Part shown: one piece after another, positions 1 to 64,000 of the stretch | Position numbering within the stretch: position 1 is the first letter of the stretch | Layout of the letters: each line of letters begins with the position of its first letter | Assembly (NCBI GenBank): GCA_943788985.1 | Contig: CALSSJ010000015.1 | Span: 1-64,000, forward strand | Length of the DNA: 64,000 nucleotides | Origin: an uncultured Lentisphaerales bacterium | GTDB lineage: Bacteria > Verrucomicrobiota > Lentisphaeria > JABSQK01 > UBA12247 | Reading direction: 5' to 3' | Made by a program: the position numbers and the translations under genes | The notes under the pieces: model-generated | Database searches by the model: none | What the model was told of the DNA's origin: nothing | Seen by the model: only the letters and a program-made list of their open reading frames with translations

Positions 1-269
1 TGGCGATCTTGGATGAGACGGACTCAGGGCTGGATATCGACGCTTTGCGTACGGTTTCAAGTGGCGTGCAGCAGTATCGCAATGAGAACAACGCGGCGAT
101 CGTGGTGACGCATTATCAACGCTTGCTGGACCACATTACACCGGACTTTGTCCATGTCCTGAGTGAAGGCAAGATCATCCGTTCCGGCGGCCCTGAGTTG
201 GCGCTGGAGCTTGAGAAGCGCGGCTACGATTGGGTGCGCCAGGAAGCTGGCCAGCTGGCGGAAGCCTGA
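1..269 (+). CDS. sufC: Fe-S cluster assembly ATPase SufC (3' end, truncated by window)
   Basis: [13 protein letters not shown] (Walker B/D-loop), THYQRLL and [14 protein letters not shown] motifs; lies directly upstream of sufD. Confidence 0.95.
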
Positions 270-1518
270 TGAGCACGACGACCATTTCTTCTCCGTTTGC
301 GGCAGCAGCCACGGCGCTCGCGCCGGTGCGTTGCACAAGCTGCAAAGTCAGGGGCGGGCTCGACTCGAGCAGCTGGGCTATCCTGGGCCGCGCGATGAGG
401 CCTGGCGGTTTACACCGCTGGCTCAAACTCTGACGACTTCCTGGCAGGTCGCGGGTGCGGACGCCGACTATCCAGCGGTGCCGGACTTTGCGCTGAATGG
501 GTACCGGGTGATCCTGCGCAATGGCCGCGTGGATCTGAAAGCCTCCAAGCTTCCCGAGGCTGCCTCGGTCTCTTCGTTCGCGACACTCGCTGATGCACCC
601 GTCGAGCTGAACCAGCTTTTTGCGGAGTCCGCACAATCCTTTGCAGCTCTAAATGCGTCCGCAGCAGTGGACGGTGTGGTGATTCGGGTGCCCGCGGGCG
701 TCACGATCGACGCGCCAATTCATCTCGTGCACCTGATGGCCGGCGAGGACGTGTCGGCGCATCCACGGCACTTGATCGTGGCTGAGCGTGGCTCGGCATG
801 CACGGTGGTGGAGTCCTGCTTTGGCGTTGGCACGTATGTAGCCAATCCGGCGACCGAGATTTTTGTGGCGGAGTCCGCAACGGTAAACCATGTGCGCCTG
901 CAACAGGACAGCATGACGGCCACGCACCTAGGGCTGATCGCAGCGCAGGTTGCGGGAGATGCCACGCTGCACAGCTATGCGGTTTCGCTGGGCGCGGCGC
1001 TATCGCGCACGGAGATCGATGTGGTGATGACCGCCCCAGGTGGGCATGTCGGGCTGCACGGTCTGTATTCGGCAAAGGATAAGCAGGTCGCAGACTTTCA
1101 TACGTCGCTCGATCACGCGCATCCAGATTGTACCAGCGAGCAGATGTACAAAGGCGTGTTGGATGATCGCGGGCGCGGCGTTTTTGCTGGCCGTATCATG
1201 GTACGCCAAGATGCGCAGCGTACGGCGGCGATGCAGACCAATCGCGCGCTACTGTTGTCTGATGACGCGAAGGTGAACACGATGCCGCAGCTCGAAATTT
1301 TTGCCGATGACGTGAGCTGCACGCATGGCGCGACGATTGGAGAACTCGACGAAAAGGCGCTGTTCTACATGCAGTCGCGTGGGATTGATGAAGCGAGCGC
1401 TCGCTCGATCCTGACCTATGCGTTTGCCGATGAAGCGATCATCGGCCTGCCGGTGGACGTAGTACGCCGCTATATCGAATCTCAGCTCACAGGCCACGAG
1501 GAAGGTATGACCGCATGA
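269..1518 (+). CDS. sufD: Fe-S cluster assembly protein SufD (frameshift near 320)
   Basis: EAWRFT, MYKGVLDDRGRGVFAG, PQLEIFADDVSCTHGATIG, LFYMQSRGI. ATG at 269 overlaps the sufC stop; N-terminus [10 protein letters not shown] is in another frame. Confidence 0.93.
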
Positions 1519-2764
1519 ATGCCCCGGTACCGGCCACTGCTGTTTGGGACACTGCCCGCATTCAGCAGGATTTTCCGATCCTGTCGCGCGAAGTGCATGG
1601 CAAGCCGCTGGTCTATCTGGACAGCGCGCGGCTACAACCCAGCGCCCAGTATCGGTAGTCGAGGCTGTACGTAAGTTTGACCTGACGCACAACGCGAATG
1701 TGCACCGCGGCGTACACCTGCTGAGTCAAGAGGCGACCCAGGCCTACGAGGGCGCGCGCGAGAAGGTGCGGCGTTTTCTGAACGCCGCGTCTGTCCGCGA
1801 GATTCTGTTTGTGCGGGGCACGACTGAGGCGATCAATCTGGTCTCAAATTCCTTCGGCACGAGCAAAATTGGTGCTGGCGACGAGATCGTGGTCTCCTCG
1901 CTGGAGCACCACTCGAACATTGTGCCGTGGCAAATGTTAGCCGAACGCACCGGTGCCGTCTTGCGGGTGATCCCAATGTCTGACAGCGGCGATCTGGATC
2001 AGGAGGCGTATCGCGAACTGTTGAACGCGCGCACCAGGCTGGTGGCACTCACCCATATTTCGAATGCCCTGGGTACGGTGAACCCGGTGCGCGAGATGAT
2101 CGCCGCCGCGCATGAACACGAGATTCCGGTGTTGGTCGATGGCGCGCAGGCAGTGGCTCACACGGCAGTAGATGTGCGAGAACTGGACTGTGATTTCTAT
2201 GCGTTCTCTGGGCATAAGCTCTATGGGCCGACGGGAATTGGCGTCCTGTATGGCCGCGAAGCGCTGCTCGAGGCGATGCCGCCGTGGCAGGGCGGAGGCG
2301 ACATGATCGCGTCTGTTTCGTTCAGCGGCACCACCTACAACGAGCTGCCTTATAAGTTTGAGGCGGGCACGCCCAATATTAGCGGAGCCGTTGGGCTCGG
2401 TGCGGCCGTAGACTACGTCGAAGCGCTGGGCCTGGAGGCGATCGCCGCCCACGAGGCGGACTTGCTGGACTACTTGGTCGCGCAGCTGTCGAAGATCGAT
2501 TGCGTGCGGCTGATCGGGGAACCGGCGGTGCGTGGTGGCGCGGTTTCCTTCTTGATTGGGGATGTGCACCCACACGACATTGGTACGATCCTCGATTGTG
2601 AAGGCATTGCGATACGCGCGGGCCATCACTGCGCGCAACCGATCATGGAGCGCCTTGGCATTCCCGCCACTGCGCGCGCCTCGGTAGGTGTCTATAATAC
2701 CAAAGCTGATATCGACAGCTTAGTCGCCCCCCTCCCACAGATTGCAGAGATGTTTGCCCGATGA
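1515..2764 (+). CDS. sufS: Cysteine desulfurase SufS (frameshift near 1628)
   Basis: DFPILSREVHGKPLVYLDSA then ATTQRP in the next frame; SGHKLYGPTG PLP site; RAGHHCAQP. Confidence 0.95.
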
Positions 2765-3204
2765 GCATGCTGGAACTCTATCAAGAAGTCATTTTAGACC
2801 ATAATAAATCCCCGCGTAATTTCCGGGACATGGACTGCGCCTCGCACAAGGCCTGCGGCAAAAACCCACTTTGTGGTGACGAGCTCGATCTATTCCTGAA
2901 TATTGAAGATGGTGTGATTCAGGACGTCAGTTTCACGGGCACTGGCTGTGCGATCTCCGTGGCGTCTGCGTCCTTGCTGACTGAAAAGCTAAAGGGCCGC
3001 ACCGTGACTGATGCCGAGGCGATTTATCGCGAGGTTCATATGATGTTGACCGGCGAAAGTGATGTAGATCCCGCCGAACTGGGTAAGCTGGCTGTTCTGT
3101 CCGGCGTTTGTCAGTTTCCTGTGCGCGTGAAGTGCGCGTCCCTGGCCTGGCATACGATGCATGCCGCGCTACAGGATCGGTCAGAAGACGTGTCGACGGA
3201 GTAG
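2761..3204 (+). CDS. sufU: SufU sulfur-transfer protein
   Basis: LYQEVILDH, NPLCGD, GCAISVASAS, RVKCASL. Confidence 0.93.
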   Translation: MSMLELYQEVILDHNKSPRNFRDMDCASHKACGKNPLCGDELDLFLNIEDGVIQDVSFTGTGCAISVASASLLTEKLKGRTVTDAEAIYREVHMMLTGESDVDPAELGKLAVLSGVCQFPVRVKCASLAWHTMHAALQDRSEDVSTE

Positions 3205-3206
3205 CT

Positions 3207-3644
3207 ATGCTCAAACTGGGAAGAAAAGTAGAATACGCGCTAATCTCGCTGTACCATCTGGACTCACTGGATGAGGGCGAGCTGGTGGCCAGCCGTGAGA
3301 TTGGGGAGCGCTACAAGGTGCCGCAGGATGTGCTGGGAAAAGTGCTGCAAGCACTGAATCGCGCCGAGCTGATCGTGTCTGTCCAGGGGGCCAAGGGCGG
3401 CTACCTGCTGAAGCAGCCACTTGCGGAGATTGCACTTGGTGACGTCGTAGAAGCCGTGGAAGGCCCCGTGAATCTTGCCAAGTGCACCTGCCGGACGCCG
3501 GAGCGGGTCTGCCCGCAGCAGGCCTGCTGCAACATCCGTGACCGGGTGCATCAGCTGCAGAGCGCGCTGAATGGCTTTCTCTTTAGTTTTCGTCTCGACT
3601 CTTTTACGCCGGAATCAGTAATGTGTGAGGAACCCGCGCTATGA
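3207..3644 (+). CDS. Rrf2-family transcriptional regulator (IscR/SufR-like)
   Basis: KVEYAL, winged HTH with VQGAKGGYLL, AVEGP and a Cys-rich C-terminal segment. Confidence 0.88.
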   Translation: MLKLGRKVEYALISLYHLDSLDEGELVASREIGERYKVPQDVLGKVLQALNRAELIVSVQGAKGGYLLKQPLAEIALGDVVEAVEGPVNLAKCTCRTPERVCPQQACCNIRDRVHQLQSALNGFLFSFRLDSFTPESVMCEEPAL

Positions 3645-3991
3645 TCACGAAGAAGCAAGAAGCCGTTGAAGTAGAAGAAGAGATTGTACTGACTAAGGAA
3701 GGTCTGTACGACGTGATCCGTCCAGTCATTGACCCCGACATCGGGATCAGCATTGTGGATCTTGGCCTGATCTATGACATTTTGATCGAAGACAGCGGCA
3801 TGATCGAAGTAGAAATGACCATGACCACGCCAGCGTGTCCCTATGGGCCACAGTTGGTGGGCGAAGTGGAATACATGCTGCGGCAGACCAAGGGCGTGAC
3901 CGACGTACATGTCGAGATTGTCTGGGATCCGCCATGGTCAATCGACAAGATGGACGAAGCGACACGGCTGAACTTGGGGCTCGATCTGTAA
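3641..3991 (+). CDS. DUF59/SufT-like Fe-S maturation protein
   Basis: DPDIGISIVDLGLIYDI, MTMTTPACP, VWDPPWS. Confidence 0.9.
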   Translation: MITKKQEAVEVEEEIVLTKEGLYDVIRPVIDPDIGISIVDLGLIYDILIEDSGMIEVEMTMTTPACPYGPQLVGEVEYMLRQTKGVTDVHVEIVWDPPWSIDKMDEATRLNLGLDL

Positions 3992-4330
3992 GACATACGG
4001 TATGATGTGAGCTACATGAAACGTAGCCTCTTGGCCAACCTGAGATAGGCCGCAATACTCACCGCGGTTCCTCGCCCGCCTGCGGACAGCGCGGGCAAGG
4101 TGGGCTGGGACGGTCGCTGCTTCCTGAGCCAGACGTTCGCTTCGCAGCTTGAGTACGCACAGAGTTTCGGCCAAGTTGACTAAGCCCTCTGCCTCAAGTC
4201 GCTCGTCTTCGCTAAGCTGCGCACCGCCATCCTGCCGCTCGAGAAGTTGGTGTAAGCGGGCCTCGACCCAGTGTGACAAGCGGAAATGTGCCAAATCGCT
4301 GGGGTGCTCGATTTCAAACTTCGCTGTCAT
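3985..4330 (-). pseudogene. Small helical protein fused to a truncated HNH endonuclease N-terminus (remnant)
   Basis: MTAKFEIE...LLERQD...ERLEAEGLV runs into RAVRRRARNRGEYCGLSQVGQEATFHVAHIIP (degenerate C-x-x-C ... H-x-D-H); the remainder is missing where it meets the sufT 3' end. Confidence 0.6.
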
Positions 4331-4527
4331 GGGATAGGCCCTCGCCGATGTCCGCTTGCTCGCAGGGCTCACCGGCGCTCCACTCCAAGACACCGATATA
4401 GCAGCGATAGCGGGAGGAGGCAAGACCCATGGGAGAGGCGTGCACAAGTGCCCAGCTGCACCAGCTGTGTTGTTCCCTATGCGGTTGCGGTTAATTAAGG
4501 TGTGATTTACTCCCAACTCCCGTGCCT

Positions 4528-7500
4528 ATGTTGATGCGAACTGCGCGCCCTCTGATCTTCCTGCTTTTTCTAACGTCCTCTGCCATCGGCGAGGTCGCCG
4601 TGCTACCGCTGCGTGCCCCAACCGGGAACCTCACGTTTCCGGTGGCTGCGGACTCCGCAATCCAGATTACGCTGTCGGCGGCAGGATGAGCGGGAGCAGT
4701 GGCGCGCGCGGCTGGACGCAGAGCGGGGGATTCAACTCTGGCAGCGAGACGCGGAGGACGAGCGCCTGCGCAAGTACACGGGCCCAGCCACGCAAGTTGC
4801 GGACTCCGCAACGCCTGGCACTGCCGAGACGATGATGGCCAAGCTGCGGCCCCATGAGTGGACGATTTATCTGGGGGAAGGCGAGGTGCTGCGTGTGCCA
4901 GCTGCGTTCGCGCCCGCTAGCGTGGAAGTGGAGGCTGCAGGGATCACCACGACTGCTTTTCGATTTCAGAAGGTTGCGCCGTTTGTGCGGTTAGATGGCT
5001 TCATGGGGGCGGAGGGTGAGGGAGTTCAGCCGCTGGCAGACTGGGAAATCCTGTCCGGTGACTGGGGCAGTGCGCTCGGTCATGGATGACGCGCTGGAGC
5101 AGCGCACCAGTAAGAACCTGCAGAAGAAGCCGCTGGATGAGGAGCGCAGCCCAAACTTCTACAGCCTGCTCGGCAAGGCACCGGCGGAAGGGATCGCGGA
5201 GATTGCGACCGGATATCCGTTTGCAGACAACTACGAGGCCGCGGTGTCTATTTTTAACCGCGCCCGGTGCTGCTGGGCTGACCTTTCTGCACAGCACGGA
5301 TGATCGTCTTTACCGGTTTGAGCTGCGCATTCCAGAGCGAAACGGGGAGAACTCCCGGGCGGTGCTATCGCGTGAAGGGGCGGGGGATCGTGAATTTCTG
5401 CAGGGCGCTGAATTCCAATGCCAGACGGGGCAGTGGATCCGCCTGCGCGTGGCCGCCGGGAGTGGACGCTTGCGGTGTTATGTAGATCACACCTGTGTGA
5501 TCGATGTGAACGAAGCCTTGCCGCCGGGCGGGAAGGCCGGGCTGTTTGTGCGCGATGGCGCATTTCGGTTTGATGACTTTCGCCTGGCTAGCCTGGAGGA
5601 GTTGTGGCTAGACTCGCATGCGCGACTTCGCTATCATGCGCTTGAACTGGAGGAGTTGAAGCCATTGAAGCTGACGCGAGCGCCTGACGGTGTGGCGATC
5701 GAATCCCGTGGCGGTGGGTCCTGGGTGGTGGGCTCCGAGGACGATGCTGCGCATCCGTTTGCGGCTACCTTCGAGGTCGGGGCCGAGGATTGTGATGTGG
5801 GCATTCTTCACGGCTGTCGCGCCAGTAATCGGGCGCACTCGCGGTTTCGTGTGGTCCGAGAGGGAACGCAGGAAACCTACTTTTTGGAGCGCGTGATTGG
5901 CCCGATGGTCAGGGTGGTCGCAGGTTGGGAACGGGCGAGAACCGCCAGTGACACGCTGCGATTGTGGGCCGAGCCGTACGCGGATCATGTCCGCTTCTAC
6001 GCAAACGATGAGCTGGTTCTGGTGCATGAGGGCACTGAGAATTCTGGTGCGTCCGGGCTGTATGTGCGGAGCTCGCAACCGGTCTCGGTGCTGGAGATTT
6101 CGTATCGCTTGCAGCCGACGAAGCAGTGGCGGAATAAGTACGAGAAGAATCGGGTGTTTGAAAAAGATCCGTATATGCGCCACTGGTCGAGCCCGGAGGG
6201 GGAATGGTCCCACTTCGAGTCGCAGACCTGGCACAAGAGTGATTTCTTGGGGCGGCTTACGGTGCACGTGCCAATCGTGGCCGCTGGTACGCTGCATTTG
6301 GGCGTGGGGGAGGAGTCTGATGAGGCCGAGCTCCAGTTTAGGGCCAGTCAGACTTTGGTGAGCCTTGCCGTGTCGGAGGCGGATGAGCCTTTGTTTCAGC
6401 AGGCACTGCCGCAAGGCGCCAAGCGTTTGTCGGTGGATGTCGACGGCTTTTTTCTCGAAGTGCGCGCGGACGATGCAGTGGTGCACCGGCACCAGCTGTC
6501 TCAGCCGTTGCGTGGGCGGCGGCTGCGGATCGACGGGTATTCTAACCTTACGCAGCTCGCCGTGGATCGCTACGGTGTGCAGGATACGGTGTTCAACAAG
6601 GCGCCGACCGACTGGCTGATCAATGGTGGCAAATGGCAGATCATCAATCGATTTCAATGCGACCCACGCTGGTCGCATATGAACGGTCACAACCTGACTG
6701 GCCTGGCGGCGATCTGGTCCAAGTATCGGTTCAGCGGGGATTTTTGTGTCGAAGTGTATGCCGGGATGCGGCACGGCTACTACGAGCGTTGCGGCGACCT
6801 GAACGTGACGATGCATGGCAGCCGCAATAGCCCAAGCATGGGCTACACCGCCACCTGCGGCGAGTGGGACCCGGAACACACGCAGCTGTGGTCCCGGCTC
6901 TACCGAGCCGGGGAGCAGCTCGATGAGAGCGACACCTATGCGGTGCCGCGCAGGCGCGATGGAAATGTGCGCAAGGCGCGGCACGAGTTGGAGAAGACCG
7001 GTCGCGATGTGCACGGTGCCTGGTACTACCTCAAGATGCGCCGCGTAAACGGGACCCTGACGTACTCGTTCGACAACGAGCAGCTGCTGGAGGCGCAGGA
7101 CGACGAGCCCTTGGAAGATGGGGCATTTGGGTTCTGGACCTTTATGAACTCGGTGATGGTCTCGCGGATCAATGTGGCTGCGGAAGGCATGACACCGCAT
7201 CGCATTGGCTTTCGGCGCATTCCGGCGCACGAGCTTGAGGATGTGCAGCCGGTCGAGCCAGCGGAGGTTTCGCTGACTGGCGTGGAACGGCTGGTGGCAC
7301 TGGTGGAGGACGACTGGGCGTCGACCGATGATGTGGCGCGGGCGCGTGTGGCCTGGGCAGGCAGACTCAACTCGCTGCATCCTCCGGCAGCAACCGTGAC
7401 GAACGTGCTTGGGAGTGGGGAATTCTCGCTGGATTATCTGGGAGACTCTGTGGCCGTAGCGGACGTTGTCGGCTTTCTGTTTACCGCGTCACGAAGCGAT

Positions 7501-10164
7501 GACGCACTTTTTAACTTCCACTTTGACCTGGGCGAAGGCAAGCGTACCGATCGCTACGTACAGCGCCTATGTGGCGCGGAGATTGCCGATTCACGGCTGA
7601 AGCTGCTGGGACATACAGAGGTGGGGCTAAGAGAGGAGGTGGACGTGACGGTCTGGCTGCCCAGCTCCGGGACCACACCTGAGACGCGCATCACAAACAT
7701 CCAGTTTGGCAATCGTGAGCCTGGGCTGATTCTCAGTGGGCTGAAAGGCAATAGGCCTGGCGCTAGCTACACCATCGCGGGATTTACCCCGATTCTCACA
7801 GCGCCGCCCCGGCTTGTCCAAGAGTGGTTCGATGTGGGCGAGATTAGCGGCGTGGTGACCTCGAAGCCCGAGAGCACGCTTACCACAGCTCACGAGGGGC
7901 TTGAGCAAGCGAGCGATCACCTCGCCACGATCAGTCAGCCTGGCCTGAATCGGTTTTGGGTGCGGGTGGTGGGCCCGGGCGGGCACATGACGCGCCAGAT
8001 CGCCTGGCTGGAGGAGAAGGCTGGCATTTCTGTGTTCTGGGATCCGGAGGTGTCTGACGCATTCCTGATCGAAGGGGAGTCCCGGGTTCAGGCGCGGGCG
8101 AAGCTCGTAGCTAAGGTGGCGGGCAAGAAAGTAGAGCTGGAACCCCTGGGCCCGATGCAGTGGCGGGGGCGGCTGGACGATGAGCATTTTGAGCCCGGTG
8201 GTCTCCCCGTGAAGCTGTCGTGGCAAGATGGGAGTTATGCAGATGTGTTGTCGTGGCAGCGCCGGCCCAATCTGCGCGGGCCCGTTCTTCAATCACTGGA
8301 CGGCCTGACGAAGCATCTGGTAAACTTCGACGCCATGGGGCAAGAGCGGGTGGCCTACACAGCGATTGCGCGCAAAGCCCCGCGCGGGGTTGCGGACTCC
8401 GCACATTTGAGCGTGTGCAACGGGGGCAGGTTGCAGCGGCTACGCGCCCAGCTTGCTACGCAAAAATTGAATTTGGCGAGTCACCCGATTCTTCAGTTTC
8501 GGTATCGGGCTGATCCCACGGCAAGCGTATCGCTGCGCGCTGGCAAGCGCGAGAAAATACAGTTGTCAGAGCCGGTCGGGGCGACGGTGCCGTTCAGTCA
8601 TCAGTTGCTGGGGGACCGTGAGTGGCATACTTGGACGGGAATCGTGGCGCAGACCCCGACTGCCGTGCCTTACTCTAGCAATTTTTATTCCGCTACCAGC
8701 GTTGGATTCGGCTCGTACCACAAGCTTGATCAGACTGGGCCCTGGTCGACATTGGACCTAGATGATCTCGTCTTCGGGCCGGCCGTCAGCGACGCGCTCA
8801 ATTTTACGCCGCGGTACTTTGATTACGATGGTGTCGAGACCGTGCAGATCTGCGTCTGGCCGGGGCTGGAGTCGATTGGGCAGTTGACGACTGAGCAACT
8901 GACTGGGCTGCAGTGGGAGACTGTGATAAACGATGAACCGCATGATCGTGCCTTGGTAGATCTAGCCGACGGCGTGTACCAACTCTATCTGCGAGCGATC
9001 GACACCGGCGGCCGGCAGTCTCAGATCACCTGTGTGCCTTTTCTGGTCGACCGGACAGCGCCGACGGCGACGGTGAGTCGGGAAACCCCGGATGATCCGC
9101 TCTTTAATGGCAAGGTTCTGACCATCACCTGGGATATCGGGACTGGAGCGCCAGTGGACATCGCTAAGCTGGAACTGCTGATCGGCACTTGGAAAGTTGC
9201 CCTCTCGAAGCACACGGCCAAGCTGGAGATTACAGGGACCGAGAACCGTCTGACTGTGGATTGGATCCGGTTATTGCGGCATAGAATTGATGCGGGAAAA
9301 TTTCCGGAGACCTTGAAATTTGTCGGGATGCAGGACGGGGCTGGGAACAGGATAGAGGATCTGGAGGTGGTGTTGAGCAAGCCCGCGCAGGACGAGATGC
9401 CGCCCACTTGGCTGACTCACACGTTCAGTGACGACGTCTTTCGCCTTCCCTGGCCGCAGGCGTTTTCAGAGGTTTACCCGTTTCGGAACGAGAAGAACAG
9501 CGCGGAAATCAAGACCATCCACATCCGCCGGATGGAACCCAGCTACCGGCAAGTGGCTACTGGCGAAGGAAACAAGATGTCGCTGGTTTCGCGCACGTTC
9601 CCCGAGAAGTCACAGTATGTTTCGTTTTGGTGGCGAGTGCTGGACGGGGACGATGCTCCGACGTTGGACGTGGAGATCAGTGCTGGCAGCGGCAAGGAGA
9701 ATCTGCAGGTCTGGCCCGTTGCCGGAGACCACGCGGAGCACATCTCGGTCTCCACTCGCCCGGTGCTAGGTGGTAAAGAAGGCTGGCGCCTGGTGACAAT
9801 TGATGTATCCAGCGTCATCCCAAAGGCCAAACGCATCCGCCAGATCAGCTTTCGAACGCCGGAATTCAAGAAGAAGCAGGTGCTCGAAGTGCGGTCGCTC
9901 TACGTGCATTCTGGGTGGAATGAGAAGTCCGAGCTTACGGTCGATGGCTTTGACCAGTCTGGCATCGAGCATGTGCTCTGGAGGCTGTATGACGCCGACG
10001 GCACGATCATTGACCGGGGCAAGAAAACCGAACATACGTTTAAGCTGGCCGAGTTGTGCCAGAGTGCTGAGCCTGGGCAATGGCTGGACGTGCAGTTTGT
10101 CGACTTCGCTGGGAACAAGTCTGCAGTGGTGAGCGTGCCCGCTATCCTTGCGGCGCAGGACTGA
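4528..10164 (+). CDS. Very large (about 1880 aa) secreted multi-domain beta-sandwich protein; frameshifts in the first 750 bp
   Basis: Signal-like MLMRTARPLIFLLFLTSSAIG; DUF1080/ConA-like motifs (GQWIRLRV, GKAGL..FDDF, WYYLKMRR..GAFGFW); Ig-like AIDTGG and VDFAGN motifs. Confidence 0.7.
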
Positions 10165-10519
10165 CGCGCCTGGCGGGAGTGCCACCAGGCGTAAATCCAA
10201 ATCACAGGATCGCCTGAGTATGCGCAGCTATGGCAACGCTTTCTGGCACCACCCCATCCGGGGCGCGGGGACGAGGTGACTGGCTACGTTCGATTATCCC
10301 TCCGGGATATCAGAGAACTGTGGCTGCTGCCGCCAATGCCCCCCGTAGGACCGCGTCTCCGTGCGCGTTACTCATTTTCGCACCCGCCGTGCCTAATAAG
10401 CGCCCTTCAATCGCTGAAATCTGCACGAAATCGGATACGGTTTCTCGCTTCGATGCTGTTAGGCCGACAGGCTACTTTGGAACGCAAAACCCGGATTTTC
10501 ACGGACCGTCTGCGGTCGC

Positions 10520-10798
10520 TCAGGTGCGGCTGGTGACCTCGAGGACGTGGTAGCCGAACTGGGTCTTGACCGGCCCCTGCGCTACACCGATGGGCGCGCT
10601 GAACACGACTTTGTCGAACTCTGGCACCATCATGCCTGGGCCAAAGGAACCGAGATCGCCGCCGCTCTCACCGGACGGGCAGCTGGAATTCTCCATTGCC
10701 AACTCCGCGAAAACTCCGCCGGATTTAAGCTCTTCGAGCAGTTCAAGACAGCGGGCTTCGGAATCGACGAGAATGTGGCGGGCGGTGGCTTCGGACAT
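10520..10798 (-). CDS. ppiC: Parvulin peptidyl-prolyl isomerase
   Basis: ARHILV, SSCPSG..GGDLG.FGPGMMVPEFD, VKTQFGYH. Confidence 0.95.
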   Translation of the reverse strand: MSEATARHILVDSEARCLELLEELKSGGVFAELAMENSSCPSGESGGDLGSFGPGMMVPEFDKVVFSAPIGVAQGPVKTQFGYHVLEVTSRT

Positions 10799-10932
10799 GA
10801 TACTCTCACTTTTTGGGGGCGAAAAATCCAATACAGTAATGAAGGCCGCGTGACTAGCATTCTCGTTTGCGGTTGAGCGTCCGTTGGACTGAGATAGTGT
10901 ACCGGTTTTGCGCGAACAAACGGACCTTCTCC

Positions 10933-12603
10933 ATGGATACCCCAGCTGAGTCTCTCGACTTCATCCGAACCATCGTTCACAACGACCTGGCGACCGGGAA
11001 GCACGAGTCGATTCAAACGCGCTTTCCGCCGGAGCCAAACGGCTACCTGCATATTGGTCACGCGAAGGCGATCTGCCTGAGTTTTGGTCTGGCCGAGGAA
11101 ACCGGCGGCGCCTGCAATTTGCGCTTTGACGACACGAACCCCACTCGCGAAGACACCATCTTTGTGGAAGCAATCCGAGCGGACATTCTTTGGCTTGGCT
11201 TCAACTGGGATTCGGAGCATTTTACCTCGGACTATTTCGAGCAGCTCCATGCTTGGGCGATTCAGCTGGTCGAGGCCGGGAAGGCCTATGTGTGCGATCT
11301 GTCGCCCGACGAAGCGCGTACCTATCGGGGAACGCTTACGGAACCGGGCAAACCGAGCCCGTGCCGAGACCGCGCCATCGCCGAGAACGTCGACTTGTTT
11401 CAGCGCATGACCGCTGGTGAGTTCGAGGAGGGCACGCATGTGTTACGCGCGAAGATTGATGTCGCCAGCCCCAATCTGAACCTGCGAGATCCGGTGATGT
11501 ACCGCATTCTCAAGGAGCATCATCACCGCACGGGGGACCGTTGGTCGGTCTATCCGATGTATGACTGGGCTCACGGGCAATCAGATTCGATCGAGCGCAT
11601 TACCCATTCGCTTTGTTCGCTGGAGTTCGAGAATCATCGGCCGCTGTACGACTGGTACGTGCGTGAGCTTGGCATCTATGCGCCGCGCCAGATCGAGTTC
11701 GCCCGCTTCAATCTTAGCCACACGGTGATGAGCAAGCGCAAGATTCAGCAGCTTGTCGAAGAAGGGCATGTCGCTGGCTGGGATGATCCGCGCCTGCCCA
11801 CGCTCTCGGGTTTTCGTCGGCGTGGTTGTCCGCCAGCAGCCATTCGCCAGTTCTGTCAGGAAATCGGCATGGCCAAGCGCGTGAATATGATCGAGATCGC
11901 GAAGCTTGAGGGTTGTATCCGGAGCGAACTGAATACTACGGCCCGGCGTTATCTGGGCGTTTTGCGGCCGTTGAAGGTGGTGATCACCAACTATCCGGAG
12001 GATCAGGTCGAGTACCACACGGGGAATAACAATCCCAATGACGAGTCGGCCGGCACGCGCCAGATTCCTTTTTCGCGCGAGTTCTATATCGAGCAAGAAG
12101 ATTTCATGGCGGAGGCGCCGCGTAAGTACTTTCGCCTGACTCCCGGGCGGGAAGTGCGCCTGCGCTACGCTTACTTCGTGACGTGCACGCATTTCGATAG
12201 CGATGACGATGGCAACGTGACCACTGTATATTGTACCTACGATCCAGAGACCAAGGGCGGCAACGCACCAGACGGTCGCAAGGTCAAAGGCACGATTCAC
12301 TGGGTTTCCGCCGCGCATGCGATTTCCGCAGAAGTTCGGCTCTATGACACCTTGTTCACCGTGGAGAACCCCGAGAAACAGGATGAGCCTTTCCTCAACT
12401 TGTTGAATCCGGAATCGCTCACGGTCCTCAGCGATTGCAAGGTTGAACCCGCGGCAACTGAGATCTCAATCTCGCAGGCAGTGCAGTTCGAGCGGCAGGG
12501 CTTTTTCGCACCGGATCTAGAGTCTACGCCCGAGGCGCTGATTTTTAATCGTACAGTCTCTCTGCGTGATGCTTGGGCGAAGATCGCGAAGAAGAATCGG
12601 TAA
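10933..12603 (+). CDS. glnS: Glutamine--tRNA ligase
   Basis: [38 protein letters not shown]. Confidence 0.97.
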
Positions 12604-12825
12604 GCGGCTGTTCTCGCCTTGAGCGGAGCCGAGCCCGAACCCGGAATCCCTCAGGGCAAGGGCCAGACAGGGGGATAGCTTCAGACGGAATAAGCGACCC
12701 TGGAGTCGTTGGCGCATTGGCATGCACGTCGCGCAAAGGTAGCTGTATTGAGCTGATTGCCCCTGCCTGTCCGGACGGACCAGAGCAGGCATTTGTTTTT
12801 GTTGAACTTGCCGGACTGGATCTAC

Positions 12826-13593
12826 ATGATTGCGTCTGAATACAGCCGAATGGCGGAATTGGAAGACCAGCACTGGTGGTATCGTGCGCTGCGAAGGCGT
12901 GTGCTCAAGGCGCTTTGCGCTGCGGTCGGCGATGCGAGTGCGCCTCGGGTGTTGGATGCTGGCTGCGGCTCCGGCGGCATGCTGAAGGCCGTGGGCACTG
13001 TCTTGCCACAGACTGATCGTGTGGGCCTCGACTTTATGCAAGAGGCGCTGGAGTCCAGCTGCAATCGTGCACAATCCGCGTTGCTCGGGGGATCTGTGAA
13101 CGCGCTGCCGTTGCGCAGTGAGAGCTTTAATGCCGTGATTAGTACCGATGTGATTTACCACCGCGATGTCAGTGATGCGGCAGCCGTGCAGGAGTTTCAG
13201 CGGGTACTGCGGCCTGGTGGCACGCTAATTCTGACTGTCGCGGCGTTCGAGAGCCTGCGTGGCCAGCATGACGTGGCTGTGCATACAGCGCGGCGATATC
13301 GTCGGGAGCAGATTGTAGCGCTGTTGGAACAGGCAGGCTTTCTGCAGGTTCGCGCACGCTACAGCTTTCACTGGCTATTCCTGCCCCTGTTCCTGTCGCG
13401 GCGGCTCTCGAGTGCCAGCAGCGAGGCTGCCCCGGACGAGCAATCAGACGTGGGGCGCGGTCCGCGCTGGCTGAACGCTGTGCTGTTCGCGGTCTGCGGG
13501 CTGGATGACTGGATCTCACGCTGGCTCCCGGTTCCATTCGGGACCTCGGTTTTTGCCACGGCTACCGCTGGCCCTGCTCAGGACGGGAGCTAG
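12826..13593 (+). CDS. Class I SAM-dependent methyltransferase
   Basis: EDQHWWY, VLDAGCGSG, RVLRPGG, HD...RRY, PFGTS. Confidence 0.9.
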   Translation: MIASEYSRMAELEDQHWWYRALRRRVLKALCAAVGDASAPRVLDAGCGSGGMLKAVGTVLPQTDRVGLDFMQEALESSCNRAQSALLGGSVNALPLRSESFNAVISTDVIYHRDVSDAAAVQEFQRVLRPGGTLILTVAAFESLRGQHDVAVHTARRYRREQIVALLEQAGFLQVRARYSFHWLFLPLFLSRRLSSASSEAAPDEQSDVGRGPRWLNAVLFAVCGLDDWISRWLPVPFGTSVFATATAGPAQDGS

Positions 13594-13595
13594 CC

Positions 13596-14555
13596 ATGGG
13601 GACCACAGATTCAATAGACCTCAGTTTCGTGATTCCGCTCTACCGGTCGGAGGACTGCGCGGAGCGCTTGATCCAAGAGCTTTCGTCCTTGAAAGATCTC
13701 TCCTACGAAGTGATTATGGTCAACGACGGTAGTCCAGACGGGACCCGCGAGAAGATTCTGGCTGCGATCACCAAGCACGGCGGGCCGTTTACCTACCTGG
13801 AGCATAATCGTAATTATGGCGAGCACAATGCCGTGATGACCGGCTACCGGCATACCCGAGGCAGATTTGTGGTGAACATGGATGACGATCTCCAAAACCC
13901 CGTCGAGGAAGCGGTGCGTCTGTACAAGCATACGGCGGCCAATGATCTCGACGCAGTCTATAGCTTCTATGAAGAGAAGAAGCATCACTGGTTCAGGAAT
14001 CTTGGGTCAAAATTCACCAATCGCATGGCTGATTGCCTAGTGGATAAGCCGAAAGGGTTCTATCTCTCGAGTTTTCGCTGCATCCGTGGCAGTATAGCCC
14101 GCTCTATTACGGACTACGTCGGGCCGTACCCGTATATTGATGGCCTGCTGTTTCAGCGGACTCAACGCGTGGGCAGGTTACAGGTCAGGCACGACGATCG
14201 CTTTGCTGGAGAGAGCAGCTACACGCTCACCTGCCTGATTCGACTGTGGCTGAATATGGCCACGTCCTTCTCGATTCTCCCGCTGCGTCTTGCGATCATG
14301 CTAGGCCTGCTGGTATCTGGGCTGAGCTTTCTGGGCGGAATTATGATTGTGGTCGAGTACTTGCTGTACGGGATCGAAACACAGGGCTACGCCTCGCTGA
14401 TGGTCGCCGTGGTATTCCTGGCTGGCGTGCAGTTATTGACTCTCGGCTTGATGGGCGAGTATCTGGGCCGGGTCTTCCTGACGATCAACGGCAAGCCGCA
14501 GGCAGTCCTGCGTGAGGACACGCCGCAACCAGTGCGCAAGACTGCTGCTCCATAA
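13596..14555 (+). CDS. GT2 polyprenol-phosphate glycosyltransferase (ArnC/GtrB-like)
   Basis: VNDGSPD, RNYGEHNA, MDDDLQNP, two C-terminal TM helices, GEYLGRV. Confidence 0.9.
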   Translation: MGTTDSIDLSFVIPLYRSEDCAERLIQELSSLKDLSYEVIMVNDGSPDGTREKILAAITKHGGPFTYLEHNRNYGEHNAVMTGYRHTRGRFVVNMDDDLQNPVEEAVRLYKHTAANDLDAVYSFYEEKKHHWFRNLGSKFTNRMADCLVDKPKGFYLSSFRCIRGSIARSITDYVGPYPYIDGLLFQRTQRVGRLQVRHDDRFAGESSYTLTCLIRLWLNMATSFSILPLRLAIMLGLLVSGLSFLGGIMIVVEYLLYGIETQGYASLMVAVVFLAGVQLLTLGLMGEYLGRVFLTINGKPQAVLREDTPQPVRKTAAP

Positions 14556-14717
14556 AGCAGCAGCTCCTGCTAGCAGGCTGGGTGGGCCTACTCATTCTGG
14601 GCTTGACCGGCCACGCTGATAAACGCTAGGAGGGCAACGTGATCGCGGTGTTCGGCCAGATCGCGTGCGATCATCTGAGGTGAAAATTGGCTCCCACAGG
14701 CGCCGGCTGGAAGCTAA

Positions 14718-15221
14718 AGTCGTGCGGCCTACCGTTGTGTTAAGGAAGGCAAGCCGCAGGCGCTTGCGGACCTCGCAGACGATCTTGCGAAGTTCGCAAC
14801 AGCGAAACTCGCCGATGATCGAAACAACTACCTCGGCTGGCTTTTTATCGAGACCTCACTATTTATCAATCCGCGCGGTCGACCAGCGGTGCTCACGCGC
14901 GGCAAGTTGCTCACGAAGATGCCGCTCTCAGGACCAGCAGGTTCGCCGCCTGACGGCGACCTACGCAAACGTCGTGATTGCCCCTGCCTGGGCGTCGAAC
15001 ACGACGATGCGGTGATGGTCCTAGGCAGTGTAAATGAAGCGGATGTGAAGCTGGTCGAGCAGTTGAAGCGTCTAGCGACTGCTCAGGCGACCACTGGGAA
15101 AGCGTCTGCTCGCAGCTTAACACCTCTAGGGGGACCGAAGCCAGATCTTTCCGGCCTCTCTTCACTGACCAGTTGTGTCTGGAACGGCGCTCTCTCGAAG
15201 CTCATGAAGGGCAAGAAGTGA
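14718..15221 (+). pseudogene. Degenerate hypothetical ORF without a clear start
   Basis: Open frame from 14718 (ALADLADDLAKFATAKL...GVEHDDAVMVLG) with no ATG/RBS at its 5' end; carries two palindrome copies. Confidence 0.25.
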
Positions 15222-15389
15222 GTGTGAGTCAAATCGCCTAAAAGTTCACAGAGTTAGAGGTGCCACGCGCTTACTGCATACTGCATCAACAGACCGTAAA
15301 GCGGTGAATTCCACCGGGGGGCTCTCGGGCTGCCTGTCGGGTGCCTCACTCGCGCGCTCCGTAACCGAAGGCCGAGTGAGGCAACCGTT

Positions 15390-17480
15390 TTACTTGGCGA
15401 GCCAGAGGGCCATGAGGTCGTCGATACCGAGCTTCGAGGCGATGCCCTGCAGCGCGTTGGCCTTGGTCGCGGTCTCGCCACCCTGTAGTGCCAGCTTCGC
15501 GAGTAAGGCAGAGACCGTCAGGTTCTTAACGTCGTCTGACCCCAGGCCGGACTCAGTCACGAGTGACTTGATCTGGCCCATGAGCTGCTCCCGAGTATCT
15601 GGATCTGCAAGACGCTGTACGACTTCGCTGTGCTCGACAAATCCGTCGACTGTTTTCGCCAAGGTGATGGACTTGAAGAACTTGTCGAGGAACTCGCCAC
15701 CGCCACCGACGATGTCGATGTTTGCCTGCTTCATGGATTCGCCCATGATTTCGGACTGATAGGCAGCAATCTGACGATCTACATCAATCTGAGCCAGCTC
15801 GATTTCCTTCTCTTTCTCGAGCTCAAGTTTGAACTCTTCATGCTCGCGGCCGACGCTGTCGAAGTTTTTCATGGCTTCGGCCTTCTTGTCGATGCCCACG
15901 GCTTCGGCTGTGAACTTGGCGTCCATAGCCTCGGCTTCTGCCTTGCCCTTGGCTGCGAATGCCACGGCTTCTGCCGTCCCTTCTAGCTCGATGCCCTGTG
16001 CTTCAGCGCGGCGACGGTCCAAGTCCGCACCTGGCCTCGGCCTTTCCAGTGACTTCGATCGCGTGGGCCTCAGCCTCACGAATCTTCACCTGCGCCAGCC
16101 CGCTGGCTGCCTCTTCGGCGATCACACCCTCCGCCAGCAGTTTCTTGCTCTCAGCTTCCTTTTCGGCCCGAATGCGCACTGCCTCGGCCTGCTTCTCGGC
16201 TTCGACCATTTCAGCACCGGCCCGTGTCTCGCGCTCCCGATATTCGCTCTTGGCGGCCAGTTCCTTGGCTTCAGCCGCCTTGGTTACGCCGACCAACTCT
16301 GCATCTGCCTTCTCTTCTGCAGCGGTGACTTCCACGCGGCGCTGACGATCTGCCCCGGCAAACGCACGGGTGTCTAAGATCTTTTCTTCCTGTTCGGCGA
16401 CGGTCTTTTCGATCGCAACCCGCTCGCGGATGACTTCGGCAATCTCTTTCTTTTCTTGCTCGAGGGCCTTGTCCTTCTCGATCTGCTTGATCGCCACCTG
16501 GCGCTCGCGCTCGGTCATCTCCAGTTCCTGGTCTCGCTGCACTCGTTCCGTTTCGACGGCGATGGTCCGTTCGCGATTCTTGATGGCCACCTCGATCTGG
16601 CGGTCCTTGTTCTCGGTCGCCACGGCCAGCTCTTCATCGGTCTTGATTCGGGCGCGCTCGGCTTTCAGGCGCTCTTCGGCCTTGACCTTCTCGGCCTCGG
16701 CGGCTTCCCGCGCCTGAATGGTTTCAATCTCTCGGTGTTGACGAGCCACTGCGTCCTCTTCCTGACGCTCCAGCGCGAGGATGCGTTCGCGGGTCCTCGA
16801 CGTCTTCTTTCTTGATGACGCGCTCCTTATTACGCTCAAACTCGTTGGTCTTGATCGCTTCCTGGGAGGTGAGGTTGGTAATCTTACGAATACCCTCTGC
16901 GTCCAGAATGTTATCCGGGTCGAGGTCGCTCTTTGGCGTCTGTTCGAGATAGTCGATGGCGACGTCTTCCAGCGCATAACCATTCAGATCAGTGCCGATG
17001 ACATCAATGATCTTCTCCTTAAAGGTATCCCGCTCGGTAAACAGATCGGTGAACTGCATTGCTTTGCCGACGGTCTTGAGTGCTTCGGAAAATTTGGCGC
17101 TGAACAGCTCCTGGAGAGTCTCCCGGTTTGAGGCCCGCGCACAGCCGACTGCCGCCGCAACTTTCTTTACATCGTCTTCGGTGGGGTTGACCCGCACGTA
17201 AAAGCTGACGGTAATATCGGCACGGATGTTGTCCTGGCAGATTAGTCCCTTCCTTGCCGCGGCGGTCGACTTCCATAGCCTTCACGGAGATGTCCATGTA
17301 CTCGGCCTTGTGGACGATCGGAATCACGATGCCCCCCTTGAAGGAAACAATGATCTTCGAGATCTGATTGATGATCAGGGCTTGGCCCTGAGCTACTTTG
17401 CGGTAGAAATTCTTGATCAGCAGGGCGGCTACGCCCAGGCCGACAATGCTCAGTACAGCGATGGCGATGGCTAAGATCAT
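15390..17480 (-). CDS. SPFH/flotillin-family protein (YqiK-like) with long coiled coil; about 3 frameshifts
   Basis: N-terminal TM, FYRKV.QGQALI, FSAKFSEALKTVGK, DNILDAEGI.KI, EA-rich coil, ANIDIVGG, KNLTVSALL. Confidence 0.85.
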
Positions 17481-17490
17481 GGTGGTACTC

Positions 17491-18183
17491 TCAGGTTATG
17501 GATTTGATTTGGTAGGAGTCGCGGTCTGCATCATACGAGACGATTACAGCTTCTGCCCCCTTCATCATCGGGTCGCGGGACCAGACTTTGAGGGCCAGAA
17601 AGCCGTCATCATGCTTGCATTCCGCCTGTCCGCTGGTCTCAGTGACCCGCGAAGATATTACCACGCAGGTCTTGCCGACCAAGTGATGATAGCCGCGGAC
17701 AGAGTTATGGCGGAATAGGAGCTTGAACGGCCGGGCCGTCAGCGAGGTCAGAAAGATCGAAATGGTAAAAATCACGATGCCCAACACGATCGCGAACAGG
17801 ATGCCAATGACCGGCTTGGCAACCCACGCTGGCATGTGTGGCAGCAGGTATAGATGATAGACCATGCCGAGCACCCAGGCCTTCATTACCAGTAGGGTGA
17901 GGATCAAGGTAGCTGGGATTGTGCCAATGTGGAGGATGCCCGAGAGAAAACCGAGTGCGCCGTGCGAGGCGCCTTCGAGGCTTCCGCCGGTTCCGTCCAG
18001 AGCGCCATCTACCGCGCCATCGATCAGCCCATCAACGCTGCCCTCCACAGCACCATCCAATGTGCCTTCGCCAATCTCCAAGCCGGTCATTGCGACGAAT
18101 AGCCAATACAACAAGACGACTCCGAGTAAGCCGGTATACGGCAACATTCCGCCAGAAATTACGACAGAAAAGAATTCAAGCAT
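17491..18183 (-). CDS. YqiJ/NfeD-like membrane protein with C-terminal OB-fold
   Basis: Three TM segments, acidic DG-rich loop, G.IP..L, LVGKTCVV..GQAE..GAEAVIV.YD; GGAGGT RBS; sits directly upstream of the flotillin. Confidence 0.8.
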   Translation of the reverse strand: MLEFFSVVISGGMLPYTGLLGVVLLYWLFVAMTGLEIGEGTLDGAVEGSVDGLIDGAVDGALDGTGGSLEGASHGALGFLSGILHIGTIPATLILTLLVMKAWVLGMVYHLYLLPHMPAWVAKPVIGILFAIVLGIVIFTISIFLTSLTARPFKLLFRHNSVRGYHHLVGKTCVVISSRVTETSGQAECKHDDGFLALKVWSRDPMMKGAEAVIVSYDADRDSYQIKSIT

Positions 18184-18287
18184 GCGAACGACCTCCCCAG
18201 GCGTGGCGTTGGGGAACAGTAGGGCGTTCTGGGTCCAGTCGCAAGCATCAAATGTTTTCTTTCCCATTATCGTTCACGTTCGTTGTC

Positions 18288-18888
18288 TCAGTCATGCTTC
18301 TCTGCGGCCAACTCAGCGTCCGCCTCATGTCGTGCTTCCACCGCATCGAGTTGGGCTTCGAGTCGACTCAGAGTATCAAAACCGTCGATGATGTCCTGAG
18401 GACGAACGGGTGGGTGATTCTTTCTGGTGCTTGCGGCAGATTGTCGAACTGCGGCCTGGCGCTTGGTCATGAGCGTGTCGCGGATACGCCGCGCTTCCTG
18501 GACCTTATCTTCGAGTTTGTGGAGTTCACCACGCAGTTCCTCGGCGATGAGGGTGGCGTTCCGGAGATCTAGATCGAGTTGCCCGACCTGTGACTTGGCG
18601 GCGGCGCGCTGCTTCAGCAGGTTCCGCGCTGTATCATCATCGCTGGTGGCTACCGCTACTTCCGGCGTCGGCCCCGAGACTGCGAACCTGAGCGCGCACT
18701 TTGGTCAGGCGCTTCTTCATTAGAGTAGAGGTGGCCAGAGCCTCGGCGGCGCGTGTGCGCTGGGTGGCGATGCCCTGTTCGATCTCGCGGATCATCTGGT
18801 TGGCGGCATGGACTGGATCTTCCAACTCATCGAGAAGGTCACTCAGGCTGGCTGCCAGCATGTCACGGACTCTTCGAAATACTGGCAT
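18288..18888 (-). CDS. PspA/IM30-family protein (second copy; frameshifted)
   Basis: MPVFRRVRDML.A.L.DLLDELEDP...NQMIREIE; DDTARNLL; C-terminal LEAQLDAVEA. Confidence 0.78.
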
Positions 18889-18890
18889 GA

Positions 18891-19571
18891 TCACTTCCCC
18901 TTTCTGGCTCGAGGCCTCTTCGCTGCAACCTTCTTCCTTAGGGCGGCGAGTTCGTCTTCCACCACTTCGTCGGCGACTTCGGTAGCCCCAAGCTCCAAGC
19001 CCTCAAGCGCCTCGATTGTGGCGAGTTTGTGCTCGAGTTCATCGAAGGCGAGGTCCAGATCAGACTCGCTGGAACGCCGCGGCACAGGCAGCGACTGCCC
19101 CGCACAGTTCTTCGTTGTGTTTGCGGATTTTCGCAGTTCGCAGTCGCGCGACCAGCAGGTCGCGGCGGTTCTTGGCACTCTGAGTGCGCTTCTGCATCGC
19201 CGCGATCTGTTCATCGAGTTTTACGGCCGTCGTTTCGTACTCGGACAACTCCTTCCTCGAAGGCCTGCTGCTTGGCTGTTTCGTCCTTTGCATGCTGCAA
19301 GGCACTGCGGGCGGTGGTCTCGTCTTTTTCCCGCCCTGCTTCTTCAGCTTCGCCGCGCCAGACGGCAGCTTTGGCGAAGGCGCGATCTGCTCGTCTGCGC
19401 AGCGAGGCGCAGGTTCCTTCCAGTTCAAGGCGACGATCGCGGAGCGTCGCCAAGGTCGTGGTGAGGTTGGCGAGCAGTCTGTCGAGTGCGGCCTCGGGAT
19501 CATCGTTGCGCTTCAGCAGGTCCATCTGTGGTCTGCTGAACAAGACTGGAGAGTCGGTCCAGGAGTGTCAT
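18891..19571 (-). CDS. PspA/IM30-family protein (first copy; frameshifted)
   Basis: MTLLDRL, DPEAALDRL, DETTARSAL, FDELEHKL, VEDELAALRKK. Confidence 0.75.
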
Positions 19572-19612
19572 GGAAGCCTCGTTTCAGGGTGACTGTGTAC
19601 AGGTGACAGACA

Positions 19613-19628
19613 AGCAAATGACGTGCCA
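19613..19628 (-). promoter_or_regulatory. sigma54 (-24/-12) promoter of the PspA-flotillin operon
   Basis: Minus strand reads TGGCACGTCATTTGCT, matching TGGCAC-N5-TTGCW; about 40 bp upstream of the ATG at 19571. Confidence 0.75.
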
Positions 19629-19734
19629 TTTGCAGGCGGATGTGCGCTAATCCCCTGACTGGGAGGAGGTTGTGGGATTTTTGCGTGTGGGCATGGGCTG
19701 CTGGGATTGGTGAAAAACACCAACCTTGTGGGTG

Positions 19735-20654
19735 CTATTCGCCACCTGCTTCGCCGTGCCAGACCCAGAGTGTGGTGACCAGCGAGCAGGCAAGTACCAG
19801 CGCGCCAATCAGGACATGGCTAGTGGTGACCAAGACCTGCCGACTGCTAAAGATGATCCCAGCGCCTAGACAGACCTGCAGGACAACCAGAGCGGTGGTG
19901 AGACACGCATAGAACCGCGCGCGTGACCGATATTGGCGGACCGCGCGCACGGCGACGATCAGGACCAAGATGGAAATCAGCAGCGCGCCCAAGCGATGCA
20001 GGTAGTGAATAGTGACGTGCCAGTTCCAATTCTTCGGGATCAAGCCGCCGTCGACTAGGGGGAAGGTGGGGATGGCTGCCCAGGCGAAGTTATGCCGGAC
20101 CAATGCGCCGATGATCAATTGGGCAACAACTATTGCGGTGAGCCCCGCACAAAGCCTGAGATCGAAACTGCGCGCATGGCCGCGCGGCTGCTCCAGCCAA
20201 TTCCTGGAGGTGAGGCAGACCAGAGTCACCAGCAGGCAGAACACGATCTGGCCGATGCAGCCATGTACGATGGCAAGATCGACGCTCACGAGGAGTACTC
20301 GCATGCCGCCAAGCAGTCCCTGGATAATTACGCCAGCGAATGCGCAAACCGCAAACCGCTTGGTCCATGCTGGCAGATCCGCGCGACAAATTGCGACCGT
20401 TAGTGCCATAGATAGGAGGCCAACGATTGCGCCAATCATGCGGTGTCCGTGCTCTTCCCGTGGTCTGGCGTTTTCCACCAGTTGGACGGATTGAAGCTGC
20501 CGTTACTCAATGGCCAGTCAGGAAAAATCATCCCGGCGCCGATTGTAGTGACTAAACCACCCGCGTAAATCAGCCCGCAAGTTACGACTGCTGTGGTGAG
20601 TGCCAGGAGGTGGATCTTGCGATGATACGAATATGCGTTTACTTGAGAGCTCAT
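19735..20654 (-). CDS. ctaA: Heme A synthase COX15/CtaA (frameshift near 20465)
   Basis: GGLVTTIGAGM.FPDWP, EHGHRMIG, QGLLGG.RV, HG..GQ, HRLGA, H..IGAL. Confidence 0.88.
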
Positions 20655-20742
20655 GGTGCCTTGGTGGAATTCGCGAAATAAACCGGCTACATTGCTTGAC
20701 TGTGTTCTGTCGCGCGCGCACTGCCATTCACGGAGTCATGAT

Positions 20743-21970
20743 ATGACCTTCATTCACGCCCTCGCTGCCATTACGGCCAGCGGTCCCATGTCATCTCGGG
20801 CATTCCTGCCCCTTTTCTTGGTTTGTTTACTCGGGGCGAGCCCAGAGGCTGCTGAGGATTTGACCAATGCGGCCATCACTTTCCCCTCCTATCTGGAGTG
20901 GCTGACAAGCCGCGAGGCGCTCGTGGTGCTAGGGGCGCTGGCACTCGCTGATGTTTCGCCGAGAAGAACCCGGAACTCCAGGAGCTGTTGAGTACCGTCT
21001 CGGGAACGGTTAAAATGGCCGCGGCTGCGATTGTATCGATGGCGATTTTGCCGCCTGATGCAGCGAGCAACCCGCACGTGCAGCAGGCGAGCATAGGAAC
21101 GGCCATGGACCATGGGCGGTGCTGTTACTGCAACTTGGTACTTGAATGGGCTGCGCAATCGATTCTTCCTATGGCTGCGGGACATGGACCCTGACGACAG
21201 CACCGGAGTCCGGAGCTTCTTCAGCCTGGCTTGAGGAGGGCTGGGGGGCAATCGGGATTCTAATTCTGGTGTTCTTGCCGATTCTCTCGATTATCATCGG
21301 TGCGGTGACGCTGGGTGGTGGTCTGGCATGGTGCGGTCGGCCACGCGGAGGATTGAGGAGCGGGACACGGTGCCGTGTCCGCATTGCGCGGAGAGTGTGA
21401 TGACGATTGCCCAGCCACTGCGGTTCCTGCAAACAGGATATACCGCTTCAGAAGCTGGCCAACTGGGGCTGGCTCGCGGACAGCACGCAGAATGAACGAG
21501 AGCACAGAGTCCGCCTGGTCGCCGAGCATCGCTGCCCAAAGTGTGCGACGCGCATCCGACCGCGCAGCTTTTTGAAGGAGGGCTGCGAGAGCTGCGGATT
21601 TACGTTCGAACCGAACGATCCTTGGTTCGATGAGTACCGGGATAAGATTTTCAGCCGGGCGAGCCGGCTGTGGGTGCCGATCACTTTGATCTCGCTGGTG
21701 CCCGGGCGCTGGGTTCGCTATCAGCCTGGTCGCGATCAAACTGTCACTGGTCGCACCGCTGTCGATCTTCCTCCATGTCGGGCAGAAGTTCAGCCTGCGC
21801 TGGGGCATGCGGATTGCCGCACTTTTTGCTGCTGCTGCTGGGGCTGCGTCCCCATCTTTTCGATGGCAGCTGCACCGCTATTGCTGATGCTTCACTTGCG
21901 TGTCTATGGGAATGCCGCGCAGAAGAATGTTGATCCTGGCTTGCCGGCTGTTGCACCGGCGGAAAGCTGA
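20743..21970 (+). CDS. DUF4126-like membrane protein with double zinc-ribbon (multiple frameshifts)
   Basis: SRAFLPLF, WL..REALVVLG, SAWLEEG, then CPHC, HCGSC, RCPKC and CESCG motifs. Confidence 0.55.
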
Positions 21971-22015
21971 GCTGGGTGGCGGGACCTAAGGCACTTGCAT
22001 CGGCACTGAAGCAGG

Positions 22016-22776
22016 GTGCGGGATTACGTGACTGATTCACGAGGGAAGGTACCTCTCTGTACCGCCTTTCGATTCTATGCTGGGGTCGGCTATCACGTCA
22101 TGACCGCCCCGCCTGCGGGTTCTCCGTGGGCTTCCGGATGCCGCTGTGATGGAACCCGGCTACCGCATTGCCTGTTGCCGCAGAGGAAAGCTGGGAGTGA
22201 GCTAAGATATCTCCGGGCTGCGCCACCTGCAAGGACTCGAGCAGCCTGCTGTGATCATCGCCAATCACATGAGTACGTTTGAAACTCTGATTTTGCCGGT
22301 GATCGCCGGTGGTCGGCGCCCGCTCAGTTTTGTCTTGAAAGAAAGCCTGCCCAAGTACCCTATTTTCGGGCCGGTTGTTTTAGCTGGCAGGCCGATTGTG
22401 GTCGGTCGCACCAATCCGCGCGAGGACCTTAGAGTGGTACTGCACGAGGGAATGGCGCGGCTGGAAGCTGGCCGGAACGTGGTGGTGTTTCCGCAAGGAC
22501 ACAGGCGCCCCGGATTCGAAGCGGAGAACTTTAATTCAATGGGGATTAAGCTGGCGAAGAGGGCCGGTGTCCTAGTGGTGCCGTTGGCCCTGATGACTGA
22601 CTTTTGGAGCGAAGGGCGGCGCGTCAAGGGATGTTGGCCCTATCTATCCGGATCGGCCGGTTCGTTTTGCCTTTGGCAAGCCGCTGGAGGTGGTTGGCAA
22701 CGGGAAGGAGCAGCACGCACAGTGTGTGGACTTTATCGCCGAGACATTGAAAGGCTGGGGAATCGAGACGAGGTAA
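22016..22776 (+). CDS. plsC: 1-acyl-sn-glycerol-3-phosphate acyltransferase (frameshifted)
   Basis: ANHMSTFE, FVLKESL, VFPQG.R, KLAKRAGV.VVP. Confidence 0.8.
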
Positions 22777-22781
22777 ACTGG

Positions 22782-23268
22782 ATGATCAAGAAGCCTGTCG
22801 TCCTGTTTCTGTGTACTGGCAATTCATGCCGCAGCCAAATGGCCGAAGGCTGGCTTCGGACCCTGCATGGCGGTCTCGTGGAGGCGCGTTCTGCGGGAAT
22901 CGTGGCACATGGTCTCAATCCCTATGCGGTGCAGGTAATGGCCGACGCTGGCGTAGACATCACCGGTCAAGCTTCTGAGTGTCTTGATGCGCACAATCTA
23001 AGACGAGATTGAACTTGTCGTCTCAGTGTGTGGGAACGCCCGCGAATCGTGCCCAGTGCTGCCTCGGGAAGTTCTTACCTTGCATGTTCCGTTCGACGAT
23101 CCGCCGGCACTGGCTCGCGAGGCTGCCGACGATGAGGCGGCGCTGGCGTGTTACCGTCGCGTGCGGGATGAGATCAGGAAGTTTGTTGGCCATGACGGAC
23201 TTTGCCAGAGTATGTGCAGGATGGACGCGTTGCGCAGGGGATTGCAGGCGATCATTCACTGTTACTGA
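22782..23268 (+). CDS. arsC: LMW-PTP-fold arsenate reductase ArsC (frameshift near 23005)
   Basis: VLFLCTGNSCRSQMAEG, VCGNARESCP, PFDDP, RRVRDEIR. Confidence 0.85.
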
Positions 23269-23325
23269 TTGATCTTTGCTATCTTATTGGTAGCGTCCCG
23301 CTGTCACGGAAGTTTCTGAGGTTCT

Positions 23326-24658
23326 ATGCGCAACGTCTTTACTTTTGCTCGCTTAACACTGAAGCTGCTGGCGCGCAACCGCGCCGTCCATGCGGTGTTG
23401 GCGCTGGTATTGGTGGTTTCTGCAGGCGTGTTTTGGAATGCGCGCGCGGATGGACAGTTGATCAATGAACTCCCCGGTTCGCATCCAATACAGCCTTGGG
23501 ATTACCTATGCGCTGATGACGTTAGTCATGATGGCGCTCGCCTGTTTTGCGGTGCGCTCGCAGCTGGATCAAAAGCAGATCCATACGGTGACCTCCCGGC
23601 CGATTAGCAGGCTGCAGATCTACTTTGGCCAGTGGCTGGGGGTACTCATGCTGGCGATCGTGGCCGAGGGCGTGATGCTGGCTGGACTGTTGACGCTGAC
23701 CTGGCACCATGCCGGCTCCTATGACGAGGAGGCGCGCAACGCGGCTTGGCAGGAGTTCGGCGTCGTTCGGTACGAGGCCCACCCACAGCAACGCGACCTG
23801 GGCGACTTGGTCGATGAGGAGATTGTGCGCCTGCGGGAGATTGGCACGCTGGAGGGCCGGGTTACGGCTGACTTTCGCGCAACGCTAGCCAGCAACGTGC
23901 GCAGCACACAGCAGCTCTGCCTTCCGAACGCCAAGCGGACCTGGCGCTTCGCGCTGCCAAAGGAGCCCAGCGAGGGAGAGACGGTCGAGCTGAGATTCAA
24001 ATACTACGCTGGCGGCAGGCCAGAGTCGCTGCCGCTTACCTGGGATATCGCCGCCCAAGATTCGCAGCAGGGGTATACCGTTAAAGTGGAACGATCTGCG
24101 AGTCGCCGACACACCCTCAAGATCCCGATGGCAGAATTTCCCAAGTCTCGCAGCATTGCGGTGACGCTGACCAATCATAGCGACCGCGAGATCATCCTGG
24201 GCCGCACCAGCGGCGTGCGTATTCGCTATATAGACGGCGGGTGGCTTTCAAACATGCTGCGCGGCGCGGGCCTCCATGTGCTACATCTCGGCACGGTTTG
24301 CGCGGTTGGCATGATGGCGGGGATCGCATTCACCTTCCCCGTTGCCGTCTTCGTTTCGCTGGCTTTGTTTCTGTCCTCCATGGCCGGCCAGTTCTTCAGC
24401 GGCATAGCCCGAGAACTTCTCTCGCATGATGGAATTACACTGGCAGAGCGCCTCGCCGTGGTCATGATCAAAACCGGACAGTGGCTGACGGGGGGAATGC
24501 AGCCACCAGAATTGATCCGCTCGCTTGCCACTGGGGTTGTGGTGTCTTGGGGGGACAGCTCAGTCTGGATCATGCAGACGCTGATGTACTGTCTCATTGC
24601 CGCGGCATTGGGCTGCGTGATTCTGCAACGAAAAGAACTATCCAAGCTTCAGGCATGA
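23326..24658 (+). CDS. ABC-2-type permease-like membrane protein with a large periplasmic insert (frameshift near 23475)
   Basis: IHTVTSRPISRLQIYFGQWLG motif, multiple TM helices, C-terminal ILQRKEL. Confidence 0.7.
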
Positions 24659-26259
24659 TGCGTACTAAATACCTCCATATCGCAGCGATCCTGCTCGCTC
24701 TGGCTGGTCTGGGCTGGAACCAGAGCCGGTTCAAGGCTCGCCAGCAGTCTACAGGGCTCTCAGTGGCTTCACCGAACGTCCCAGCGTCAGTCTCGCTGGT
24801 CACTATCGCGCTCGGTCCCATGCGCGCCTTGGTGACCAACGCGCTGTGGTGGCGTGCGATCGAGCATCAGGACCGGGGCGAGTTTTTTGATGTGGTGCAG
24901 CTAAGCGAGTGGATCACGGAGCTGCAGCCGAATATTGGCAGCGTCTGGGCCTACCTCGGCTGGAACATGGCCTATAATATCTCCTATGAGTTTTCTGATC
25001 CCAATGACCAGTGGGCTTGGGTGGAGAATGCAATCGTCCTGCTCCGTGACCGGGGGCTCCGGGCTAACCCAGACCAGAGCAAAAACCAAGTTATTCGACA
25101 CGAGCTGGCGCGGATATTCTATGAGAAAATCGAGCGTAACGAACATTATCGCACACGCTGGACGTTCAAGATGCTGGACTACTTCGAGCTGGGCACGCGC
25201 GTGGATCTGCTAAACATGGACGCGGCAGCCGAGAGTATAGAGGCCTTGAAGAAGCGGCCGGGAGTCGCGGAGTATGCACAGGCGGCACGGCAGGAACTGG
25301 GCGTAGATGTTTTTGATTTTGAGAAGAACCGGCCTCCACGAGATGGTTTGGAGGTTAATCTGGAGACTGAGGGCAGAGTGATGGCTGGAATTCAGGTCTA
25401 TTACTGTCGTGCGCGACTTCGGATTGAGCAGGACCTGGGGATGGAGATCAAGCGGATGCTATTCATTAATAATGAATTCGGCCCATTCGACTGGCGCTCC
25501 AATCAGGCACACGCCATCTATTGGGCGGCTGAGAACGATTGGGAGGACTATGTAGCCACCGGCGCGAACTATGCGGAGATCGTACGCCAGGCGATGTCGA
25601 ACTCCTTTTTCCGTGGTCGGGTCTTTCAAAACGCTGCTCTGAATGGAATCTCTTACACACCAAACCTGGACAACATCCACCGCATCCATGTGTACTACGA
25701 CGAGGTGCTGGAGAAGCGCTACTCCACGATGATGGATGATGGGCACAGACGCTTTCTACGGGACGCTGTGGGCATTCTGTACACGTTTGACAAGCGTGAG
25801 GAGGCCAGAACTCTATTCGAGCACTATAAAGAAGGCTATGACCCCGATGGTGACTTCGAGTCATTCGTGCTGGATAGCATGGCGCGAAATCTGAACCGGA
25901 ACGACAGTCGCTCCAAGCAAGCCACAGTGGAGGCGCTTGTATACAAGCATCTGGAATGGTTAGACGCTGGGGATTTCGAGCAGGCAAATGGCTACTTCAA
26001 GGCGGCGCGCGCAACGCACGCCCGGAACTGGAAGGAGAACCCGGCAGGCTCGCGTGAGCGCCTGCCGCCGTTCGCTGAACTTGCCAATTCGGCTCGCAAG
26101 CGCTACTCCGCGAAGAGGCCCGAGATGACCATCGAGCGGCTCAAGCAGCGTCTGGACGAAAGCGTGAAGGTACGCATAGAGCTTGACGAACGGAAAGTAG
26201 GAATCGGGGATTTCCAAGACCGCAAGAAGCTCGTTCGCCCGCCTGCACACGCCGAATAA
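24655..26259 (+). CDS. Conserved PVC-type hypothetical protein (TPR-like)
   Basis: N-terminal TM; LGPMRAL..N.LW.RA, ITELQP, VW.Y.GWNMAYNIS, W.WV...I.LLRD.GL..NP, GPFDWR. Confidence 0.7.
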   Translation: MMRTKYLHIAAILLALAGLGWNQSRFKARQQSTGLSVASPNVPASVSLVTIALGPMRALVTNALWWRAIEHQDRGEFFDVVQLSEWITELQPNIGSVWAYLGWNMAYNISYEFSDPNDQWAWVENAIVLLRDRGLRANPDQSKNQVIRHELARIFYEKIERNEHYRTRWTFKMLDYFELGTRVDLLNMDAAAESIEALKKRPGVAEYAQAARQELGVDVFDFEKNRPPRDGLEVNLETEGRVMAGIQVYYCRARLRIEQDLGMEIKRMLFINNEFGPFDWRSNQAHAIYWAAENDWEDYVATGANYAEIVRQAMSNSFFRGRVFQNAALNGISYTPNLDNIHRIHVYYDEVLEKRYSTMMDDGHRRFLRDAVGILYTFDKREEARTLFEHYKEGYDPDGDFESFVLDSMARNLNRNDSRSKQATVEALVYKHLEWLDAGDFEQANGYFKAARATHARNWKENPAGSRERLPPFAELANSARKRYSAKRPEMTIERLKQRLDESVKVRIELDERKVGIGDFQDRKKLVRPPAHAE

Positions 26260-26263
26260 CTGG

Positions 26264-27454
26264 CTAGTTGTGCGATCTCCGCAAAAGTTTTACCGCAGTA
26301 ATCAGGCTCACGTCTTTACTCAGGCGTTGCGAAACCGGAAGCTGGCGCAGAGTTTTGACCACCGCGGGCTTTTGGTCGACCGCATAGTCGGGTAGAATGC
26401 CCTTGGACTGCCAGGACTTGCCTTTGGGCGAGTACATGGTGCCGATAATGAACTTCAGGCGAAACTTGTTCTCAAGCGCAAAGGTCTGTTCGAAGACGCC
26501 CTTTCCGTAGGTCTTCTTCCCCACGACTGTTGCCCCGGCATCCTGAAGGCCTGCAACAATGATTTCGGCCGACGACGCCGTGTTCTCGTTGGCCAAAATG
26601 GCGATATCAAAATCGTACGGCTCTTCTGTAGTCGACACGTAATTCTGCAGATTGTCCGCCTTCTTCAAGGTGCGCAGCATGACCGTCTTCTCACCCAGAA
26701 ACAGCTCGACAGTTCGCAATGCCTCTAGGAACACGCCACCTACGTTATTGCGCAGATCCAGAACCAGGCCAGTGACATTTGCCTCTCGCGCTAGGGCCAG
26801 CTGCTCTGCCACGTCGGCGGAGGTGGTGGCGGTGATTGTGCGGAGTTCGCAAAGCCAGATCTTGGCGTCTACTGGGAGGCAAACAAACTGCTGCGTGTGA
26901 AACTCACTCCGCTCCAGTTGAACCTCGAAAATCTTGATATCACGAATGATTTTCAGACTCACTTTTGTGCCGATTTCTCCCTGGAGCAGTGAGTTTACGT
27001 CGCTCACTGATTTGCCGGAAAGTGGCTGATCATCGATCCGCATGATCCGGTCATTGGCCTGCAACAGTCCGTCGGCTGGGGATGTTGGTTCGACGCCGGT
27101 CACCGTAAGACTGCCGTCTTTCTGGTTGAAGCTGCTCTTGATGCCCACGGACACCTTCACTCCCTTCAGCGAATCGCGAACCTTGCTGTAATCCGCTGGT
27201 TGCCAGATCTTCCCGAGCTCTGGATTCCCAGGTGGTGAAATGTGGCGCAGCATCCCTTCGATCGCAGCCCAGTAGAGGGCTTCCTCGGTCAGGGAGCTGC
27301 TGTAGTAGTGCTCCAAAAGTAGGCCTCGTGCCTCTTCAAAGGCAGCCGCTGCATCCGGAAACTCGTGCTCCAGCGCCACCGTAAACAGAGGCGCTACTTT
27401 TCTCTTCTCTTCCGCCTGCGTGAGCAGTGCCAGCAGTAGCAACACCCAGCGCAT
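26264..27454 (-). CDS. S41 carboxyl-terminal protease (PDZ + S41)
   Basis: LDLRNNVGG, TASSAEI, GKKTYGKG, GILPD; signal peptide. Confidence 0.92.
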   Translation of the reverse strand: MRWVLLLLALLTQAEEKRKVAPLFTVALEHEFPDAAAAFEEARGLLLEHYYSSSLTEEALYWAAIEGMLRHISPPGNPELGKIWQPADYSKVRDSLKGVKVSVGIKSSFNQKDGSLTVTGVEPTSPADGLLQANDRIMRIDDQPLSGKSVSDVNSLLQGEIGTKVSLKIIRDIKIFEVQLERSEFHTQQFVCLPVDAKIWLCELRTITATTSADVAEQLALAREANVTGLVLDLRNNVGGVFLEALRTVELFLGEKTVMLRTLKKADNLQNYVSTTEEPYDFDIAILANENTASSAEIIVAGLQDAGATVVGKKTYGKGVFEQTFALENKFRLKFIIGTMYSPKGKSWQSKGILPDYAVDQKPAVVKTLRQLPVSQRLSKDVSLITAVKLLRRSHN

Positions 27455-27457
27455 GGC

Positions 27458-28662
27458 TCAGTTCATCAGGATTTTGGGCAGAGCGATAAAGCCAGCGATC
27501 GCACTTCCCAGATTCACCAGCAGATAGACCAGCAGCAACCGGGTGACGCGGTTTGCGCCAGAAGCCCCGAGTGGTGCTGAGGTCCTCGCCGAGCTTTTCG
27601 AAGTCGGCGACCTGCGGTTTCCGCAGCCAGCCTTCCACCAACCCGGCAAACATGCCTGCCTGAATCGCAGGATTAAGCGAGGTGATCGGTTGAAGCGATG
27701 GCGCCAACGATAATGCTGAGCGGATGGGCGCAGGCCAGGATCCCGCCGATTCCCGCCAGGATGACATTGATCCAAATCCAGTACTCAAGCCGTTCCTTCC
27801 CGTCTTCCGGATTGTTCAGGAAACCAAGTGTCACGCCGACCACCGCGAGCACGGGAATAATCCAGGGAAGCAGCTTGCGCCACGCGCTCTTCTTTGGAAT
27901 CTCGCAGAGCTCATCGAGGTCTGCGGGCTCGCCCCAGTTCCGCTTCATGCCGGGAACATGGCCCGCGCCGACGACCGCGACGATGGGACTCCCTTCGGTC
28001 TCGAGCAGCTTCTGGTTCATGAAGCGGTCCCGCTCATTGATCAGCGTCTCTTTGATTTCAGGCAGCGATTCCCCGAACTCATCCAACATCAGCTGAAGAG
28101 TGTCCTGCTCTTTCAGCGATTCGATATCTTCTTCAGTCAGCGCTTCATTGGTGGAGAATGCAGCTCCCATCAGCTGGCCGTAAAGTTTGATCTTGCGCCA
28201 GAAGCCTAGCGAGTGCCAGACGCGGGACAGGGTGACACGCACGTTGCGGTCGATCGCCTCGACGCGGGTACCCATTGCTTCCGCGGTCTGCATGCCTGTG
28301 ATCATCTCCTGCCCTGGAGAGATGCCCAGCTGTTTGGCCAAGCGTCTTTGATAGCTGGACAGGAAGAAGTTCAGCATTAGCAGAAACGCTTTCTTCTCCC
28401 GGATGACCTTGATCACATCCATGTTGCGCCAGGCCTCAGGATCTCGGATCGTCTCCATCCGGCTGTCACACAGCTCCAAGCAGACGACATCCGGTTTGGT
28501 GGCCTCAATGACCTCGCGGACCAGTGTCGCACTCTGCTCGGAGACGTGTGCGGTGCCAATGAGGTAAATGGTCCGACTATCGAGCGTCAGTGTATGGACA
28601 CAGGGATCCGCGAGCGGGTCAGAAGGGGGAGCCGGTGTTGCGGAGTCCGCAGAATCAATCAC
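27458..28662 (-). CDS. TraB/PrgY-family protein (frameshift near 27690)
   Basis: LIGTAHVS, PDVVCLELC, LINERD, AVVGAGHVPG; C-terminal TM part ITSLNP..AG.FAGLVE, LVNLGS. Confidence 0.9.
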
Positions 28663-29021
28663 TCGCGTTTGCCGTCTTTGTAAAATTCAAATACAACCTG
28701 CCCAGCGCTCTCATCGCCAGCAATGAAGCGCCCGCTCCACTTTTCACCGTCTCTGAACTCGCCGCCGGAAATCTCATTGCCCTGTTGATCGTACATAACG
28801 AATGGGCCGTGCAAGTAGCCGTTCTTGAAGTTAGCTTCTGATTGAACCTTGCCGTTCTCGTAGAAGGACGTCTTCTTGCCCTGCTTTCGGCCATCGCTGT
28901 CCTCGCTCCAACGCTCTGAAACCGATCCGTTTGAATGATTGCGTGTCCTCTCTGTGACTGGTTTCTCACCGCAGCTACACAGTATGAACACGGCAAAAAG
29001 CGCCACAAACAAATGCTTCAT
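28659..29021 (-). CDS. Lipoprotein with MORN-variant (YwqK-like) repeats
   Basis: Lipobox LCSC; FYENGKVQSEANFKNG.LHG, EFRDG, YKDGK. Confidence 0.7.
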   Translation of the reverse strand: MKHLFVALFAVFILCSCGEKPVTERTRNHSNGSVSERWSEDSDGRKQGKKTSFYENGKVQSEANFKNGYLHGPFVMYDQQGNEISGGEFRDGEKWSGRFIAGDESAGQVVFEFYKDGKRE

Positions 29022-29210
29022 GCCCAGACTCTCCGATTGCATAAAAAATCGTAACCATAGCGAACCGCGCCTGCGCTGCAATGAAACCGCCGCTGACCAA
29101 TCCTTGGGCGGCAATCTGCACCATCATTAGCCAAGCATGCGCATCTTCCCATACTATCAACCCCAGACCCGTCGAGGCTATCCTGCCGTCACCATGAGAG
29201 CACCCCCGCC

Positions 29211-30491
29211 ATGCAATCCAATCAGCCCTTCATTCCCGTGACGCCCATGTCGAAGGCGCGAAGCACCTTCCATGTGCTTGCGAAGCCAATCGGCCCCATC
29301 TGCAACCTCGACTGTGATTACTGCTTCTATCTGAAGAAAGAGAAAGAGCTCTATCCGGGTGTGCGTGATTTCAAGATGTCAGATGAGACGCTCGAGACCT
29401 TTGTCAAGAGCTACATCCAGAGCCAGCCTCCCGGGATCACGGAGATCAACTTTGCCTGGCAAGGCGGCGAGCCCACGCTCATGGGGGTGGATTTCTTTCG
29501 CCGCGCGGTTGAACTGCAGAAGAAGCATCTCCGGCCCGGGCAGCGCTTCACCAATGCGCTGCAGACAAACGGTACGCGGCTCGATGATGAATGGTGCGAG
29601 TTTCTGCGTGAGCACGGTTTTCTCGTCGGGATCAGCATCGACGGCCCCGAAGAGTTCCATGATAAATATCGTCCGGACAAAGGCGGCAAGGGGTCCTTTA
29701 AAAAGGTGATGCAAGGCCTGCGCTTGCTGCAGAAGCATCGCGTCGAGTTTAACACGCTCACCGTGGTGCAGGAGGATAATGGCAAGCACCCGTTGGAGAT
29801 CTACAGGTTTCTCCGGGACGAATGTCAGAGCGACTTTGTGCAGTTTATTCCCATTGTGGAAGGCGTGGGTAAGGGCATGGTCTCTACACGCAGCGTTGGC
29901 AAGCGCCAGTATGGGGAGTTTCTAGTCGAGATTTTTGAAGAGTGGCGCAAGAACGACATTGGGCGTGTATACGTGCAGTTGTTCGAGGTGTTGCTGGGCA
30001 TTGCGGCTGGGTATCCGTCCTCACTGTGCGTGCACAAGAAGACCTGCGGGCGTGCTGTGGCGCTTGAACACAATGGCGATCTTTACAGCTGCGATCACTT
30101 CGTCTACCCCAAGGACCTCGTGGGAAACATCAACAAAGAGCCGATGGGCGAGCTCATGGAGACGGACCAGCAGCGCAAGTTTGGGAACGACAAGAGTGAC
30201 GCGTTGCCAGACTACTGCAAGCGCTGCGAGTTTCTCGATTACTGCAATGGTGGTTGTCCGGCGCACCGTCACATCGAGACACCCGACGGAGACCCAGGGC
30301 TGAACTATCTCTGTGAAGGATACAAAGTGATCTATGCCCATGCAGATCCCTACCTGAAGGCCATCGCCCGCACGGTACAGCTCGGGCTGCCCCCTCAGAA
30401 CTATGAGCAGTTCATGCCAGGTGCCACGCCTGCTGCACCTGCGAAGTCCATAAAGTCAAAACGTAAGAAGAAGCGCCCCGGCCCTCGCTGA
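29211..30491 (+). CDS. Anaerobic sulfatase-maturating radical SAM enzyme (SPASM)
   Basis: KPIGPICNLDCDYCFY, WQGGEPTL, NGDLYSCDHFV, C..C.....CNGGCP, NYLCEGY. Confidence 0.95.
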   Translation: MQSNQPFIPVTPMSKARSTFHVLAKPIGPICNLDCDYCFYLKKEKELYPGVRDFKMSDETLETFVKSYIQSQPPGITEINFAWQGGEPTLMGVDFFRRAVELQKKHLRPGQRFTNALQTNGTRLDDEWCEFLREHGFLVGISIDGPEEFHDKYRPDKGGKGSFKKVMQGLRLLQKHRVEFNTLTVVQEDNGKHPLEIYRFLRDECQSDFVQFIPIVEGVGKGMVSTRSVGKRQYGEFLVEIFEEWRKNDIGRVYVQLFEVLLGIAAGYPSSLCVHKKTCGRAVALEHNGDLYSCDHFVYPKDLVGNINKEPMGELMETDQQRKFGNDKSDALPDYCKRCEFLDYCNGGCPAHRHIETPDGDPGLNYLCEGYKVIYAHADPYLKAIARTVQLGLPPQNYEQFMPGATPAAPAKSIKSKRKKKRPGPR

Positions 30492-30570
30492 TCGCAAAGC
30501 AGCCCCAGCCAGATCGATCGTAACTCTACGAGAGTGGGAATCGACACCGGAATCCCAAGCGACTTGCCCT

Positions 30571-30894
30571 ATGACGACGCGCCGCCACACGCCCAAATCG
30601 TGCCCACTTATCTTGGTTTCTTTATTCGCGCTGGTCATGTCTGTGCAGGCCAGATACTCGGAGACCATGGATCCTGCTGGGCTCACAAAGAATTTGGCCG
30701 AGTTCGGGATCGTCGATGACGGGGCCGAGGCGAACCAGAGCGCGACTTTTCAGAAGGCGATCGATAATCTGGCAGCTCTGGGCGGTGGACGTCTGGTGAT
30801 CCCCAAGGGAAGCTATCGTCTTGCAAAGGTGTAGCTGAAATCGAACGTACACATCTTGGTCGAAGCAGGCACTGTGCTCAAGCCGCATTGGCCG
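30571..30894 (+). pseudogene. Truncated secreted beta-helix polysaccharidase (iota-carrageenase GH82-like N-terminus)
   Basis: Signal peptide; FQKAID...GGGRLVIPKGSY..(TAG at 30832)LKSNVHILVE.GTVLKPHW; homology ends at the oxoprolinase 3' end. Confidence 0.6.
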
Positions 30895-30928
30895 GTTGCC
30901 GTCGCTCGCTGGAAGGCCGCCCAGCAAA

Positions 30929-33900
30929 CTAAGTGGCCGCCGGGGTAAAGCCTCCGGGAGTTGGCGTTTCGATGATGATCGCTTCGCCCGCTTGCAGGGA
31001 TTTCTGTGCGCAGGGCGGGAGCTCGCGCGTGCTGCCATCACAGGCGCTTACCAGCGCTCGACCCGGCTGTCCGGGAGCTCCGTGCTCCAGTCCTTCCGGT
31101 GGCCGGGTGTGGTGACTTGCAATCACCGCACAATCGACTGCCTCTCGAAAGCGCAATACCCGCCGCGTGCCGTCGCCACCGGGAAACTCACCCTCGCCGC
31201 CGCTTCCAGGGCGTAACTCAAAGGCTTCCACGATCACCGGGAAGCGGAGCTCCAGCACTTCAGGATCTGTCATCCGCGTGTTGGTCATGTGGGTGGTGGA
31301 CCCCGGATGCGCCAGCAAAGGCTCGACCGTCATTCATTCTGCCTGCTGGCGTACCAGAGCAGATCGTCTCGTAGTTTTGAAAGTGATCATTGCCATAGGT
31401 CAGGTTGTTCATCGTGCCCTGTGAATTTGCCAGGACGCCGAGCGCCTGAAACAGGCAATTGGTCACATGCTGACTAGTCTCGGTATTGCCCGCCACCACC
31501 GCCGCAGGGTACTCCGGGGAGAGCAGTGAGCCCTCTGGAATAATCAACTCCAGCGGCACCAGACAGCCCGCGTTGAGCGGGATCGGGCGCTCTACCATCA
31601 CCCGAAAGACGTATAGCACAGCGGCCTTTGTGATCGCGCGCGGTGCATTGAAATTATGCGGTCCGGCAGGAGACGTGCCCGTGAAATCCACGCAGGCACT
31701 CCGGGCTTTCTGGTCTACCCGAATGCTCACCCGGATGATCTGGCCTTGGTCGGTGGTGTACTCTGCGCTGCAGTCTGATAGCTGTTCGAGCAGGCCCCGT
31801 ACGCAGTCGGCCGCATTATCGCGCACATGCTGCATGTATGCCTGCACCACCGACAGGCTGTAGCGCCCCACCATTGCGCGAAGCTCCCGTGCACCTCGCT
31901 CATTGGCCGCCACCTGCGCCCGCAGATCCGCGAGGTTCTGATCGGGATTACGCGCCGGCCAGCGATGTCCAGTCAGCAAGCCGCGAATCTCCTCCTCGAG
32001 GAAGACCCCGTCTCGGACCAACGGCACCGCATCAAATAGCACGCCTTCCTCATCGATGTGTGTCGCGCGCGGCGTGGTGCTGCCCGGCGCAAGTCCGCCA
32101 ATGTCAGCATGATGCCCCCGCGAAGCGACGAAGAACAGCAACTCGCGCTCATCCTCGTCAAAGACCGGCGACACCACTGTGAGGTCTGGTAGGTGCGTGC
32201 CGCCGCGGTAGGGCGCGTTGTGGAGAAACACCTCGCCCGGCTGAATCCTGCGGTCTGCGATCACCGCATGCACGGCTTGATCCATCGAGCCCAAATGTAC
32301 CGGGACATGAGGCGCATTGGCCACCAGTTCGCCATCCGCTGCGAAGATCGCACACGAGAAGTCGAGTCGCTCCTTGATGTTCACTGAACTCGCTGTCTTG
32401 CGCAGGGTTGCCCCCATCTGTTCCGCGATGGCCATAAACAGGTTGCTGAACACTTCGAGCATCACCGGATCAGCTCTGGTACCAACGACGGCCGCTGCCA
32501 GGTCTTTGGCGCGACGGAGCTTCATCATCCCACAAATCTGCAACGAGGCCTGCCAGCCTGGTTCGACCACCACCGTCTGATGGGCCTCGAGCACAAGGGC
32601 CGGTCCCTCGACGGTCTGCCCTAGGGCGAGATCATCGCGGTGGTGTACTGCTGCATCCTGCAGCTTGCCAGCGGTGTAGATCGGCACGTGGGCCAGAGGG
32701 GGCGTTGCGGAGTTCGCAAATTTTGCTGCGAAGTTCGCACGGGGCGAGGAAATGGAGCAGGACACGTCCAGCTGCTCTAAGATGACCGCGCGCTCCGGAA
32801 ACAGAAAGCCAAACTGGCGGCGATGTGCCTGCTCAAAGGCCGTGCACATCGCGGCAAGATCATCCCAGGCAACCAGCAGCGGGGTGTCTGTTCCCGCATA
32901 GCGCAGGTGCAGACGCACCTCTCGGGCCGTGACTGTGCCCAGTTCCAGTTGCGCTTCGGCGGCGAGGGCGTGAATGTCAGCGGGTAGCGTTTCGACTAGT
33001 TCAGGGGTCAGTTCGCAGGCATAGGAGCGCGTGCGGCTGACCCTGGTGTCGGCCAGTCCCATCCCGTAGGCGGACAGCAGCCCCGAGCACGAATGGAGCA
33101 GAATGGTTCGGATTCCGAGCTCGTCCGCAACTGCGCAGGCATGTTGTCCGCCGGCCCCGCCAAAGCAATTGAGCGCATACTCGGTCACATCATGACCCCG
33201 TTCGATAGACACCTTCTTGATGGCATTCGCCATATTCTGAACGGCCACCTTCAGAAAGCCGTCTGCCACTTCCAGTGGTTCCATGCCTAAGCTTTGCCCC
33301 AGCATTGCGAACTTCGCACGCACTGCCCCTGCGTCGAGCGGCTGCGCTTGGTCCGAGCCGAAGATCGCGGGAAAGTATTCTGGACGCAGCTTGCCGACCA
33401 TGACATTGGCATCCGTAACCGCGAGAGCACCGTCACGCCGGTAGCAGGCAGGGCCCGGGAGGGCTCCAGCGGAATCGGGCCCCACCTGAAAGCGACCGTC
33501 CCGGACCTGCAGCAACGAGCCGCCCCCCGCTGCCACGGTGTGAATATCCAGCATTGGCACGCGCAGGCGCACTCCCGCCACCTGGGTGTCAAAGCGCCGC
33601 TCAAGTTCGCCTGCGTAATGGCAGACATCGGTAGATGTGCCGCCCATGTCAAAGCCAATCACACGCTTTTCCCCTGCTGCGACAGCCGTCTCTACCGCTG
33701 CCACCACACCCCCGGCGGGGCCTGACAAGATCGCATCGCGACCGTTGAACGTGTCCGCCGGGATCAGTCCACCGGCAGAGCTCATAAACAGCAGTTCGGG
33801 TATGTTCCCCAGCTCTCGGCGCACGTTGTTTACGTAGCGATGCAGAATCGGCGAGAGATAGGCATCGGCGACGGTCGTGTCTCCTCGGCCAACCAGCTTG

Positions 33901-34499
33901 ATCAGCGGGGCCACTTCGTGGCTGACCGAGATTTGCGGAATTCGCAACGCCCGCGCTGCTTGGCCTAGGATTGCCTCATGGGCGGGATAGCGCCAGGCAT
34001 GCAGTAGGACAATCGCAACGGCGTCGTAGCCAGCGCGCTGCACCTCCTCCAGATACGTACGGGCAGTGGTCTCAGAGAGTGGGGTTTGCACCGTGCCATC
34101 GGCCAGCACGCGCTCATCGACTTCGATCACCCGGTCATAGAGCTGCTCAGGGAGGATAATCTCCTTGGCAAAGATGTCCGGGCGATCTTGATAGGCGATC
34201 CGCAGTGCATCGCGAAACCCCTTCGTGATCAGGAGGGCGGTACGCTCGCCCTTACGCTCGAGCAAGGCGTTGGTCGCGACTGTGGTGCCCATGCGGACAG
34301 ATTCGATTCTATGGCTCGGCATCTCAGCGTCTTTTGGGAGCCCGAGCAACATCCGGATCCCATGCACCGCCGCATCCGCGTACGCCTCGGGACAGTGAGA
34401 GAGCAGCTTGTGCGCGTGGAGCGTGCCGTCCGGCGCACAGCCGATTACGTCGGTAAAGGTCCCGCCGCGATCAATCCAGAACCTCCAGGCTGCGCTCAT
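30929..34499 (-). CDS. 5-oxoprolinase (hydantoinase A/B fusion; frameshift near 31310)
   Basis: [65 protein letters not shown]. Confidence 0.95.
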
Positions 34500-35044
34500 C
34501 GGTCTGCTCTGAAACGTGGCAGTTCGAGGCGCGTGGACATTGCGTCGCTACAATGACACCAGATGGGGAGCAGGATCGCACCTATGGCAGCCGATCCCGC
34601 CGTCAGCAGAATCGGCACGTGGCTCGTCGCTAGGCTGGGCCAGGCAGAAATCGACGTGGCGGTTGTGAGCAGGTACAGCGCGTAGAGCCCCCCCAGAACT
34701 CCGCCAGGGAAGACTAGGATGGGCAGAAAATTTCTCTCGCCGTGGTCGCGCCACTTCCAAGCCATCAGAGCCGTGAGAATGAGGACGGGGACAGCGGTCG
34801 AGGTCCGCCCCAGCGAGGCTTCGACTGCGGCACTGCCAATCAAGCCGGCAAAGAAGCCGACGAAGGGCCCGACGGAGACGCCGATGTGGAAGGAAAGCAG
34901 GACCACCAGCGGGGTGAGGATGCCCAAGGCAGCAACCGAAAGCTCAAGCCAAGTGGCGGCGAAGACAACGATGATCAGCCAGGCTGTGAGTAGATAGCGG
35001 TCGTATTTCTGTTGGTCGCCGCGGCGCCAAAACTTTCCGGGCAT
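34496..35044 (-). CDS. Hypothetical integral membrane protein (possibly MreD-like)
   Basis: About 5 hydrophobic helices; stop overlaps the oxoprolinase start. Confidence 0.55.
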
Positions 35045-35050
35045 TGCTGC

Positions 35051-35989
35051 CTATTGGATGCGTGGCAGGGCTTCTCGGGCCGCTTGCTGTACGGCCACGA
35101 GCTTGCTGCTCTGCAAACGCTCTAGCGTCGGAACCGCGCCGCGGGCAATTGGGCCCATGTCGCGGATGGTGAGGATCGCGAGGATCTGCACGGGCTCCTG
35201 GGCCAGTGTCGCAATTACCGCCAGAGCTGGCACAGCCGGGGCGCCCATGTTGGCCAGCGCAGAACAGGCAACTGGAGGAAGTGCCTTGGGGTCGTCGGCA
35301 GCCAGGACCATTGCCTCGATCGCCGGGACGGATCCAGAAGCGTGCTGGCCATGCCCGCCGAGCGCACGGAGGCCGGCGTATTGGAGTCGTTGGTCGCCGC
35401 TACGCAGCAGCTGTGTCAGCAACGGCACAATCTGCGGGGCATCAGGATGGGAGCCCAGCCGGTGTAAGGTGCGGACGATCCGACCAGTGGCCACCGGGTC
35501 GTCGGTTTCACGCAGGACAGCAAGCATTGCCTGCGCAGCCGGTAGGCCAATACGTGCGAGTGCTTGTTCCGCCCGGAGCGGGTGCGGACTCCGCAAAATC
35601 TCGATCAGGAACGGGACCGATGAGGCTGCACGGTGACCCATCTCGCCCAACAAATCCAGATACAAATTGGCCGAGAGCGGATCCTCGAGCGCGGCAGCGA
35701 TCGCGAGCAACTGGACCACAGTTCTGTGCCCGGGCGAAACAGATGCGGCTGCCGAAAGGTAGGGCAGCTGGGCGGCACCCAACTGCTGGTCTGCCGCGTC
35801 CAGCAGCGCATGCGTTGCGGAGTTCGCAGCGGTTCCGAGGTCCCGTAGCCGGTCTGCCGCTTGGATCCGAGTGGTCTCGTCGTGATTCTCAAGTTGCAGG
35901 ATGAGATCGCGAATCTCGGTCGTAAGCGGCGAGTATGCCGTCCCATAGAGGGCAAGACAGATCGCGGAAACAGTAAGTGCAGCGCGCAT
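35051..35989 (-). CDS. Secreted HEAT-repeat protein
   Basis: Repeated ALARIG/ALANMG..AVP.L motifs; signal peptide; AGGAG RBS. Confidence 0.8.
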   Translation of the reverse strand: MRAALTVSAICLALYGTAYSPLTTEIRDLILQLENHDETTRIQAADRLRDLGTAANSATHALLDAADQQLGAAQLPYLSAAASVSPGHRTVVQLLAIAAALEDPLSANLYLDLLGEMGHRAASSVPFLIEILRSPHPLRAEQALARIGLPAAQAMLAVLRETDDPVATGRIVRTLHRLGSHPDAPQIVPLLTQLLRSGDQRLQYAGLRALGGHGQHASGSVPAIEAMVLAADDPKALPPVACSALANMGAPAVPALAVIATLAQEPVQILAILTIRDMGPIARGAVPTLERLQSSKLVAVQQAAREALPRIQ

Positions 35990-36002
35990 GAAAAACTCCT
36001 GA

Positions 36003-36987
36003 TCAAGCCATGTGTTGGGCTTGTTCTCTGGTGACCTGGTGCTCGAGCGGGTGATGGGTAAGATAACGCAAAATGTCGTCAGTCATATAGCGCCCCATGC
36101 GTTGGCATTCCGCATCCATCGATCCAGCAATGTGCGGTGTCAAAGCAATATTCTCAAGCTGATATAGCGGTGAATCTGCTTCAGGAGGCTCTGGATAGGT
36201 CACATCCAAGACCGCTTGGAGGTCTGGGCCGGGCCGTCAATGCCTCGATCATCTCAGGCTCCCGCACCACTCGTCCGCGGGCCGTATTGAGGAAGGTTGC
36301 GCCCTGCTTCATGGAGGCAATGTGTGCTCCGGTAATCATGCCTGCAGTCTCGTCCAGGTTGGGCGTATGCAAGGAGACGACGTCGGCTTCGCGAAAGACG
36401 GCGTCCAAGTTTCGCAGTTCCACGCCTAACGCGGCGGCCTGCTCGTTGTCGACGAAGGGATCGTAGGCGATGACCTGCAGATCGAAGTTCTGCAAATGCT
36501 GGGCGACGAGCCGGGCGATCGCGCCCAGTGAAATCAGGCCGACTTTGCTGCCATAGCCGCCGGCAACGGGAAATCTGGTGCGGGTTTCGTGCGAGCGACA
36601 GGAGCGCTCGTGTTGCCAGCCACATTTCAGGCTAAACAGAATTTGCGACAATGCGAACTCCGCAACCGGGACGGCATTGGCCTTGAACGCAGAGCAGACC
36701 GTGATGTTACGATCCCACACCGCATCGGTGACGAAACCTCGGACAGAACCGGCCGCGTAAAAGATCGCCTCCAGTTTCGGCACTCTGTCAAGAAAGCTCT
36801 CGTCCAGCTTCGGGGCCCCCCAGCTGGACAGAATGATCTCTACATCTTCAATATTGACGTCACCAAGCGCGTCGCTGCGATGTGTGCCAGGCAGGATGTC
36901 CAGCGCGGCCTCTAGCCGTTGCTGGTCTTCCCGGGCATATATTTTATCGCGCGGCTGACCGAGAATATAGATCGCTCGCTTGCTCAT
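36003..36987 (-). CDS. D-2-hydroxyacid dehydrogenase (frameshift near 36220)
   Basis: YAAGSVR, ANA.PVAE, GLISLGAI, NTARG, LDVTYPEP, TPHIAGS. Confidence 0.9.
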
Positions 36988-37006
36988 CTGGCAGTCCGCG
37001 ATTGGT

Positions 37007-38810
37007 TCAGGCTAATTCTGCCAGGACGTCACCTGCGGACACCTGCTCGCCGGGAGCGACCGCGATACTGCGAACCGTCCCGGAAGAAGGAGCATTGACA
37101 GGGATTTCCATCTTCATCGCTTCGAGCACGAGGATTGGGGCTCCAGATTCAATGGCATCGCCTTCGTGGGCGACTAGGCGCATGACCTTGCCGGGCATTT
37201 CGGCCTTTACCTCTACGCTTGGGGCCGGACGCGGCAACGGGTTCAGAGCCAGCTTCAGCTTGGCCGGTGCCGACCTGGTAGCTCTTGCCGTCGATATGGG
37301 CAGTGGCACCATCTATTTTGACGGTGTATGGCTTGCCTTCAACCGTGACGGTGTACGTGCCTGGCGCACCGGGAGTTGCGGACTTCGCAGGTGCGGGCGT
37401 AGCTTTTTCCTTCTTGCGAACGCCGATCTCAGCCTTGCCCTGCAGAAAGTCGATTCCCTTCTGCTTACAGGTGGCGATGATGAAGATATTCTCGTCGGTG
37501 ACAGGAAGACCTTCTTCTTCGAGGCGCTTGCGCGCTGGTGCGATTCCCTTGTTCGGGTCGCGGTCATTGATCTCGATCGGTGATTCGGTGGTCGGCTCCT
37601 TCTTTAGCTGCTCCGAGGCGATCTTCACGATTTCTGGGTCGGGCGGAACTGGTGGCTTGCCGAAGTAGCCAAGAACCATCTCGCCGTACGGCGGTGCGAT
37701 CTGCTTCCAAGGCCCAAACATGACGTTGTTGAACGCCTGCTGAAAGTAGAATTGTGACACTGGGGTGACCGAGGTGCCGAAACCGCCACGCTCGACGACC
37801 TCGCGCATGGCCTTGATCATCTCGGGGTATCTGTCCATGACGCCGTTGTCGCGGAGCATCTGGGTGTTCGCAGTAAGCGCGCCACCGGGCATCGGGCTCC
37901 AAGGAATCATCGGCTCCACGGCAGTAGCTTCCGGTGGCAGGAAATAGTCCGCCATGCATTCTTTGAACACTTCTTCTGCCTCGCGTACCTTCTCTATGTC
38001 TACGTCAAGCTCGTAATCCGTGCCGCGAAGTGCGTGCCACATGACGACCACGTCCGGCTGGCAGGTACCGCCGGAGCAGGGAGCCAGCGAGAGGTCAATC
38101 GCGTCTGCACCTGCATCCAGTGCAGCCTTATTGGAGAGCACGCTGATACCGGCAGTTTCATGCGTGTGATAGTGAATCTCTGTGCCTTCGGGCAACATTT
38201 TCCGGGCACGCTTGATGGTCTCGTAGACCTTGGACGGTACTGCTGTGCCAGACGCGTCTTTGAAACAGACCGAGTCGTAGGGGATCTCCGCGTCTAGGAT
38301 GGCGCGCAGGGTCGCTTCGTAGAACTCGGCATCGTGGGCACCGGAACAGCCCGGCGGGAGCTCCATGAGCGTGACACATACCTGATGCTTCAGGCCAGCT
38401 TCGGAGATGTACCTACCGGAGTCGATCAGATTGTTTACGTCATTCAAAGCGTCGAAATTACGGATCGTGGTCATGCCGTGCTTCTTGAACAGATCGGCAT
38501 GCAGCTTGACGATGTCCCGAGACTGGGATTCCAGGCCGACCACGTTGACGCCGCGCGCCAGCGTCTGCAGTTCTGCATCCGGGCCGGTCGTCTTGCGGAA
38601 GGCGTCCATCATATCGAACGCGTCCTCATTGCAGTAGAAATACAACGACTGAAAGCGAGCGCCGCCGCCCGCCTCGAAGTAGTTGATCCCGGCTGCCTGC
38701 GCGGCCTCGATAGCCGGCAAAAAATCTTTAGTGAATACCCGAGCCCCGTAGACGGATTGGAACCCGTCACGGAACGCTGTGCACATAAAACGAACGGTCT
38801 TCTTACTCAC
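37007..38810 (-). CDS. oadA: Na+-translocating oxaloacetate decarboxylase alpha subunit with biotin carrier (frameshift near 37230)
   Basis: FRDGFQS, CFKD, HTHET, MPGG, VTPVSQ, EAMKME; adjacent to oadB. Confidence 0.85.
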
Positions 38811-38832
38811 AACTAAGTTTCTCCATCGAACG

Positions 38833-39963
38833 TCAATTTCCTAACACAGACAGCAATACACCGGCGGCAACCGCAGATCCGATCACGCCCGCGACGTTGG
38901 GGGCCATCGCATGCATTAATAAAAAATTATGTGGGTCTTCGGCCTGGCCGATTTGCTGCACGACCCGCGCCGAGTCCGGAACCGCGGAAACGCCGGCAGC
39001 ACCCACCAAGGGGTTGATCTTGTCCTTCACGAACAGGTTCATCACTTTGGCTGCGACTACACCACAGGCAGTCGCTATGGCGAATGCCGCGGCACCCAAG
39101 ACGAAGATCTTGATCGAGTCTGCCTTCAGGAAAGTCTGTGCTTGTGTCGAGCAGCCCACAGTAAATCCGAGCAGGATGGTCACGATATCGATCAGCGCAT
39201 TTCTTGCGGTTTCCGCAAGTCTTTCGGTGACACAGCTTTCCTTGAGCAAATTGCCGAGGAACAGCATGCCGACCAGAGTGAGGGCACCGGGGGCGATCAG
39301 CGCACAGATCAGGAAGGCTGCGATTGGGAAGATGATCTTCTCACGCTGCGAGACCTGACGCGGCGGCTTCATCCGGATCAGGCGTTCCTCACGGGTTGTG
39401 AGCAGTCGCATGATCGGCGGTTGGATGACCGGCACCAAGGCCATGTAGGAATAGGCCGCGATTGCAATGGGCCCGACCAGATCCTCACCGGCCAGCTTGG
39501 CAGAGAGGAAGATGGCAGTGGGGCCGTCGGCACCACCGATGATGCCGATCGCGCCAGCTTCATTTGCCGGGAAACCGAGAAATAGAGCACCAATGAAGGT
39601 AAGGAAAATCCCCATTTGGGCAGCGGCGCCCAACAACACTAGGCGCGGGTTGGAGAGCATCGCGGAGAAGTCCGTCATGGCACCAATGCCAAGGAAGATC
39701 AGCGGCGGGAAGATCCCTTTTAGGACGCCAAAGTAGATGTATTTCAGGACGCTCCCTTCATCGTATACACTGAGGGCTATGCCTTCAATAGGCGGGATGT
39801 TCCCGACGATGATTCCGAAGCCGATTGGCAAGAGCAGGAGTGGCTCGTAGTCCTTGCGGATTGCCAGCCCTACGAAAACCATCCCGATCACCATCATGAT
39901 CATGTTGCCGACACTCAGGTTGGCAAAACCGGTCGACGCAAAAAAGCCTTGTAGAATTTCCAT
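38833..39963 (-). CDS. oadB: Na+-translocating decarboxylase beta subunit
   Basis: EPLLLLPIGFG, GIIGGADGPT, AYSYMALVP, HAMAPNVAGVIGS. Confidence 0.96.
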   Translation of the reverse strand: MEILQGFFASTGFANLSVGNMIMMVIGMVFVGLAIRKDYEPLLLLPIGFGIIVGNIPPIEGIALSVYDEGSVLKYIYFGVLKGIFPPLIFLGIGAMTDFSAMLSNPRLVLLGAAAQMGIFLTFIGALFLGFPANEAGAIGIIGGADGPTAIFLSAKLAGEDLVGPIAIAAYSYMALVPVIQPPIMRLLTTREERLIRMKPPRQVSQREKIIFPIAAFLICALIAPGALTLVGMLFLGNLLKESCVTERLAETARNALIDIVTILLGFTVGCSTQAQTFLKADSIKIFVLGAAAFAIATACGVVAAKVMNLFVKDKINPLVGAAGVSAVPDSARVVQQIGQAEDPHNFLLMHAMAPNVAGVIGSAVAAGVLLSVLGN

Positions 39964-40256
39964 CAGTCACCTTCCTGGTTCGTATGGTAGGCGAATGCGA
40001 CTGCCGCGGCGATCTCAGCGCCGGCTGATGAGGTATCCGCGGCCTTGGGCTTGGCACTGCGAACAGGAATGTGCGGCTCTGCCTCTGGCAAAATCTTGTT
40101 TGCCACTATCAGGATCTTAGGCAGGGCAACAATGAACAGGCTGATAAAAATCAACGCGGCAAAGACGATAGCCATCCCAGCAAAAGCAATCTGGAGGCCG
40201 TCGGCGTTGGTAATGTTTTCGAGCTGAAATGGCGTCGGTCTTAGGGCGGCTGCCAT
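39963..40256 (-). CDS. oadG: Decarboxylase gamma subunit
   Basis: GMAIVF..L TM segment, Pro/Ala linker, EIAAAVA. Confidence 0.8.
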   Translation of the reverse strand: MAAALRPTPFQLENITNADGLQIAFAGMAIVFAALIFISLFIVALPKILIVANKILPEAEPHIPVRSAKPKAADTSSAGAEIAAAVAFAYHTNQEGD

Positions 40257-40367
40257 GCGTGCGATCCCAATGTCGGCGAAAAAAAGAAAGCCGAAAAGAT
40301 AGAACTTCGCTTCGCACTGTCAACCTGCGGGGCGCTGAAACGGTTGAAGAAGCCCGCGGACCTGAGT

Positions 40368-40970
40368 CTAGTCGGAGTTTTCGATTTGGTTACTGAGCAG
40401 CTCGGTTATGGGCTCGGAATCCCACCACGTGGCACTGAGAAACCCTTCGACGTGGCCGTCCCCAAACATCACGTTTCCAAAAAGGCCGTCACCCTCCCTG
40501 TCCACGTGGTTGCTGCGTCTGTCGCTGGCTAGGGCGGTGTCAGCCCCGGCGCGTTTCTCGGACTGCGGTCCGCTGACATCCACCACGAACAGGTAGTTAT
40601 TTCCGCAGATGTGATCGTCCGAGGTGATGGTCGTTTCCAGATTCGAACTGGGGCAGTGAAAGGAGCGTGCGGCGGTCATCTCCTCGCTGATGACGAGCAG
40701 ATCCATGGCTTGGAACGACTCACTCGGGCACTCGGCTGGTGTCCCAGTCATGGGAGCTGGAAACCAGAAATCATAAATGATCGCATAGCTGCGCATTGCC
40801 AGACTGATCTGTTTCAGGTTAACCGAGCAGTTCGCCTGCCTCGCCTTCTCGCGAGCCTTTGAGAGTGAGGGAAGTAACATAGTTGCTAGGATTGCGATGA
40901 CCGTAATCACGACAAGTAACTCGAGTAGGGTAAATGGTTTTGTGGTTTTTCGCACTTGCACAGCGTCCAC
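40368..40970 (-). CDS. Prepilin-type N-terminal cleavage / H-X9-DG-like protein (PVC DUF1559-type)
   Basis: [31 protein letters not shown]...C..NLKQI; C-terminal NH...[11 protein letters not shown]. Confidence 0.9.
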
Positions 40971-41043
40971 CTTCTCAGTCGTGTTTGGCAGGTTATGTTA
41001 TGGTAGCTGACTCTTGAGACATACCAAACGCGACTAGGAAAAA

Positions 41044-42109
41044 ATGCGTATTTGCCTAATCTGCAACGAGTACGCGACTACTGCAGCGGGCGGCCAGGGA
41101 TTGGTCATTCGAGCAATGGCCGAGGGCTGGCGCAGCCGAGACCATGAGGTCCGCGTGATTGGCCTTGGCCTTGGCCTTAGTGGCGACGAAGGACAGCTAG
41201 TCGACATACCGGTCGGCCGGTTTAGGGGAGCCTGGCTGGCTGCGCGGCGAAAGCTCTGGAAGCAGGTGCGGGCTTGGGCAAAGGCTGGTGAGATTGATCT
41301 GGCGGAGGTTCCGCTCTCCAGAGGGATGGCAGCGAGTAGCGGCAAGCTGCCGATACCTCTTGTGGTGCGTGCTCATGGCAGTCATGTCTGCCGAGCACAC
41401 TACGCCGGGCGGCGAGCAGGCATGCTGCACAGGCTCCTCGAGCCTTGGTCGTTGGCGCGGGCCGACGCCGTGTCTTCCGTTAGTGAGTTTATGGCAGCCG
41501 AGCTTGTCGAGCGCTTTTGCAGTCCGTCTACGGTGATCTACAATCCGGTCCGGATGCCTGCGCCAGCTGCGAACGACTGGGCTGATCGCGGCCTTGATCT
41601 GATCTATGCAGGCCGGGACGGCTGCGGAAAAGGGCTGCACGAACTGCTCCAGGCCTGGGGGGCGCTGAGTGACCTGCCGCTGCGTTTGCAGCTGTACGGG
41701 CGTGTTGCGCTCACGGACGTCCCCGCTGGCGTGACGGTCCACGGCCCTGTTTCTCAGCTGGAACTCCAGCAGGCGTTCCAGCGCGCACGATATGCAGTGC
41801 TGCCCTCCCGCTTCGAATCTTTTGGCCTTGCCGCGGCTGAGGCGATGGCCTGCGGGGGCCGCTACCATCGTGGCGGCCGGGACCGGTTCGGCAGAACTGG
41901 GGGCGCACGGCGTCCACTGTCTACATGCCAGCTGCGATGGCGACGCAATCGCGGAGGCAGTACGCAGCTTGGTGGAAGATACCGATAGCGCTACGAAGAT
42001 CGCAACGACAGGTGCAGAGCATGTCGCTCTTAGGTTTACGCTGGACCGAGCCCTTGATGAGACGGAAGCGTTCTACCAAGCGACGATCGCCGCGTTTCGC
42101 CGGAGCTGA
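41044..42109 (+). CDS. GT4 glycosyltransferase (frameshift near 41860)
   Basis: VVRAHGS, VSEF, IYNP, KG, LPSRFESFGLAAAEAMACG. Confidence 0.88.
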
Positions 42110-42133
42110 GCATGCCGCACTGACTTATTCTGG

Positions 42134-42955
42134 TCAGTCGATGAAGCCTTCCTCGCGCAACTGTGCGGTGACTTCGGCACGGTACTTTCCGCGCATTTCG
42201 GCATCGAATTTGTGACGCATTTTGGCCAGCTCTGCCTTAAAGATGGTTTCCTGCAGGCGGTCAGCTCGGATCCATCTGTTATTTACCCGGACAAAAAAAT
42301 CCTTGGCAAACGCGCCTCCGACCCGGCGTGCCATCAGGTCACTCCGAAACTGGCTCCTTGGGGTATTAAACTGGCGATCTAAGAAGTGCTGGCGTCGCCG
42401 CTCAATAAACTGCTCGTCGAAATCTTGGTCGGTAGGGGAGAGCATGTCGCGAAACAGGATTAGCTGTGCGTCTACCTTGATCCGGTCAAATTCAACTGCT
42501 CGGACGATCCCGGTGACTGACCCGCGGCGCGTCTTCACTGTGATCTGGGAGCCGACTTCGAACAAAGGATACGCAGTCACGGCCTTTCGGCGAAAGTCTT
42601 CCAGCTTGGCAGTGGGAAACTTGGCTTCTGTTTCCAGATCAAGGAAGGCGCGAAACTCGTCCTTCAGCTGCTCCAACTCCTTCGGAGCCTTGGGGAAGTC
42701 TTCCATTTTGAGTCTGTACCGGTCATAGATAAGCTCAGCGGCGCGCGCGTCTTCGTCGAACTGTGGGCCTACCTTTATCTTGGCCTCCACCCGGGAACTA
42801 GCCAACTGTTTCACCTGGTCAACGTTCAGGCCATTGCGGAGTTCCTCCACCTTCTCCATGCGCGCCTGCTGCTGTGGGGCCGGCTTGCTGCAGGAGACAA
42901 ACAGGACCGCAAGTGCGGAGAGAATTAAAAATTGCCAGTTGAGTCGAGACTTCAC
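42134..42955 (-). CDS. Hypothetical lipoprotein
   Basis: Lipobox FVSC, long ORF, follows the TPR gene. Confidence 0.65.
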   Translation of the reverse strand: MKSRLNWQFLILSALAVLFVSCSKPAPQQQARMEKVEELRNGLNVDQVKQLASSRVEAKIKVGPQFDEDARAAELIYDRYRLKMEDFPKAPKELEQLKDEFRAFLDLETEAKFPTAKLEDFRRKAVTAYPLFEVGSQITVKTRRGSVTGIVRAVEFDRIKVDAQLILFRDMLSPTDQDFDEQFIERRRQHFLDRQFNTPRSQFRSDLMARRVGGAFAKDFFVRVNNRWIRADRLQETIFKAELAKMRHKFDAEMRGKYRAEVTAQLREEGFID

Positions 42956-42961
42956 CTTACA

Positions 42962-45664
42962 TCACGGCTGCGTTTCAGGCTCTAGGTGGATCTGTCGTAA
43001 TGTAGCTGCTTTTTTGGCGGCCTCGTCAGAAACCGGAAGTTTTAGCCGTACGAGTGAGCTGTAGATTCTCTCTGCCTGTGCGTATTCGGCGTCCGCCATG
43101 TACAGGCGGGCGAGGTCAAATCCAGCTCGAGCCGGGTAGTACCAATCTGATGCGATCTCTCCGCCATAGCCGTGAAACAGGGAGCGGTACTCATTCTTGG
43201 CCTTATCGAAGAGCTGCTGCAACTCGTAAATCCTCGCTGCCCGATAGCGCGCCATTTCCGCCAGAGATTTGCTAACGCCAGCATCAATCAGCTCGTTAAA
43301 GTGGATCAGTGCGGTATTGAGCAGTTCGGGGCGATTCGACTCGGTGGCAATAGAGTAATAGCACTCGGCCATGCGCCCGATGGATGCGAAGTATAGCTCC
43401 GTGTTCGGCACTGCCTGAGCTGCTTCCTCAAACCACTCCGCGGCCTGCTCGAACTCACCATTGAGCGTGGCAATGTCCCCGCGCAGGAAGTTCGCCTGTG
43501 CCCGCACGCGAACTGGCGCACTCGCATAATGCGTAAAAATGAGCAAGATGTAGCCTTGGGCCTTCATGAAATCGCTATTCTTTTCCTGCGCCTGGCGGTA
43601 GGCGTTCTTCGCCGCCTCATACAGCGCTAGCGGCGCGAGGTCCGAATTCTTGTAGCGTTTCCGCACTTCCAAAAACATGCTTTCGGCCTGTGAAAACTCT
43701 GCCCGATTCGCGAAGTGGTCGCCCAGCCACAGGTAGACATCCGGCGCCAGATCCGCGTGTGACTCGGCAAAGCTCTCAATAAACCGGAAGGCATCCGCCT
43801 CGGCCTTCTTGGCGCGGCCGAGCTGAAACTGAAGGTAGGCGCGCATATAGAGTGCATCTGGCAGTTGTTCCGTCTCCGCGTAGCGATCCACCACTGCCGT
43901 CAAATGCTTCATCGCGTCATCGGGCAGGTCAGCGTTCACCGCGGATCGCGCGGCATCCATCAGTGCCTGGGGCGCATTGGGGTCGGCCGGAAACTCTGCT
44001 GCAAACTCCGCAAGGGCTTTCATCGCCGGTGCGAAGTCAGCAGTACGGAAGAGTGCCGCTGCGCGCTGGCGGTAAGCATCTCGTCTTTCCTCAGTCGGGT
44101 CAGGACAATCTGCCAGAAACGCGTCAAAGGCGGAGACTGCCTCTCCGTATTCTCGAGCTGCGTAAATCGCCGCTGCAGCTTTGAATTGGGCCCGGCATTT
44201 CAGCGGGCTCTCGATCTCTGCTACCTGCTGAAAACGTGCCGCTGCTCCGAGAAAATCCTGGTTGAGCAGCAGCATCTCGCCTGCCCGATAGAGCGCATCT
44301 GCGCGCGCCGCGTCGTCCTCGGCCAGACTTGCCGCTTCCTCGTACATGCCCATTGCTTCTGCTGGCTTGTTGGCGCTTTGGTGCAGCATGCTGGCCAGTT
44401 CGAAAGCAGCTTGGTAGCGAAGGTTACCCGCGACCAAGGGGTTCTTAAGAACCACGGCATACTCCGTGCTTGCTTCGTCGTAGTGTTGACCTTCGGCCAG
44501 TAAGCGAGCAAGATCGATACGCAGCCGCGGCGTGTCCTCGGCCTCTGGATACAGGCTGATAAAACGTCGAAAATGCCGCAGCGCGTCCGCGGAATGACCG
44601 GCCACCGAGTTGGTCTCGGCAAGATCCAGAAGCAGGCGCTGTTTCTGCCGGTCTTCGCGTACCAGCGGTAAGCTGCGTTCGAGCACAAGAATTGCCGGCT
44701 CGAACTCTCCGGAGCCACGCAGATCCAGAGCAAGCTTGCGAAGAATCAGGTAGTCCTCCGGCTGTTGCACATAGTCCACGGATTTCTCGAAATGCAGCTG
44801 GTAAGTCTCGAAGGCCCCGACAGGATCGTACAGGCTCAGCTTTAACCGAATCTGCTGCAGAGCGAGGACGCGTCGCTCATCGCCCTCAGCAGTTGCGAGC
44901 TGCTGCGTGATCAGCGCGTCGGCTTCCACGTACTCCTCTGCCACTAGGTGTGCGTCTATGAGTGCGCCTCGGGCGATCGAGAGAAGCTCCGGGTCTTGGA
45001 GCGTCCCCAAGTGCGTAGTTAGCATCTCGGTGGCTTCAGCCCACTGCTGCTCCTCGACCAGGCAGTGGCCTAGCCAGATCGCAGCCTCGCTCTGCAAGGA
45101 TGCATCCTTGGCCGTGCGCATCACCTCGCGCAGCAGGGCCATTGCTGCCGGGATCTGCTCGCGATGCAACAGCACACGCGCCCACCAGTACTGCTGGGTT
45201 GCGCTGTAGACTTTATTTCCCAGCATTTCACGCTGTTGCATGTATACCTCGGTCGCCTGCCTCGGTGACTGCGCCGCGAGGTAGCTGGCGATCAACCTGG
45301 TACCAAAATCTGAGACTACTTCCGGGGCCTGAGCGTACATTGCGTGATCAGCGGCCAGCAGAATTAGATCCCAAGATTCCTGATAGAATTTGTTCGCATC
45401 GGCATGGAAGCCACCAGAATACGCGCGATCCGCAGCTTTGCGTAGCTCCCAGATTCGACTCACCTTCGCCGCGGCCGGTACATCTTCCAGCGTACCGTCT
45501 CCCGCTAGCGGTTCGAGCCCTGCCGGTGTTCCCGAGGCAGCAGCTGTTCCCGCCGCAGCCTGGCCAAAGGCCGGAGTCGTCAGCAGCAGGAGCAGGAAAG
45601 GTGCAAGGCAGGCGCGCCGTCCGAGACGCGTGCGAACTCCGCACGCCGCACGCCTGGAATCCAC
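42962..45664 (-). CDS. Large secreted TPR-repeat protein
   Basis: Many TPR-like repeats (ALYRAGE, F...FPADPNAPQAL); probable GTG start at 45664 followed by a signal peptide, overlapping the tilS end. Confidence 0.8.
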   Translation of the reverse strand: MDSRRAACGVRTRLGRRACLAPFLLLLLTTPAFGQAAAGTAAASGTPAGLEPLAGDGTLEDVPAAAKVSRIWELRKAADRAYSGGFHADANKFYQESWDLILLAADHAMYAQAPEVVSDFGTRLIASYLAAQSPRQATEVYMQQREMLGNKVYSATQQYWWARVLLHREQIPAAMALLREVMRTAKDASLQSEAAIWLGHCLVEEQQWAEATEMLTTHLGTLQDPELLSIARGALIDAHLVAEEYVEADALITQQLATAEGDERRVLALQQIRLKLSLYDPVGAFETYQLHFEKSVDYVQQPEDYLILRKLALDLRGSGEFEPAILVLERSLPLVREDRQKQRLLLDLAETNSVAGHSADALRHFRRFISLYPEAEDTPRLRIDLARLLAEGQHYDEASTEYAVVLKNPLVAGNLRYQAAFELASMLHQSANKPAEAMGMYEEAASLAEDDAARADALYRAGEMLLLNQDFLGAAARFQQVAEIESPLKCRAQFKAAAAIYAAREYGEAVSAFDAFLADCPDPTEERRDAYRQRAAALFRTADFAPAMKALAEFAAEFPADPNAPQALMDAARSAVNADLPDDAMKHLTAVVDRYAETEQLPDALYMRAYLQFQLGRAKKAEADAFRFIESFAESHADLAPDVYLWLGDHFANRAEFSQAESMFLEVRKRYKNSDLAPLALYEAAKNAYRQAQEKNSDFMKAQGYILLIFTHYASAPVRVRAQANFLRGDIATLNGEFEQAAEWFEEAAQAVPNTELYFASIGRMAECYYSIATESNRPELLNTALIHFNELIDAGVSKSLAEMARYRAARIYELQQLFDKAKNEYRSLFHGYGGEIASDWYYPARAGFDLARLYMADAEYAQAERIYSSLVRLKLPVSDEAAKKAATLRQIHLEPETQP

Positions 45665-46908
45665 AGAATATGGCCTGCGGTACTTGTGACGATGCACCGC
45701 ACGGCCTTGGGCTTGATGGGCTCCAGAAGTTTCTTGACGCGCACCGGCTCTTGGCCGCCAAACGGAATCATGCGATCTCCGGGCTGCCGCGACCGTACGG
45801 TGAGCGGAGACGGCATCGCTTCGAGAGCGAAATACTCGCCTGGTAGATTCGCGTTCAAGGCACGTCGGGTGGCCGTGAGGACAGTGTCTGCCTCTGGTAT
45901 GTTGATCTGTGACTGTTCGGTCCAATGCCATGTGTAGGAAAACGTGGGTTGCGCGGGCTGGGCGGTCTGCATAACTAACCCGCCGCCGCGGATTCTCAAC
46001 GTGATCCCGAGACCAGTATCAAATTGGAAGCTTGGTTTAACGCCAGATTGGAGGGAATTTCGCAGCTCGCGAATCCGCGTGCCGCGCAGCGGACGAGCCT
46101 CTCCGGCCGCGCGCAGCCAGGCGCGCAGGACTCTAGGCCAAAGCGCATCTGGACAGGCCAGCAGGGCCGGCAAGGCCAGTGCGGTTTGCGTCACGTCGAT
46201 GCGGCTTTCGGCCCAATCACCGAGCGCGTCATCGTCCGCCTGCAGCAAGCTGAGGCTACGCAGCAAGCCAGCCCGGTCCTCGTCCCGAACTAACTCAGCG
46301 AGGATGCGTCGCACGCGGTTGCGCTCAAAACGTTCGTCGCGGTTGGTCGGGTCTATGCAGGCCTCGATCTTGCGCTCCGCCAGATACCGTCCAAGTTCCG
46401 CGCGCGGGATTCCGAGCAACGGTCGTACTAACCGGACGGCCCCAATGCGCACGTCCGCATGCAGGCCGGCGATTCCACCACTGTTGGCACCGCGCAGCAG
46501 CCGCATCATCGCCGTCTCGAAAAGATCATCCTGGTGATGGCCGAGTAGCACGACCAGTTGTGGTTCTCGAGCGGCGCGGTTCTGCCAGTAAGACAGGCGC
46601 AGTCGGCGTCCCGTCATCTCCACGCTTTCTCCCGGCTTGCGCGCCCCAGAGACATCAAGTTGGACGATCTCCAGCGGCACGTTGCGGAGTTGGCAAAACC
46701 TGCGACACCAGCGCTCGTCCGTCTCAGCATCAGCCCGCAGTCCGTGGTTGAAATGCACCGTGGAAACTTCGAGCCCGCCCTCCAGGCAGGCTGCCACCAG
46801 GGCAGTGCTGTCCGGTCCGCCACTCAGGCCCACGACAAAGCGCGCCGTCTCAAATGACGCCCCGGCCAGTGCGCGCAGAATCTGCTCCGGGATGGACTGT
46901 TTATTCAT
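45580..46908 (-). CDS. tilS: tRNA(Ile)-lysidine synthase
   Basis: SGGPDS, HFNHGLR, GHHQDD..ET, RPLL, DPTN, RNRVR, C-terminal R...PGDR. Confidence 0.93.
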   Translation of the reverse strand: MNKQSIPEQILRALAGASFETARFVVGLSGGPDSTALVAACLEGGLEVSTVHFNHGLRADAETDERWCRRFCQLRNVPLEIVQLDVSGARKPGESVEMTGRRLRLSYWQNRAAREPQLVVLLGHHQDDLFETAMMRLLRGANSGGIAGLHADVRIGAVRLVRPLLGIPRAELGRYLAERKIEACIDPTNRDERFERNRVRRILAELVRDEDRAGLLRSLSLLQADDDALGDWAESRIDVTQTALALPALLACPDALWPRVLRAWLRAAGEARPLRGTRIRELRNSLQSGVKPSFQFDTGLGITLRIRGGGLVMQTAQPAQPTFSYTWHWTEQSQINIPEADTVLTATRRALNANLPGEYFALEAMPSPLTVRSRQPGDRMIPFGGQEPVRVKKLLEPIKPKAVRCIVTSTAGHILWIPGVRRAEFARVSDGAPALHLSCSCC

Positions 46909-46975
46909 GCTTTCGGATCCGTCTCATCGTTGAAAGGTGGCGCTTTCTTCGCGATTTGCTATAAAGTTCTCCCTT

Positions 46976-46991
46976 TGGCATGCACCTTGCT
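46976..46991 (+). promoter_or_regulatory. sigma54 promoter upstream of glutamine synthetase
   Basis: TGGCATGCACCTTGCT (GG-N10-GC), about 155 bp upstream of ATG 47148. Confidence 0.7.
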
Positions 46992-47147
46992 TGGCAGGGG
47001 AGCGGACAAGTTGGACCCGAGAAGGCTGCTACAATGTTGTAGTTTTCCCCCGCCGGGGAATACAGAATTGTAACACGTTTTGGTAGCTTTTGCGGAGTTC
47101 GCAGTTGAACGGTGCTATGCACCAGACCAAACACAGGAGTCTCAGAA

Positions 47148-48155
47148 ATGAGCAAATCGAAACTCGAGTACATCTGGCTGGACGGCTATGATCCGACTCA
47201 GAGCTTGCGCAGCAAGACCAAAGTCGTCAGTGACTTTGACGGCGAACTGTCATCCTGCCCCGAATGGTGCTTTGACGGTTCCTCCACCCAACAAGCAGAA
47301 GGCGGCGCGTCTGACTGTCTGCTGAAACCCATCGCCATCTTCCCCGATCCAGGCCGTAAGAACGCCTACTTGGTGATGAATGAAGTTCTGAATGCCGATG
47401 GCACGCCGCACGAGTCCAATGGCCGCGCGACGATCGACGACGATGACGATGACTTCTGGTTCGGTTTCGAGCAGGAGTACACCATCTGGGATCCGACCAC
47501 CAATCTGCCAATCGGTTTCCCCGCCGGCGGTTTTCCCGCTCCACAGGGCCCCTACTACTGCTCCGTCGGCGCAGGCAATGCAGTCGGTCGCGAGATCGTT
47601 GAAGAGCATCTGGACCTTTGCTTGGATGCAGGACTCAACGTCGAGGGCATCAATGCTGAAGTGATGATGGGCCAATGGGAATACCAGATCTTCGCCAAGG
47701 GTGCAGCTCGCGCCGGTGATGAGATTTGGGTTTCCCGCTACTTGCTCGAGCGTGTTGCCGAGCAATACGGCTACAGCATCAACTGGCACTGCAAGCCTGT
47801 TGAAGGTGACTGGAACGGTTCCGGCATGCATGCAAACTTCTCCAACACTGTCCTGCGTACTGCTGGCTGCAAGGAAACCTACGATCGCATCTGTAATGCC
47901 TTCCATGGCACCATTATGGAGCACATCTCCGTCTACGGTGCTGAGAACAACCAGCGTTTGACTGGCCTTCATGAGACTCAGTCCATCGACAAGTTCAGCT
48001 ACGGCGTGTCCGATCGCGGCGCATCCATTCGGATCCCAGTCGCCACAGTGACTTCCGGCTGGAAAGGCTGGCTGGAAGATCGGCGCCCGGCTTCCAACGC
48101 AGACCCGTACAAGGTCGCTTCGGTGATCATCAGCACTGTCTCGAGCGCTTGCTAA
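47148..48155 (+). CDS. glnII: Glutamine synthetase type II
   Basis: LEYIWLDG, FDGSST, GFEQEY, GPYYC, NAEVM.GQWE, DWNGSGMH, RLTGLHET, EDRRP; about 335 aa; AGGAG RBS. Confidence 0.95.
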   Translation: MSKSKLEYIWLDGYDPTQSLRSKTKVVSDFDGELSSCPEWCFDGSSTQQAEGGASDCLLKPIAIFPDPGRKNAYLVMNEVLNADGTPHESNGRATIDDDDDDFWFGFEQEYTIWDPTTNLPIGFPAGGFPAPQGPYYCSVGAGNAVGREIVEEHLDLCLDAGLNVEGINAEVMMGQWEYQIFAKGAARAGDEIWVSRYLLERVAEQYGYSINWHCKPVEGDWNGSGMHANFSNTVLRTAGCKETYDRICNAFHGTIMEHISVYGAENNQRLTGLHETQSIDKFSYGVSDRGASIRIPVATVTSGWKGWLEDRRPASNADPYKVASVIISTVSSAC

Positions 48156-48184
48156 GCACGCTCAGCTGACAACACGCTGATACC

Positions 48185-48218
48185 AGGCCTCGTGCGGTTC
48201 GCTGCACGGGGCCTTTTT
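48185..48218 (+). terminator. Rho-independent terminator after glnII
   Basis: AGGCCTCGTGC-loop-GCACGGGGCCT followed by a T run. Confidence 0.85.
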
Positions 48219-48247
48219 CGTTTGTAGGCCAGCCGGCTCCAGAGTCG

Positions 48248-49705
48248 CTAGCTGGTAGCCCAGCTCCGGCTGCGCGAGACTGCTTCTTGCCAGGTGGCGA
48301 ACAGCGCATCTACATCTACATCGCTGGTGGCGGGTTCAAAGACGCGCTCCACGCGGTGTGCCTGGTAGAAGGACTCGCGTGACCAGACGTTCGCCGCGAT
48401 TCCCGCAGCTGCCGCTGCCCCTAGCGCTGTGCTCTCAAGAATCCGCGGGCGTTCCACCGGAATCCCCAACAGGTCCGCCTGGAACTGCATCAAAAAGTCA
48501 TTCGCCGTGGCTCCGCCATCGACCCGCATGCGCGCCGGTCTGGGGCCCATGGCATCGACCAATGCCCGCGTCTGGTAGGCCATCGATTCCAGGACCGCCC
48601 GCACCACATGGTCGGCCTTGCTGCCCTGCGTCATCCCGATTAGAGTCCCGCGGGCATGAGGATCCCACCACGGTGCGCCAAGTCCAACCAATGCTGGGAC
48701 AAAGTAGACGCCGCCATTGTCCGGCACCCGGCGTGCCATCGTTGCGGACTCCGCAACATCGGCCAGAATGCCCAGGCCGTCGCGCAGCCATTGCATGGCC
48801 GCCCCGCCAATAAACGCGGCACCCTCCAAGGCATAGGTAGAGCGATCGTTCATGTGCCAGGCAACCGTGCGCAACAGGTCGCTCTCTTTGGCCAGTTCAT
48901 GGCCCGTGCTGCGCATCATAAACAGTCCAGTGCCATAGGTGTTTTTTACCACATTCGGGTCCCAGCCGCCGTGCGAGAACAGGGCAGCCTGCTGGTCGCC
49001 CAGCACCGCGTGAATCGGCACCACGGCGCCGACCTCCTCCGCACGCGTGTCACCGAAATGTGCATCGCTGGAAAGAATGGTTGGGAGCATAGCCTGCGAG
49101 ATACCAAACAGATGCAGCAGTTCGGCATCCCAGCTGCCGGTATCAAGGCGGTAAAGTAGGGTGCGGCAGGCATTGGACGGATCGGTGGCGAAGTCGCCGG
49201 TCAATCGTTCAACCAGCCAAGTGTCGACTGTGCCGGCCCGAAGACAGCCCGCATCTGCAGCCGACCGCGCGCCTGGCACGTGGTCTAAAATCCAGCGCAG
49301 CTTTGTCGCCGAGAAGTACGGATCAACGACCAGCCCGGTGCGCTCGCGAATCAGGGCTTCGTACCCGGCTTTGCGGAGTTTGCCGCAGTAGTCCGCCGTC
49401 CGTCGACACTGCCAAACGATCGCGTTATGGAGGGGCTCACCGGTATCTGCGTCCCAGACCGCTACGGTCTCTCGCTGGTTCGCGATGCCGATAGCGGCGG
49501 GTGCTTCGGGCAATTTCTCAATGACCTGACGCAGGCCGCTGCGCACGATCCGCAGGATATCCCGCGGGTCCTGCTCTACCCAACCGGGCTGTGGGTGGTA
49601 CTGCGGCACTTCCTCGTAGTGCTGCGCCAGTATGTGGAGCTCCTGATCGAATCCAATCACCCGACACCCGGTTGTGCCTGCGTCGATCGCGATGACCAAA
49701 GCCAT
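48248..49705 (-). CDS. glpK: Glycerol kinase
   Basis: IDAGTTG, NQRET, IVWQCRRT, YFSATK, GDQQAALF, KNTYGTG, VDGGA. Confidence 0.95.
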   Translation of the reverse strand: MALVIAIDAGTTGCRVIGFDQELHILAQHYEEVPQYHPQPGWVEQDPRDILRIVRSGLRQVIEKLPEAPAAIGIANQRETVAVWDADTGEPLHNAIVWQCRRTADYCGKLRKAGYEALIRERTGLVVDPYFSATKLRWILDHVPGARSAADAGCLRAGTVDTWLVERLTGDFATDPSNACRTLLYRLDTGSWDAELLHLFGISQAMLPTILSSDAHFGDTRAEEVGAVVPIHAVLGDQQAALFSHGGWDPNVVKNTYGTGLFMMRSTGHELAKESDLLRTVAWHMNDRSTYALEGAAFIGGAAMQWLRDGLGILADVAESATMARRVPDNGGVYFVPALVGLGAPWWDPHARGTLIGMTQGSKADHVVRAVLESMAYQTRALVDAMGPRPARMRVDGGATANDFLMQFQADLLGIPVERPRILESTALGAAAAAGIAANVWSRESFYQAHRVERVFEPATSDVDVDALFATWQEAVSRSRSWATS

Positions 49706-49714
49706 GATGAACCC

Positions 49715-50104
49715 CTACTGCCTCTTGCTCGGCTTGAGTTTCAGCCAGCCTTCATCTTTACCGTTGGAGAAGGTGGCAGCTAGGCTGCCGTCTTCCAGCA
49801 GCTTCCCCTGCATCGAGTACTTGCGCTTGCTGACCCAGGCCGTGCCTGAGAGCAGAATCTCGGTGTCAATTTTCTCTGCCTTCATCTTAATGTTGTAGGC
49901 ATTTCTCTGGGAGATGAAACTTCCCTGATACAGCTCGTCGTTGACTTTAGTGATGTCGCCTCTGATTTTGCCAGGGTCCCTCCCCGAGCGCTTTCCAGTC
50001 ACCCACTTCCAATTCCCGTCGTACTTGACCTTGGTGGATTCTTCGGCTTGCGCGCAGAGGCCGATCAGGCCAAGGCATACGAGGATAGGGAGAAGCTTGT
50101 GCAT
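49715..50104 (-). CDS. Hypothetical secreted protein
   Basis: Signal peptide, beta-rich 129 aa, GGAG RBS. Confidence 0.65.
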   Translation of the reverse strand: MHKLLPILVCLGLIGLCAQAEESTKVKYDGNWKWVTGKRSGRDPGKIRGDITKVNDELYQGSFISQRNAYNIKMKAEKIDTEILLSGTAWVSKRKYSMQGKLLEDGSLAATFSNGKDEGWLKLKPSKRQ

Positions 50105-50198
50105 AGGTGGACTCCGGGGATGCTGACTCGGTCAGCGTGAACAGCCTGTGGGTGCTTGGCTGTTAAAGAAACCCCGGAACGCTGCGACGCAAGCTATT

Positions 50199-50606
50199 TC
50201 AGTCCAAAGGAATGAGGAATGGCGATGCCCGGCGGTCTGATTCCAGTGGCCGCGCAGTCGCTGTCAGGTCCAGACCTACGGCTACGAGTTCATCCTCGGT
50301 GCGGGCGATGCCGTAGCCTTCAAGTGCCACGATCAGCCAGTGTGGCTCGAGCACGTCCGTGAGAAACGGAATCGGATCCTCGTGCTCTTCGGTCTCCCCC
50401 ATCAGACTGGCCGGACGTTCGTCGACACAGTCCAGTTTATCGGTATCGTACTTGAAAGTGAACTGCAGATGATGGCACGCTCGCGAGATACTCAAATTTT
50501 CAGAAAACAGTAGTTGACCGCAGGCTGGACAGTGAAAAACAGGGAATCCGCGGGAATCTTTCGGGCAAGCAAGAATAATTTGTGTGGCTAGCATGTTGCG
50601 CTCCAA
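50199..50606 (-). CDS. Hypothetical protein with a CPAC...CHH motif
   Basis: 135 aa ORF with putative metal ligands. Confidence 0.5.
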   Translation of the reverse strand: MERNMLATQIILACPKDSRGFPVFHCPACGQLLFSENLSISRACHHLQFTFKYDTDKLDCVDERPASLMGETEEHEDPIPFLTDVLEPHWLIVALEGYGIARTEDELVAVGLDLTATARPLESDRRASPFLIPLD

Positions 50607-51263
50607 ACAGGTGTTAACACCTTATAAACGCCGGATACTCGTGATTCTTATGCGGCTTTTGGGTATTTCATGAAAATATCTGACTTCCTCCGCTATCAGA
50701 CGCGTGGAGTAGGCAGTACTGAATTCTTACACGATCGTGGAATAAATGGCAGCTGGCTCATAAGGTGCGTAACAAGTCACGGTGGCGGATCCTTGCCCCT
50801 GGTCATCAGTGTCACGGTGACGCTCAGCTTTCTCCTCGTAGTCTTACAGCTTTTTCGCGACGAGCCGCCGATTGAGGATTCTGCGGTGATCGTCCCCTAC
50901 GTGCCGATTCCAGACAAAGAGAGCGGCTTCTTGGTACTGCAGCAGGCCGCGAGCCTGATCTCAGAAGAGGACAGCAGGGTGCTCTATCAGTTCTGGCAGC
51001 GGTGATTGATGGCAGTCGAGGCGATAGCCATCGTGTGCCTCGTTCTGTTCCCCTTTCAGGCCGTAGTGAATGCGGTGGAACCACCGGTATTTGGTCATCG
51101 TTCCCCGCGTCTCGGAGGAGGGGCAGAAACCACGCGCTCCGGCTGGCTTGCCAGGGCTCACAGTCCCACCGCTGGCCAGCTACTGGGCAGGTTCCAACCG
51201 GAATCTGGAAAGAAACTTTCCACTTTCCCTAGCGTCTTCCGGGAGTACCGGCGATATTGCAAT

Positions 51264-51279
51264 TGGCACGACTCTTGCT
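51264..51279 (+). promoter_or_regulatory. sigma54 promoter of the metal-efflux operon
   Basis: TGGCACGACTCTTGCT, a match to TGGCAC-N5-TTGCW, about 45 bp upstream of ATG 51324. Confidence 0.75.
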
Positions 51280-51323
51280 CGCACGACTCACGCCCCGACC
51301 CCACCCTACACGAGGAGCTCACC

Positions 51324-52580
51324 ATGCTCCGCAGACTCTATCTTCTGGCGCTACTGATTGCGGAGTTCGCAACGGCAGCGCCTGTGACCTTACCAGAGTT
51401 GCTCAGTGAGGCCTTCGAGCGGAACCCGGATGTACGCGCCGCGCAACTCGCCTGGCGTGCCAGCATCGATGCCATCCCAGAAGCCACGTCGTTGCCAGAT
51501 CCGATGATTCGCTTCGACTACTTCGGCGAAAATGTCGAGACCCGGGTGGGACCGCAGAAAAGCCGCGTGGGCGTCAGTCAGGGCTTTCCGTTTCCGGGCA
51601 CGCTGCGACAGGCAGGCGAAGTGGCAAGCCGGGAGTCGCGGCTTCAGCAGCTAGGCTACGAGATTGCCGTGCGTGATCTGATCGTGGACCTCAAAGTCAG
51701 CTATTTCGAGCTTTGGTACCTGCGCGGGGCCGCGACAATCACGCAGCAGAACCAAGACCTGCTGCAGCATAGCTTGCAGCTCGCCACCGCCCGCTACGCG
51801 ACGGACAAGGCGAAGCTGCTAGATGTGCTGAAAGCGCAGAGCCAGCTGGCCCAGCTAAGCTATGATCTCATTGTCGTGCGTGAATTACAGGAGATCGAGC
51901 AGACCAAGATCAACGCACTGCAGGATTACCCCTCGGATCGGGAGGTGGGAGATCTTGTCTTCCCGGAATTGCATAGTCCGCAATTCGACGCGGCGGCCGT
52001 AGAAAAGGCGGCCCTCGCAGGCCGTCAGGAGATTCTCATGGCCCAGGCCAAGGTTGGCAAACTCGAGGCGGCGGTGGATCTCGCTTCCCTGAAGAATCGC
52101 CCGACATTCGGCGTCAACGCGATGTATATCGACACCGGCGAGGCGAGTTTCGGTAACTTCCCGGACAGCGGCAAGGATCCGTGGCTGGTCGGGGTGACGA
52201 TGAGTTTGCCGATCTGGCACGATCGCAATGAGCGGCGCGTGGCCAAGGCGGAACTCGTTGCGGAGTCCGCAACACTGAGGCAGAACGGCCTGGAGAACAA
52301 GACGCGGGTTGCGGTGAAGTCGGCCTTGTTTCGCCTCGAGAATGCGCGGCGCCTGACGCAGCTCTACCAAGGCACCCTCATCCCCCAGGCTAAAGCGGCG
52401 ATGGAGGTTGCAGAGCAGTGGCACGATGGTGACACCCCGGACTTGAGCGGCTTTCTCGAGACGCAGTCCGTGTGGCTTAACTTCAATCTGGCCTATCTCC
52501 GGGCCCTCGCCGACTATCACCAGTATCTCGCCCGTCTGGAGGGCCTGGTGGGTGGCAAACTTCCGGAGGCGTCGCCATGA
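51324..52580 (+). CDS. TolC-family outer membrane efflux protein 1
   Basis: RNP.V.AA, LPDP, SQ.FPFPG, LPIW, LIPQA; GAGGAG RBS. Confidence 0.9.
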   Translation: MLRRLYLLALLIAEFATAAPVTLPELLSEAFERNPDVRAAQLAWRASIDAIPEATSLPDPMIRFDYFGENVETRVGPQKSRVGVSQGFPFPGTLRQAGEVASRESRLQQLGYEIAVRDLIVDLKVSYFELWYLRGAATITQQNQDLLQHSLQLATARYATDKAKLLDVLKAQSQLAQLSYDLIVVRELQEIEQTKINALQDYPSDREVGDLVFPELHSPQFDAAAVEKAALAGRQEILMAQAKVGKLEAAVDLASLKNRPTFGVNAMYIDTGEASFGNFPDSGKDPWLVGVTMSLPIWHDRNERRVAKAELVAESATLRQNGLENKTRVAVKSALFRLENARRLTQLYQGTLIPQAKAAMEVAEQWHDGDTPDLSGFLETQSVWLNFNLAYLRALADYHQYLARLEGLVGGKLPEASP

Positions 52581-54028
52581 AATGGAGTCTTCTATTCCTG
52601 TTGTTAGCAGGCTGCAGCAGCACTCCCTACGAGGCGCTGGTAGGCGAATACGAAAGTGGCACCGAAACCACATATTTGCGGATTTCGCGTGCGGAGTCTG
52701 CAACCGCCCCGGACCCCCTGGCGGATCTTACTGCGGAGACCGCAGCGGCCCAAGTGCGCTGGGAGCAGGCTCTGGCCGTGGCACCCACCACCGGCCTTGC
52801 GGAGTCCGCGACGCCCCCGCCTGTGGAATCGCTAGCTACGTCGCTGGAACTCCCCGGGCTGGTCGCCCTGGTACTGGCGCGCAACCCGGGCATCGACGCA
52901 GCCGCGCAGGCGGTGAAGGCCACCCGCGAGAAATATCCGCAGGCGGTGGCTCTTGACAGCGTGCTGCAGCAGTACAATGCCTTCACCAAACAACTGGACA
53001 CTCGGATCGGCCCTACGTCTCACAAGGGCATGAACGCCATGAGCTTGCCGTTTCCGGATGCCCTGGCGCTCAAGGGCAAGCTGGTGAGCGAGGAGATCGA
53101 TATCGCAGCCAGTCGGCTGGAGATTGCCAAGCGCGATGCCATCACGGCCATGCACGAGGCCTATTTCGACCTCTTGTTTGTGGACCAGGGCATCGCCATC
53201 AATCGGGAGCAGCAGGCGCTGCTGGAGCAGATGATTGCGGTGGCTCAGACCAAGGTGCGCACGGATCGCAGCAAGTATCAGGGCCTGATCATGGCCCAGG
53301 TGGAGTTGTCCAAGCTCGCCAATGCCATCATCACGCTTGAGGAACAGCGCGAGACGGTGATCGCCCGCATCAACACAATGCTGAATCTCGCGCCGGATGG
53401 GGCCCTGGCAGCGCCGAGCCCAGCACCAGTCACCGCGGAGACGCAGAGTCTGGACAGCTGGTACGAAAAGGCGCTTGCCGGGCGTCAGGAACTGTTGACG
53501 CAGCGCCTGCGCATCGTGCGTACGAAGACGATGATCGAGCTGGCCTCGCGCATTGCCAACCCCGACGTGAGTCTGGGAACAAGCTATTTCGAAGATCGCA
53601 TGCGCCTGAGCAGCGGCACAGGCGAGGCCCAGCCCGCCTTCACACCCCAGCGCGAGCTGAATCATCGCCAGACGCCGCAATTTGGCGAGCGCAACGCCTA
53701 CATCCGTGAGGTCACAGTGCGCGTGACTGGCATGGAGAGCATGCTCACGGGGATGGAAGACCGGACCCGCCTGGCTGTAAAAAAAGCGCACTTTGCACTT
53801 GAGCGGGCTGAGCGTAGTATCGGCCTTTATCGCGACTCACTGCTACCGCAGGCACAACAGTCGCTGGAAGCCGCCGCCGCGGGCTATCGCGCGGGCAGCG
53901 TCGACTTCCTGACCTTTCTCGATACCGAGCGCACTCTGCTTCGGTTTCGCCTGGAAGAGAAACGCGCCGCGCGTGATCAGGGCGTGGCTCTGGCACATTT
54001 GAATCAACTCAGTGGGAAAATACGATGA
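52577..54028 (+). CDS. TolC-family outer membrane efflux lipoprotein 2
   Basis: Lipobox LAGC, RNP.I.AA, PFP..L.LKG, LLPQA, Y.AG..DFL. Confidence 0.9.
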   Translation: MKWSLLFLLLAGCSSTPYEALVGEYESGTETTYLRISRAESATAPDPLADLTAETAAAQVRWEQALAVAPTTGLAESATPPPVESLATSLELPGLVALVLARNPGIDAAAQAVKATREKYPQAVALDSVLQQYNAFTKQLDTRIGPTSHKGMNAMSLPFPDALALKGKLVSEEIDIAASRLEIAKRDAITAMHEAYFDLLFVDQGIAINREQQALLEQMIAVAQTKVRTDRSKYQGLIMAQVELSKLANAIITLEEQRETVIARINTMLNLAPDGALAAPSPAPVTAETQSLDSWYEKALAGRQELLTQRLRIVRTKTMIELASRIANPDVSLGTSYFEDRMRLSSGTGEAQPAFTPQRELNHRQTPQFGERNAYIREVTVRVTGMESMLTGMEDRTRLAVKKAHFALERAERSIGLYRDSLLPQAQQSLEAAAAGYRAGSVDFLTFLDTERTLLRFRLEEKRAARDQGVALAHLNQLSGKIR

Positions 54029-55947
54029 AGAAGCGCACGCTTTTGATTGTAATCGTGGCCGTCTTGCTAGCGTTCGGGTTCGGCATGATGCTCGGCGGTT
54101 CCGGTACCAGGTACGAGCACGCTGTCGCTTCTGCCCCCAGCCGTAAAGCGGGAGCCAGTGTCTGGACCTGTTCGATGCACCCGCAGATCAAGCAGCCAGA
54201 GCCGGGCGATTGCCCGCTTTGCGGCATGGATCTCATCCCGCTTAAGGCAGGCGTGGACGACAACGGACCGCGCGAACTGACCCTCTCTGAGGGGGCCCGC
54301 AGTCTGGCCGACATTCAAGTGCAGCCGGTCAGGCGACAGGCCGTGGTGCGCGAGGTGCGCATGGTCGGCACGATCGACTACGACGAGCGGCGCTTATCCA
54401 CGATCACCGCCTGGGTAGGCGGGCGCCTGGATCGAATCTTTGTCGATTACACCGGTGTGACAGTCGCCAAGGGCGATCACATGGTCTGGATGTACAGCCC
54501 GGAGATTTTGGGGGCGCAGGAGGAGTTGCTGCAGGCCAGCATCGCGGTGCGCAAGATGGCGGATAATCCACTGGCTCTTATTCGCAACAATGCCCAGGCG
54601 ACCCTCGAAGCCTCGCGCGACAAGCTGCGCCTTTGGGGGCTGTCCCTCGAGCAGATCGCGGCTATCGAAGAAAGCGGCAAAGCCTCGGACCACATTCAGA
54701 TCAACGCGCCGATTGGTGGCGTGGTGATCCATAAGAATGCCACTGAAGGCATGTACGTGAAGACCGGCACCCCAATTTATCAGATCGTTGATTTAAGCCA
54801 GGTTTGGGCCCAGCTGGACGCGTATGAGTCGGATCTGGCTTGGCTGCGCTATGGTCAGGAGGTGAGCTTTGAGTCCGAAGCCTACCCGGGCGAGGTGTTT
54901 AACGGGCGTGTTTCCTTCATTGACCCAGTTCTCAGCAGGAGCACACGCACAGTGAAAGTGCGCGTGAATGTGCCAAACGAGGATGGCAGGCTCAAGCCAG
55001 GTATGTTTGTGCGGGCGATTCTGCACTCTGCGGTGGCAGCTGGTGGCAAGGTGATTGATGCGGACCTCGCAGGCAAGTGGATCAGCCCGATGCACCCGGA
55101 GATCGTGCGCGACGAGCCCGGCCCGTGCGACATCTGTGGCATGGCCTTGGTCAGGTCCGAGGACTTGGGCTTTGTCAGCGCGGCCGACTTCAGCACCGCG
55201 GTGCCGCTCGTGGTTCCGGCTTCGGCGCCGTTGCTCACCGGCAAGCGCGCGGTGGTCTACGTACAGAATCCAGCCGATCCGGGCCGCTTCACGGGCCGCA
55301 CCGTCACACTGGGGCCGCGGGTGGGCGGCTTTTATGTGCTCAAGTCTGGCCTAGAGGAAGGCGAACTGGTGGTGACTCACGGCAACTTCAAGATCGACAG
55401 CGCCCTGCAGATTATGGCCAAGCCAAGTATGATGAGCCCCGCAGAAGAGCCCGCGGAAGCCGAAACAGAAATTCGCTACGAGGCGCCTAAAGCGTTTCTG
55501 GCACAGCTACAGCCGCTGTTCACGCACTACCTTGCGATTCAGCAAGCCTTGGCTGGTGACAACCTGGCGGCCACCCGAAGCGGTGCGGGAGCCTTCTCCG
55601 AGGCGCTGCAGGCTATCGACATGAGCCTGGTCACGGGCGCTGGTCACATGGCTTGGATGGGCTTATCCGCCAAGTTTGCGAAGTCCGCAAAGGAGATCGC
55701 GAGCCGCGCGGACATCGACGAGGCACGCGCGCAGTTCGAGCCCCTGAGTACGAGCATGATCGCCTTGGCGCAGCAATTCGGCACTGGTATGGCGGATCCC
55801 GTGAGCGTCGCCCACTGCCCGATGGCCCTGGACAACAGCGGTGCCAACTGGTTGCAGCTGGGTGCGGAGATCGCAAATCCCTACTTCGGAGCCTCGATGC
55901 TCCGCTGTGGTGAGGTGACCGCAACCATTGACGGGCGCCAGAAATGA
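54025..55947 (+). CDS. cusB: CusB-like RND adaptor with heavy-metal-binding motifs and a DUF3347-like tail
   Basis: WTCSMHPQI..PG.CP.CGM, SPMHPEI..CDICGM, LKPGMF, HCPMA..W.Q...NPYFG..MLRCG. Confidence 0.88.
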   Translation: MKKRTLLIVIVAVLLAFGFGMMLGGSGTRYEHAVASAPSRKAGASVWTCSMHPQIKQPEPGDCPLCGMDLIPLKAGVDDNGPRELTLSEGARSLADIQVQPVRRQAVVREVRMVGTIDYDERRLSTITAWVGGRLDRIFVDYTGVTVAKGDHMVWMYSPEILGAQEELLQASIAVRKMADNPLALIRNNAQATLEASRDKLRLWGLSLEQIAAIEESGKASDHIQINAPIGGVVIHKNATEGMYVKTGTPIYQIVDLSQVWAQLDAYESDLAWLRYGQEVSFESEAYPGEVFNGRVSFIDPVLSRSTRTVKVRVNVPNEDGRLKPGMFVRAILHSAVAAGGKVIDADLAGKWISPMHPEIVRDEPGPCDICGMALVRSEDLGFVSAADFSTAVPLVVPASAPLLTGKRAVVYVQNPADPGRFTGRTVTLGPRVGGFYVLKSGLEEGELVVTHGNFKIDSALQIMAKPSMMSPAEEPAEAETEIRYEAPKAFLAQLQPLFTHYLAIQQALAGDNLAATRSGAGAFSEALQAIDMSLVTGAGHMAWMGLSAKFAKSAKEIASRADIDEARAQFEPLSTSMIALAQQFGTGMADPVSVAHCPMALDNSGANWLQLGAEIANPYFGASMLRCGEVTATIDGRQK

Positions 55948-56075
55948 ATGTGACTGAGATGCGGGCAAAGGAATTGCGCCGGCTAGGAGCGCGAAGCGCA
56001 TTGACGTTTACCGCGGTAGCGAATGAGCCAAGCTCCCCTTCGGACCGGAAGGAACTTATAATCAGCGACTGGCCT

Positions 56076-56239
56076 TGTCGGAGCCCCGTTTTCAGGCGGC
56101 AGTCACCGACGGGGCTGCCTTCGGCTTTCTCGCAAGCTCGGCTGAGTCCGCGAAGCCTCCGCTTTGGGCGCTCTGCTCTACGGACGCTCCGGCAGCTAAA
56201 GCTGCTCATTGACTGCCGCCTAAAGATGGGACTCCGACA
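56076..56239. repeat. 30-bp inverted repeat pair (REPIN/MITE-like) between cusB and cusA
   Basis: 56076-56105 TGTCGGAGCCCCGTTTTCAGGCGGCAGTCA versus reverse complement of 56210-56239: 26/30 identical. Confidence 0.75.
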
Positions 56240-56307
56240 GCTTTCATCGCTGCTCGTGACCTCCCTGAGGGTTGTTGCTCATGGCCTGACGCGTTTAAGT
56301 AGTCGTC

Positions 56308-59300
56308 ATGAAGCCTGAGCCGAAATCTTTTCTCGATAGGACCATTCTATTCTGCCTGCAGAATAAGCTGGTGGTGCTGCTGGCTGTCGTGTTTGCGCTG
56401 CTCTGGGGGGCCATCGTAGCACCATTCGACTGGGAGATTGAGCGCTTGCCGCGTGATCCCGTGCCAGTCGATGCGATCCCGGACATCGGTGAGAATCAGC
56501 AGATCGTGTTCACGCGCTGGATGGGGCGATCACCGCAGGATGTGGAAGACCAGATCAGCTATCCAATGACCGTGGCAATGCTCGGCATCCCGGGCGTGAA
56601 GACAGTGCGCAGCTACTCGATGTTCGGCTTCAGCACCATCTACATTATTTTCAAGGAAGACGTCGAATTCTACTGGTCACGATCACGGGTCCTAGAGAAG
56701 CTCAATAGCCTTCCAGTAGGTTCGCTGCCGACGGGGGTGCAGCCAGCGCTGGGCCCGGATGCCACGGCTTTGGGGCAGGTCTACTGGTACACGCTCGAAG
56801 GCCGTGACCAGGCAGGTAATCCGGCTGGCGGCTGGGATCTGCACGAGCTGCGCAGCATTCAGGATTGGCAGGTGCGTTATGCGTTGCTTTCGGCAGATGG
56901 CATCGCCGAAGTCGCCAGCATCGGCGGCTATGTGCAGGAATATCAGGTAGATGTGGACCCAGATGCGATGCGCGCCTATGGCGTGACGCTGGACCAGGTG
57001 ATCGCGGCGGTGAAGATGTCGAATCTGGATGTTGGGGCGCGGACCATCGAGATCAACAAGGTGGAGTATGTGATCCGCGGCCTCGGCTTTATCAAAGACG
57101 TGGAGGACATCGAGCTGTCGGTCGTGGGCGTGAGCGATAATGTGCCGATCTATGTGAGGAACGTGGCCAAGGTAAGTCTCGGGCCGGCCCTACGCCGGGG
57201 GGCCTTGGATAAAGGCGGCGCCGAAGCGGTCGGCGGTGTGGCGGTGGTGCGCTATGGCGAGAATCCGCTGGCCGCGATCAAAAACCTGAAAGCGCAAATT
57301 GCGCAGATCGCACCGGGCCTGCCCGAAAAGGTGGTGATCGACTTTAACGCGGTGGATGCGGAAACAGTTGCGAAGTTCGCAATCAGCCAGGGGTTTGCGG
57401 CCTACAATGAGGCGGTGCTGAATCAGGAGGCCTGGCTGACCTGGACACGAGAGACCGCGCCAGAGTTACGCCCGGATTGGCTGACGCTGAGCAAGGTGAC
57501 GGTGGTGCCATTCTACGATCGCACGGGGCTCATCTACGAGACGCTCGGCACGCTGAATATCGCGCTGACCGAAGAAATGCTGGTGACCATTATAGTCATC
57601 ATCATGATGCTGCTGCATTTGCGGAGTTCGCTGGTCATCACGGCAACGCTGCCGTTGGCAGTACTGATTTGCTTCATCGCCATGAAGATCTTTCATGTGG
57701 ACGCCAACATCGTGGCGCTCTCGGGCATCGCCATCGCTATCGGCACCATTGTGGACATGGGCGTCATCGTGTGCGAGAACGTCCTCAAGCATCTTGAGAC
57801 AGCCGAGCCCGAGGAAGACCGGCTGACGATCGTTTACAATGCCACCACCGAGGTGGCCAGTGCGGTGCTCACGGCCATTCTCACCACCATCATCAGCTTC
57901 TTGCCGGTGTTTACGATGATTGGCGCGGAGGGCAAGCTGTTCAAGCCGCTGGCTTTTACCAAGACGTTTGCGCTGTTCGCAAGTGTGATCGTGGCGCTCA
58001 CCGTCGTGCCAGCCATCGCTCACTCGCTGTTCACCTTTAGCGCCCCCGGCAAGGCGTGGCGCGGGCGTCTACTAGCGAAGATTCCGCCGTGGGTTTTGCG
58101 GAGTTCGCGCTGGATTCTAAATGGCGTGGTGGCGCTGCTGGTCGGGGTGATTCTGACCCGACATTGGCTTCCCTTGGGGCCGCAGGCAGGCATCTTCGCT
58201 AACGGGGTGGTAGTGCTGCTGCCGATCTTCGCACTGCTGGCCTTCCTTATCGCCTTTATTAAGATCTATCGCCCGCTCTTGCGCTGGTTTCTCGACCACA
58301 AGCTGATCTTTCTGAGCATTCCAACAGTGATCGTGGTGCTTGGTCTGGCCATCTGGCTCGGCGCTGGTGCGGTGCTGGGCTGGATGCCGGACGGCGTGAA
58401 GAAGAGCAGCACGTACAGCTCGCTGGTTCATACCTTTCCGGGATTGGGCAAGGAGTTTATGCCGGACCTTGACGAGGGTTCGTATCTGTACATGCCGACG
58501 ACCATGCCACACGCGTCGATCGGCGAAGCGCTGGATGTGCTGCAGAAACAGGACATGGGCTTCAGTGCGATCCCCGAGATTGAGTCGGCGGTCGGCAAGC
58601 TCGGCCGGGCCGAAACCCCGCTGGACCCGGCACCCGTATCGATGATCGAGACCGTCATCAACTACCTGAGCGAATACGTAACGGACGATGATGGCCACGA
58701 CGTGCGCTTTCGCTACGATCCCGAGGCCACAGACCTGATGCGCAATGTCGCCGGCGAGCCACTACCGGCTGCCGATGGTGAGCCCTACACGGTGCAAGGT
58801 AGCTACAGCTGGGATGAGCAGGGCGCATTGATTCCAGACGAGGATGGCATGCCGTTTCGACAGTGGCGCCAGCCGCTGGACTTAGCGCTGAATGACGACC
58901 GCGAGGCCTGGCAGGGCATTCGTGACCCCGCTGATATCTGGGACGAGATCTTGGTGGCTGGCGAGATCCTAGGCACGACCTCGGCTCCCAAGCTGCAGCC
59001 GATCGCCGCGCGCATCGTGATGCTACAAAGCGGTATGCGAGCCCCAATGGGCCTGAAAGTGAAGGGCCCAGACTTGGAGACGATCGATCGCTTTGGTCTC
59101 GACGTGGAGCGCTTGCTCAAGGAGGTGCCGAGCGTCAAAGCCAGCGCTGTGATTGCCGACCGCATCGTCGGAAAGCCCTATCTGGAGATCGATATCGACC
59201 GCGAGGCCATCGCCCGCTACGGCGTGCACATTCGCAAGGTCCAGCAGGTGATCGAGGTGGCGATTGGCGGGATGCCCTTGACCACGACAGTGGAAGGGCG

Positions 59301-60222
59301 CGAGCGCTACCCCGTTCGCGTGCGCTATCCACGTGAACTCCGCGACACCCTCGAGGGCCTGGAGAAGATCCTCGTGCCGGGCATGGGCGGCCAGCAGATT
59401 CCGATGAGCCAGCTGGCTACTATTCGCTATTTGCGAGGTCCGCAAGTGATCAAAAGTGAGGACACCTTCTTGATTGGTTACGTGCTGTTCGACAAGCAGC
59501 CGGAGTTTGCCGAGGTGGATGTGGTCGAGGCCTGCCAGGAGTTTCTGGCAGCGAAGATTGCCAGCGGTGAGCTGATTCTACCGGCGGGCGTGTCCTACGA
59601 GTTTGCGGGGAGCTACCAGAACCAGCTGCGGGCAGCCAAAACCTTGTCGTTGGTGCTGCCTTTGGCACTGTTCCTGATCTTTCTGATTCTGTATTTTCAG
59701 TTCAAGACTGTTCCCACCACCCTCTTGGTTTTTAGTGGAATTGCGGTCGCCTGGGCGGGCGGTTTCATCCTGATCTGGCTCTATGGCCAGGATTGGTTTC
59801 TGAACGTCGACCTCTTTGGGAAGAACCTGCGCGATCTGTTTCAGGTCAGCCCGCTCAACCTGAGCGTGGCCGTTTGGGTTGGCTTCTTGGCCCTCTTTGG
59901 CATTGCTAGTGATGATGGCGTGGTAATGACCACCTATCTCAGGCAGGCATTCGCTAGTGCGACGCCAGAGACCGTCGGGGAAATCCGGGCCGCCGTGATA
60001 GAAGCGGGTTGTCGGCGCATCCGCCCGTGCCTGATCACCACCGCCACCACCATGCTCGCTCTGTTACCTGTGCTGACCAGCACCGGGCGCGGTGCCGACA
60101 TCATGATTCCGATGGCGATCCCGAGCTTTGGCGGCATGCTGATCGCCCTGATCACGCTGTTTGTCGTGCCCGTGCTGTATTGCTTGATCCAGGAAGTAGG
60201 CCTGCGCCGGAAGGGGAGATGA
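56308..60222 (+). CDS. cusA: CusA-type heavy-metal RND permease
   Basis: DAIPDIGENQQIVFT, LGPDAT.LGQV, FYDR, GIAIAIG, PLAFTKT, EFMPDLDEG, RIRPCL. Confidence 0.95.
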   Translation: MKPEPKSFLDRTILFCLQNKLVVLLAVVFALLWGAIVAPFDWEIERLPRDPVPVDAIPDIGENQQIVFTRWMGRSPQDVEDQISYPMTVAMLGIPGVKTVRSYSMFGFSTIYIIFKEDVEFYWSRSRVLEKLNSLPVGSLPTGVQPALGPDATALGQVYWYTLEGRDQAGNPAGGWDLHELRSIQDWQVRYALLSADGIAEVASIGGYVQEYQVDVDPDAMRAYGVTLDQVIAAVKMSNLDVGARTIEINKVEYVIRGLGFIKDVEDIELSVVGVSDNVPIYVRNVAKVSLGPALRRGALDKGGAEAVGGVAVVRYGENPLAAIKNLKAQIAQIAPGLPEKVVIDFNAVDAETVAKFAISQGFAAYNEAVLNQEAWLTWTRETAPELRPDWLTLSKVTVVPFYDRTGLIYETLGTLNIALTEEMLVTIIVIIMMLLHLRSSLVITATLPLAVLICFIAMKIFHVDANIVALSGIAIAIGTIVDMGVIVCENVLKHLETAEPEEDRLTIVYNATTEVASAVLTAILTTIISFLPVFTMIGAEGKLFKPLAFTKTFALFASVIVALTVVPAIAHSLFTFSAPGKAWRGRLLAKIPPWVLRSSRWILNGVVALLVGVILTRHWLPLGPQAGIFANGVVVLLPIFALLAFLIAFIKIYRPLLRWFLDHKLIFLSIPTVIVVLGLAIWLGAGAVLGWMPDGVKKSSTYSSLVHTFPGLGKEFMPDLDEGSYLYMPTTMPHASIGEALDVLQKQDMGFSAIPEIESAVGKLGRAETPLDPAPVSMIETVINYLSEYVTDDDGHDVRFRYDPEATDLMRNVAGEPLPAADGEPYTVQGSYSWDEQGALIPDEDGMPFRQWRQPLDLALNDDREAWQGIRDPADIWDEILVAGEILGTTSAPKLQPIAARIVMLQSGMRAPMGLKVKGPDLETIDRFGLDVERLLKEVPSVKASAVIADRIVGKPYLEIDIDREAIARYGVHIRKVQQVIEVAIGGMPLTTTVEGRERYPVRVRYPRELRDTLEGLEKILVPGMGGQQIPMSQLATIRYLRGPQVIKSEDTFLIGYVLFDKQPEFAEVDVVEACQEFLAAKIASGELILPAGVSYEFAGSYQNQLRAAKTLSLVLPLALFLIFLILYFQFKTVPTTLLVFSGIAVAWAGGFILIWLYGQDWFLNVDLFGKNLRDLFQVSPLNLSVAVWVGFLALFGIASDDGVVMTTYLRQAFASATPETVGEIRAAVIEAGCRRIRPCLITTATTMLALLPVLTSTGRGADIMIPMAIPSFGGMLIALITLFVVPVLYCLIQEVGLRRKGR

Positions 60223-60990
60223 GGCCCTCGCCAAAATCTCCATGTATGTCCGCATTCTGCTGGCGATGCTGCTGGTGAGCGGTGTCCCGCTGGTGCTGGT
60301 GAACTCGCAGAGCCTGCACTGTGCCCACAAAGGCTTCTTGGAGCTGCAGGAGCGACGGCAAACGGACTGCCTAAGTGAACACAGCGAGACCATCCAGAGC
60401 TGGATCGACGAGCGAGGGGCCACGTTGCAGATGGTCGGTGTCTGTCCCACGCTGCAGAACTTGCTAGCGAACCAGGAGGTCGCCCAAGCCGTGCCAGAGA
60501 TGCAGACTCGGCAGGCCTCCAATCGTATCGCGATCATCGCGACGAAGCCGTCTTTGGTATGACGCTAGCGCTCGCGCAATTGGACTGGCAATTGATGGTG
60601 GAATTGGACGAGGCGGACAGCGGTATCGTCGTCTCGGTTTTGATCATCCTGCTGGCCGTCTTGGTTGCCCGTTTTCTCGCCCGTCCCCTCCAACAACTTA
60701 CGACCACCTGTCGCGGGATCAGTTCTGACTTCGAGCCCGAGCTCCCGAACGTTCAGGGCCGTGAAGCGCGAGAGCTGCGTGTGGCCTTGGAGATGATTTT
60801 CTTGCGCGCCGGGGCACTCGCGGCCGTCGGCGAACTCAGCGCGAGTATCGTGCATGAGATGCGCAATGCGCTCAACACCATTCAGATCAATATTGATGCA
60901 CTGCAAGATAGCCAGACCGAACCCAAACTGCGTGAGCTCCATCAGCTTACCCGCCGCCAGGCAGAAAGCCTGCAGGAAGGCCTCGCGAAC
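60219..60990 (+). pseudogene. Decayed sensor histidine kinase (TM/HAMP/HisKA, no HATPase)
   Basis: LARPLQQL, AVGELSASIVHEMRNAL; internal stop and apparent deletions. Confidence 0.7.
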
Positions 60991-61480
60991 GCAATTAACA
61001 ACGCGTACGTGGACCAGAGCCTGTCGGCCCGCATTGGCAAGCCCCATGCAACCGCTGTTTTCCCGTGAAGTGATTATCTCGACGCTGGGCATTTTGTATC
61101 AGCTTGGGCGAGAGGTGGACGCGTGCAGCAGCGACCTGCACACCAGCCTGCAACAGGCGATATGGGCGACCGGCCAGCGCACGGGCCCCCAGATTTTCAC
61201 ACTGCCGGTGACACTGTCGCTCATGGTGTTTTTTGCGCTTTGTATGCAATGCGGCGCGACGGTGGTAGATCTGCCGTGAGCTGTCATAGCCGCAGGCTGC
61301 ATGCGCCTTTACCGACATGAGCGTACTGGCCTGGCTGGGCGCCGTAGCGACCTTCCAAATCGGCACTTGGTGTGGTTTGTCAGCGCGATTAGCGCCGCAG
61401 TCGTATATTGCGGGTGGTATTTGCTACGTTTCGGGAAATCCGGCGGGTGTACCGGCTGCGATGCTCGCAACGCGCCATCC
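60990..61480 (+). pseudogene. feoB: FeoB C-terminal remnant plus small FeoB-associated Cys-rich peptide remnant
   Basis: SARIGK, REVIISTLGILY, SLMVFFALCMQC.ATV, LAW..A...FQIG, then SGGCTGC. Confidence 0.75.
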
Positions 61481-61732
61481 TCTGTTTGCACGCGCAAGAA
61501 GGACACGAGCGAAGAAGAAGGTCCTGTCCTCGGCGCTGACCATCTACAGCAACGACTTTTGGCACTCCATCCGTGGCGTAAAGCAAGGACGCTAGGCCCG
61601 GTGGTTTCTACCGGCTACGTTCTTGCTTCCCTCCGGGAAAACGTGCCTGACGCAGTCGGTGCCATGTGCGAGGCAGGCCTGGAGCACGCGAAATACCTCG
61701 CGCATTGCCCCGCGTATTTATGATTCAGCACA

Positions 61733-62797
61733 CTAGAAGACCGCTTTGAACTCGTCGATGTTGCTCTTGTCGAAGCGAAAAAGTGAGCCCAGATAGAGCA
61801 GGCCGTAGTTGGCCCCCGCTTGAGCCTCCACCGTCATCGTGCCCAAGCGCCCGGCACTGAAGGTCTCACCAGGAGCGCCGCTGATCTCTTTCTGCGCCAG
61901 ACGAAAGGTCGCGTAGGCATTCAGATACCCGAGGTCGACCGGATTCCAGAGGCCAAATGCCTTGCAGGCATCGTTCTGCACATACTCGGCCAGCTCGCTC
62001 GGCAGGCCCAGCCCGGTGACTTCGATCTTGTCAATCTTACCCTCGTCGCTTACGGCTTTGGCAGTCGCCGCCAAGCCGACCGACGTAGGGCTGATGATGC
62101 CGCGCAGCTCGGGATAGGCTTTGAATAGCCCAAGTGCCTCGTTATAACTCTTCTCGCGAACGTCGTCGCCATAGACCACCGCAACCAGCTTGATCTTGGC
62201 ATAGGCTGGCTCTTTCAGAGTCTCCTTCATGTGCGCAATCCAGGTATTCTGGTTGTCCATGGTGGCCGCCGCGCTAAGGATCGCGATCTGTCCCTCGTGG
62301 CCAATCAGATCAGCGATGAGCTTGATCTGATCGGCACCAATCTTCGCTGCGGAAACGGGCTCTGTTGCCAGTTGCCGACTACCGGGCACGACGCCGGATT
62401 CCCAGCCCACGACCGCGACGCCACGACGTATTGCCTTTTTCGAGACATTGACCAGGGACTGCGGATCGTTGGCGACGTAGGTGATGCCATCGACGCGCTG
62501 CGCCAGCAAGGACTCCATAATCTCAATCTGGCCTTCAGGGGTCGGCTGCTCGGGGCCGCGATAAATGGACTCCACGCCAAGCTCATCGCAGGCTTCTTGC
62601 CAGCCCTTGTTGACCGCGTCAAAGAACGGATTGCCAATATTCTTCACGACCAACGCCAAGCGTTTGCCTTGGCCCGTTGCCGGCTCCGCTGCTGCCCCGC
62701 CTTCTGTGCTCGCGGCCTGGGGCTTCTCACCACAACTGGCGAGAAGCAAAAGAATGAGACCGGTGAGAAATGCGCGTGTAATTGCCTGGTGCTTCAT
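61733..62797 (-). CDS. rhaS: Rhamnose-type sugar ABC substrate-binding lipoprotein
   Basis: Lipobox LASC; KNIGNPFF, EGQIE, ANDP, NQNTWI, YGDD, TGLGLPSE, LWNP.DLG. Confidence 0.85.
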   Translation of the reverse strand: MKHQAITRAFLTGLILLLLASCGEKPQAASTEGGAAAEPATGQGKRLALVVKNIGNPFFDAVNKGWQEACDELGVESIYRGPEQPTPEGQIEIMESLLAQRVDGITYVANDPQSLVNVSKKAIRRGVAVVGWESGVVPGSRQLATEPVSAAKIGADQIKLIADLIGHEGQIAILSAAATMDNQNTWIAHMKETLKEPAYAKIKLVAVVYGDDVREKSYNEALGLFKAYPELRGIISPTSVGLAATAKAVSDEGKIDKIEVTGLGLPSELAEYVQNDACKAFGLWNPVDLGYLNAYATFRLAQKEISGAPGETFSAGRLGTMTVEAQAGANYGLLYLGSLFRFDKSNIDEFKAVF

Positions 62798-62841
62798 CAG
62801 TGAACTCCTTGTGGGACTTTGAGAATTAACGAGAATGATGG

Positions 62842-64000
62842 CTAGGGTCCAGCCGCGGCGCGAGCCAACTCACGCTGAGAAGTCAGCCAGCCGGTGAAGT
62901 TGTTCACCAAGATGGACACGATCAACAACCCGCCAATAATGAGAAACATATACTGTGCATTAATATTGTGCAGGCCCAGTCCATAGCGAATCGTACCAAT
63001 CAGAAAGACGGCCAGCATGACGCCCCAGAATTTGCCAGTCCCGCCGCTGATCATGACGCCCCCCAGAATCACAATCGTGATCACCTCCAACTCGAATCCC
63101 GTGGCAATATTCGGGCGTGTATTGCCGATGCGCGAGGCCAGAAAGACACTGGCGATGCCGGCGAACAGCCCGGACAAGGTAAAGAGCAGCACTTTGGTAC
63201 GTGCCACTGGGATTCCTGAGGCATAGCACGTGCGTTCATTGCGACCGATCGCATAGACGGTGCGGCCAAACCGCGTGGTGTGCAGCACCAGCCCCATGAT
63301 CACCGCCATGACCACCACCACCACCAGCGAGAAGGGTACCGGCGAATCGCCGATGTAGCCGCAGCCCAGCCAAGTAAATGACTCCGGAAAGCCACTTACG
63401 GCCTGGTCGCCCAAAAGCACTGAGGCAATGCCGCGATAGAGCGAAAAGGTGGCAAGCGTGACGATGATCGATGAGATGCGCAGTCGGGCAACAACCAGCC
63501 CATTCAACAGCCCACAAAGCGCCCCCACCCCAATGCCGAGCAATGCCGCCAGCCAAATGTTCATGCCACTGCGAAACGCAATGGCCATGCTTACCGACGA
63601 CAAGGCCATGGTGGAGCCCACAGAGAGATCAATGTTGCCCGTGATGATCACGAATGCCACAATCATCGCCAGTATGGCCTTCTCTGAGAACATAACGGTC
63701 ATGTCAAAGAGGTTGTACATGTCGAGATAGTGCGGCGTGGTCAGCGCCATGCTCACATTAAAAATCAAAAAGATCGCCAGCAGTACCAGTTCCCACGGTA
63801 CGGCCGGTTTGCCAGTCATCAGCGTCGCCGCGTCGTCACTATGGGCCGCTGTTCGGCGCGACAGGCGCTTGTCGACAATTACCGCGATTAAAATGATAGC
63901 CCCGTTAATCCCCAGTTTCCAGAACGGAGAGATCCGGGCCAGATTGAGTGAGTTGGTGATCGAACCGATCAAAAGTGCGCCGAGCACGACCCCTAGGATT
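62842..64000 (-). CDS. Sugar ABC permease, apparently a two-domain RhaP-RhaQ fusion (5' end outside window)
   Basis: C-terminus of one permease (ISPFWK..I.G.IILIAV) is in frame with a complete second one (IDLSVGS, FGR.VYAIG.N, GFELEVIT). Confidence 0.85.
   Translation of the reverse strand, partial: ILGVVLGALLIGSITNSLNLARISPFWKLGINGAIILIAVIVDKRLSRRTAAHSDDAATLMTGKPAVPWELVLLAIFLIFNVSMALTTPHYLDMYNLFDMTVMFSEKAILAMIVAFVIITGNIDLSVGSTMALSSVSMAIAFRSGMNIWLAALLGIGVGALCGLLNGLVVARLRISSIIVTLATFSLYRGIASVLLGDQAVSGFPESFTWLGCGYIGDSPVPFSLVVVVVMAVIMGLVLHTTRFGRTVYAIGRNERTCYASGIPVARTKVLLFTLSGLFAGIASVFLASRIGNTRPNIATGFELEVITIVILGGVMISGGTGKFWGVMLAVFLIGTIRYGLGLHNINAQYMFLIIGGLLIVSILVNNFTGWLTSQRELARAAAGP

Follow-up and report, generated by a model that had tools for sequence, protein, structure and literature searches.

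A hyper-abundant spaced dyad, TTGCG-N5-CGCAA, in the genes of Lentisphaeria and its possible reading by a dimeric protein

The genome of an uncultured Lentisphaerales bacterium carries, throughout its genes, hundreds of copies of one DNA word, the conserved element of which is TTGCG-N5-CGCAA (5-bp arms and a 5-base spacer, 15 bases in all). The word is supported as a DNA-level signal, and the chances are about even that it is the site of a host homodimeric protein that favours DNA carrying it. Bacterial lineages with genes full of a single DNA word are very few so far (HIP1, DUS and USS are the known cases), and what HIP1 does is under debate; the present word is an independent case of a different build, with the spaced dyad typical of a dimeric protein, and no published description of it was found in the literature. 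Pairs of sites 16 bp apart, dense arrays in small rolling-circle elements and the occurrence of the word in operator position elsewhere are likewise new here. The word makes it possible to test directly what drives the spread of such words, be it uptake, methylation or use as an intracellular mark.

Copies of the word and its geometry

In the window, that is, the whole stretch of 64,000 nucleotides analysed, the first-pass annotation had reported 22 exact copies of a palindrome and 13 copies with one mismatch. All 22 were located at the starts it gave, with G or C as the central base in 21 (the exception, at 33934, has A), both of its perfect 17-mers (4796 and 48741) are present, and its 13 one-mismatch copies were recovered together with seven further ones at 6065, 27613, 32340, 44030, 52732, 55059 and 59432. 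The sites are as follows, with the strand left undesignated (.) for all.

621..633: exact site; sufD, peptide FAESA
4647..4659: exact site; gene call doubtful
4798..4810: exact site, core of the perfect 17-mer 4796-4812; gene call doubtful
8391..8403: exact site; ORF of about 1600 aa, VADSA
14786..14798: exact site; outside called genes, with the near-copy 14765 sitting 21 bp before
26839..26851: exact site; C-terminal processing peptidase gene, CELRT
28639..28651: exact site; TraB-family gene, SADSA
32706..32718: exact site, paired with 32727; oxoprolinase/caprolactamase-like gene, FANSA
32727..32739: exact site; oxoprolinase/caprolactamase-like gene, RANFA
33306..33318: exact site; oxoprolinase/caprolactamase-like gene, RAKFA; 33313 polymorphic in one other population
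33934..33946: exact site, the sole A centre; oxoprolinase/caprolactamase-like gene, LRIPQ
35583..35595: exact site; 312-aa ORF, LRSPH
35816..35828: exact site; same 312-aa ORF as 35583, AANSA
36652..36664: exact site; 2-hydroxyacid dehydrogenase gene, VAEFA
37377..37389: exact site; pyruvate/oxaloacetate carboxyltransferase gene, PAKSA
45631..45643: exact site; 3' end of tilS, overlapping the upstream frame of the next gene
47091..47103: exact site; between tilS and glnII
48743..48755: exact site, core of the perfect 17-mer 48741-48757; glpK, VAESA
51359..51371: exact site; TolC-family gene, IAEFA
52259..52271: exact site; same TolC-family gene as 51359, VAESA
55677..55689: exact site; RND adaptor gene, FAKSA
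57369..57381: exact site; CusA/CzcA-family gene, VAKFA
867..59444: 20 one-mismatch copies, starting at 867, 6065, 12318, 14765, 26271, 27613, 32340, 39205, 44000, 44030, 46683, 52677, 52690, 52732, 52798, 55059, 55863, 57620, 58097 and 59432

Nearly all copies had been placed inside genes; 20 of the 22 do lie in gene calls or an upstream open frame (a count that includes the doubtful calls at 4647, 4798 and 45631), but those at 14786 and 47091 fall outside. The excess, put earlier at about 1000-fold, is indeed large but its size varies with the null model, being about 700-fold in the window against dinucleotide shuffles (22 copies versus a mean of 0.03 and a maximum of 1 in 100 shuffles). Matches with at most one mismatch number 42 in the window versus 1.17 expected, TGCG-N5-CGCA occurs there 38 times and spacers of 3, 4, 6 and 7 give 0-6 occurrences, and Rfam returned no match within the window. 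An assembly artefact is ruled out, since contigs from four runs of four studies carry identical letters over the region 26000-45900; of the 40 listed substitutions, one falls inside a site (33313, in one run).

The genome under study (G000; 83.6% complete) contains 898 exact copies, about one site per 2.6 kb, and 47 of its 48 contigs carry the word. The enrichment persists against the high-order Markov model and the codon-preserving shuffles that the first-pass annotation had recommended: a fifth-order model applied genome-wide expects 4.0 copies against 850 observed, while 721 observed copies compare with 0.8 in codon-order shuffles and 13.1 in shuffles preserving each protein. The earlier argument against a protein-level cause is thereby borne out, and the word is taken as a DNA-level signal because the protein-preserving shuffles remove 98% of it and the intergenic copies keep the same spacer preference.

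Genome-wide, TGCG-N5-CGCA has 1749 occurrences versus 142-205 at each of 15 other spacers, and TTGCG-N5-CGCAA has 594 versus 4-16 at other spacers; direct or everted arms give no peak and GCG-N2-CGC is at background, spacer 5 alone being enriched. Transversions at the G and C of T-G-C-G stand at background (1.0-1.8x in G000 and 1.0-1.3x in its relative G025), the outer arm positions tolerate change, with one-off variants commonest there, and the flanking bases are at background beyond about 2 bases. The spacer RASTY is a preference of this lineage and not part of the conserved element, the spacer being nearly free in G018, G034 and G025. No excess of TTGAC was found after chromosomal sites. 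A role as an RNA hairpin is unlikely, the arms being without covariation and the asymmetric spacer occurring in both orientations on coding strands.

Spread, origin and mobile DNA

The survey of related genomes proposed with the first observations found the word abundant in 31 of the 171 genomes of the class Lentisphaeria, with hyper-abundance absent from 167 other genomes of the phylum and 151 of a neighbouring phylum. The bacterium is marine, and it and many relatives carry hundreds to more than 1000 copies. Presence and absence differ between sister genera in five families, so that the reader can be sought by comparison of gene content.

Density was also mapped against the replication origin, terminus and foreign islands, as had been suggested. 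In G025 the sites are spread evenly over 2.1 Mb of the chromosome, terminus included (17.2 per 100 kb, variance 17.2 in 21 bins, with the last 0.67 Mb of that chromosome sampled as two tiles and the mapping confined to one contig), and the bins in which GC skew and KOPS switch direction hold 22 and 23 sites. Quasi-periodic spacing was not found among 363 sites over 2.14 Mb of this genome (p = 0.25, CV 1.11). Islands are nearly free of the word, with one site in the 86-kb C12 island.

Sites arise by substitution and not by insertion: 61 of 71 align without gaps, the gapped 10 of 71 comparing with 8.4% of control windows, and proteins have been altered to accommodate the word, at an amino-acid cost. 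In a comparison between orders, made with no matched control set, five of 122 sites are common to both. Arm-base changes among the very similar same-species contigs amount to 1 in 544 versus 0.5 expected, which gives no sign of purifying selection on single sites.

Sites exactly 16 bp apart form nine non-identical pairs at nine separate places, where 0.95 are expected (p = 2e-4 after 287 distances, the distance having been spotted post hoc), and they match the expectation for abutting dimers; in G025 none of the five pairs within 70 bp has this distance. In four contigs that share a DUF6266-like gene (two with a rolling-circle Rep) and in a close relative, the density is 16-31 sites per 10 kb once the two sites used for contig selection are subtracted; same-species chromosome contigs selected likewise (n=10) carry 0-9. 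Some small circular elements are denser in the word than chromosomes, tandem repeats supplying part of the density. One locus (L493) has four sites at 20-bp steps and one site immediately before a TTGACA/TATACT promoter, and it lacks a recognisable regulator gene. Two phage contigs hold 7 sites in 13.5 kb and 14 in 28 kb, with the spacer as in G000, and a first viral scan gave one motif-rich locus among 120. No relatives of the rolling-circle elements were found in IMG/VR, and a host search among 351 genomes of the class gave one weak match and no host name.

Possible readings and the search for a reader

A dedicated dimeric protein had been proposed in the first-pass annotation. The geometry suits such a dimer, since enrichment is confined to inverted arms at a single fixed spacing, and neither other spacers nor direct or everted arms give a peak. 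The background-level transversions at the G and C, the tandem copies beside helix-turn-helix repressor genes of other phyla (detailed below), the 16-bp pairs and the dense arrays in mobile DNA also count in its favour. The protein itself stays a proposal, no binding protein having emerged from the searches below. The reader would be a host-encoded homodimer, probably with a helix-turn-helix fold, acting on double-stranded DNA within the cell; its two subunits would read one TTGCG arm each, the arm centres lying 10 bp (one turn) apart. It would coat the entire chromosome, and word-bearing DNA might be shielded from degradation or silencing, or might segregate or recombine better. Such an advantage would draw new sites into tolerant codons through point substitution, at varying positions, and would reward small circular elements that stack many sites. 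We suggest, tentatively, that the word is a sequence-encoded self-mark, with the dimer lining the chromosome and licensing DNA for survival, segregation or recombination, forcefully enough to reshape proteins, and that circles and phages counterfeit it with phased arrays. A self-mark, if real, would add to uptake receptors and methylases a third way for words to become hyper-abundant, and if small elements do counterfeit the word, its addition may be needed to keep plasmids or other DNA in this group, for which genetic tools are few.

The gene comparison covered 76 genomes picked beforehand by word abundance, of which 31 are motif-rich, 42 motif-poor and 3 borderline. The co-occurring DNA-binding, methylase and competence genes that had been suggested as leads were sought; PilT, ComEC and DprA are class-wide, and none of these, nor ParB, LysR, methylases, AP2, RecC or Wadjet, tracks the word. 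ParB_N was found in 21 of the 76 genomes (6 of 31 motif-rich, none in G000), its two strongest matches being in motif-poor genomes, and AP2 in two of 76. Canonical ParB is mostly lost in this class. G000 and G025 have in common an HTH_17 zinc-ribbon protein (61% identity), which is full-length in 8/31 motif-rich versus 7/42 motif-poor genomes. Among five genomes tested, LysR is missing from G000 and G201 and HTH_3 gives no evident common protein; Wadjet JetD occurs in 0/5 motif-rich genomes, and no near-site lies upstream of lexA in G000 or G025. A screen of the genes that G000 shares with G025 (604 reciprocal best hits, from 2.18 of 5.5 Mb of the latter) gave no convincing reader among 213 soluble proteins of up to 330 aa scanned with Pfam and 148 of 331-620 aa read by eye, and ranking by codon bias, as a guide to abundant proteins, gave no lead.

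The main rival, which we regard as rather unlikely, is a tag for DNA uptake or transformation, as with DUS, USS or the role proposed for HIP1. A receptor at the cell surface or in the periplasm would favour word-bearing DNA, and the word would spread by biased uptake followed by recombination; small circles would then stack sites to spread by transformation. The flat spread, the turnover, the near absence from islands and the substitutions with their amino-acid cost are equally predicted by uptake-driven accumulation, and the machinery exists in the class (PilT in 75/76 genomes, ComEC in 73/76 and DprA in 5/5, with PilT and DprA both in G000). This core machinery is, however, as common in motif-poor genomes, and ComEC was not found in G000 at its 83.6% completeness. 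A second, longer ComEC occurs in 8/31 motif-rich and 0/42 motif-poor genomes (two of the eight positives built the query), but neither G000 nor G025 and G028, both motif-rich and near-complete, have it. No stand-alone HHH_3 protein of ComEA size passed in five genomes. The promoter-proximal arrays and the 16-bp pairs are not predicted by uptake. Convergent gaps show no enrichment (2.5 sites per 10 kb) and extension into longer hairpins is rare, unlike the USS pairs in terminators described in the available part of PMC5217627. For HIP1, the accessible text of PMC13756078 reports a correlation of abundance with pilus and competence genes, which favours uptake.

An improbable alternative is the methylation and mismatch-repair ratchet of Elhai for HIP1, in which an orphan methylase marks GC-N7-GC and biased repair makes functionless sites. 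The model, in the portion of PMC4390886 at hand, rests on methylated GC, and here G and C are the two least variable arm positions and one-off variants fall mostly at outer positions, as in HIP1. Against it, N6_N4_Mtase has no match in G000 and none common to five genomes, the single full C5 methylase of G000 (30-37% identical to those of G007 and G018) adjoins restriction-like genes, and the motif-rich G201 has no C5 methylase; the dedicated methylase considered earlier thus has no shared candidate in two Pfam families and five genomes. Typical methylase sites are also shorter than a site of 10-13 bases, and the arrays in mobile DNA would be unexplained.

An ordinary operator of a large regulon, a mobile-element footprint or a protein or codon effect is largely refuted and retains little probability. 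The identical word does occur in tandem in operator position, among the matches listed, beside TetR genes (4 loci), beside IclR genes (3 loci) and at a divergent CI/Cro-like pair (7 alphaproteobacterial loci), drawn from 32 operator-like loci examined, and tandem TTGCG-N5-CGCAA adjoins such repressor genes in Actinomycetota and Alphaproteobacteria. The scan of GTDB contigs behind these loci gave at least 120 tandem matches, mostly local operators and repeats, and is therefore no census of other phyla. Coding sites also favour one frame (528, 114 and 105 of 747). However, density is higher in coding (4.0 per 10 kb) than in intergenic DNA (2.5-2.7), no excess lies between divergent genes, an upstream site is shared by orthologues in 1 of 604 pairs versus 1.8 expected, the sites are not insertions, and a codon effect is contradicted by the protein-preserving shuffles. 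Neighbour profiles for CI, Cro, TetR and IclR gave weak or false matches and no clear homologue in G000.

A Chi-like recombination or self-protection signal read by RecBCD or AddAB would suit an intragenic, chromosome-wide word poor in islands, and rolling-circle elements benefit from Chi sites, but it is very improbable, as RecC occurs in 20/31 motif-rich versus 26/42 motif-poor genomes and is missing from the motif-rich G032, G273 and G245 (94-97% complete), and the present word is symmetric whereas the Chi sites known so far are short and polar and have no spacer.

Comparison with known systems

The sites of matS/MatP, SlmA, Noc, parS/ParB and KorB are dimer-read palindromes of 12-16 bp, often intragenic (matS and KorB OB are 13-mers), and number in the tens, either confined to one part of the chromosome or kept out of it. 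In contrast, the present word has hundreds to more than 1000 copies, flat from the replichore start through the terminus, with no ParB in G000, which speaks against the matS-, SlmA-, Noc- or parS-like role considered at first. REP and other inserted palindromic repeats were rejected on the background-level flanks, the largely gap-free alignments and the Rfam result.

Operators of TetR (MftR-like), IclR and CI/Cro are alike in that the tandem word, among the matches listed, adjoins such genes, and the MvfR/PqsR box TTCGGACTCCGAA, as given in the available part of PMC3592444, matches one variant at 11 of 13 bases; these are few local promoter sites, unlike here, and G000 is without LysR or a clear repressor homologue.

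DUS and USS resemble the word in their hundreds to thousands of mostly genic copies, in their scarcity in acquired islands and in shaping peptides. According to the sections available, the DUS receptor in Neisseriaceae is ComP (PMC3868556), the USS receptor in Pasteurellaceae is predicted to be ComN/PpdA (PMC12616744), and DUS are used as a marker of exogenous DNA, being poor in acquired islands (PMC7371117). Unlike the present word, USS is non-palindromic in the same portion of PMC12616744; here there is no paired-copy excess in terminators and no receptor candidate, and competence genes do not track the word.

A close likeness is to HIP1 (GCGATCGC) and the alternative cyanobacterial palindromes, which, in the accessible parts of PMC5861425, PMC4390886 and PMC13756078, are palindromic, hyper-abundant and intragenic in all frames, HIP1 also being patchy in its lineage, with GCG...CGC arms, outer-base one-off variants and an unsettled function. 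HIP1 proper is rejected: it is a contiguous octamer, whereas here two arms flank a spacer of fixed length, with enrichment at spacer 5 alone and no quasi-periodic spacing in G025. No matching orphan methylase emerged from the two Pfam families and five genomes covered. The present word also belongs to another phylum and forms dense arrays in small mobile elements. As in the class of highly iterated palindromes, it exceeds high-order expectation and occurs in all frames and between genes, without being codon-driven.

Form and excess of the word

All 22 exact 13-bp copies of the palindrome reported by the first-pass annotation are present at their positions in the window, against 0.03 expected by chance, as are the one-mismatch copies that it listed (42 matches in all when one mismatch is allowed, against 1.17 expected). 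The genes that hold the sites are unrelated, as had been claimed; they have housekeeping and transport functions, with sufD, glpK and those of an RND efflux operon as examples. An Rfam search of the window gave no match. Between positions 26000 and 45900, identical letters are found in contigs from four runs of four marine studies, with one listed substitution of this comparison falling inside a site; the word is therefore not an assembly artefact. Extra single bases at 27552, 27690, 31295, 36226, 37221 and 41854 of the window, missing from three or four of the four independent assemblies, probably stem from misassembly and interrupt or shorten genes close by.

The window is C15:1-64000 of the genome under study (G000; 4.58 Mb). 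In the complete set of 48 contigs of this genome, TGCGRANTYCGCA occurs 898 times and is present in 47 contigs; its variants top the lists of 10- to 14-mers and its flanks are at background level past about two bases. Genes were called de novo in this analysis, and 747 of the 850 S-centred sites lie within them (frames 528/114/105). Codon-preserving shuffles and a high-order Markov model had been proposed as checks, and the excess survives both: synonymous codon shuffling within genes gives 13.1 sites (20 shuffles, maximum 21) and codon-order shuffling 0.8, against 721 observed, and a 5th-order model expects 4.0 against the 850 S-centred sites. The 7th- and 8th-order expectations (79 and 305, respectively) come from models that have absorbed most of the word. 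Peptides encoded by the sites are over-represented in G000 (CELR 67 against 7 for permutations; AEFA 191 against 37).

Although the palindrome excess is real, the motif as first drawn required revision, the actual word being TTGCG-N5-CGCAA, which is enriched at a spacer of five only (594 copies in G000 against 4-16 at other spacers; for TGCG-N5-CGCA, 1749 against 142-205). Direct or everted arms show no enrichment in G000 at any spacer tested. The G000 spacer is skewed (AACTC 424, GACTC 239, AACTT 109 and ATCTC 100), with the same ranking in intergenic copies, and is almost free in three other genomes of the class (G018, G034 and the motif-rich relative G025). In both G000 and G025, single-change variants are frequent at the outer T, and those with a transversion of the G or the C are at background level.

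Distribution, turnover and placement of the sites

For 171 genomes of the class, richness was judged by eye from the counts of the 15-mer and of its reversed control. Clear richness was observed in 31 genomes (28-712 copies against 0-25), which are spread over 14 of the 27 families, and three further genomes are borderline; five families include both rich and poor genera. Enrichment is seen in none of the 167 genomes from the phylum's other classes (at most 25 copies against 10 for the control), and the highest value among 151 genomes of a neighbouring phylum, that of a genome recorded as Planctomycetia, is 37 against 3 for the control. Copy numbers are 364 and 390 in two genomes recorded as Lentisphaera or Lentisphaeraceae and 7 in one recorded as a Lentisphaeria bacterium. 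The word persists across genomes of about 34% to about 60% GC. In the motif-poor genome G009 (family f4), the reversed control AACGC-N5-GCGTT has 94 copies against 11 of the motif, possibly representing another abundant word or repeat family.

Ten of the 71 sites alignable to a paralogue span a gap (8.4% for control windows), amino-acid identity to the paralogue is 0.40 inside the site against 0.46 alongside, and, in 343 orthologue pairs, 5 of the 122 sites in G000 match the position of one of the 78 in G025. The few gaps, the lower identity and the rare coincidence indicate that the sites are made by substitution, at an amino-acid cost, and are mostly turning over. Comparison among very similar contigs of the same species gave no demonstrable signal of selection on single sites. 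Genes hold 4.0 sites per 10 kb and intergenic regions 2.5-2.7, whatever the orientation of the flanking genes, control spacers giving about 0.35; there is a single site in an 86-kb hydrolase island, and several further islands have one or two each.

Two contigs of G025, C1 and C2, are similar in size. C2 carries comEC and dprA; along C1, GGGNAGGG shows a strong polarity that switches near 1.6 Mb. In the initial 2.1 Mb of a 2.81-Mb contig of this genome, the 13-mer has a mean of 17.2 per 100 kb and a variance of 17.2, the bins where GC skew and KOPS switch sign contain 22 and 23 sites, inter-site gaps have a CV of 1.11 and no period from 5 to 150 kb reaches significance (p = 0.25). This flat, aperiodic density, switch bins included, excludes patterns of the matS, Noc, SlmA and parS type for the portion covered. 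The matS, Noc, SlmA, KorB and Chi systems enter the comparisons with their generally described features.

Mobile elements, tandem sites and candidate readers

Metagenomes were scanned for two strict sites within 31 bp, which gave 65 rows, corresponding to 64 loci; all the mobile-element contigs were found through the word itself. Ten loci belong to the species under study, with 0-9 further sites per 10 kb. Five elements of 3-4 kb (L493, L495, L511, L514 and L519) have in common a gene some 200 codons long; the Atlas clusters closest to it are for the most part viral, with some DUF6266. Their additional sites number 16-31 per 10 kb, part of this density being tandem repetition. A rolling-circle Rep is encoded by L493 and L514, and the ends of the L493 contig overlap, suggesting that it is circular at about 3.9 kb. 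Four sites of L493 follow one another at 20-bp steps, four variant sites lie in a 67-bp repeat and one site is directly 5' of a consensus promoter; in L519 the 12 sites are scattered, one overlapping a promoter-like -35 box. The G000-type spacer is found in a Mu-like phage contig (14 sites in 28 kb) and a tail-gene contig (7 sites in 13.5 kb). No host was established for the mobile elements, and no relatives of the five-element family were found in IMG/VR.

In GTDB contigs, tandem 15-mers were found in at least 120 rows, mainly local pairs in other phyla. Among 32 loci examined, four adjoin TetR genes with an MftR-like C-terminus, three adjoin IclR genes and seven lie at a divergent CI/Cro-like pair in Alphaproteobacteria; from these positions we infer repressor binding. 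An alphaproteobacterial prophage CI/Cro-like family (L197, L204, L226, L236, L241, L245 and L250) has TTGCG-N5-CGCAA operator pairs with AT-rich spacers, and the Cro-like proteins tested have no Pfam match. G000 contains nine non-identical site pairs at a distance of exactly 16 bp, where 0.95 would be expected for the frame class (p = 7e-7; 2e-4 after 287 distances), an excess noticed post hoc; none of five close pairs in G025 has this distance.

A search for DNA-binding, methylase or competence genes that co-occur with the word, as had been suggested, yielded no protein recognising it (the reader), and none of the tested families tracks the word. AP2, RecC, PilT, ComEC, an HTH_17 zinc-ribbon protein and ParB were compared across 76 genomes of the class (31 motif-rich, three borderline and 42 motif-poor), and LysR, two methylase families and Wadjet JetD across five genomes each. 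The ParB_N domain occurs in 21 of the 76 genomes, two with a canonical-ParB-like score. Chromosome segregation may be independent of ParB in most members of the class. The HTH_17 protein (138 aa; C-terminal four-cysteine domain; L338:11814-12230 in G025 and C23:52769-53188 in G000) shows 51-73% identity across orders and is patchy in the class. A second, longer ComEC (DUF4131 and Competence domains) shows a partial association: it is encoded by 8 of the 31 rich genomes, from four families, and by none of the 42 poor ones, and is absent from the motif-rich G000, G025 and G028; this paralogue is about 940 aa long with a divergent C-terminus (L420:93-2906 in G201; L421:620-3451 in G011). Because the shared-gene screen spanned 2.18 of the 5.5 Mb of G025, and completeness is 83.6% for G000, a reader may easily have escaped notice. 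DprA of the motif-poor G040 (C20:15576-15902) covers half of the model in a 209-aa frame and differs from four other genomes tested. G000 also encodes a 68-aa basic beta-rich protein (C44:93926-94132), which by eye we take to resemble small chromatin proteins.

Explanations and relation to known systems

A putative intracellular homodimer that would bind the word, its binding favouring the DNA that carries it, is given about an even chance. A tag for DNA uptake fits the chromosome statistics equally well, but the balance is tipped towards the homodimer by the symmetry and spacing of the arms, the operators of repressors, the pairs at 16 bp and the arrays close to promoters, leaving uptake as the less likely but main rival. 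A methylation ratchet is improbable, ordinary causes are more so, and a Chi-like role is the least probable of all.

Literature on highly iterated palindromes and HIP1 (PMC13756078, PMC4390886, PMC5861425), USS (PMC12616744, PMC5217627), DUS as a marker of exogenous DNA (PMC7371117) and the MvfR/PqsR box (PMC3592444) was used for comparison. The four supplements of PMC5217627 have no Lentisphaera or Victivallis entry and contain 20 TTGCG rows, of which the two examined are unrelated. In agreement with the first-pass annotation, which had matched the motif to no known signal, no description of the word in Lentisphaeria was found in literature mostly outside subscription journals. The word behaves like HIP1, DUS and USS but, by the features tested, belongs to none of them, and is a real, apparently unpublished, hyper-abundant and lineage-patchy spaced palindrome.

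Follow-up and report, generated by a model that had tools for sequence, protein, structure and literature searches.

An iterated palindrome in Lentisphaeria DNA as a very probable clade-wide genomic watermark

What keeps a single palindromic word, TGCGRANTYCGCA, recurring inside unrelated genes is the question raised by a 64-kb stretch of Lentisphaeria DNA (the window, to which all coordinates refer), in which 22 exact copies are present. Its sequence features point very strongly to a DNA-level, substitution-built genomic "watermark" of the HIP1/USS kind that is shared by a clade. A symmetric, sequence-specific and probably homodimeric protein is likely to read it on duplex DNA, and the leading, though tentative, suggestion for its role is recognition of the clade's own DNA in uptake and/or homologous recombination.

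All 22 starts reported by the sequence-only reading matched exactly, and the central base is, as it had stated, G or C in 21 (G in 12, C in nine and A in one). Its perfect 17-mers from 4796 and 48741 are joined by a third from 52257, and its 13 one-mismatch copies, all present, by seven more at 6065, 27613, 32340, 44030, 52732, 55059 and 59432. Dinucleotide shuffles (n=100) averaged 0.03 exact copies, with at most 1 in any shuffle and none of the 100 reaching 22, and Markov models of orders 1-5, trained on the window with the motif copies left in, predict 0.04-0.16. Shuffling synonymous codons within genes (n=1000, proteins unchanged) left 0.26 copies on average and never more than 3, against 21 observed in ORFs, a count that includes one copy twice because two ORFs overlap there. 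As the excess survives these codon-preserving shuffles, the test that the sequence-only reading had set against its own motif does not refute it. One-mismatch copies number 20 against 1.0 expected, and across mismatch classes 0, 1, 2 and 3 there are 22, 20, 19 and 116 observed versus 0.03, 1.0, 12.6 and 95.5 simulated. The most over-represented 8-10-mers of the window are sub-words of the motif; its inner 5-mers, 6-mers and 7-mers have no enrichment on their own. With about one copy per 2.9 kb, or roughly every third gene, the spread along the 64 kb is compatible with uniform, and a copy-free stretch of 12 kb is compatible with chance (P=0.22) and not foreign-looking.

Twenty of the 22 exact copies lie in frame inside unrelated genes of the ORF set used here, where they encode A-[EDKN]-[SF]-A (16 copies), L-R-x-P (three) or C-E-L-R (one). 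At the left of the window a SufD-like ORF (163-1518, +) has an exact copy, TGCGGAGTCCGCA (621..633, read LFAESAQS), that is a substitution relative to homologues, and a one-mismatch copy, GGCGGAGTCCGCA (867..879, VAESAT), at which homologues show no indel. ORF 4613-5089(+), with no family match, is read WLRTPQ, in the second frame, at TGCGGACTCCGCA (4647..4659) and QVADSATP at the copy (4798..4810) within the 17-mer from 4796. The 1692-aa ORF 5086-10164(+) has one-mismatch TGCGGAGCTCGCA (6065..6077) and exact TGCGGACTCCGCA (8391..8403, GVADSAHL), and a class-I Glu/Gln-tRNA synthetase ORF (10867-12603, +) has one-mismatch TGCGATTTCCGCA (12318..12330). Two intergenic copies follow, one-mismatch TGCGGACCTCGCA (14765..14777) starting 21 bp ahead of exact TGCGAAGTTCGCA (14786..14798), which is flanked by convergent ORFs 13596-14555(+) and 15390-16079(-). 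An S41 peptidase ORF (26264-27454, -) includes one-mismatch TGCGATCTCCGCA (26271..26283) and exact TGCGGAGTTCGCA (26839..26851), read LCELRT in the third frame; one-mismatch TGCGGTTTCCGCA (27613..27625) is intergenic, and exact TGCGGAGTCCGCA (28639..28651) is read SADSATP in a TraB/GumN-family ORF (27673-28662, -).

Several copies fall in the oxoprolinase ORF (31260-34499, -). Besides one-mismatch TGCGAAGATCGCA (32340..32352), its variable linker contains exact TGCGGAGTTCGCA (32706..32718, FANSATP) and, starting 21 bp further on, exact TGCGAAGTTCGCA (32727..32739, RANFAA); at residue 395 exact TGCGAACTTCGCA (33306..33318) is read AKFA where homologues have xKFx with no indel, and at residue 185 exact TGCGGAATTCGCA (33934..33946), the sole copy with an A centre, is read LRIPQ and is again a substitution without indel. 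A HEAT-repeat ORF (35051-35989, -) carries exact TGCGGACTCCGCA (35583..35595, ILRSPH) and TGCGGAGTTCGCA (35816..35828, AANSAT), a 2-hydroxyacid dehydrogenase ORF (36181-36987, -) exact TGCGAACTCCGCA (36652..36664, VAEFAL), a carboxylase (OadA-like) ORF (37149-38810, -) exact TGCGGACTTCGCA (37377..37389, PAKSATP) and the OadB ORF (38833-39963, -) one-mismatch TGCGGTTTCCGCA (39205..39217). One-mismatch TGCAAACTCCGCA (44000..44012) and TGCGAAGTCAGCA (44030..44042) fall in a TPR ORF (42962-45931, -), which overlaps a TilS-like ORF (45580-46908, -) at exact TGCGAACTCCGCA (45631..45643), read RRAEFAR in the C-terminal part of the latter; the TilS-like ORF also has one-mismatch TGCGGAGTTGGCA (46683..46695). 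Exact TGCGGAGTTCGCA (47091..47103) is intergenic, just upstream of a glutamine-synthetase-like ORF (47112-48155, +).

The copy within the 17-mer from 48741 (48743..48755) is read DVAESATM in an FGGY kinase ORF (48248-49705, -). A TolC-like ORF (51006-52580, +) has exact TGCGGAGTTCGCA at the signal-peptide end (51359..51371, IAEFATA), where three relatives are the same or similar, and the copy within the 17-mer from 52257 (52259..52271, LVAESATL), where homologues read HE[SA]A without an indel. Four one-mismatch copies occupy the N-terminal linker of a second OEP lipoprotein ORF (52577-54028, +): TGCGGATTTCGCG (52677..52689), TGCGGAGTCTGCA (52690..52702, RAESAT), TGCGGAGACCGCA (52732..52744, TAETAA) and TGCGGAGTCCGCG (52798..52810, LAESATP). 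A CusB/HlyD-type ORF (54025-55947, +) holds one-mismatch TGCGGACCTCGCA (55059..55071), exact TGCGAAGTCCGCA (55677..55689, FAKSAK) and one-mismatch TGCGGAGATCGCA (55863..55875), and an RND transporter ORF (56308-60222, +) exact TGCGAAGTTCGCA (57369..57381, VAKFAI) and one-mismatch TGCGGAGTTCGCT (57620..57632), TGCGGAGTTCGCG (58097..58109) and TGCGAGGTCCGCA (59432..59444).

The sequence-only reading had the copies read in different frames. All three frames are indeed used, but unevenly (16, 3 and 1 of 20), the dominant one being xxT GCG RAS TYC GCA, and this dominance fits accumulation where coding tolerates the motif. The tetrapeptide A[EDKN][SF]A occurs 25 times in the window versus 3.9 in residue-shuffled proteins, about a six-fold excess, and 16 of the 25 are encoded by exactly GCG-RAS-TYC-GCA. 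Without exception the first Ala is GCG and the last GCA, a codon that accounts for only 18% of Ala codons. Every site that can be aligned with homologues (5 of 5) was built by substitution with no indel. For the TolC-like protein, three relatives (73%, 58% and 57% identity) have an identical or similar peptide at the two motif columns; the closest SufD relative (61% identity), by contrast, has neither site.

A scan with the 17-mer against 185,579 species genomes gave at least 104 loci, and among the matches listed 63 are from 13 Lentisphaeria/Victivallales assemblies. The 760 kb flanking these Lentisphaeria/Victivallales loci yielded another 71 unique copies, and the 463 kb around 28 control loci from 27 assemblies yielded none. 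The word is letter-for-letter the same across carrier genomes of 36% to 70% GC; frame use among relatives is 47, 25 and 26 of 98, and in the 36%-GC carrier the motif occurs in two frames of reliably called ORFs. Judged from these genomes, the motif is clade-wide and not peculiar to one genome. Intergenic copies also occur in relatives, at the tips of longer hairpins, and two relatives have an intergenic repeat family with the motif attached.

The consensus is (G)TTGCGRA-S-TYCGCAA(C), a 13-17 base palindrome whose sequence specificity extends outward to (G)T...A(C), beyond what ordinary methylase or restriction sites require, with no common flanking sequence past +/-2 bp. The GCG/CGC triplets hardly vary, whereas changes are tolerated at positions 1/13 and 6/8, 6/8 being where one-mismatch variants are commonest; at positions 5/9 nothing but G>A / C>T transitions is tolerated. 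Half-sites occur in inverted orientation only and with a spacer of 1 base (22 copies, versus 0-1 for other spacers). They vary independently, with no base-pair covariation at positions 5/9 or in the flanks, where the positions of the pairs -1/+1 and -2/+2 likewise vary independently. The fixed spacer, the inverted-only orientation, the independent half-sites and the lack of covariation together fit a symmetric dimeric reader of duplex DNA. The earlier proposal of a DNA signal kept by a dedicated dimeric protein thus holds as to its DNA level and its geometry; the dedicated protein and a specific function we infer.

In the watermark explanation, point substitutions create copies wherever the encoded protein tolerates the motif, most becoming A-[EDKN]-[SF]-A, often at linkers or poorly conserved residues, and they are maintained by a bias at the level of the DNA word that is powerful enough to set codon choice and inflate the tetrapeptide. 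Each subunit of the putative reader would touch one GTTGCGRA half-site, with GCG the critical triplet. Motif-bearing fragments may be taken up or recombined preferentially, so that molecular drive would spread the word, as in Pasteurellaceae USS, Neisseria DUS and, as proposed, HIP1. The window yielded no reader protein, methylase or competence machinery apart from one prepilin-type DUF1559 gene. The absence from recent acquisitions that marks uptake sequences was not seen there, because the 12-kb copy-free stretch does not look foreign and is within chance. Natural transformation is, to our knowledge, unreported in Lentisphaeria.

It is somewhat unlikely that the copies are instead sites of an abundant nucleoid or chromosome-organising protein, each selected for folding, segregation or condensation. 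A palindrome of independent half-sites at fixed spacing would suit a dimeric DNA-binding protein of this type too, as would a spread compatible with uniform, but matS, NBS, SBS and parS have tens of sites each, regionally confined, versus one per 3 kb here. The peptides conserved at both TolC-like columns would be consistent with selection on individual sites, which has been reported for HIP1, from whose conserved sites Xu et al. infer a nucleoid function (PMC5861425). Against this, both sites are absent from the nearest SufD relative, and the halo of one-mismatch copies and the pile-up in unconstrained linkers resemble genome-wide drive rather than individual placement.

Less probable, and on balance improbable, is a by-product of modification and repair, in which a methyltransferase acts within the motif, candidate targets being the central GANTC or a cytosine in TCCGCA, and mismatch or very-short-patch-type repair converts near-matches. 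The HIP1 excess has reportedly been explained by Elhai as such a by-product, and two methylases have been linked to HIP1 (PMC4390886). The canonical form does contain GANTC (8 of 22 window copies, and the majority in GC-rich relatives), although it is absent from the other 14 window copies, and G>A / C>T at positions 5/9 is as expected from a deaminated modified cytosine, yet both transition variants are common and therefore repair back to C:G is not evident. Specificity over 13-17 bp with unenriched inner 5- and 7-mers is unlike a 4-8-bp methylase site, and the window showed neither a DNA methylase gene nor a Vsr gene.

It is very improbable that the word functions as a hairpin of mRNA or single-stranded DNA (stem GTTGCG(G)/(C)CGCAAC, loop of 3-5 nt) that a nuclease, a transposase-like protein or the replication machinery would recognise. 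The canonical 17-mer does fold as DNA at -7.7 to -8.8 kcal/mol (7-bp stem, 3-nt loop), relatives' intergenic copies cap longer hairpins, and positions 6/8, where one-mismatch variants are most frequent, are loop-proximal. But weaker variants reach only -3.7 kcal/mol, no Rfam family matched, and the stem sequence itself is fixed with independent flanks and no compensatory change: at 5/9 the mismatch A-C, with 3 cases in the window and 17 in relatives, is more frequent than A-T, with 4 and 1.

Footprints of a 12-15 bp miniature mobile insertion, or REP/MITE-type remnants, are scarcely credible: some copies do sit in length-variable linkers where insertion is conceivable (oxoprolinase residues 588-597; the lipoprotein linker), and the repeat family of the two relatives would suit, but all alignable sites are substitutions, flanks share nothing past +/-2 bp, and 20 of the 22 copies sit within genes, in frame. 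A protein-level motif, codon or dipeptide bias, or an assembly artefact, for which the one frame common to 16 of 20 intragenic copies might speak, is rejected by the three frames, the intergenic copies, the fixed Ala codons, the 0.26 copies under synonymous shuffles and the same motif in at least 13 independent assemblies; the sequence-only reading had already argued against a protein-level cause.

Literature searches for the motif and for Lentisphaerae palindromes found no prior description, and in keeping with the sequence-only reading it differs from each of HIP1, USS/DUS, matS, SBS, NBS and parS. It resembles USS and DUS in having a density of the same order, in inflating the peptides it encodes, in favouring poorly conserved residues and, in relatives, in sitting at intergenic hairpin tips, behaviours that are described for USS and DUS (PMC2817400; PMC5217627). 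Known USS and DUS are, however, asymmetric and non-palindromic (PMC1939737), in contrast to the Lentisphaeria motif. Its palindromic analogue is HIP1, which is reported to increase transformation efficiency and for which an uptake-sequence role has been proposed (PMC13756078).

The window holds 22 matches to TGCGRANTYCGCA, at exactly the coordinates assigned to them in a sequence-only reading of this DNA, and all 13 of the one-mismatch positions given there are among the 20 detected. The 13-mer word in the window is TGCGRASTYCGCA; at the centre, the exact copies have G 12 times, C nine times and A once. The perfect 17-mers GTTGCGGASTCCGCAAC at 4796 and 48741 are present, with a third starting at 52257. 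Dinucleotide-preserving shuffles (n = 100) give a mean of 0.03 copies and a maximum of 1 against the 22 observed, and Markov models of orders 1–5, trained on the window with its copies included, an expectation of 0.04–0.16. Copies with 0, 1, 2 and 3 mismatches number 22, 20, 19 and 116, with 0.03, 1.0, 12.6 and 95.5 expected from order-3 Markov simulations, and so the halo of one-mismatch copies is about 20-fold enriched (20 seen against 1.0 simulated). The top over-represented 8-, 9- and 10-mers of the window in an unbiased scan are sub-words of the motif. Density is one exact copy per 2.9 kb, or 3.4 per 10 kb and about 344 per Mb, and the spacing fits a uniform distribution; the largest gap, a 12-kb stretch of 12,053 bp without an exact copy (14799–26838), is within chance (P = 0.22). 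Two pairs of copies, 14765/14786 between genes and 32706/32727 in a protein linker, have starts exactly 21 bp, or about two helical turns, apart (n = 2).

The location of the copies in unrelated genes, from which the absence of a protein-level cause had been argued, is borne out, with 20 of the 22 exact copies lying inside 14 unrelated ORFs on both strands. All three reading frames are used, unevenly (16, 3 and 1 of the 20 intragenic copies in the window). Sixteen copies encode A-[EDKN]-[SF]-A, a count for this main frame that assigns the copy at 45631 to a TilS-like gene overlapped by an upstream-extended TPR ORF; three encode L-R-x-P-[QH] and one C-E-L-R. The longest TPR ORF shares 352 nt (45580–45931) with the TilS-like ORF, both being on one strand, and the TPR gene itself probably has its start codon farther downstream.

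In 1000 protein-preserving shuffles of each gene's synonymous codons the word appears 0.26 times on average and never more than three times, against 21 observed. The 49 ORFs contain 25 A[EDKN][SF]A tetrapeptides, 16 of them encoded by the exact word and then always with GCG for the first alanine and GCA for the last, where the GCA share of alanine codons is only 18%. Residue-shuffled proteins contain 3.9 such tetrapeptides (sd 2.0, maximum 12, n = 2000) against the 25, and LR[TSI]P[QH] occurs three times in the window's proteins against 0.07 in residue-shuffled ones; from this excess it follows that the DNA word has shaped the encoded proteins. The central base is S in all 16 main-frame copies, and G/C-ending codons amount to about 54–72% for the amino acids concerned; being S beyond codon expectation, the centre belongs to the signal. 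Together the synonymous shuffles, the codon choice, the peptide excess and the S centre leave the frame bias without support for a protein-level cause.

The unit is the palindrome and not its half-site. TGCGRA half-sites are bimodal in the match of the partner half (6 of 6 in 44, 5 in 20 and 4 in 10, followed by a background hump), and TGCGRA-N(x)-TYCGCA occurs 22 times at x = 1 and 0–1 times at each other spacer from 0 to 12, with one direct arrangement and no everted one. The half-site was accordingly rejected as the unit, enrichment being confined to the inverted orientation with a spacer of 1. The two halves vary independently: positions 5/9 are G-C, G-T, A-T and A-C in 8, 7, 4 and 3 copies in the window and in 40, 13, 1 and 17 in relatives. 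Flanks at −1/+1 (T/A) and −2/+2 (G/C) are enriched and uncorrelated, and conservation ends beyond −2/+2. One-mismatch variants cluster at positions 1/13 and 6/8, and GCG/CGC (positions 2–4 and 10–12) is nearly invariant, with 4 of the window's 20 variants and 7 of the relatives' 68 falling there. The probability of outward palindrome extension runs 0.15 (5 to 7), 0.43, 0.96, 0.84, 0.38 and 0.375 (15 to 17), the last four steps being far above background out to 15–17 bp; inner cores such as GANTC show no enrichment by themselves, and specificity therefore spans 13–17 bp.

How the copies arise can be seen in three motif-bearing proteins aligned with homologues, namely oxoprolinase, SufD and TolC. 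At all five alignable sites (oxoprolinase residues 185 and 395, SufD 154 and 236, TolC 419) the word has replaced similar residues gaplessly, with xKFx becoming AKFA, HE[SA]A becoming AESA and [AG][EP]xA becoming AESA. The other sites examined lie in hypervariable segments, namely the oxoprolinase linker, with two copies whose starts are 21 bp apart, a signal-peptide end and a lipoprotein N-terminal linker in which four one-mismatch copies fall within 134 bp (52677–52810; RAESAT, TAETAA, LAESATP). That segment is unconstrained and is the densest pile-up of copies in the window. Two assemblies about 93% identical have two of two sites in common; the segments of fetched loci that aligned across genomes at 65–72% identity happened to contain no motif site. 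TolC relatives at 73%, 58% and 57% identity have AEFA or ANFA and AESA at the two motif columns, and the peptides are missing from the other 26 of 30 aligned homologues. One of these columns, hypervariable otherwise, may be constrained as a signal-peptidase site too. The nearest SufD relative (61%) is without both sites, and some distant homologues have the peptides.

One scan of 185,579 species genomes with GTTGCGGASTCCGCAAC returned at least 104 loci, the taxonomic range being a lower bound. Among the 104 matches listed, 63 loci come from 13 assemblies labelled Lentisphaeria, Lentisphaerae or Victivallales, four from one assembly labelled Kiritimatiellota and one each from Verrucomicrobiota (MAG179) and Planctomycetota by assembly label; the 35 loci of other taxa are single in their assembly in all but one case, and we estimate, by our own reckoning and not by a tool, that roughly 70 chance matches are expected in 596 Gb. 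The window's own genome is not among the matches listed. As the loci were picked by the seed, only other copies in the flanks (up to 10 kb) were counted. The 760 kb of Lentisphaeria-, Victivallales- and Kiritimatiellota-labelled loci hold 71 further unique 13-mer copies, a density of about 0.9 per 10 kb that is below the window's, and at least one further copy is present in 9 of the 13 Lentisphaeria assemblies, the other four being sampled over 3.6–20 kb only. In 463 kb of control sequence, made up of 28 long loci of 27 other assemblies, no further copy occurs. The canonical GASTC centre predominates in GC-rich relatives, and the window and some others often have transition variants. Of 119 sites in relatives 98 are in ORFs, with frames 47, 25 and 26 when ORFs are filtered by a coding-like GC pattern; frame assignment by longest ORF is cruder and confounded by antisense shadow ORFs.

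The Verrucomicrobiota-labelled locus (L076, 36% GC) has four copies within about 3 kb (9069–12191), three having TGCGGACTCCGCA, the canonical core, and one being an AACTC variant, and none in the remaining 8.6 kb of its contig. The genes concerned are of HlyD and AcrB type and belong to an RND efflux operon, and the copies use two frames (VADSAT, LADSAR and, twice, LRTPQ). The window's RND operon (51–60 kb), like that of L076, is rich in copies and near-copies. In the Kiritimatiellota-labelled loci L026 and L053 the variant TGCGAACTCCGCA occurs six times and its reverse complement not at all, four of the copies being inside plus-strand ORFs of L053; such a one-strand bias suggests that the variant is asymmetric with respect to strand or coding. 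Two Lentisphaeria assemblies together hold six copies of an intergenic repeat that is about 60 nt long, consists of a hairpin and then a T-run, and has no Rfam match (L001:5015–5167, L023:1–120 and L072:4221–4297; L043:3021–3079, 11925–12071 and 19002–19064). The palindrome follows four of the six at a fixed distance, often with a W centre, and in L072 it is the tip of a hairpin with a 13-bp stem.

The window itself is ordinary chromosome, with suf genes, a class-I Glu/Gln-tRNA synthetase, the TilS-like protein, oxaloacetate decarboxylase, oxoprolinase, the RND metal-efflux operon, a sugar ABC transporter, a prepilin-type DUF1559 gene and many family-less ORFs. Close relatives of its proteins are few, the best non-self matches being 61–73% identical; one TolC match is from a Lentisphaerae MAG, and two of the window's genes have 65–73% DNA identity to Lentisphaeria MAG loci. 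Family-less ORFs include one of 1692 residues (5086–10164; no Pfam or NCBIfam match) and, preceding it, one of 158 residues with two motif copies. Between 15.3 and 21.9 kb no ORF has a Pfam, NCBIfam or PHROG family except a COX15/CtaA-like one (19735–20478), and in a look-alike search the hypothetical protein of ORF 24481–26259 groups with Lentisphaerota/Verrucomicrobiota hypothetical proteins. A foreign island was considered for the copy-free 14.8–26.8 kb and rejected, phage families being absent but for one domain match and the region having that Lentisphaerota/Verrucomicrobiota-like ORF. In the oxoprolinase ORF (minus strand, 31260–31340) the frame changes near 31295, directly behind ...GASGVH. 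A database protein that matches the whole ORF identically (1189 aa) carries on in the window's other frame (THMTNTRM...), which indicates a 1-base indel in the window near 31295; this is an error of assembly or else a genuine frameshift that removes about 110 residues. The single DUF1559 gene of the window is at 40368–40970. Paralogues in relatives share a prepilin-type N-terminus (FTLIELLVVIAII...) at 77–90% DNA identity in five loci of four assemblies (L002:8288–8395; L021; L022; L051; L077), and the short element common to these five loci is this N-terminus and not a carrier of the motif.

The word is real, clade-wide and DNA-level; it has two independent symmetric half-sites and is built by substitution, and the force maintaining it acts on the duplex. 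Its reader, we infer, is a symmetric dimeric DNA-binding protein. Our tentative preference is that the word serves as a self-DNA tag in uptake and/or recombination and would be spread by molecular drive. The choice of uptake or recombination follows from a footprint like that of the uptake sequences USS and DUS, in density, halo, codon and peptide effects, unconstrained positions and hairpin tips in relatives, and also from the palindromic HIP1, which is reported to raise transformation efficiency and has been proposed as an uptake sequence (PMC13756078). The stronger version, an undescribed Lentisphaeria self-DNA recognition system in which a dimeric receptor steers transformation or recombination and which would be conserved over 36%–70% GC, is possible, if somewhat doubtful. 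Beyond the one prepilin-type DUF1559 gene no reader or competence machinery was identified in the window. An autoregulated reader might lie beside its own sites, and no gene recurs next to the window's intergenic copies or to the 21 that fall outside called ORFs in relatives, where the Pfam scan covered 16 of 401 called ORFs.

The main rival, somewhat less probable again, is that an abundant nucleoid or chromosome-organising protein binds the copies, a reading that has a HIP1 parallel in the site conservation and periodicity described in PMC5861425. That the word is a by-product of modification or repair is unlikely: at 13–17 bp it exceeds the 4–8 specified bases of restriction/modification and is beyond ordinary methylases or restriction enzymes, the GANTC core is inconstant, being present in just 8 of the 22 window copies, and no methylase gene was identified in the window. 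A hairpin function is decidedly improbable. As DNA the canonical 17-mer could form a 7-bp stem closed by a 3-nt loop (about −8 kcal/mol); variant copies fold weakly with unremarkable energies, no covariation between the halves was found, and the absence of compensating changes speaks against selection of a hairpin form. Rfam covariance models had no match in the window, which is without tRNAs, and in nine relatives' loci only a tRNA matched. An insertion element is more improbable still, there being no indel at any of the five alignable sites, and it and the hairpin are poorly supported or rejected. A protein-level cause or an artefact, for which the chance is negligible, is likewise poorly supported or rejected, the excess surviving synonymous shuffles, residue shuffles and Markov orders 1–5.

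To our knowledge very few hyper-abundant intragenic DNA words have been described (USS, DUS, HIP1 and Chi-type signals), and each raised the question of how genomes mark themselves. The Lentisphaeria word adds another, very clean example from a clade that has been little studied. It exceeds the dinucleotide-shuffle expectation about 700-fold, is strong enough to dictate codons and change protein sequences, and keeps every letter in genomes that differ widely in base composition. Since it combines length with symmetry, an oligonucleotide should readily fish out its reader, and the purpose of such watermarks would thereby become directly testable in a second, independent system. The word could be used as a binning or contamination marker for Lentisphaeria MAGs and to help recognise DNA of recent acquisition; if uptake is the true reading, it could offer a handle for genetic tools in the clade. 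We know of no competence in Lentisphaeria, and a self-recognition system would mean that the uptake-sequence principle was independently invented in the PVC group, with a palindrome as in HIP1, and that gene exchange is routine in the clade.

No microbial paper on the word itself was found by title, and the literature on Lentisphaerae or Victivallis palindromes, uptake, methylation, genomes and over-represented oligomers held no description of it; earlier mention elsewhere is possible. With matS/MatP, SBS/SlmA, NBS/Noc, parS/ParB and the KorB operator, which are 12–16-bp palindromes read by dimers (matS and the KorB operator being 13-mers with a free or S centre), it shares palindrome architecture. 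Sites of the matS, SBS, NBS and parS type occur in few to tens of copies and are regionally confined, and the word, as the sequence-only reading had maintained for matS, SlmA and Noc sites, is not one of them, differing in sequence and, with 22 copies in 64 kb evenly spread, being too frequent and too even; in relatives, too, copies turn up in each region sampled. Like REP/BIME and MITE elements it is palindromic and high-copy, and in two relatives it is attached to an intergenic repeat; those elements, however, are extragenic and longer with common flanks, and the word, 20 of 22 times in genes and in frame with no common flank beyond 2 bp, is therefore neither REP nor MITE.

The likeness to USS of Pasteurellaceae and DUS of Neisseriaceae, which number thousands of copies per genome, extends to a density of about one per 1–3 kb, mostly in genes, to poorly conserved residues, frame bias, inflated peptides and a graded mismatch halo, and to intergenic hairpins in relatives. 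In contrast to the asymmetric USS/DUS core the word has perfect inverted symmetry with a spacer of 1. Competence, biased uptake and a pilin receptor, putative for the word, have been demonstrated or predicted for USS/DUS. HIP1 (GCGATCGC, 8 bp, cyanobacteria) is, by direct comparison, an unrelated sequence in another phylum, so that the distinction drawn earlier holds: the word is neither GCGATCGC nor a direct derivative of it, and is longer (13–17 bp), odd in length and degenerate at its centre. Inside HIP1 are the sites of co-occurring orphan methylases (GATC, CGATCG), which are methylated, and in the word no embedded methylase site is constant. What the two have in common is being palindromic, mostly intragenic, spread by substitution, over-represented hundreds-fold and clade-wide, with lineage-specific extensions or variants and no settled function. 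Both number hundreds of copies per Mb, HIP1 having 300–2700 (Table 2 of PMC4390886). For uptake sequences, published work describes poorly conserved positions and inflated encoded peptides (PMC2817400), these together with frame preference and a graded mismatch halo (PMC2817400, PMC1939737), and use in intergenic hairpins (PMC5217627). The element behaves like HIP1 and USS/DUS and is a member of neither.
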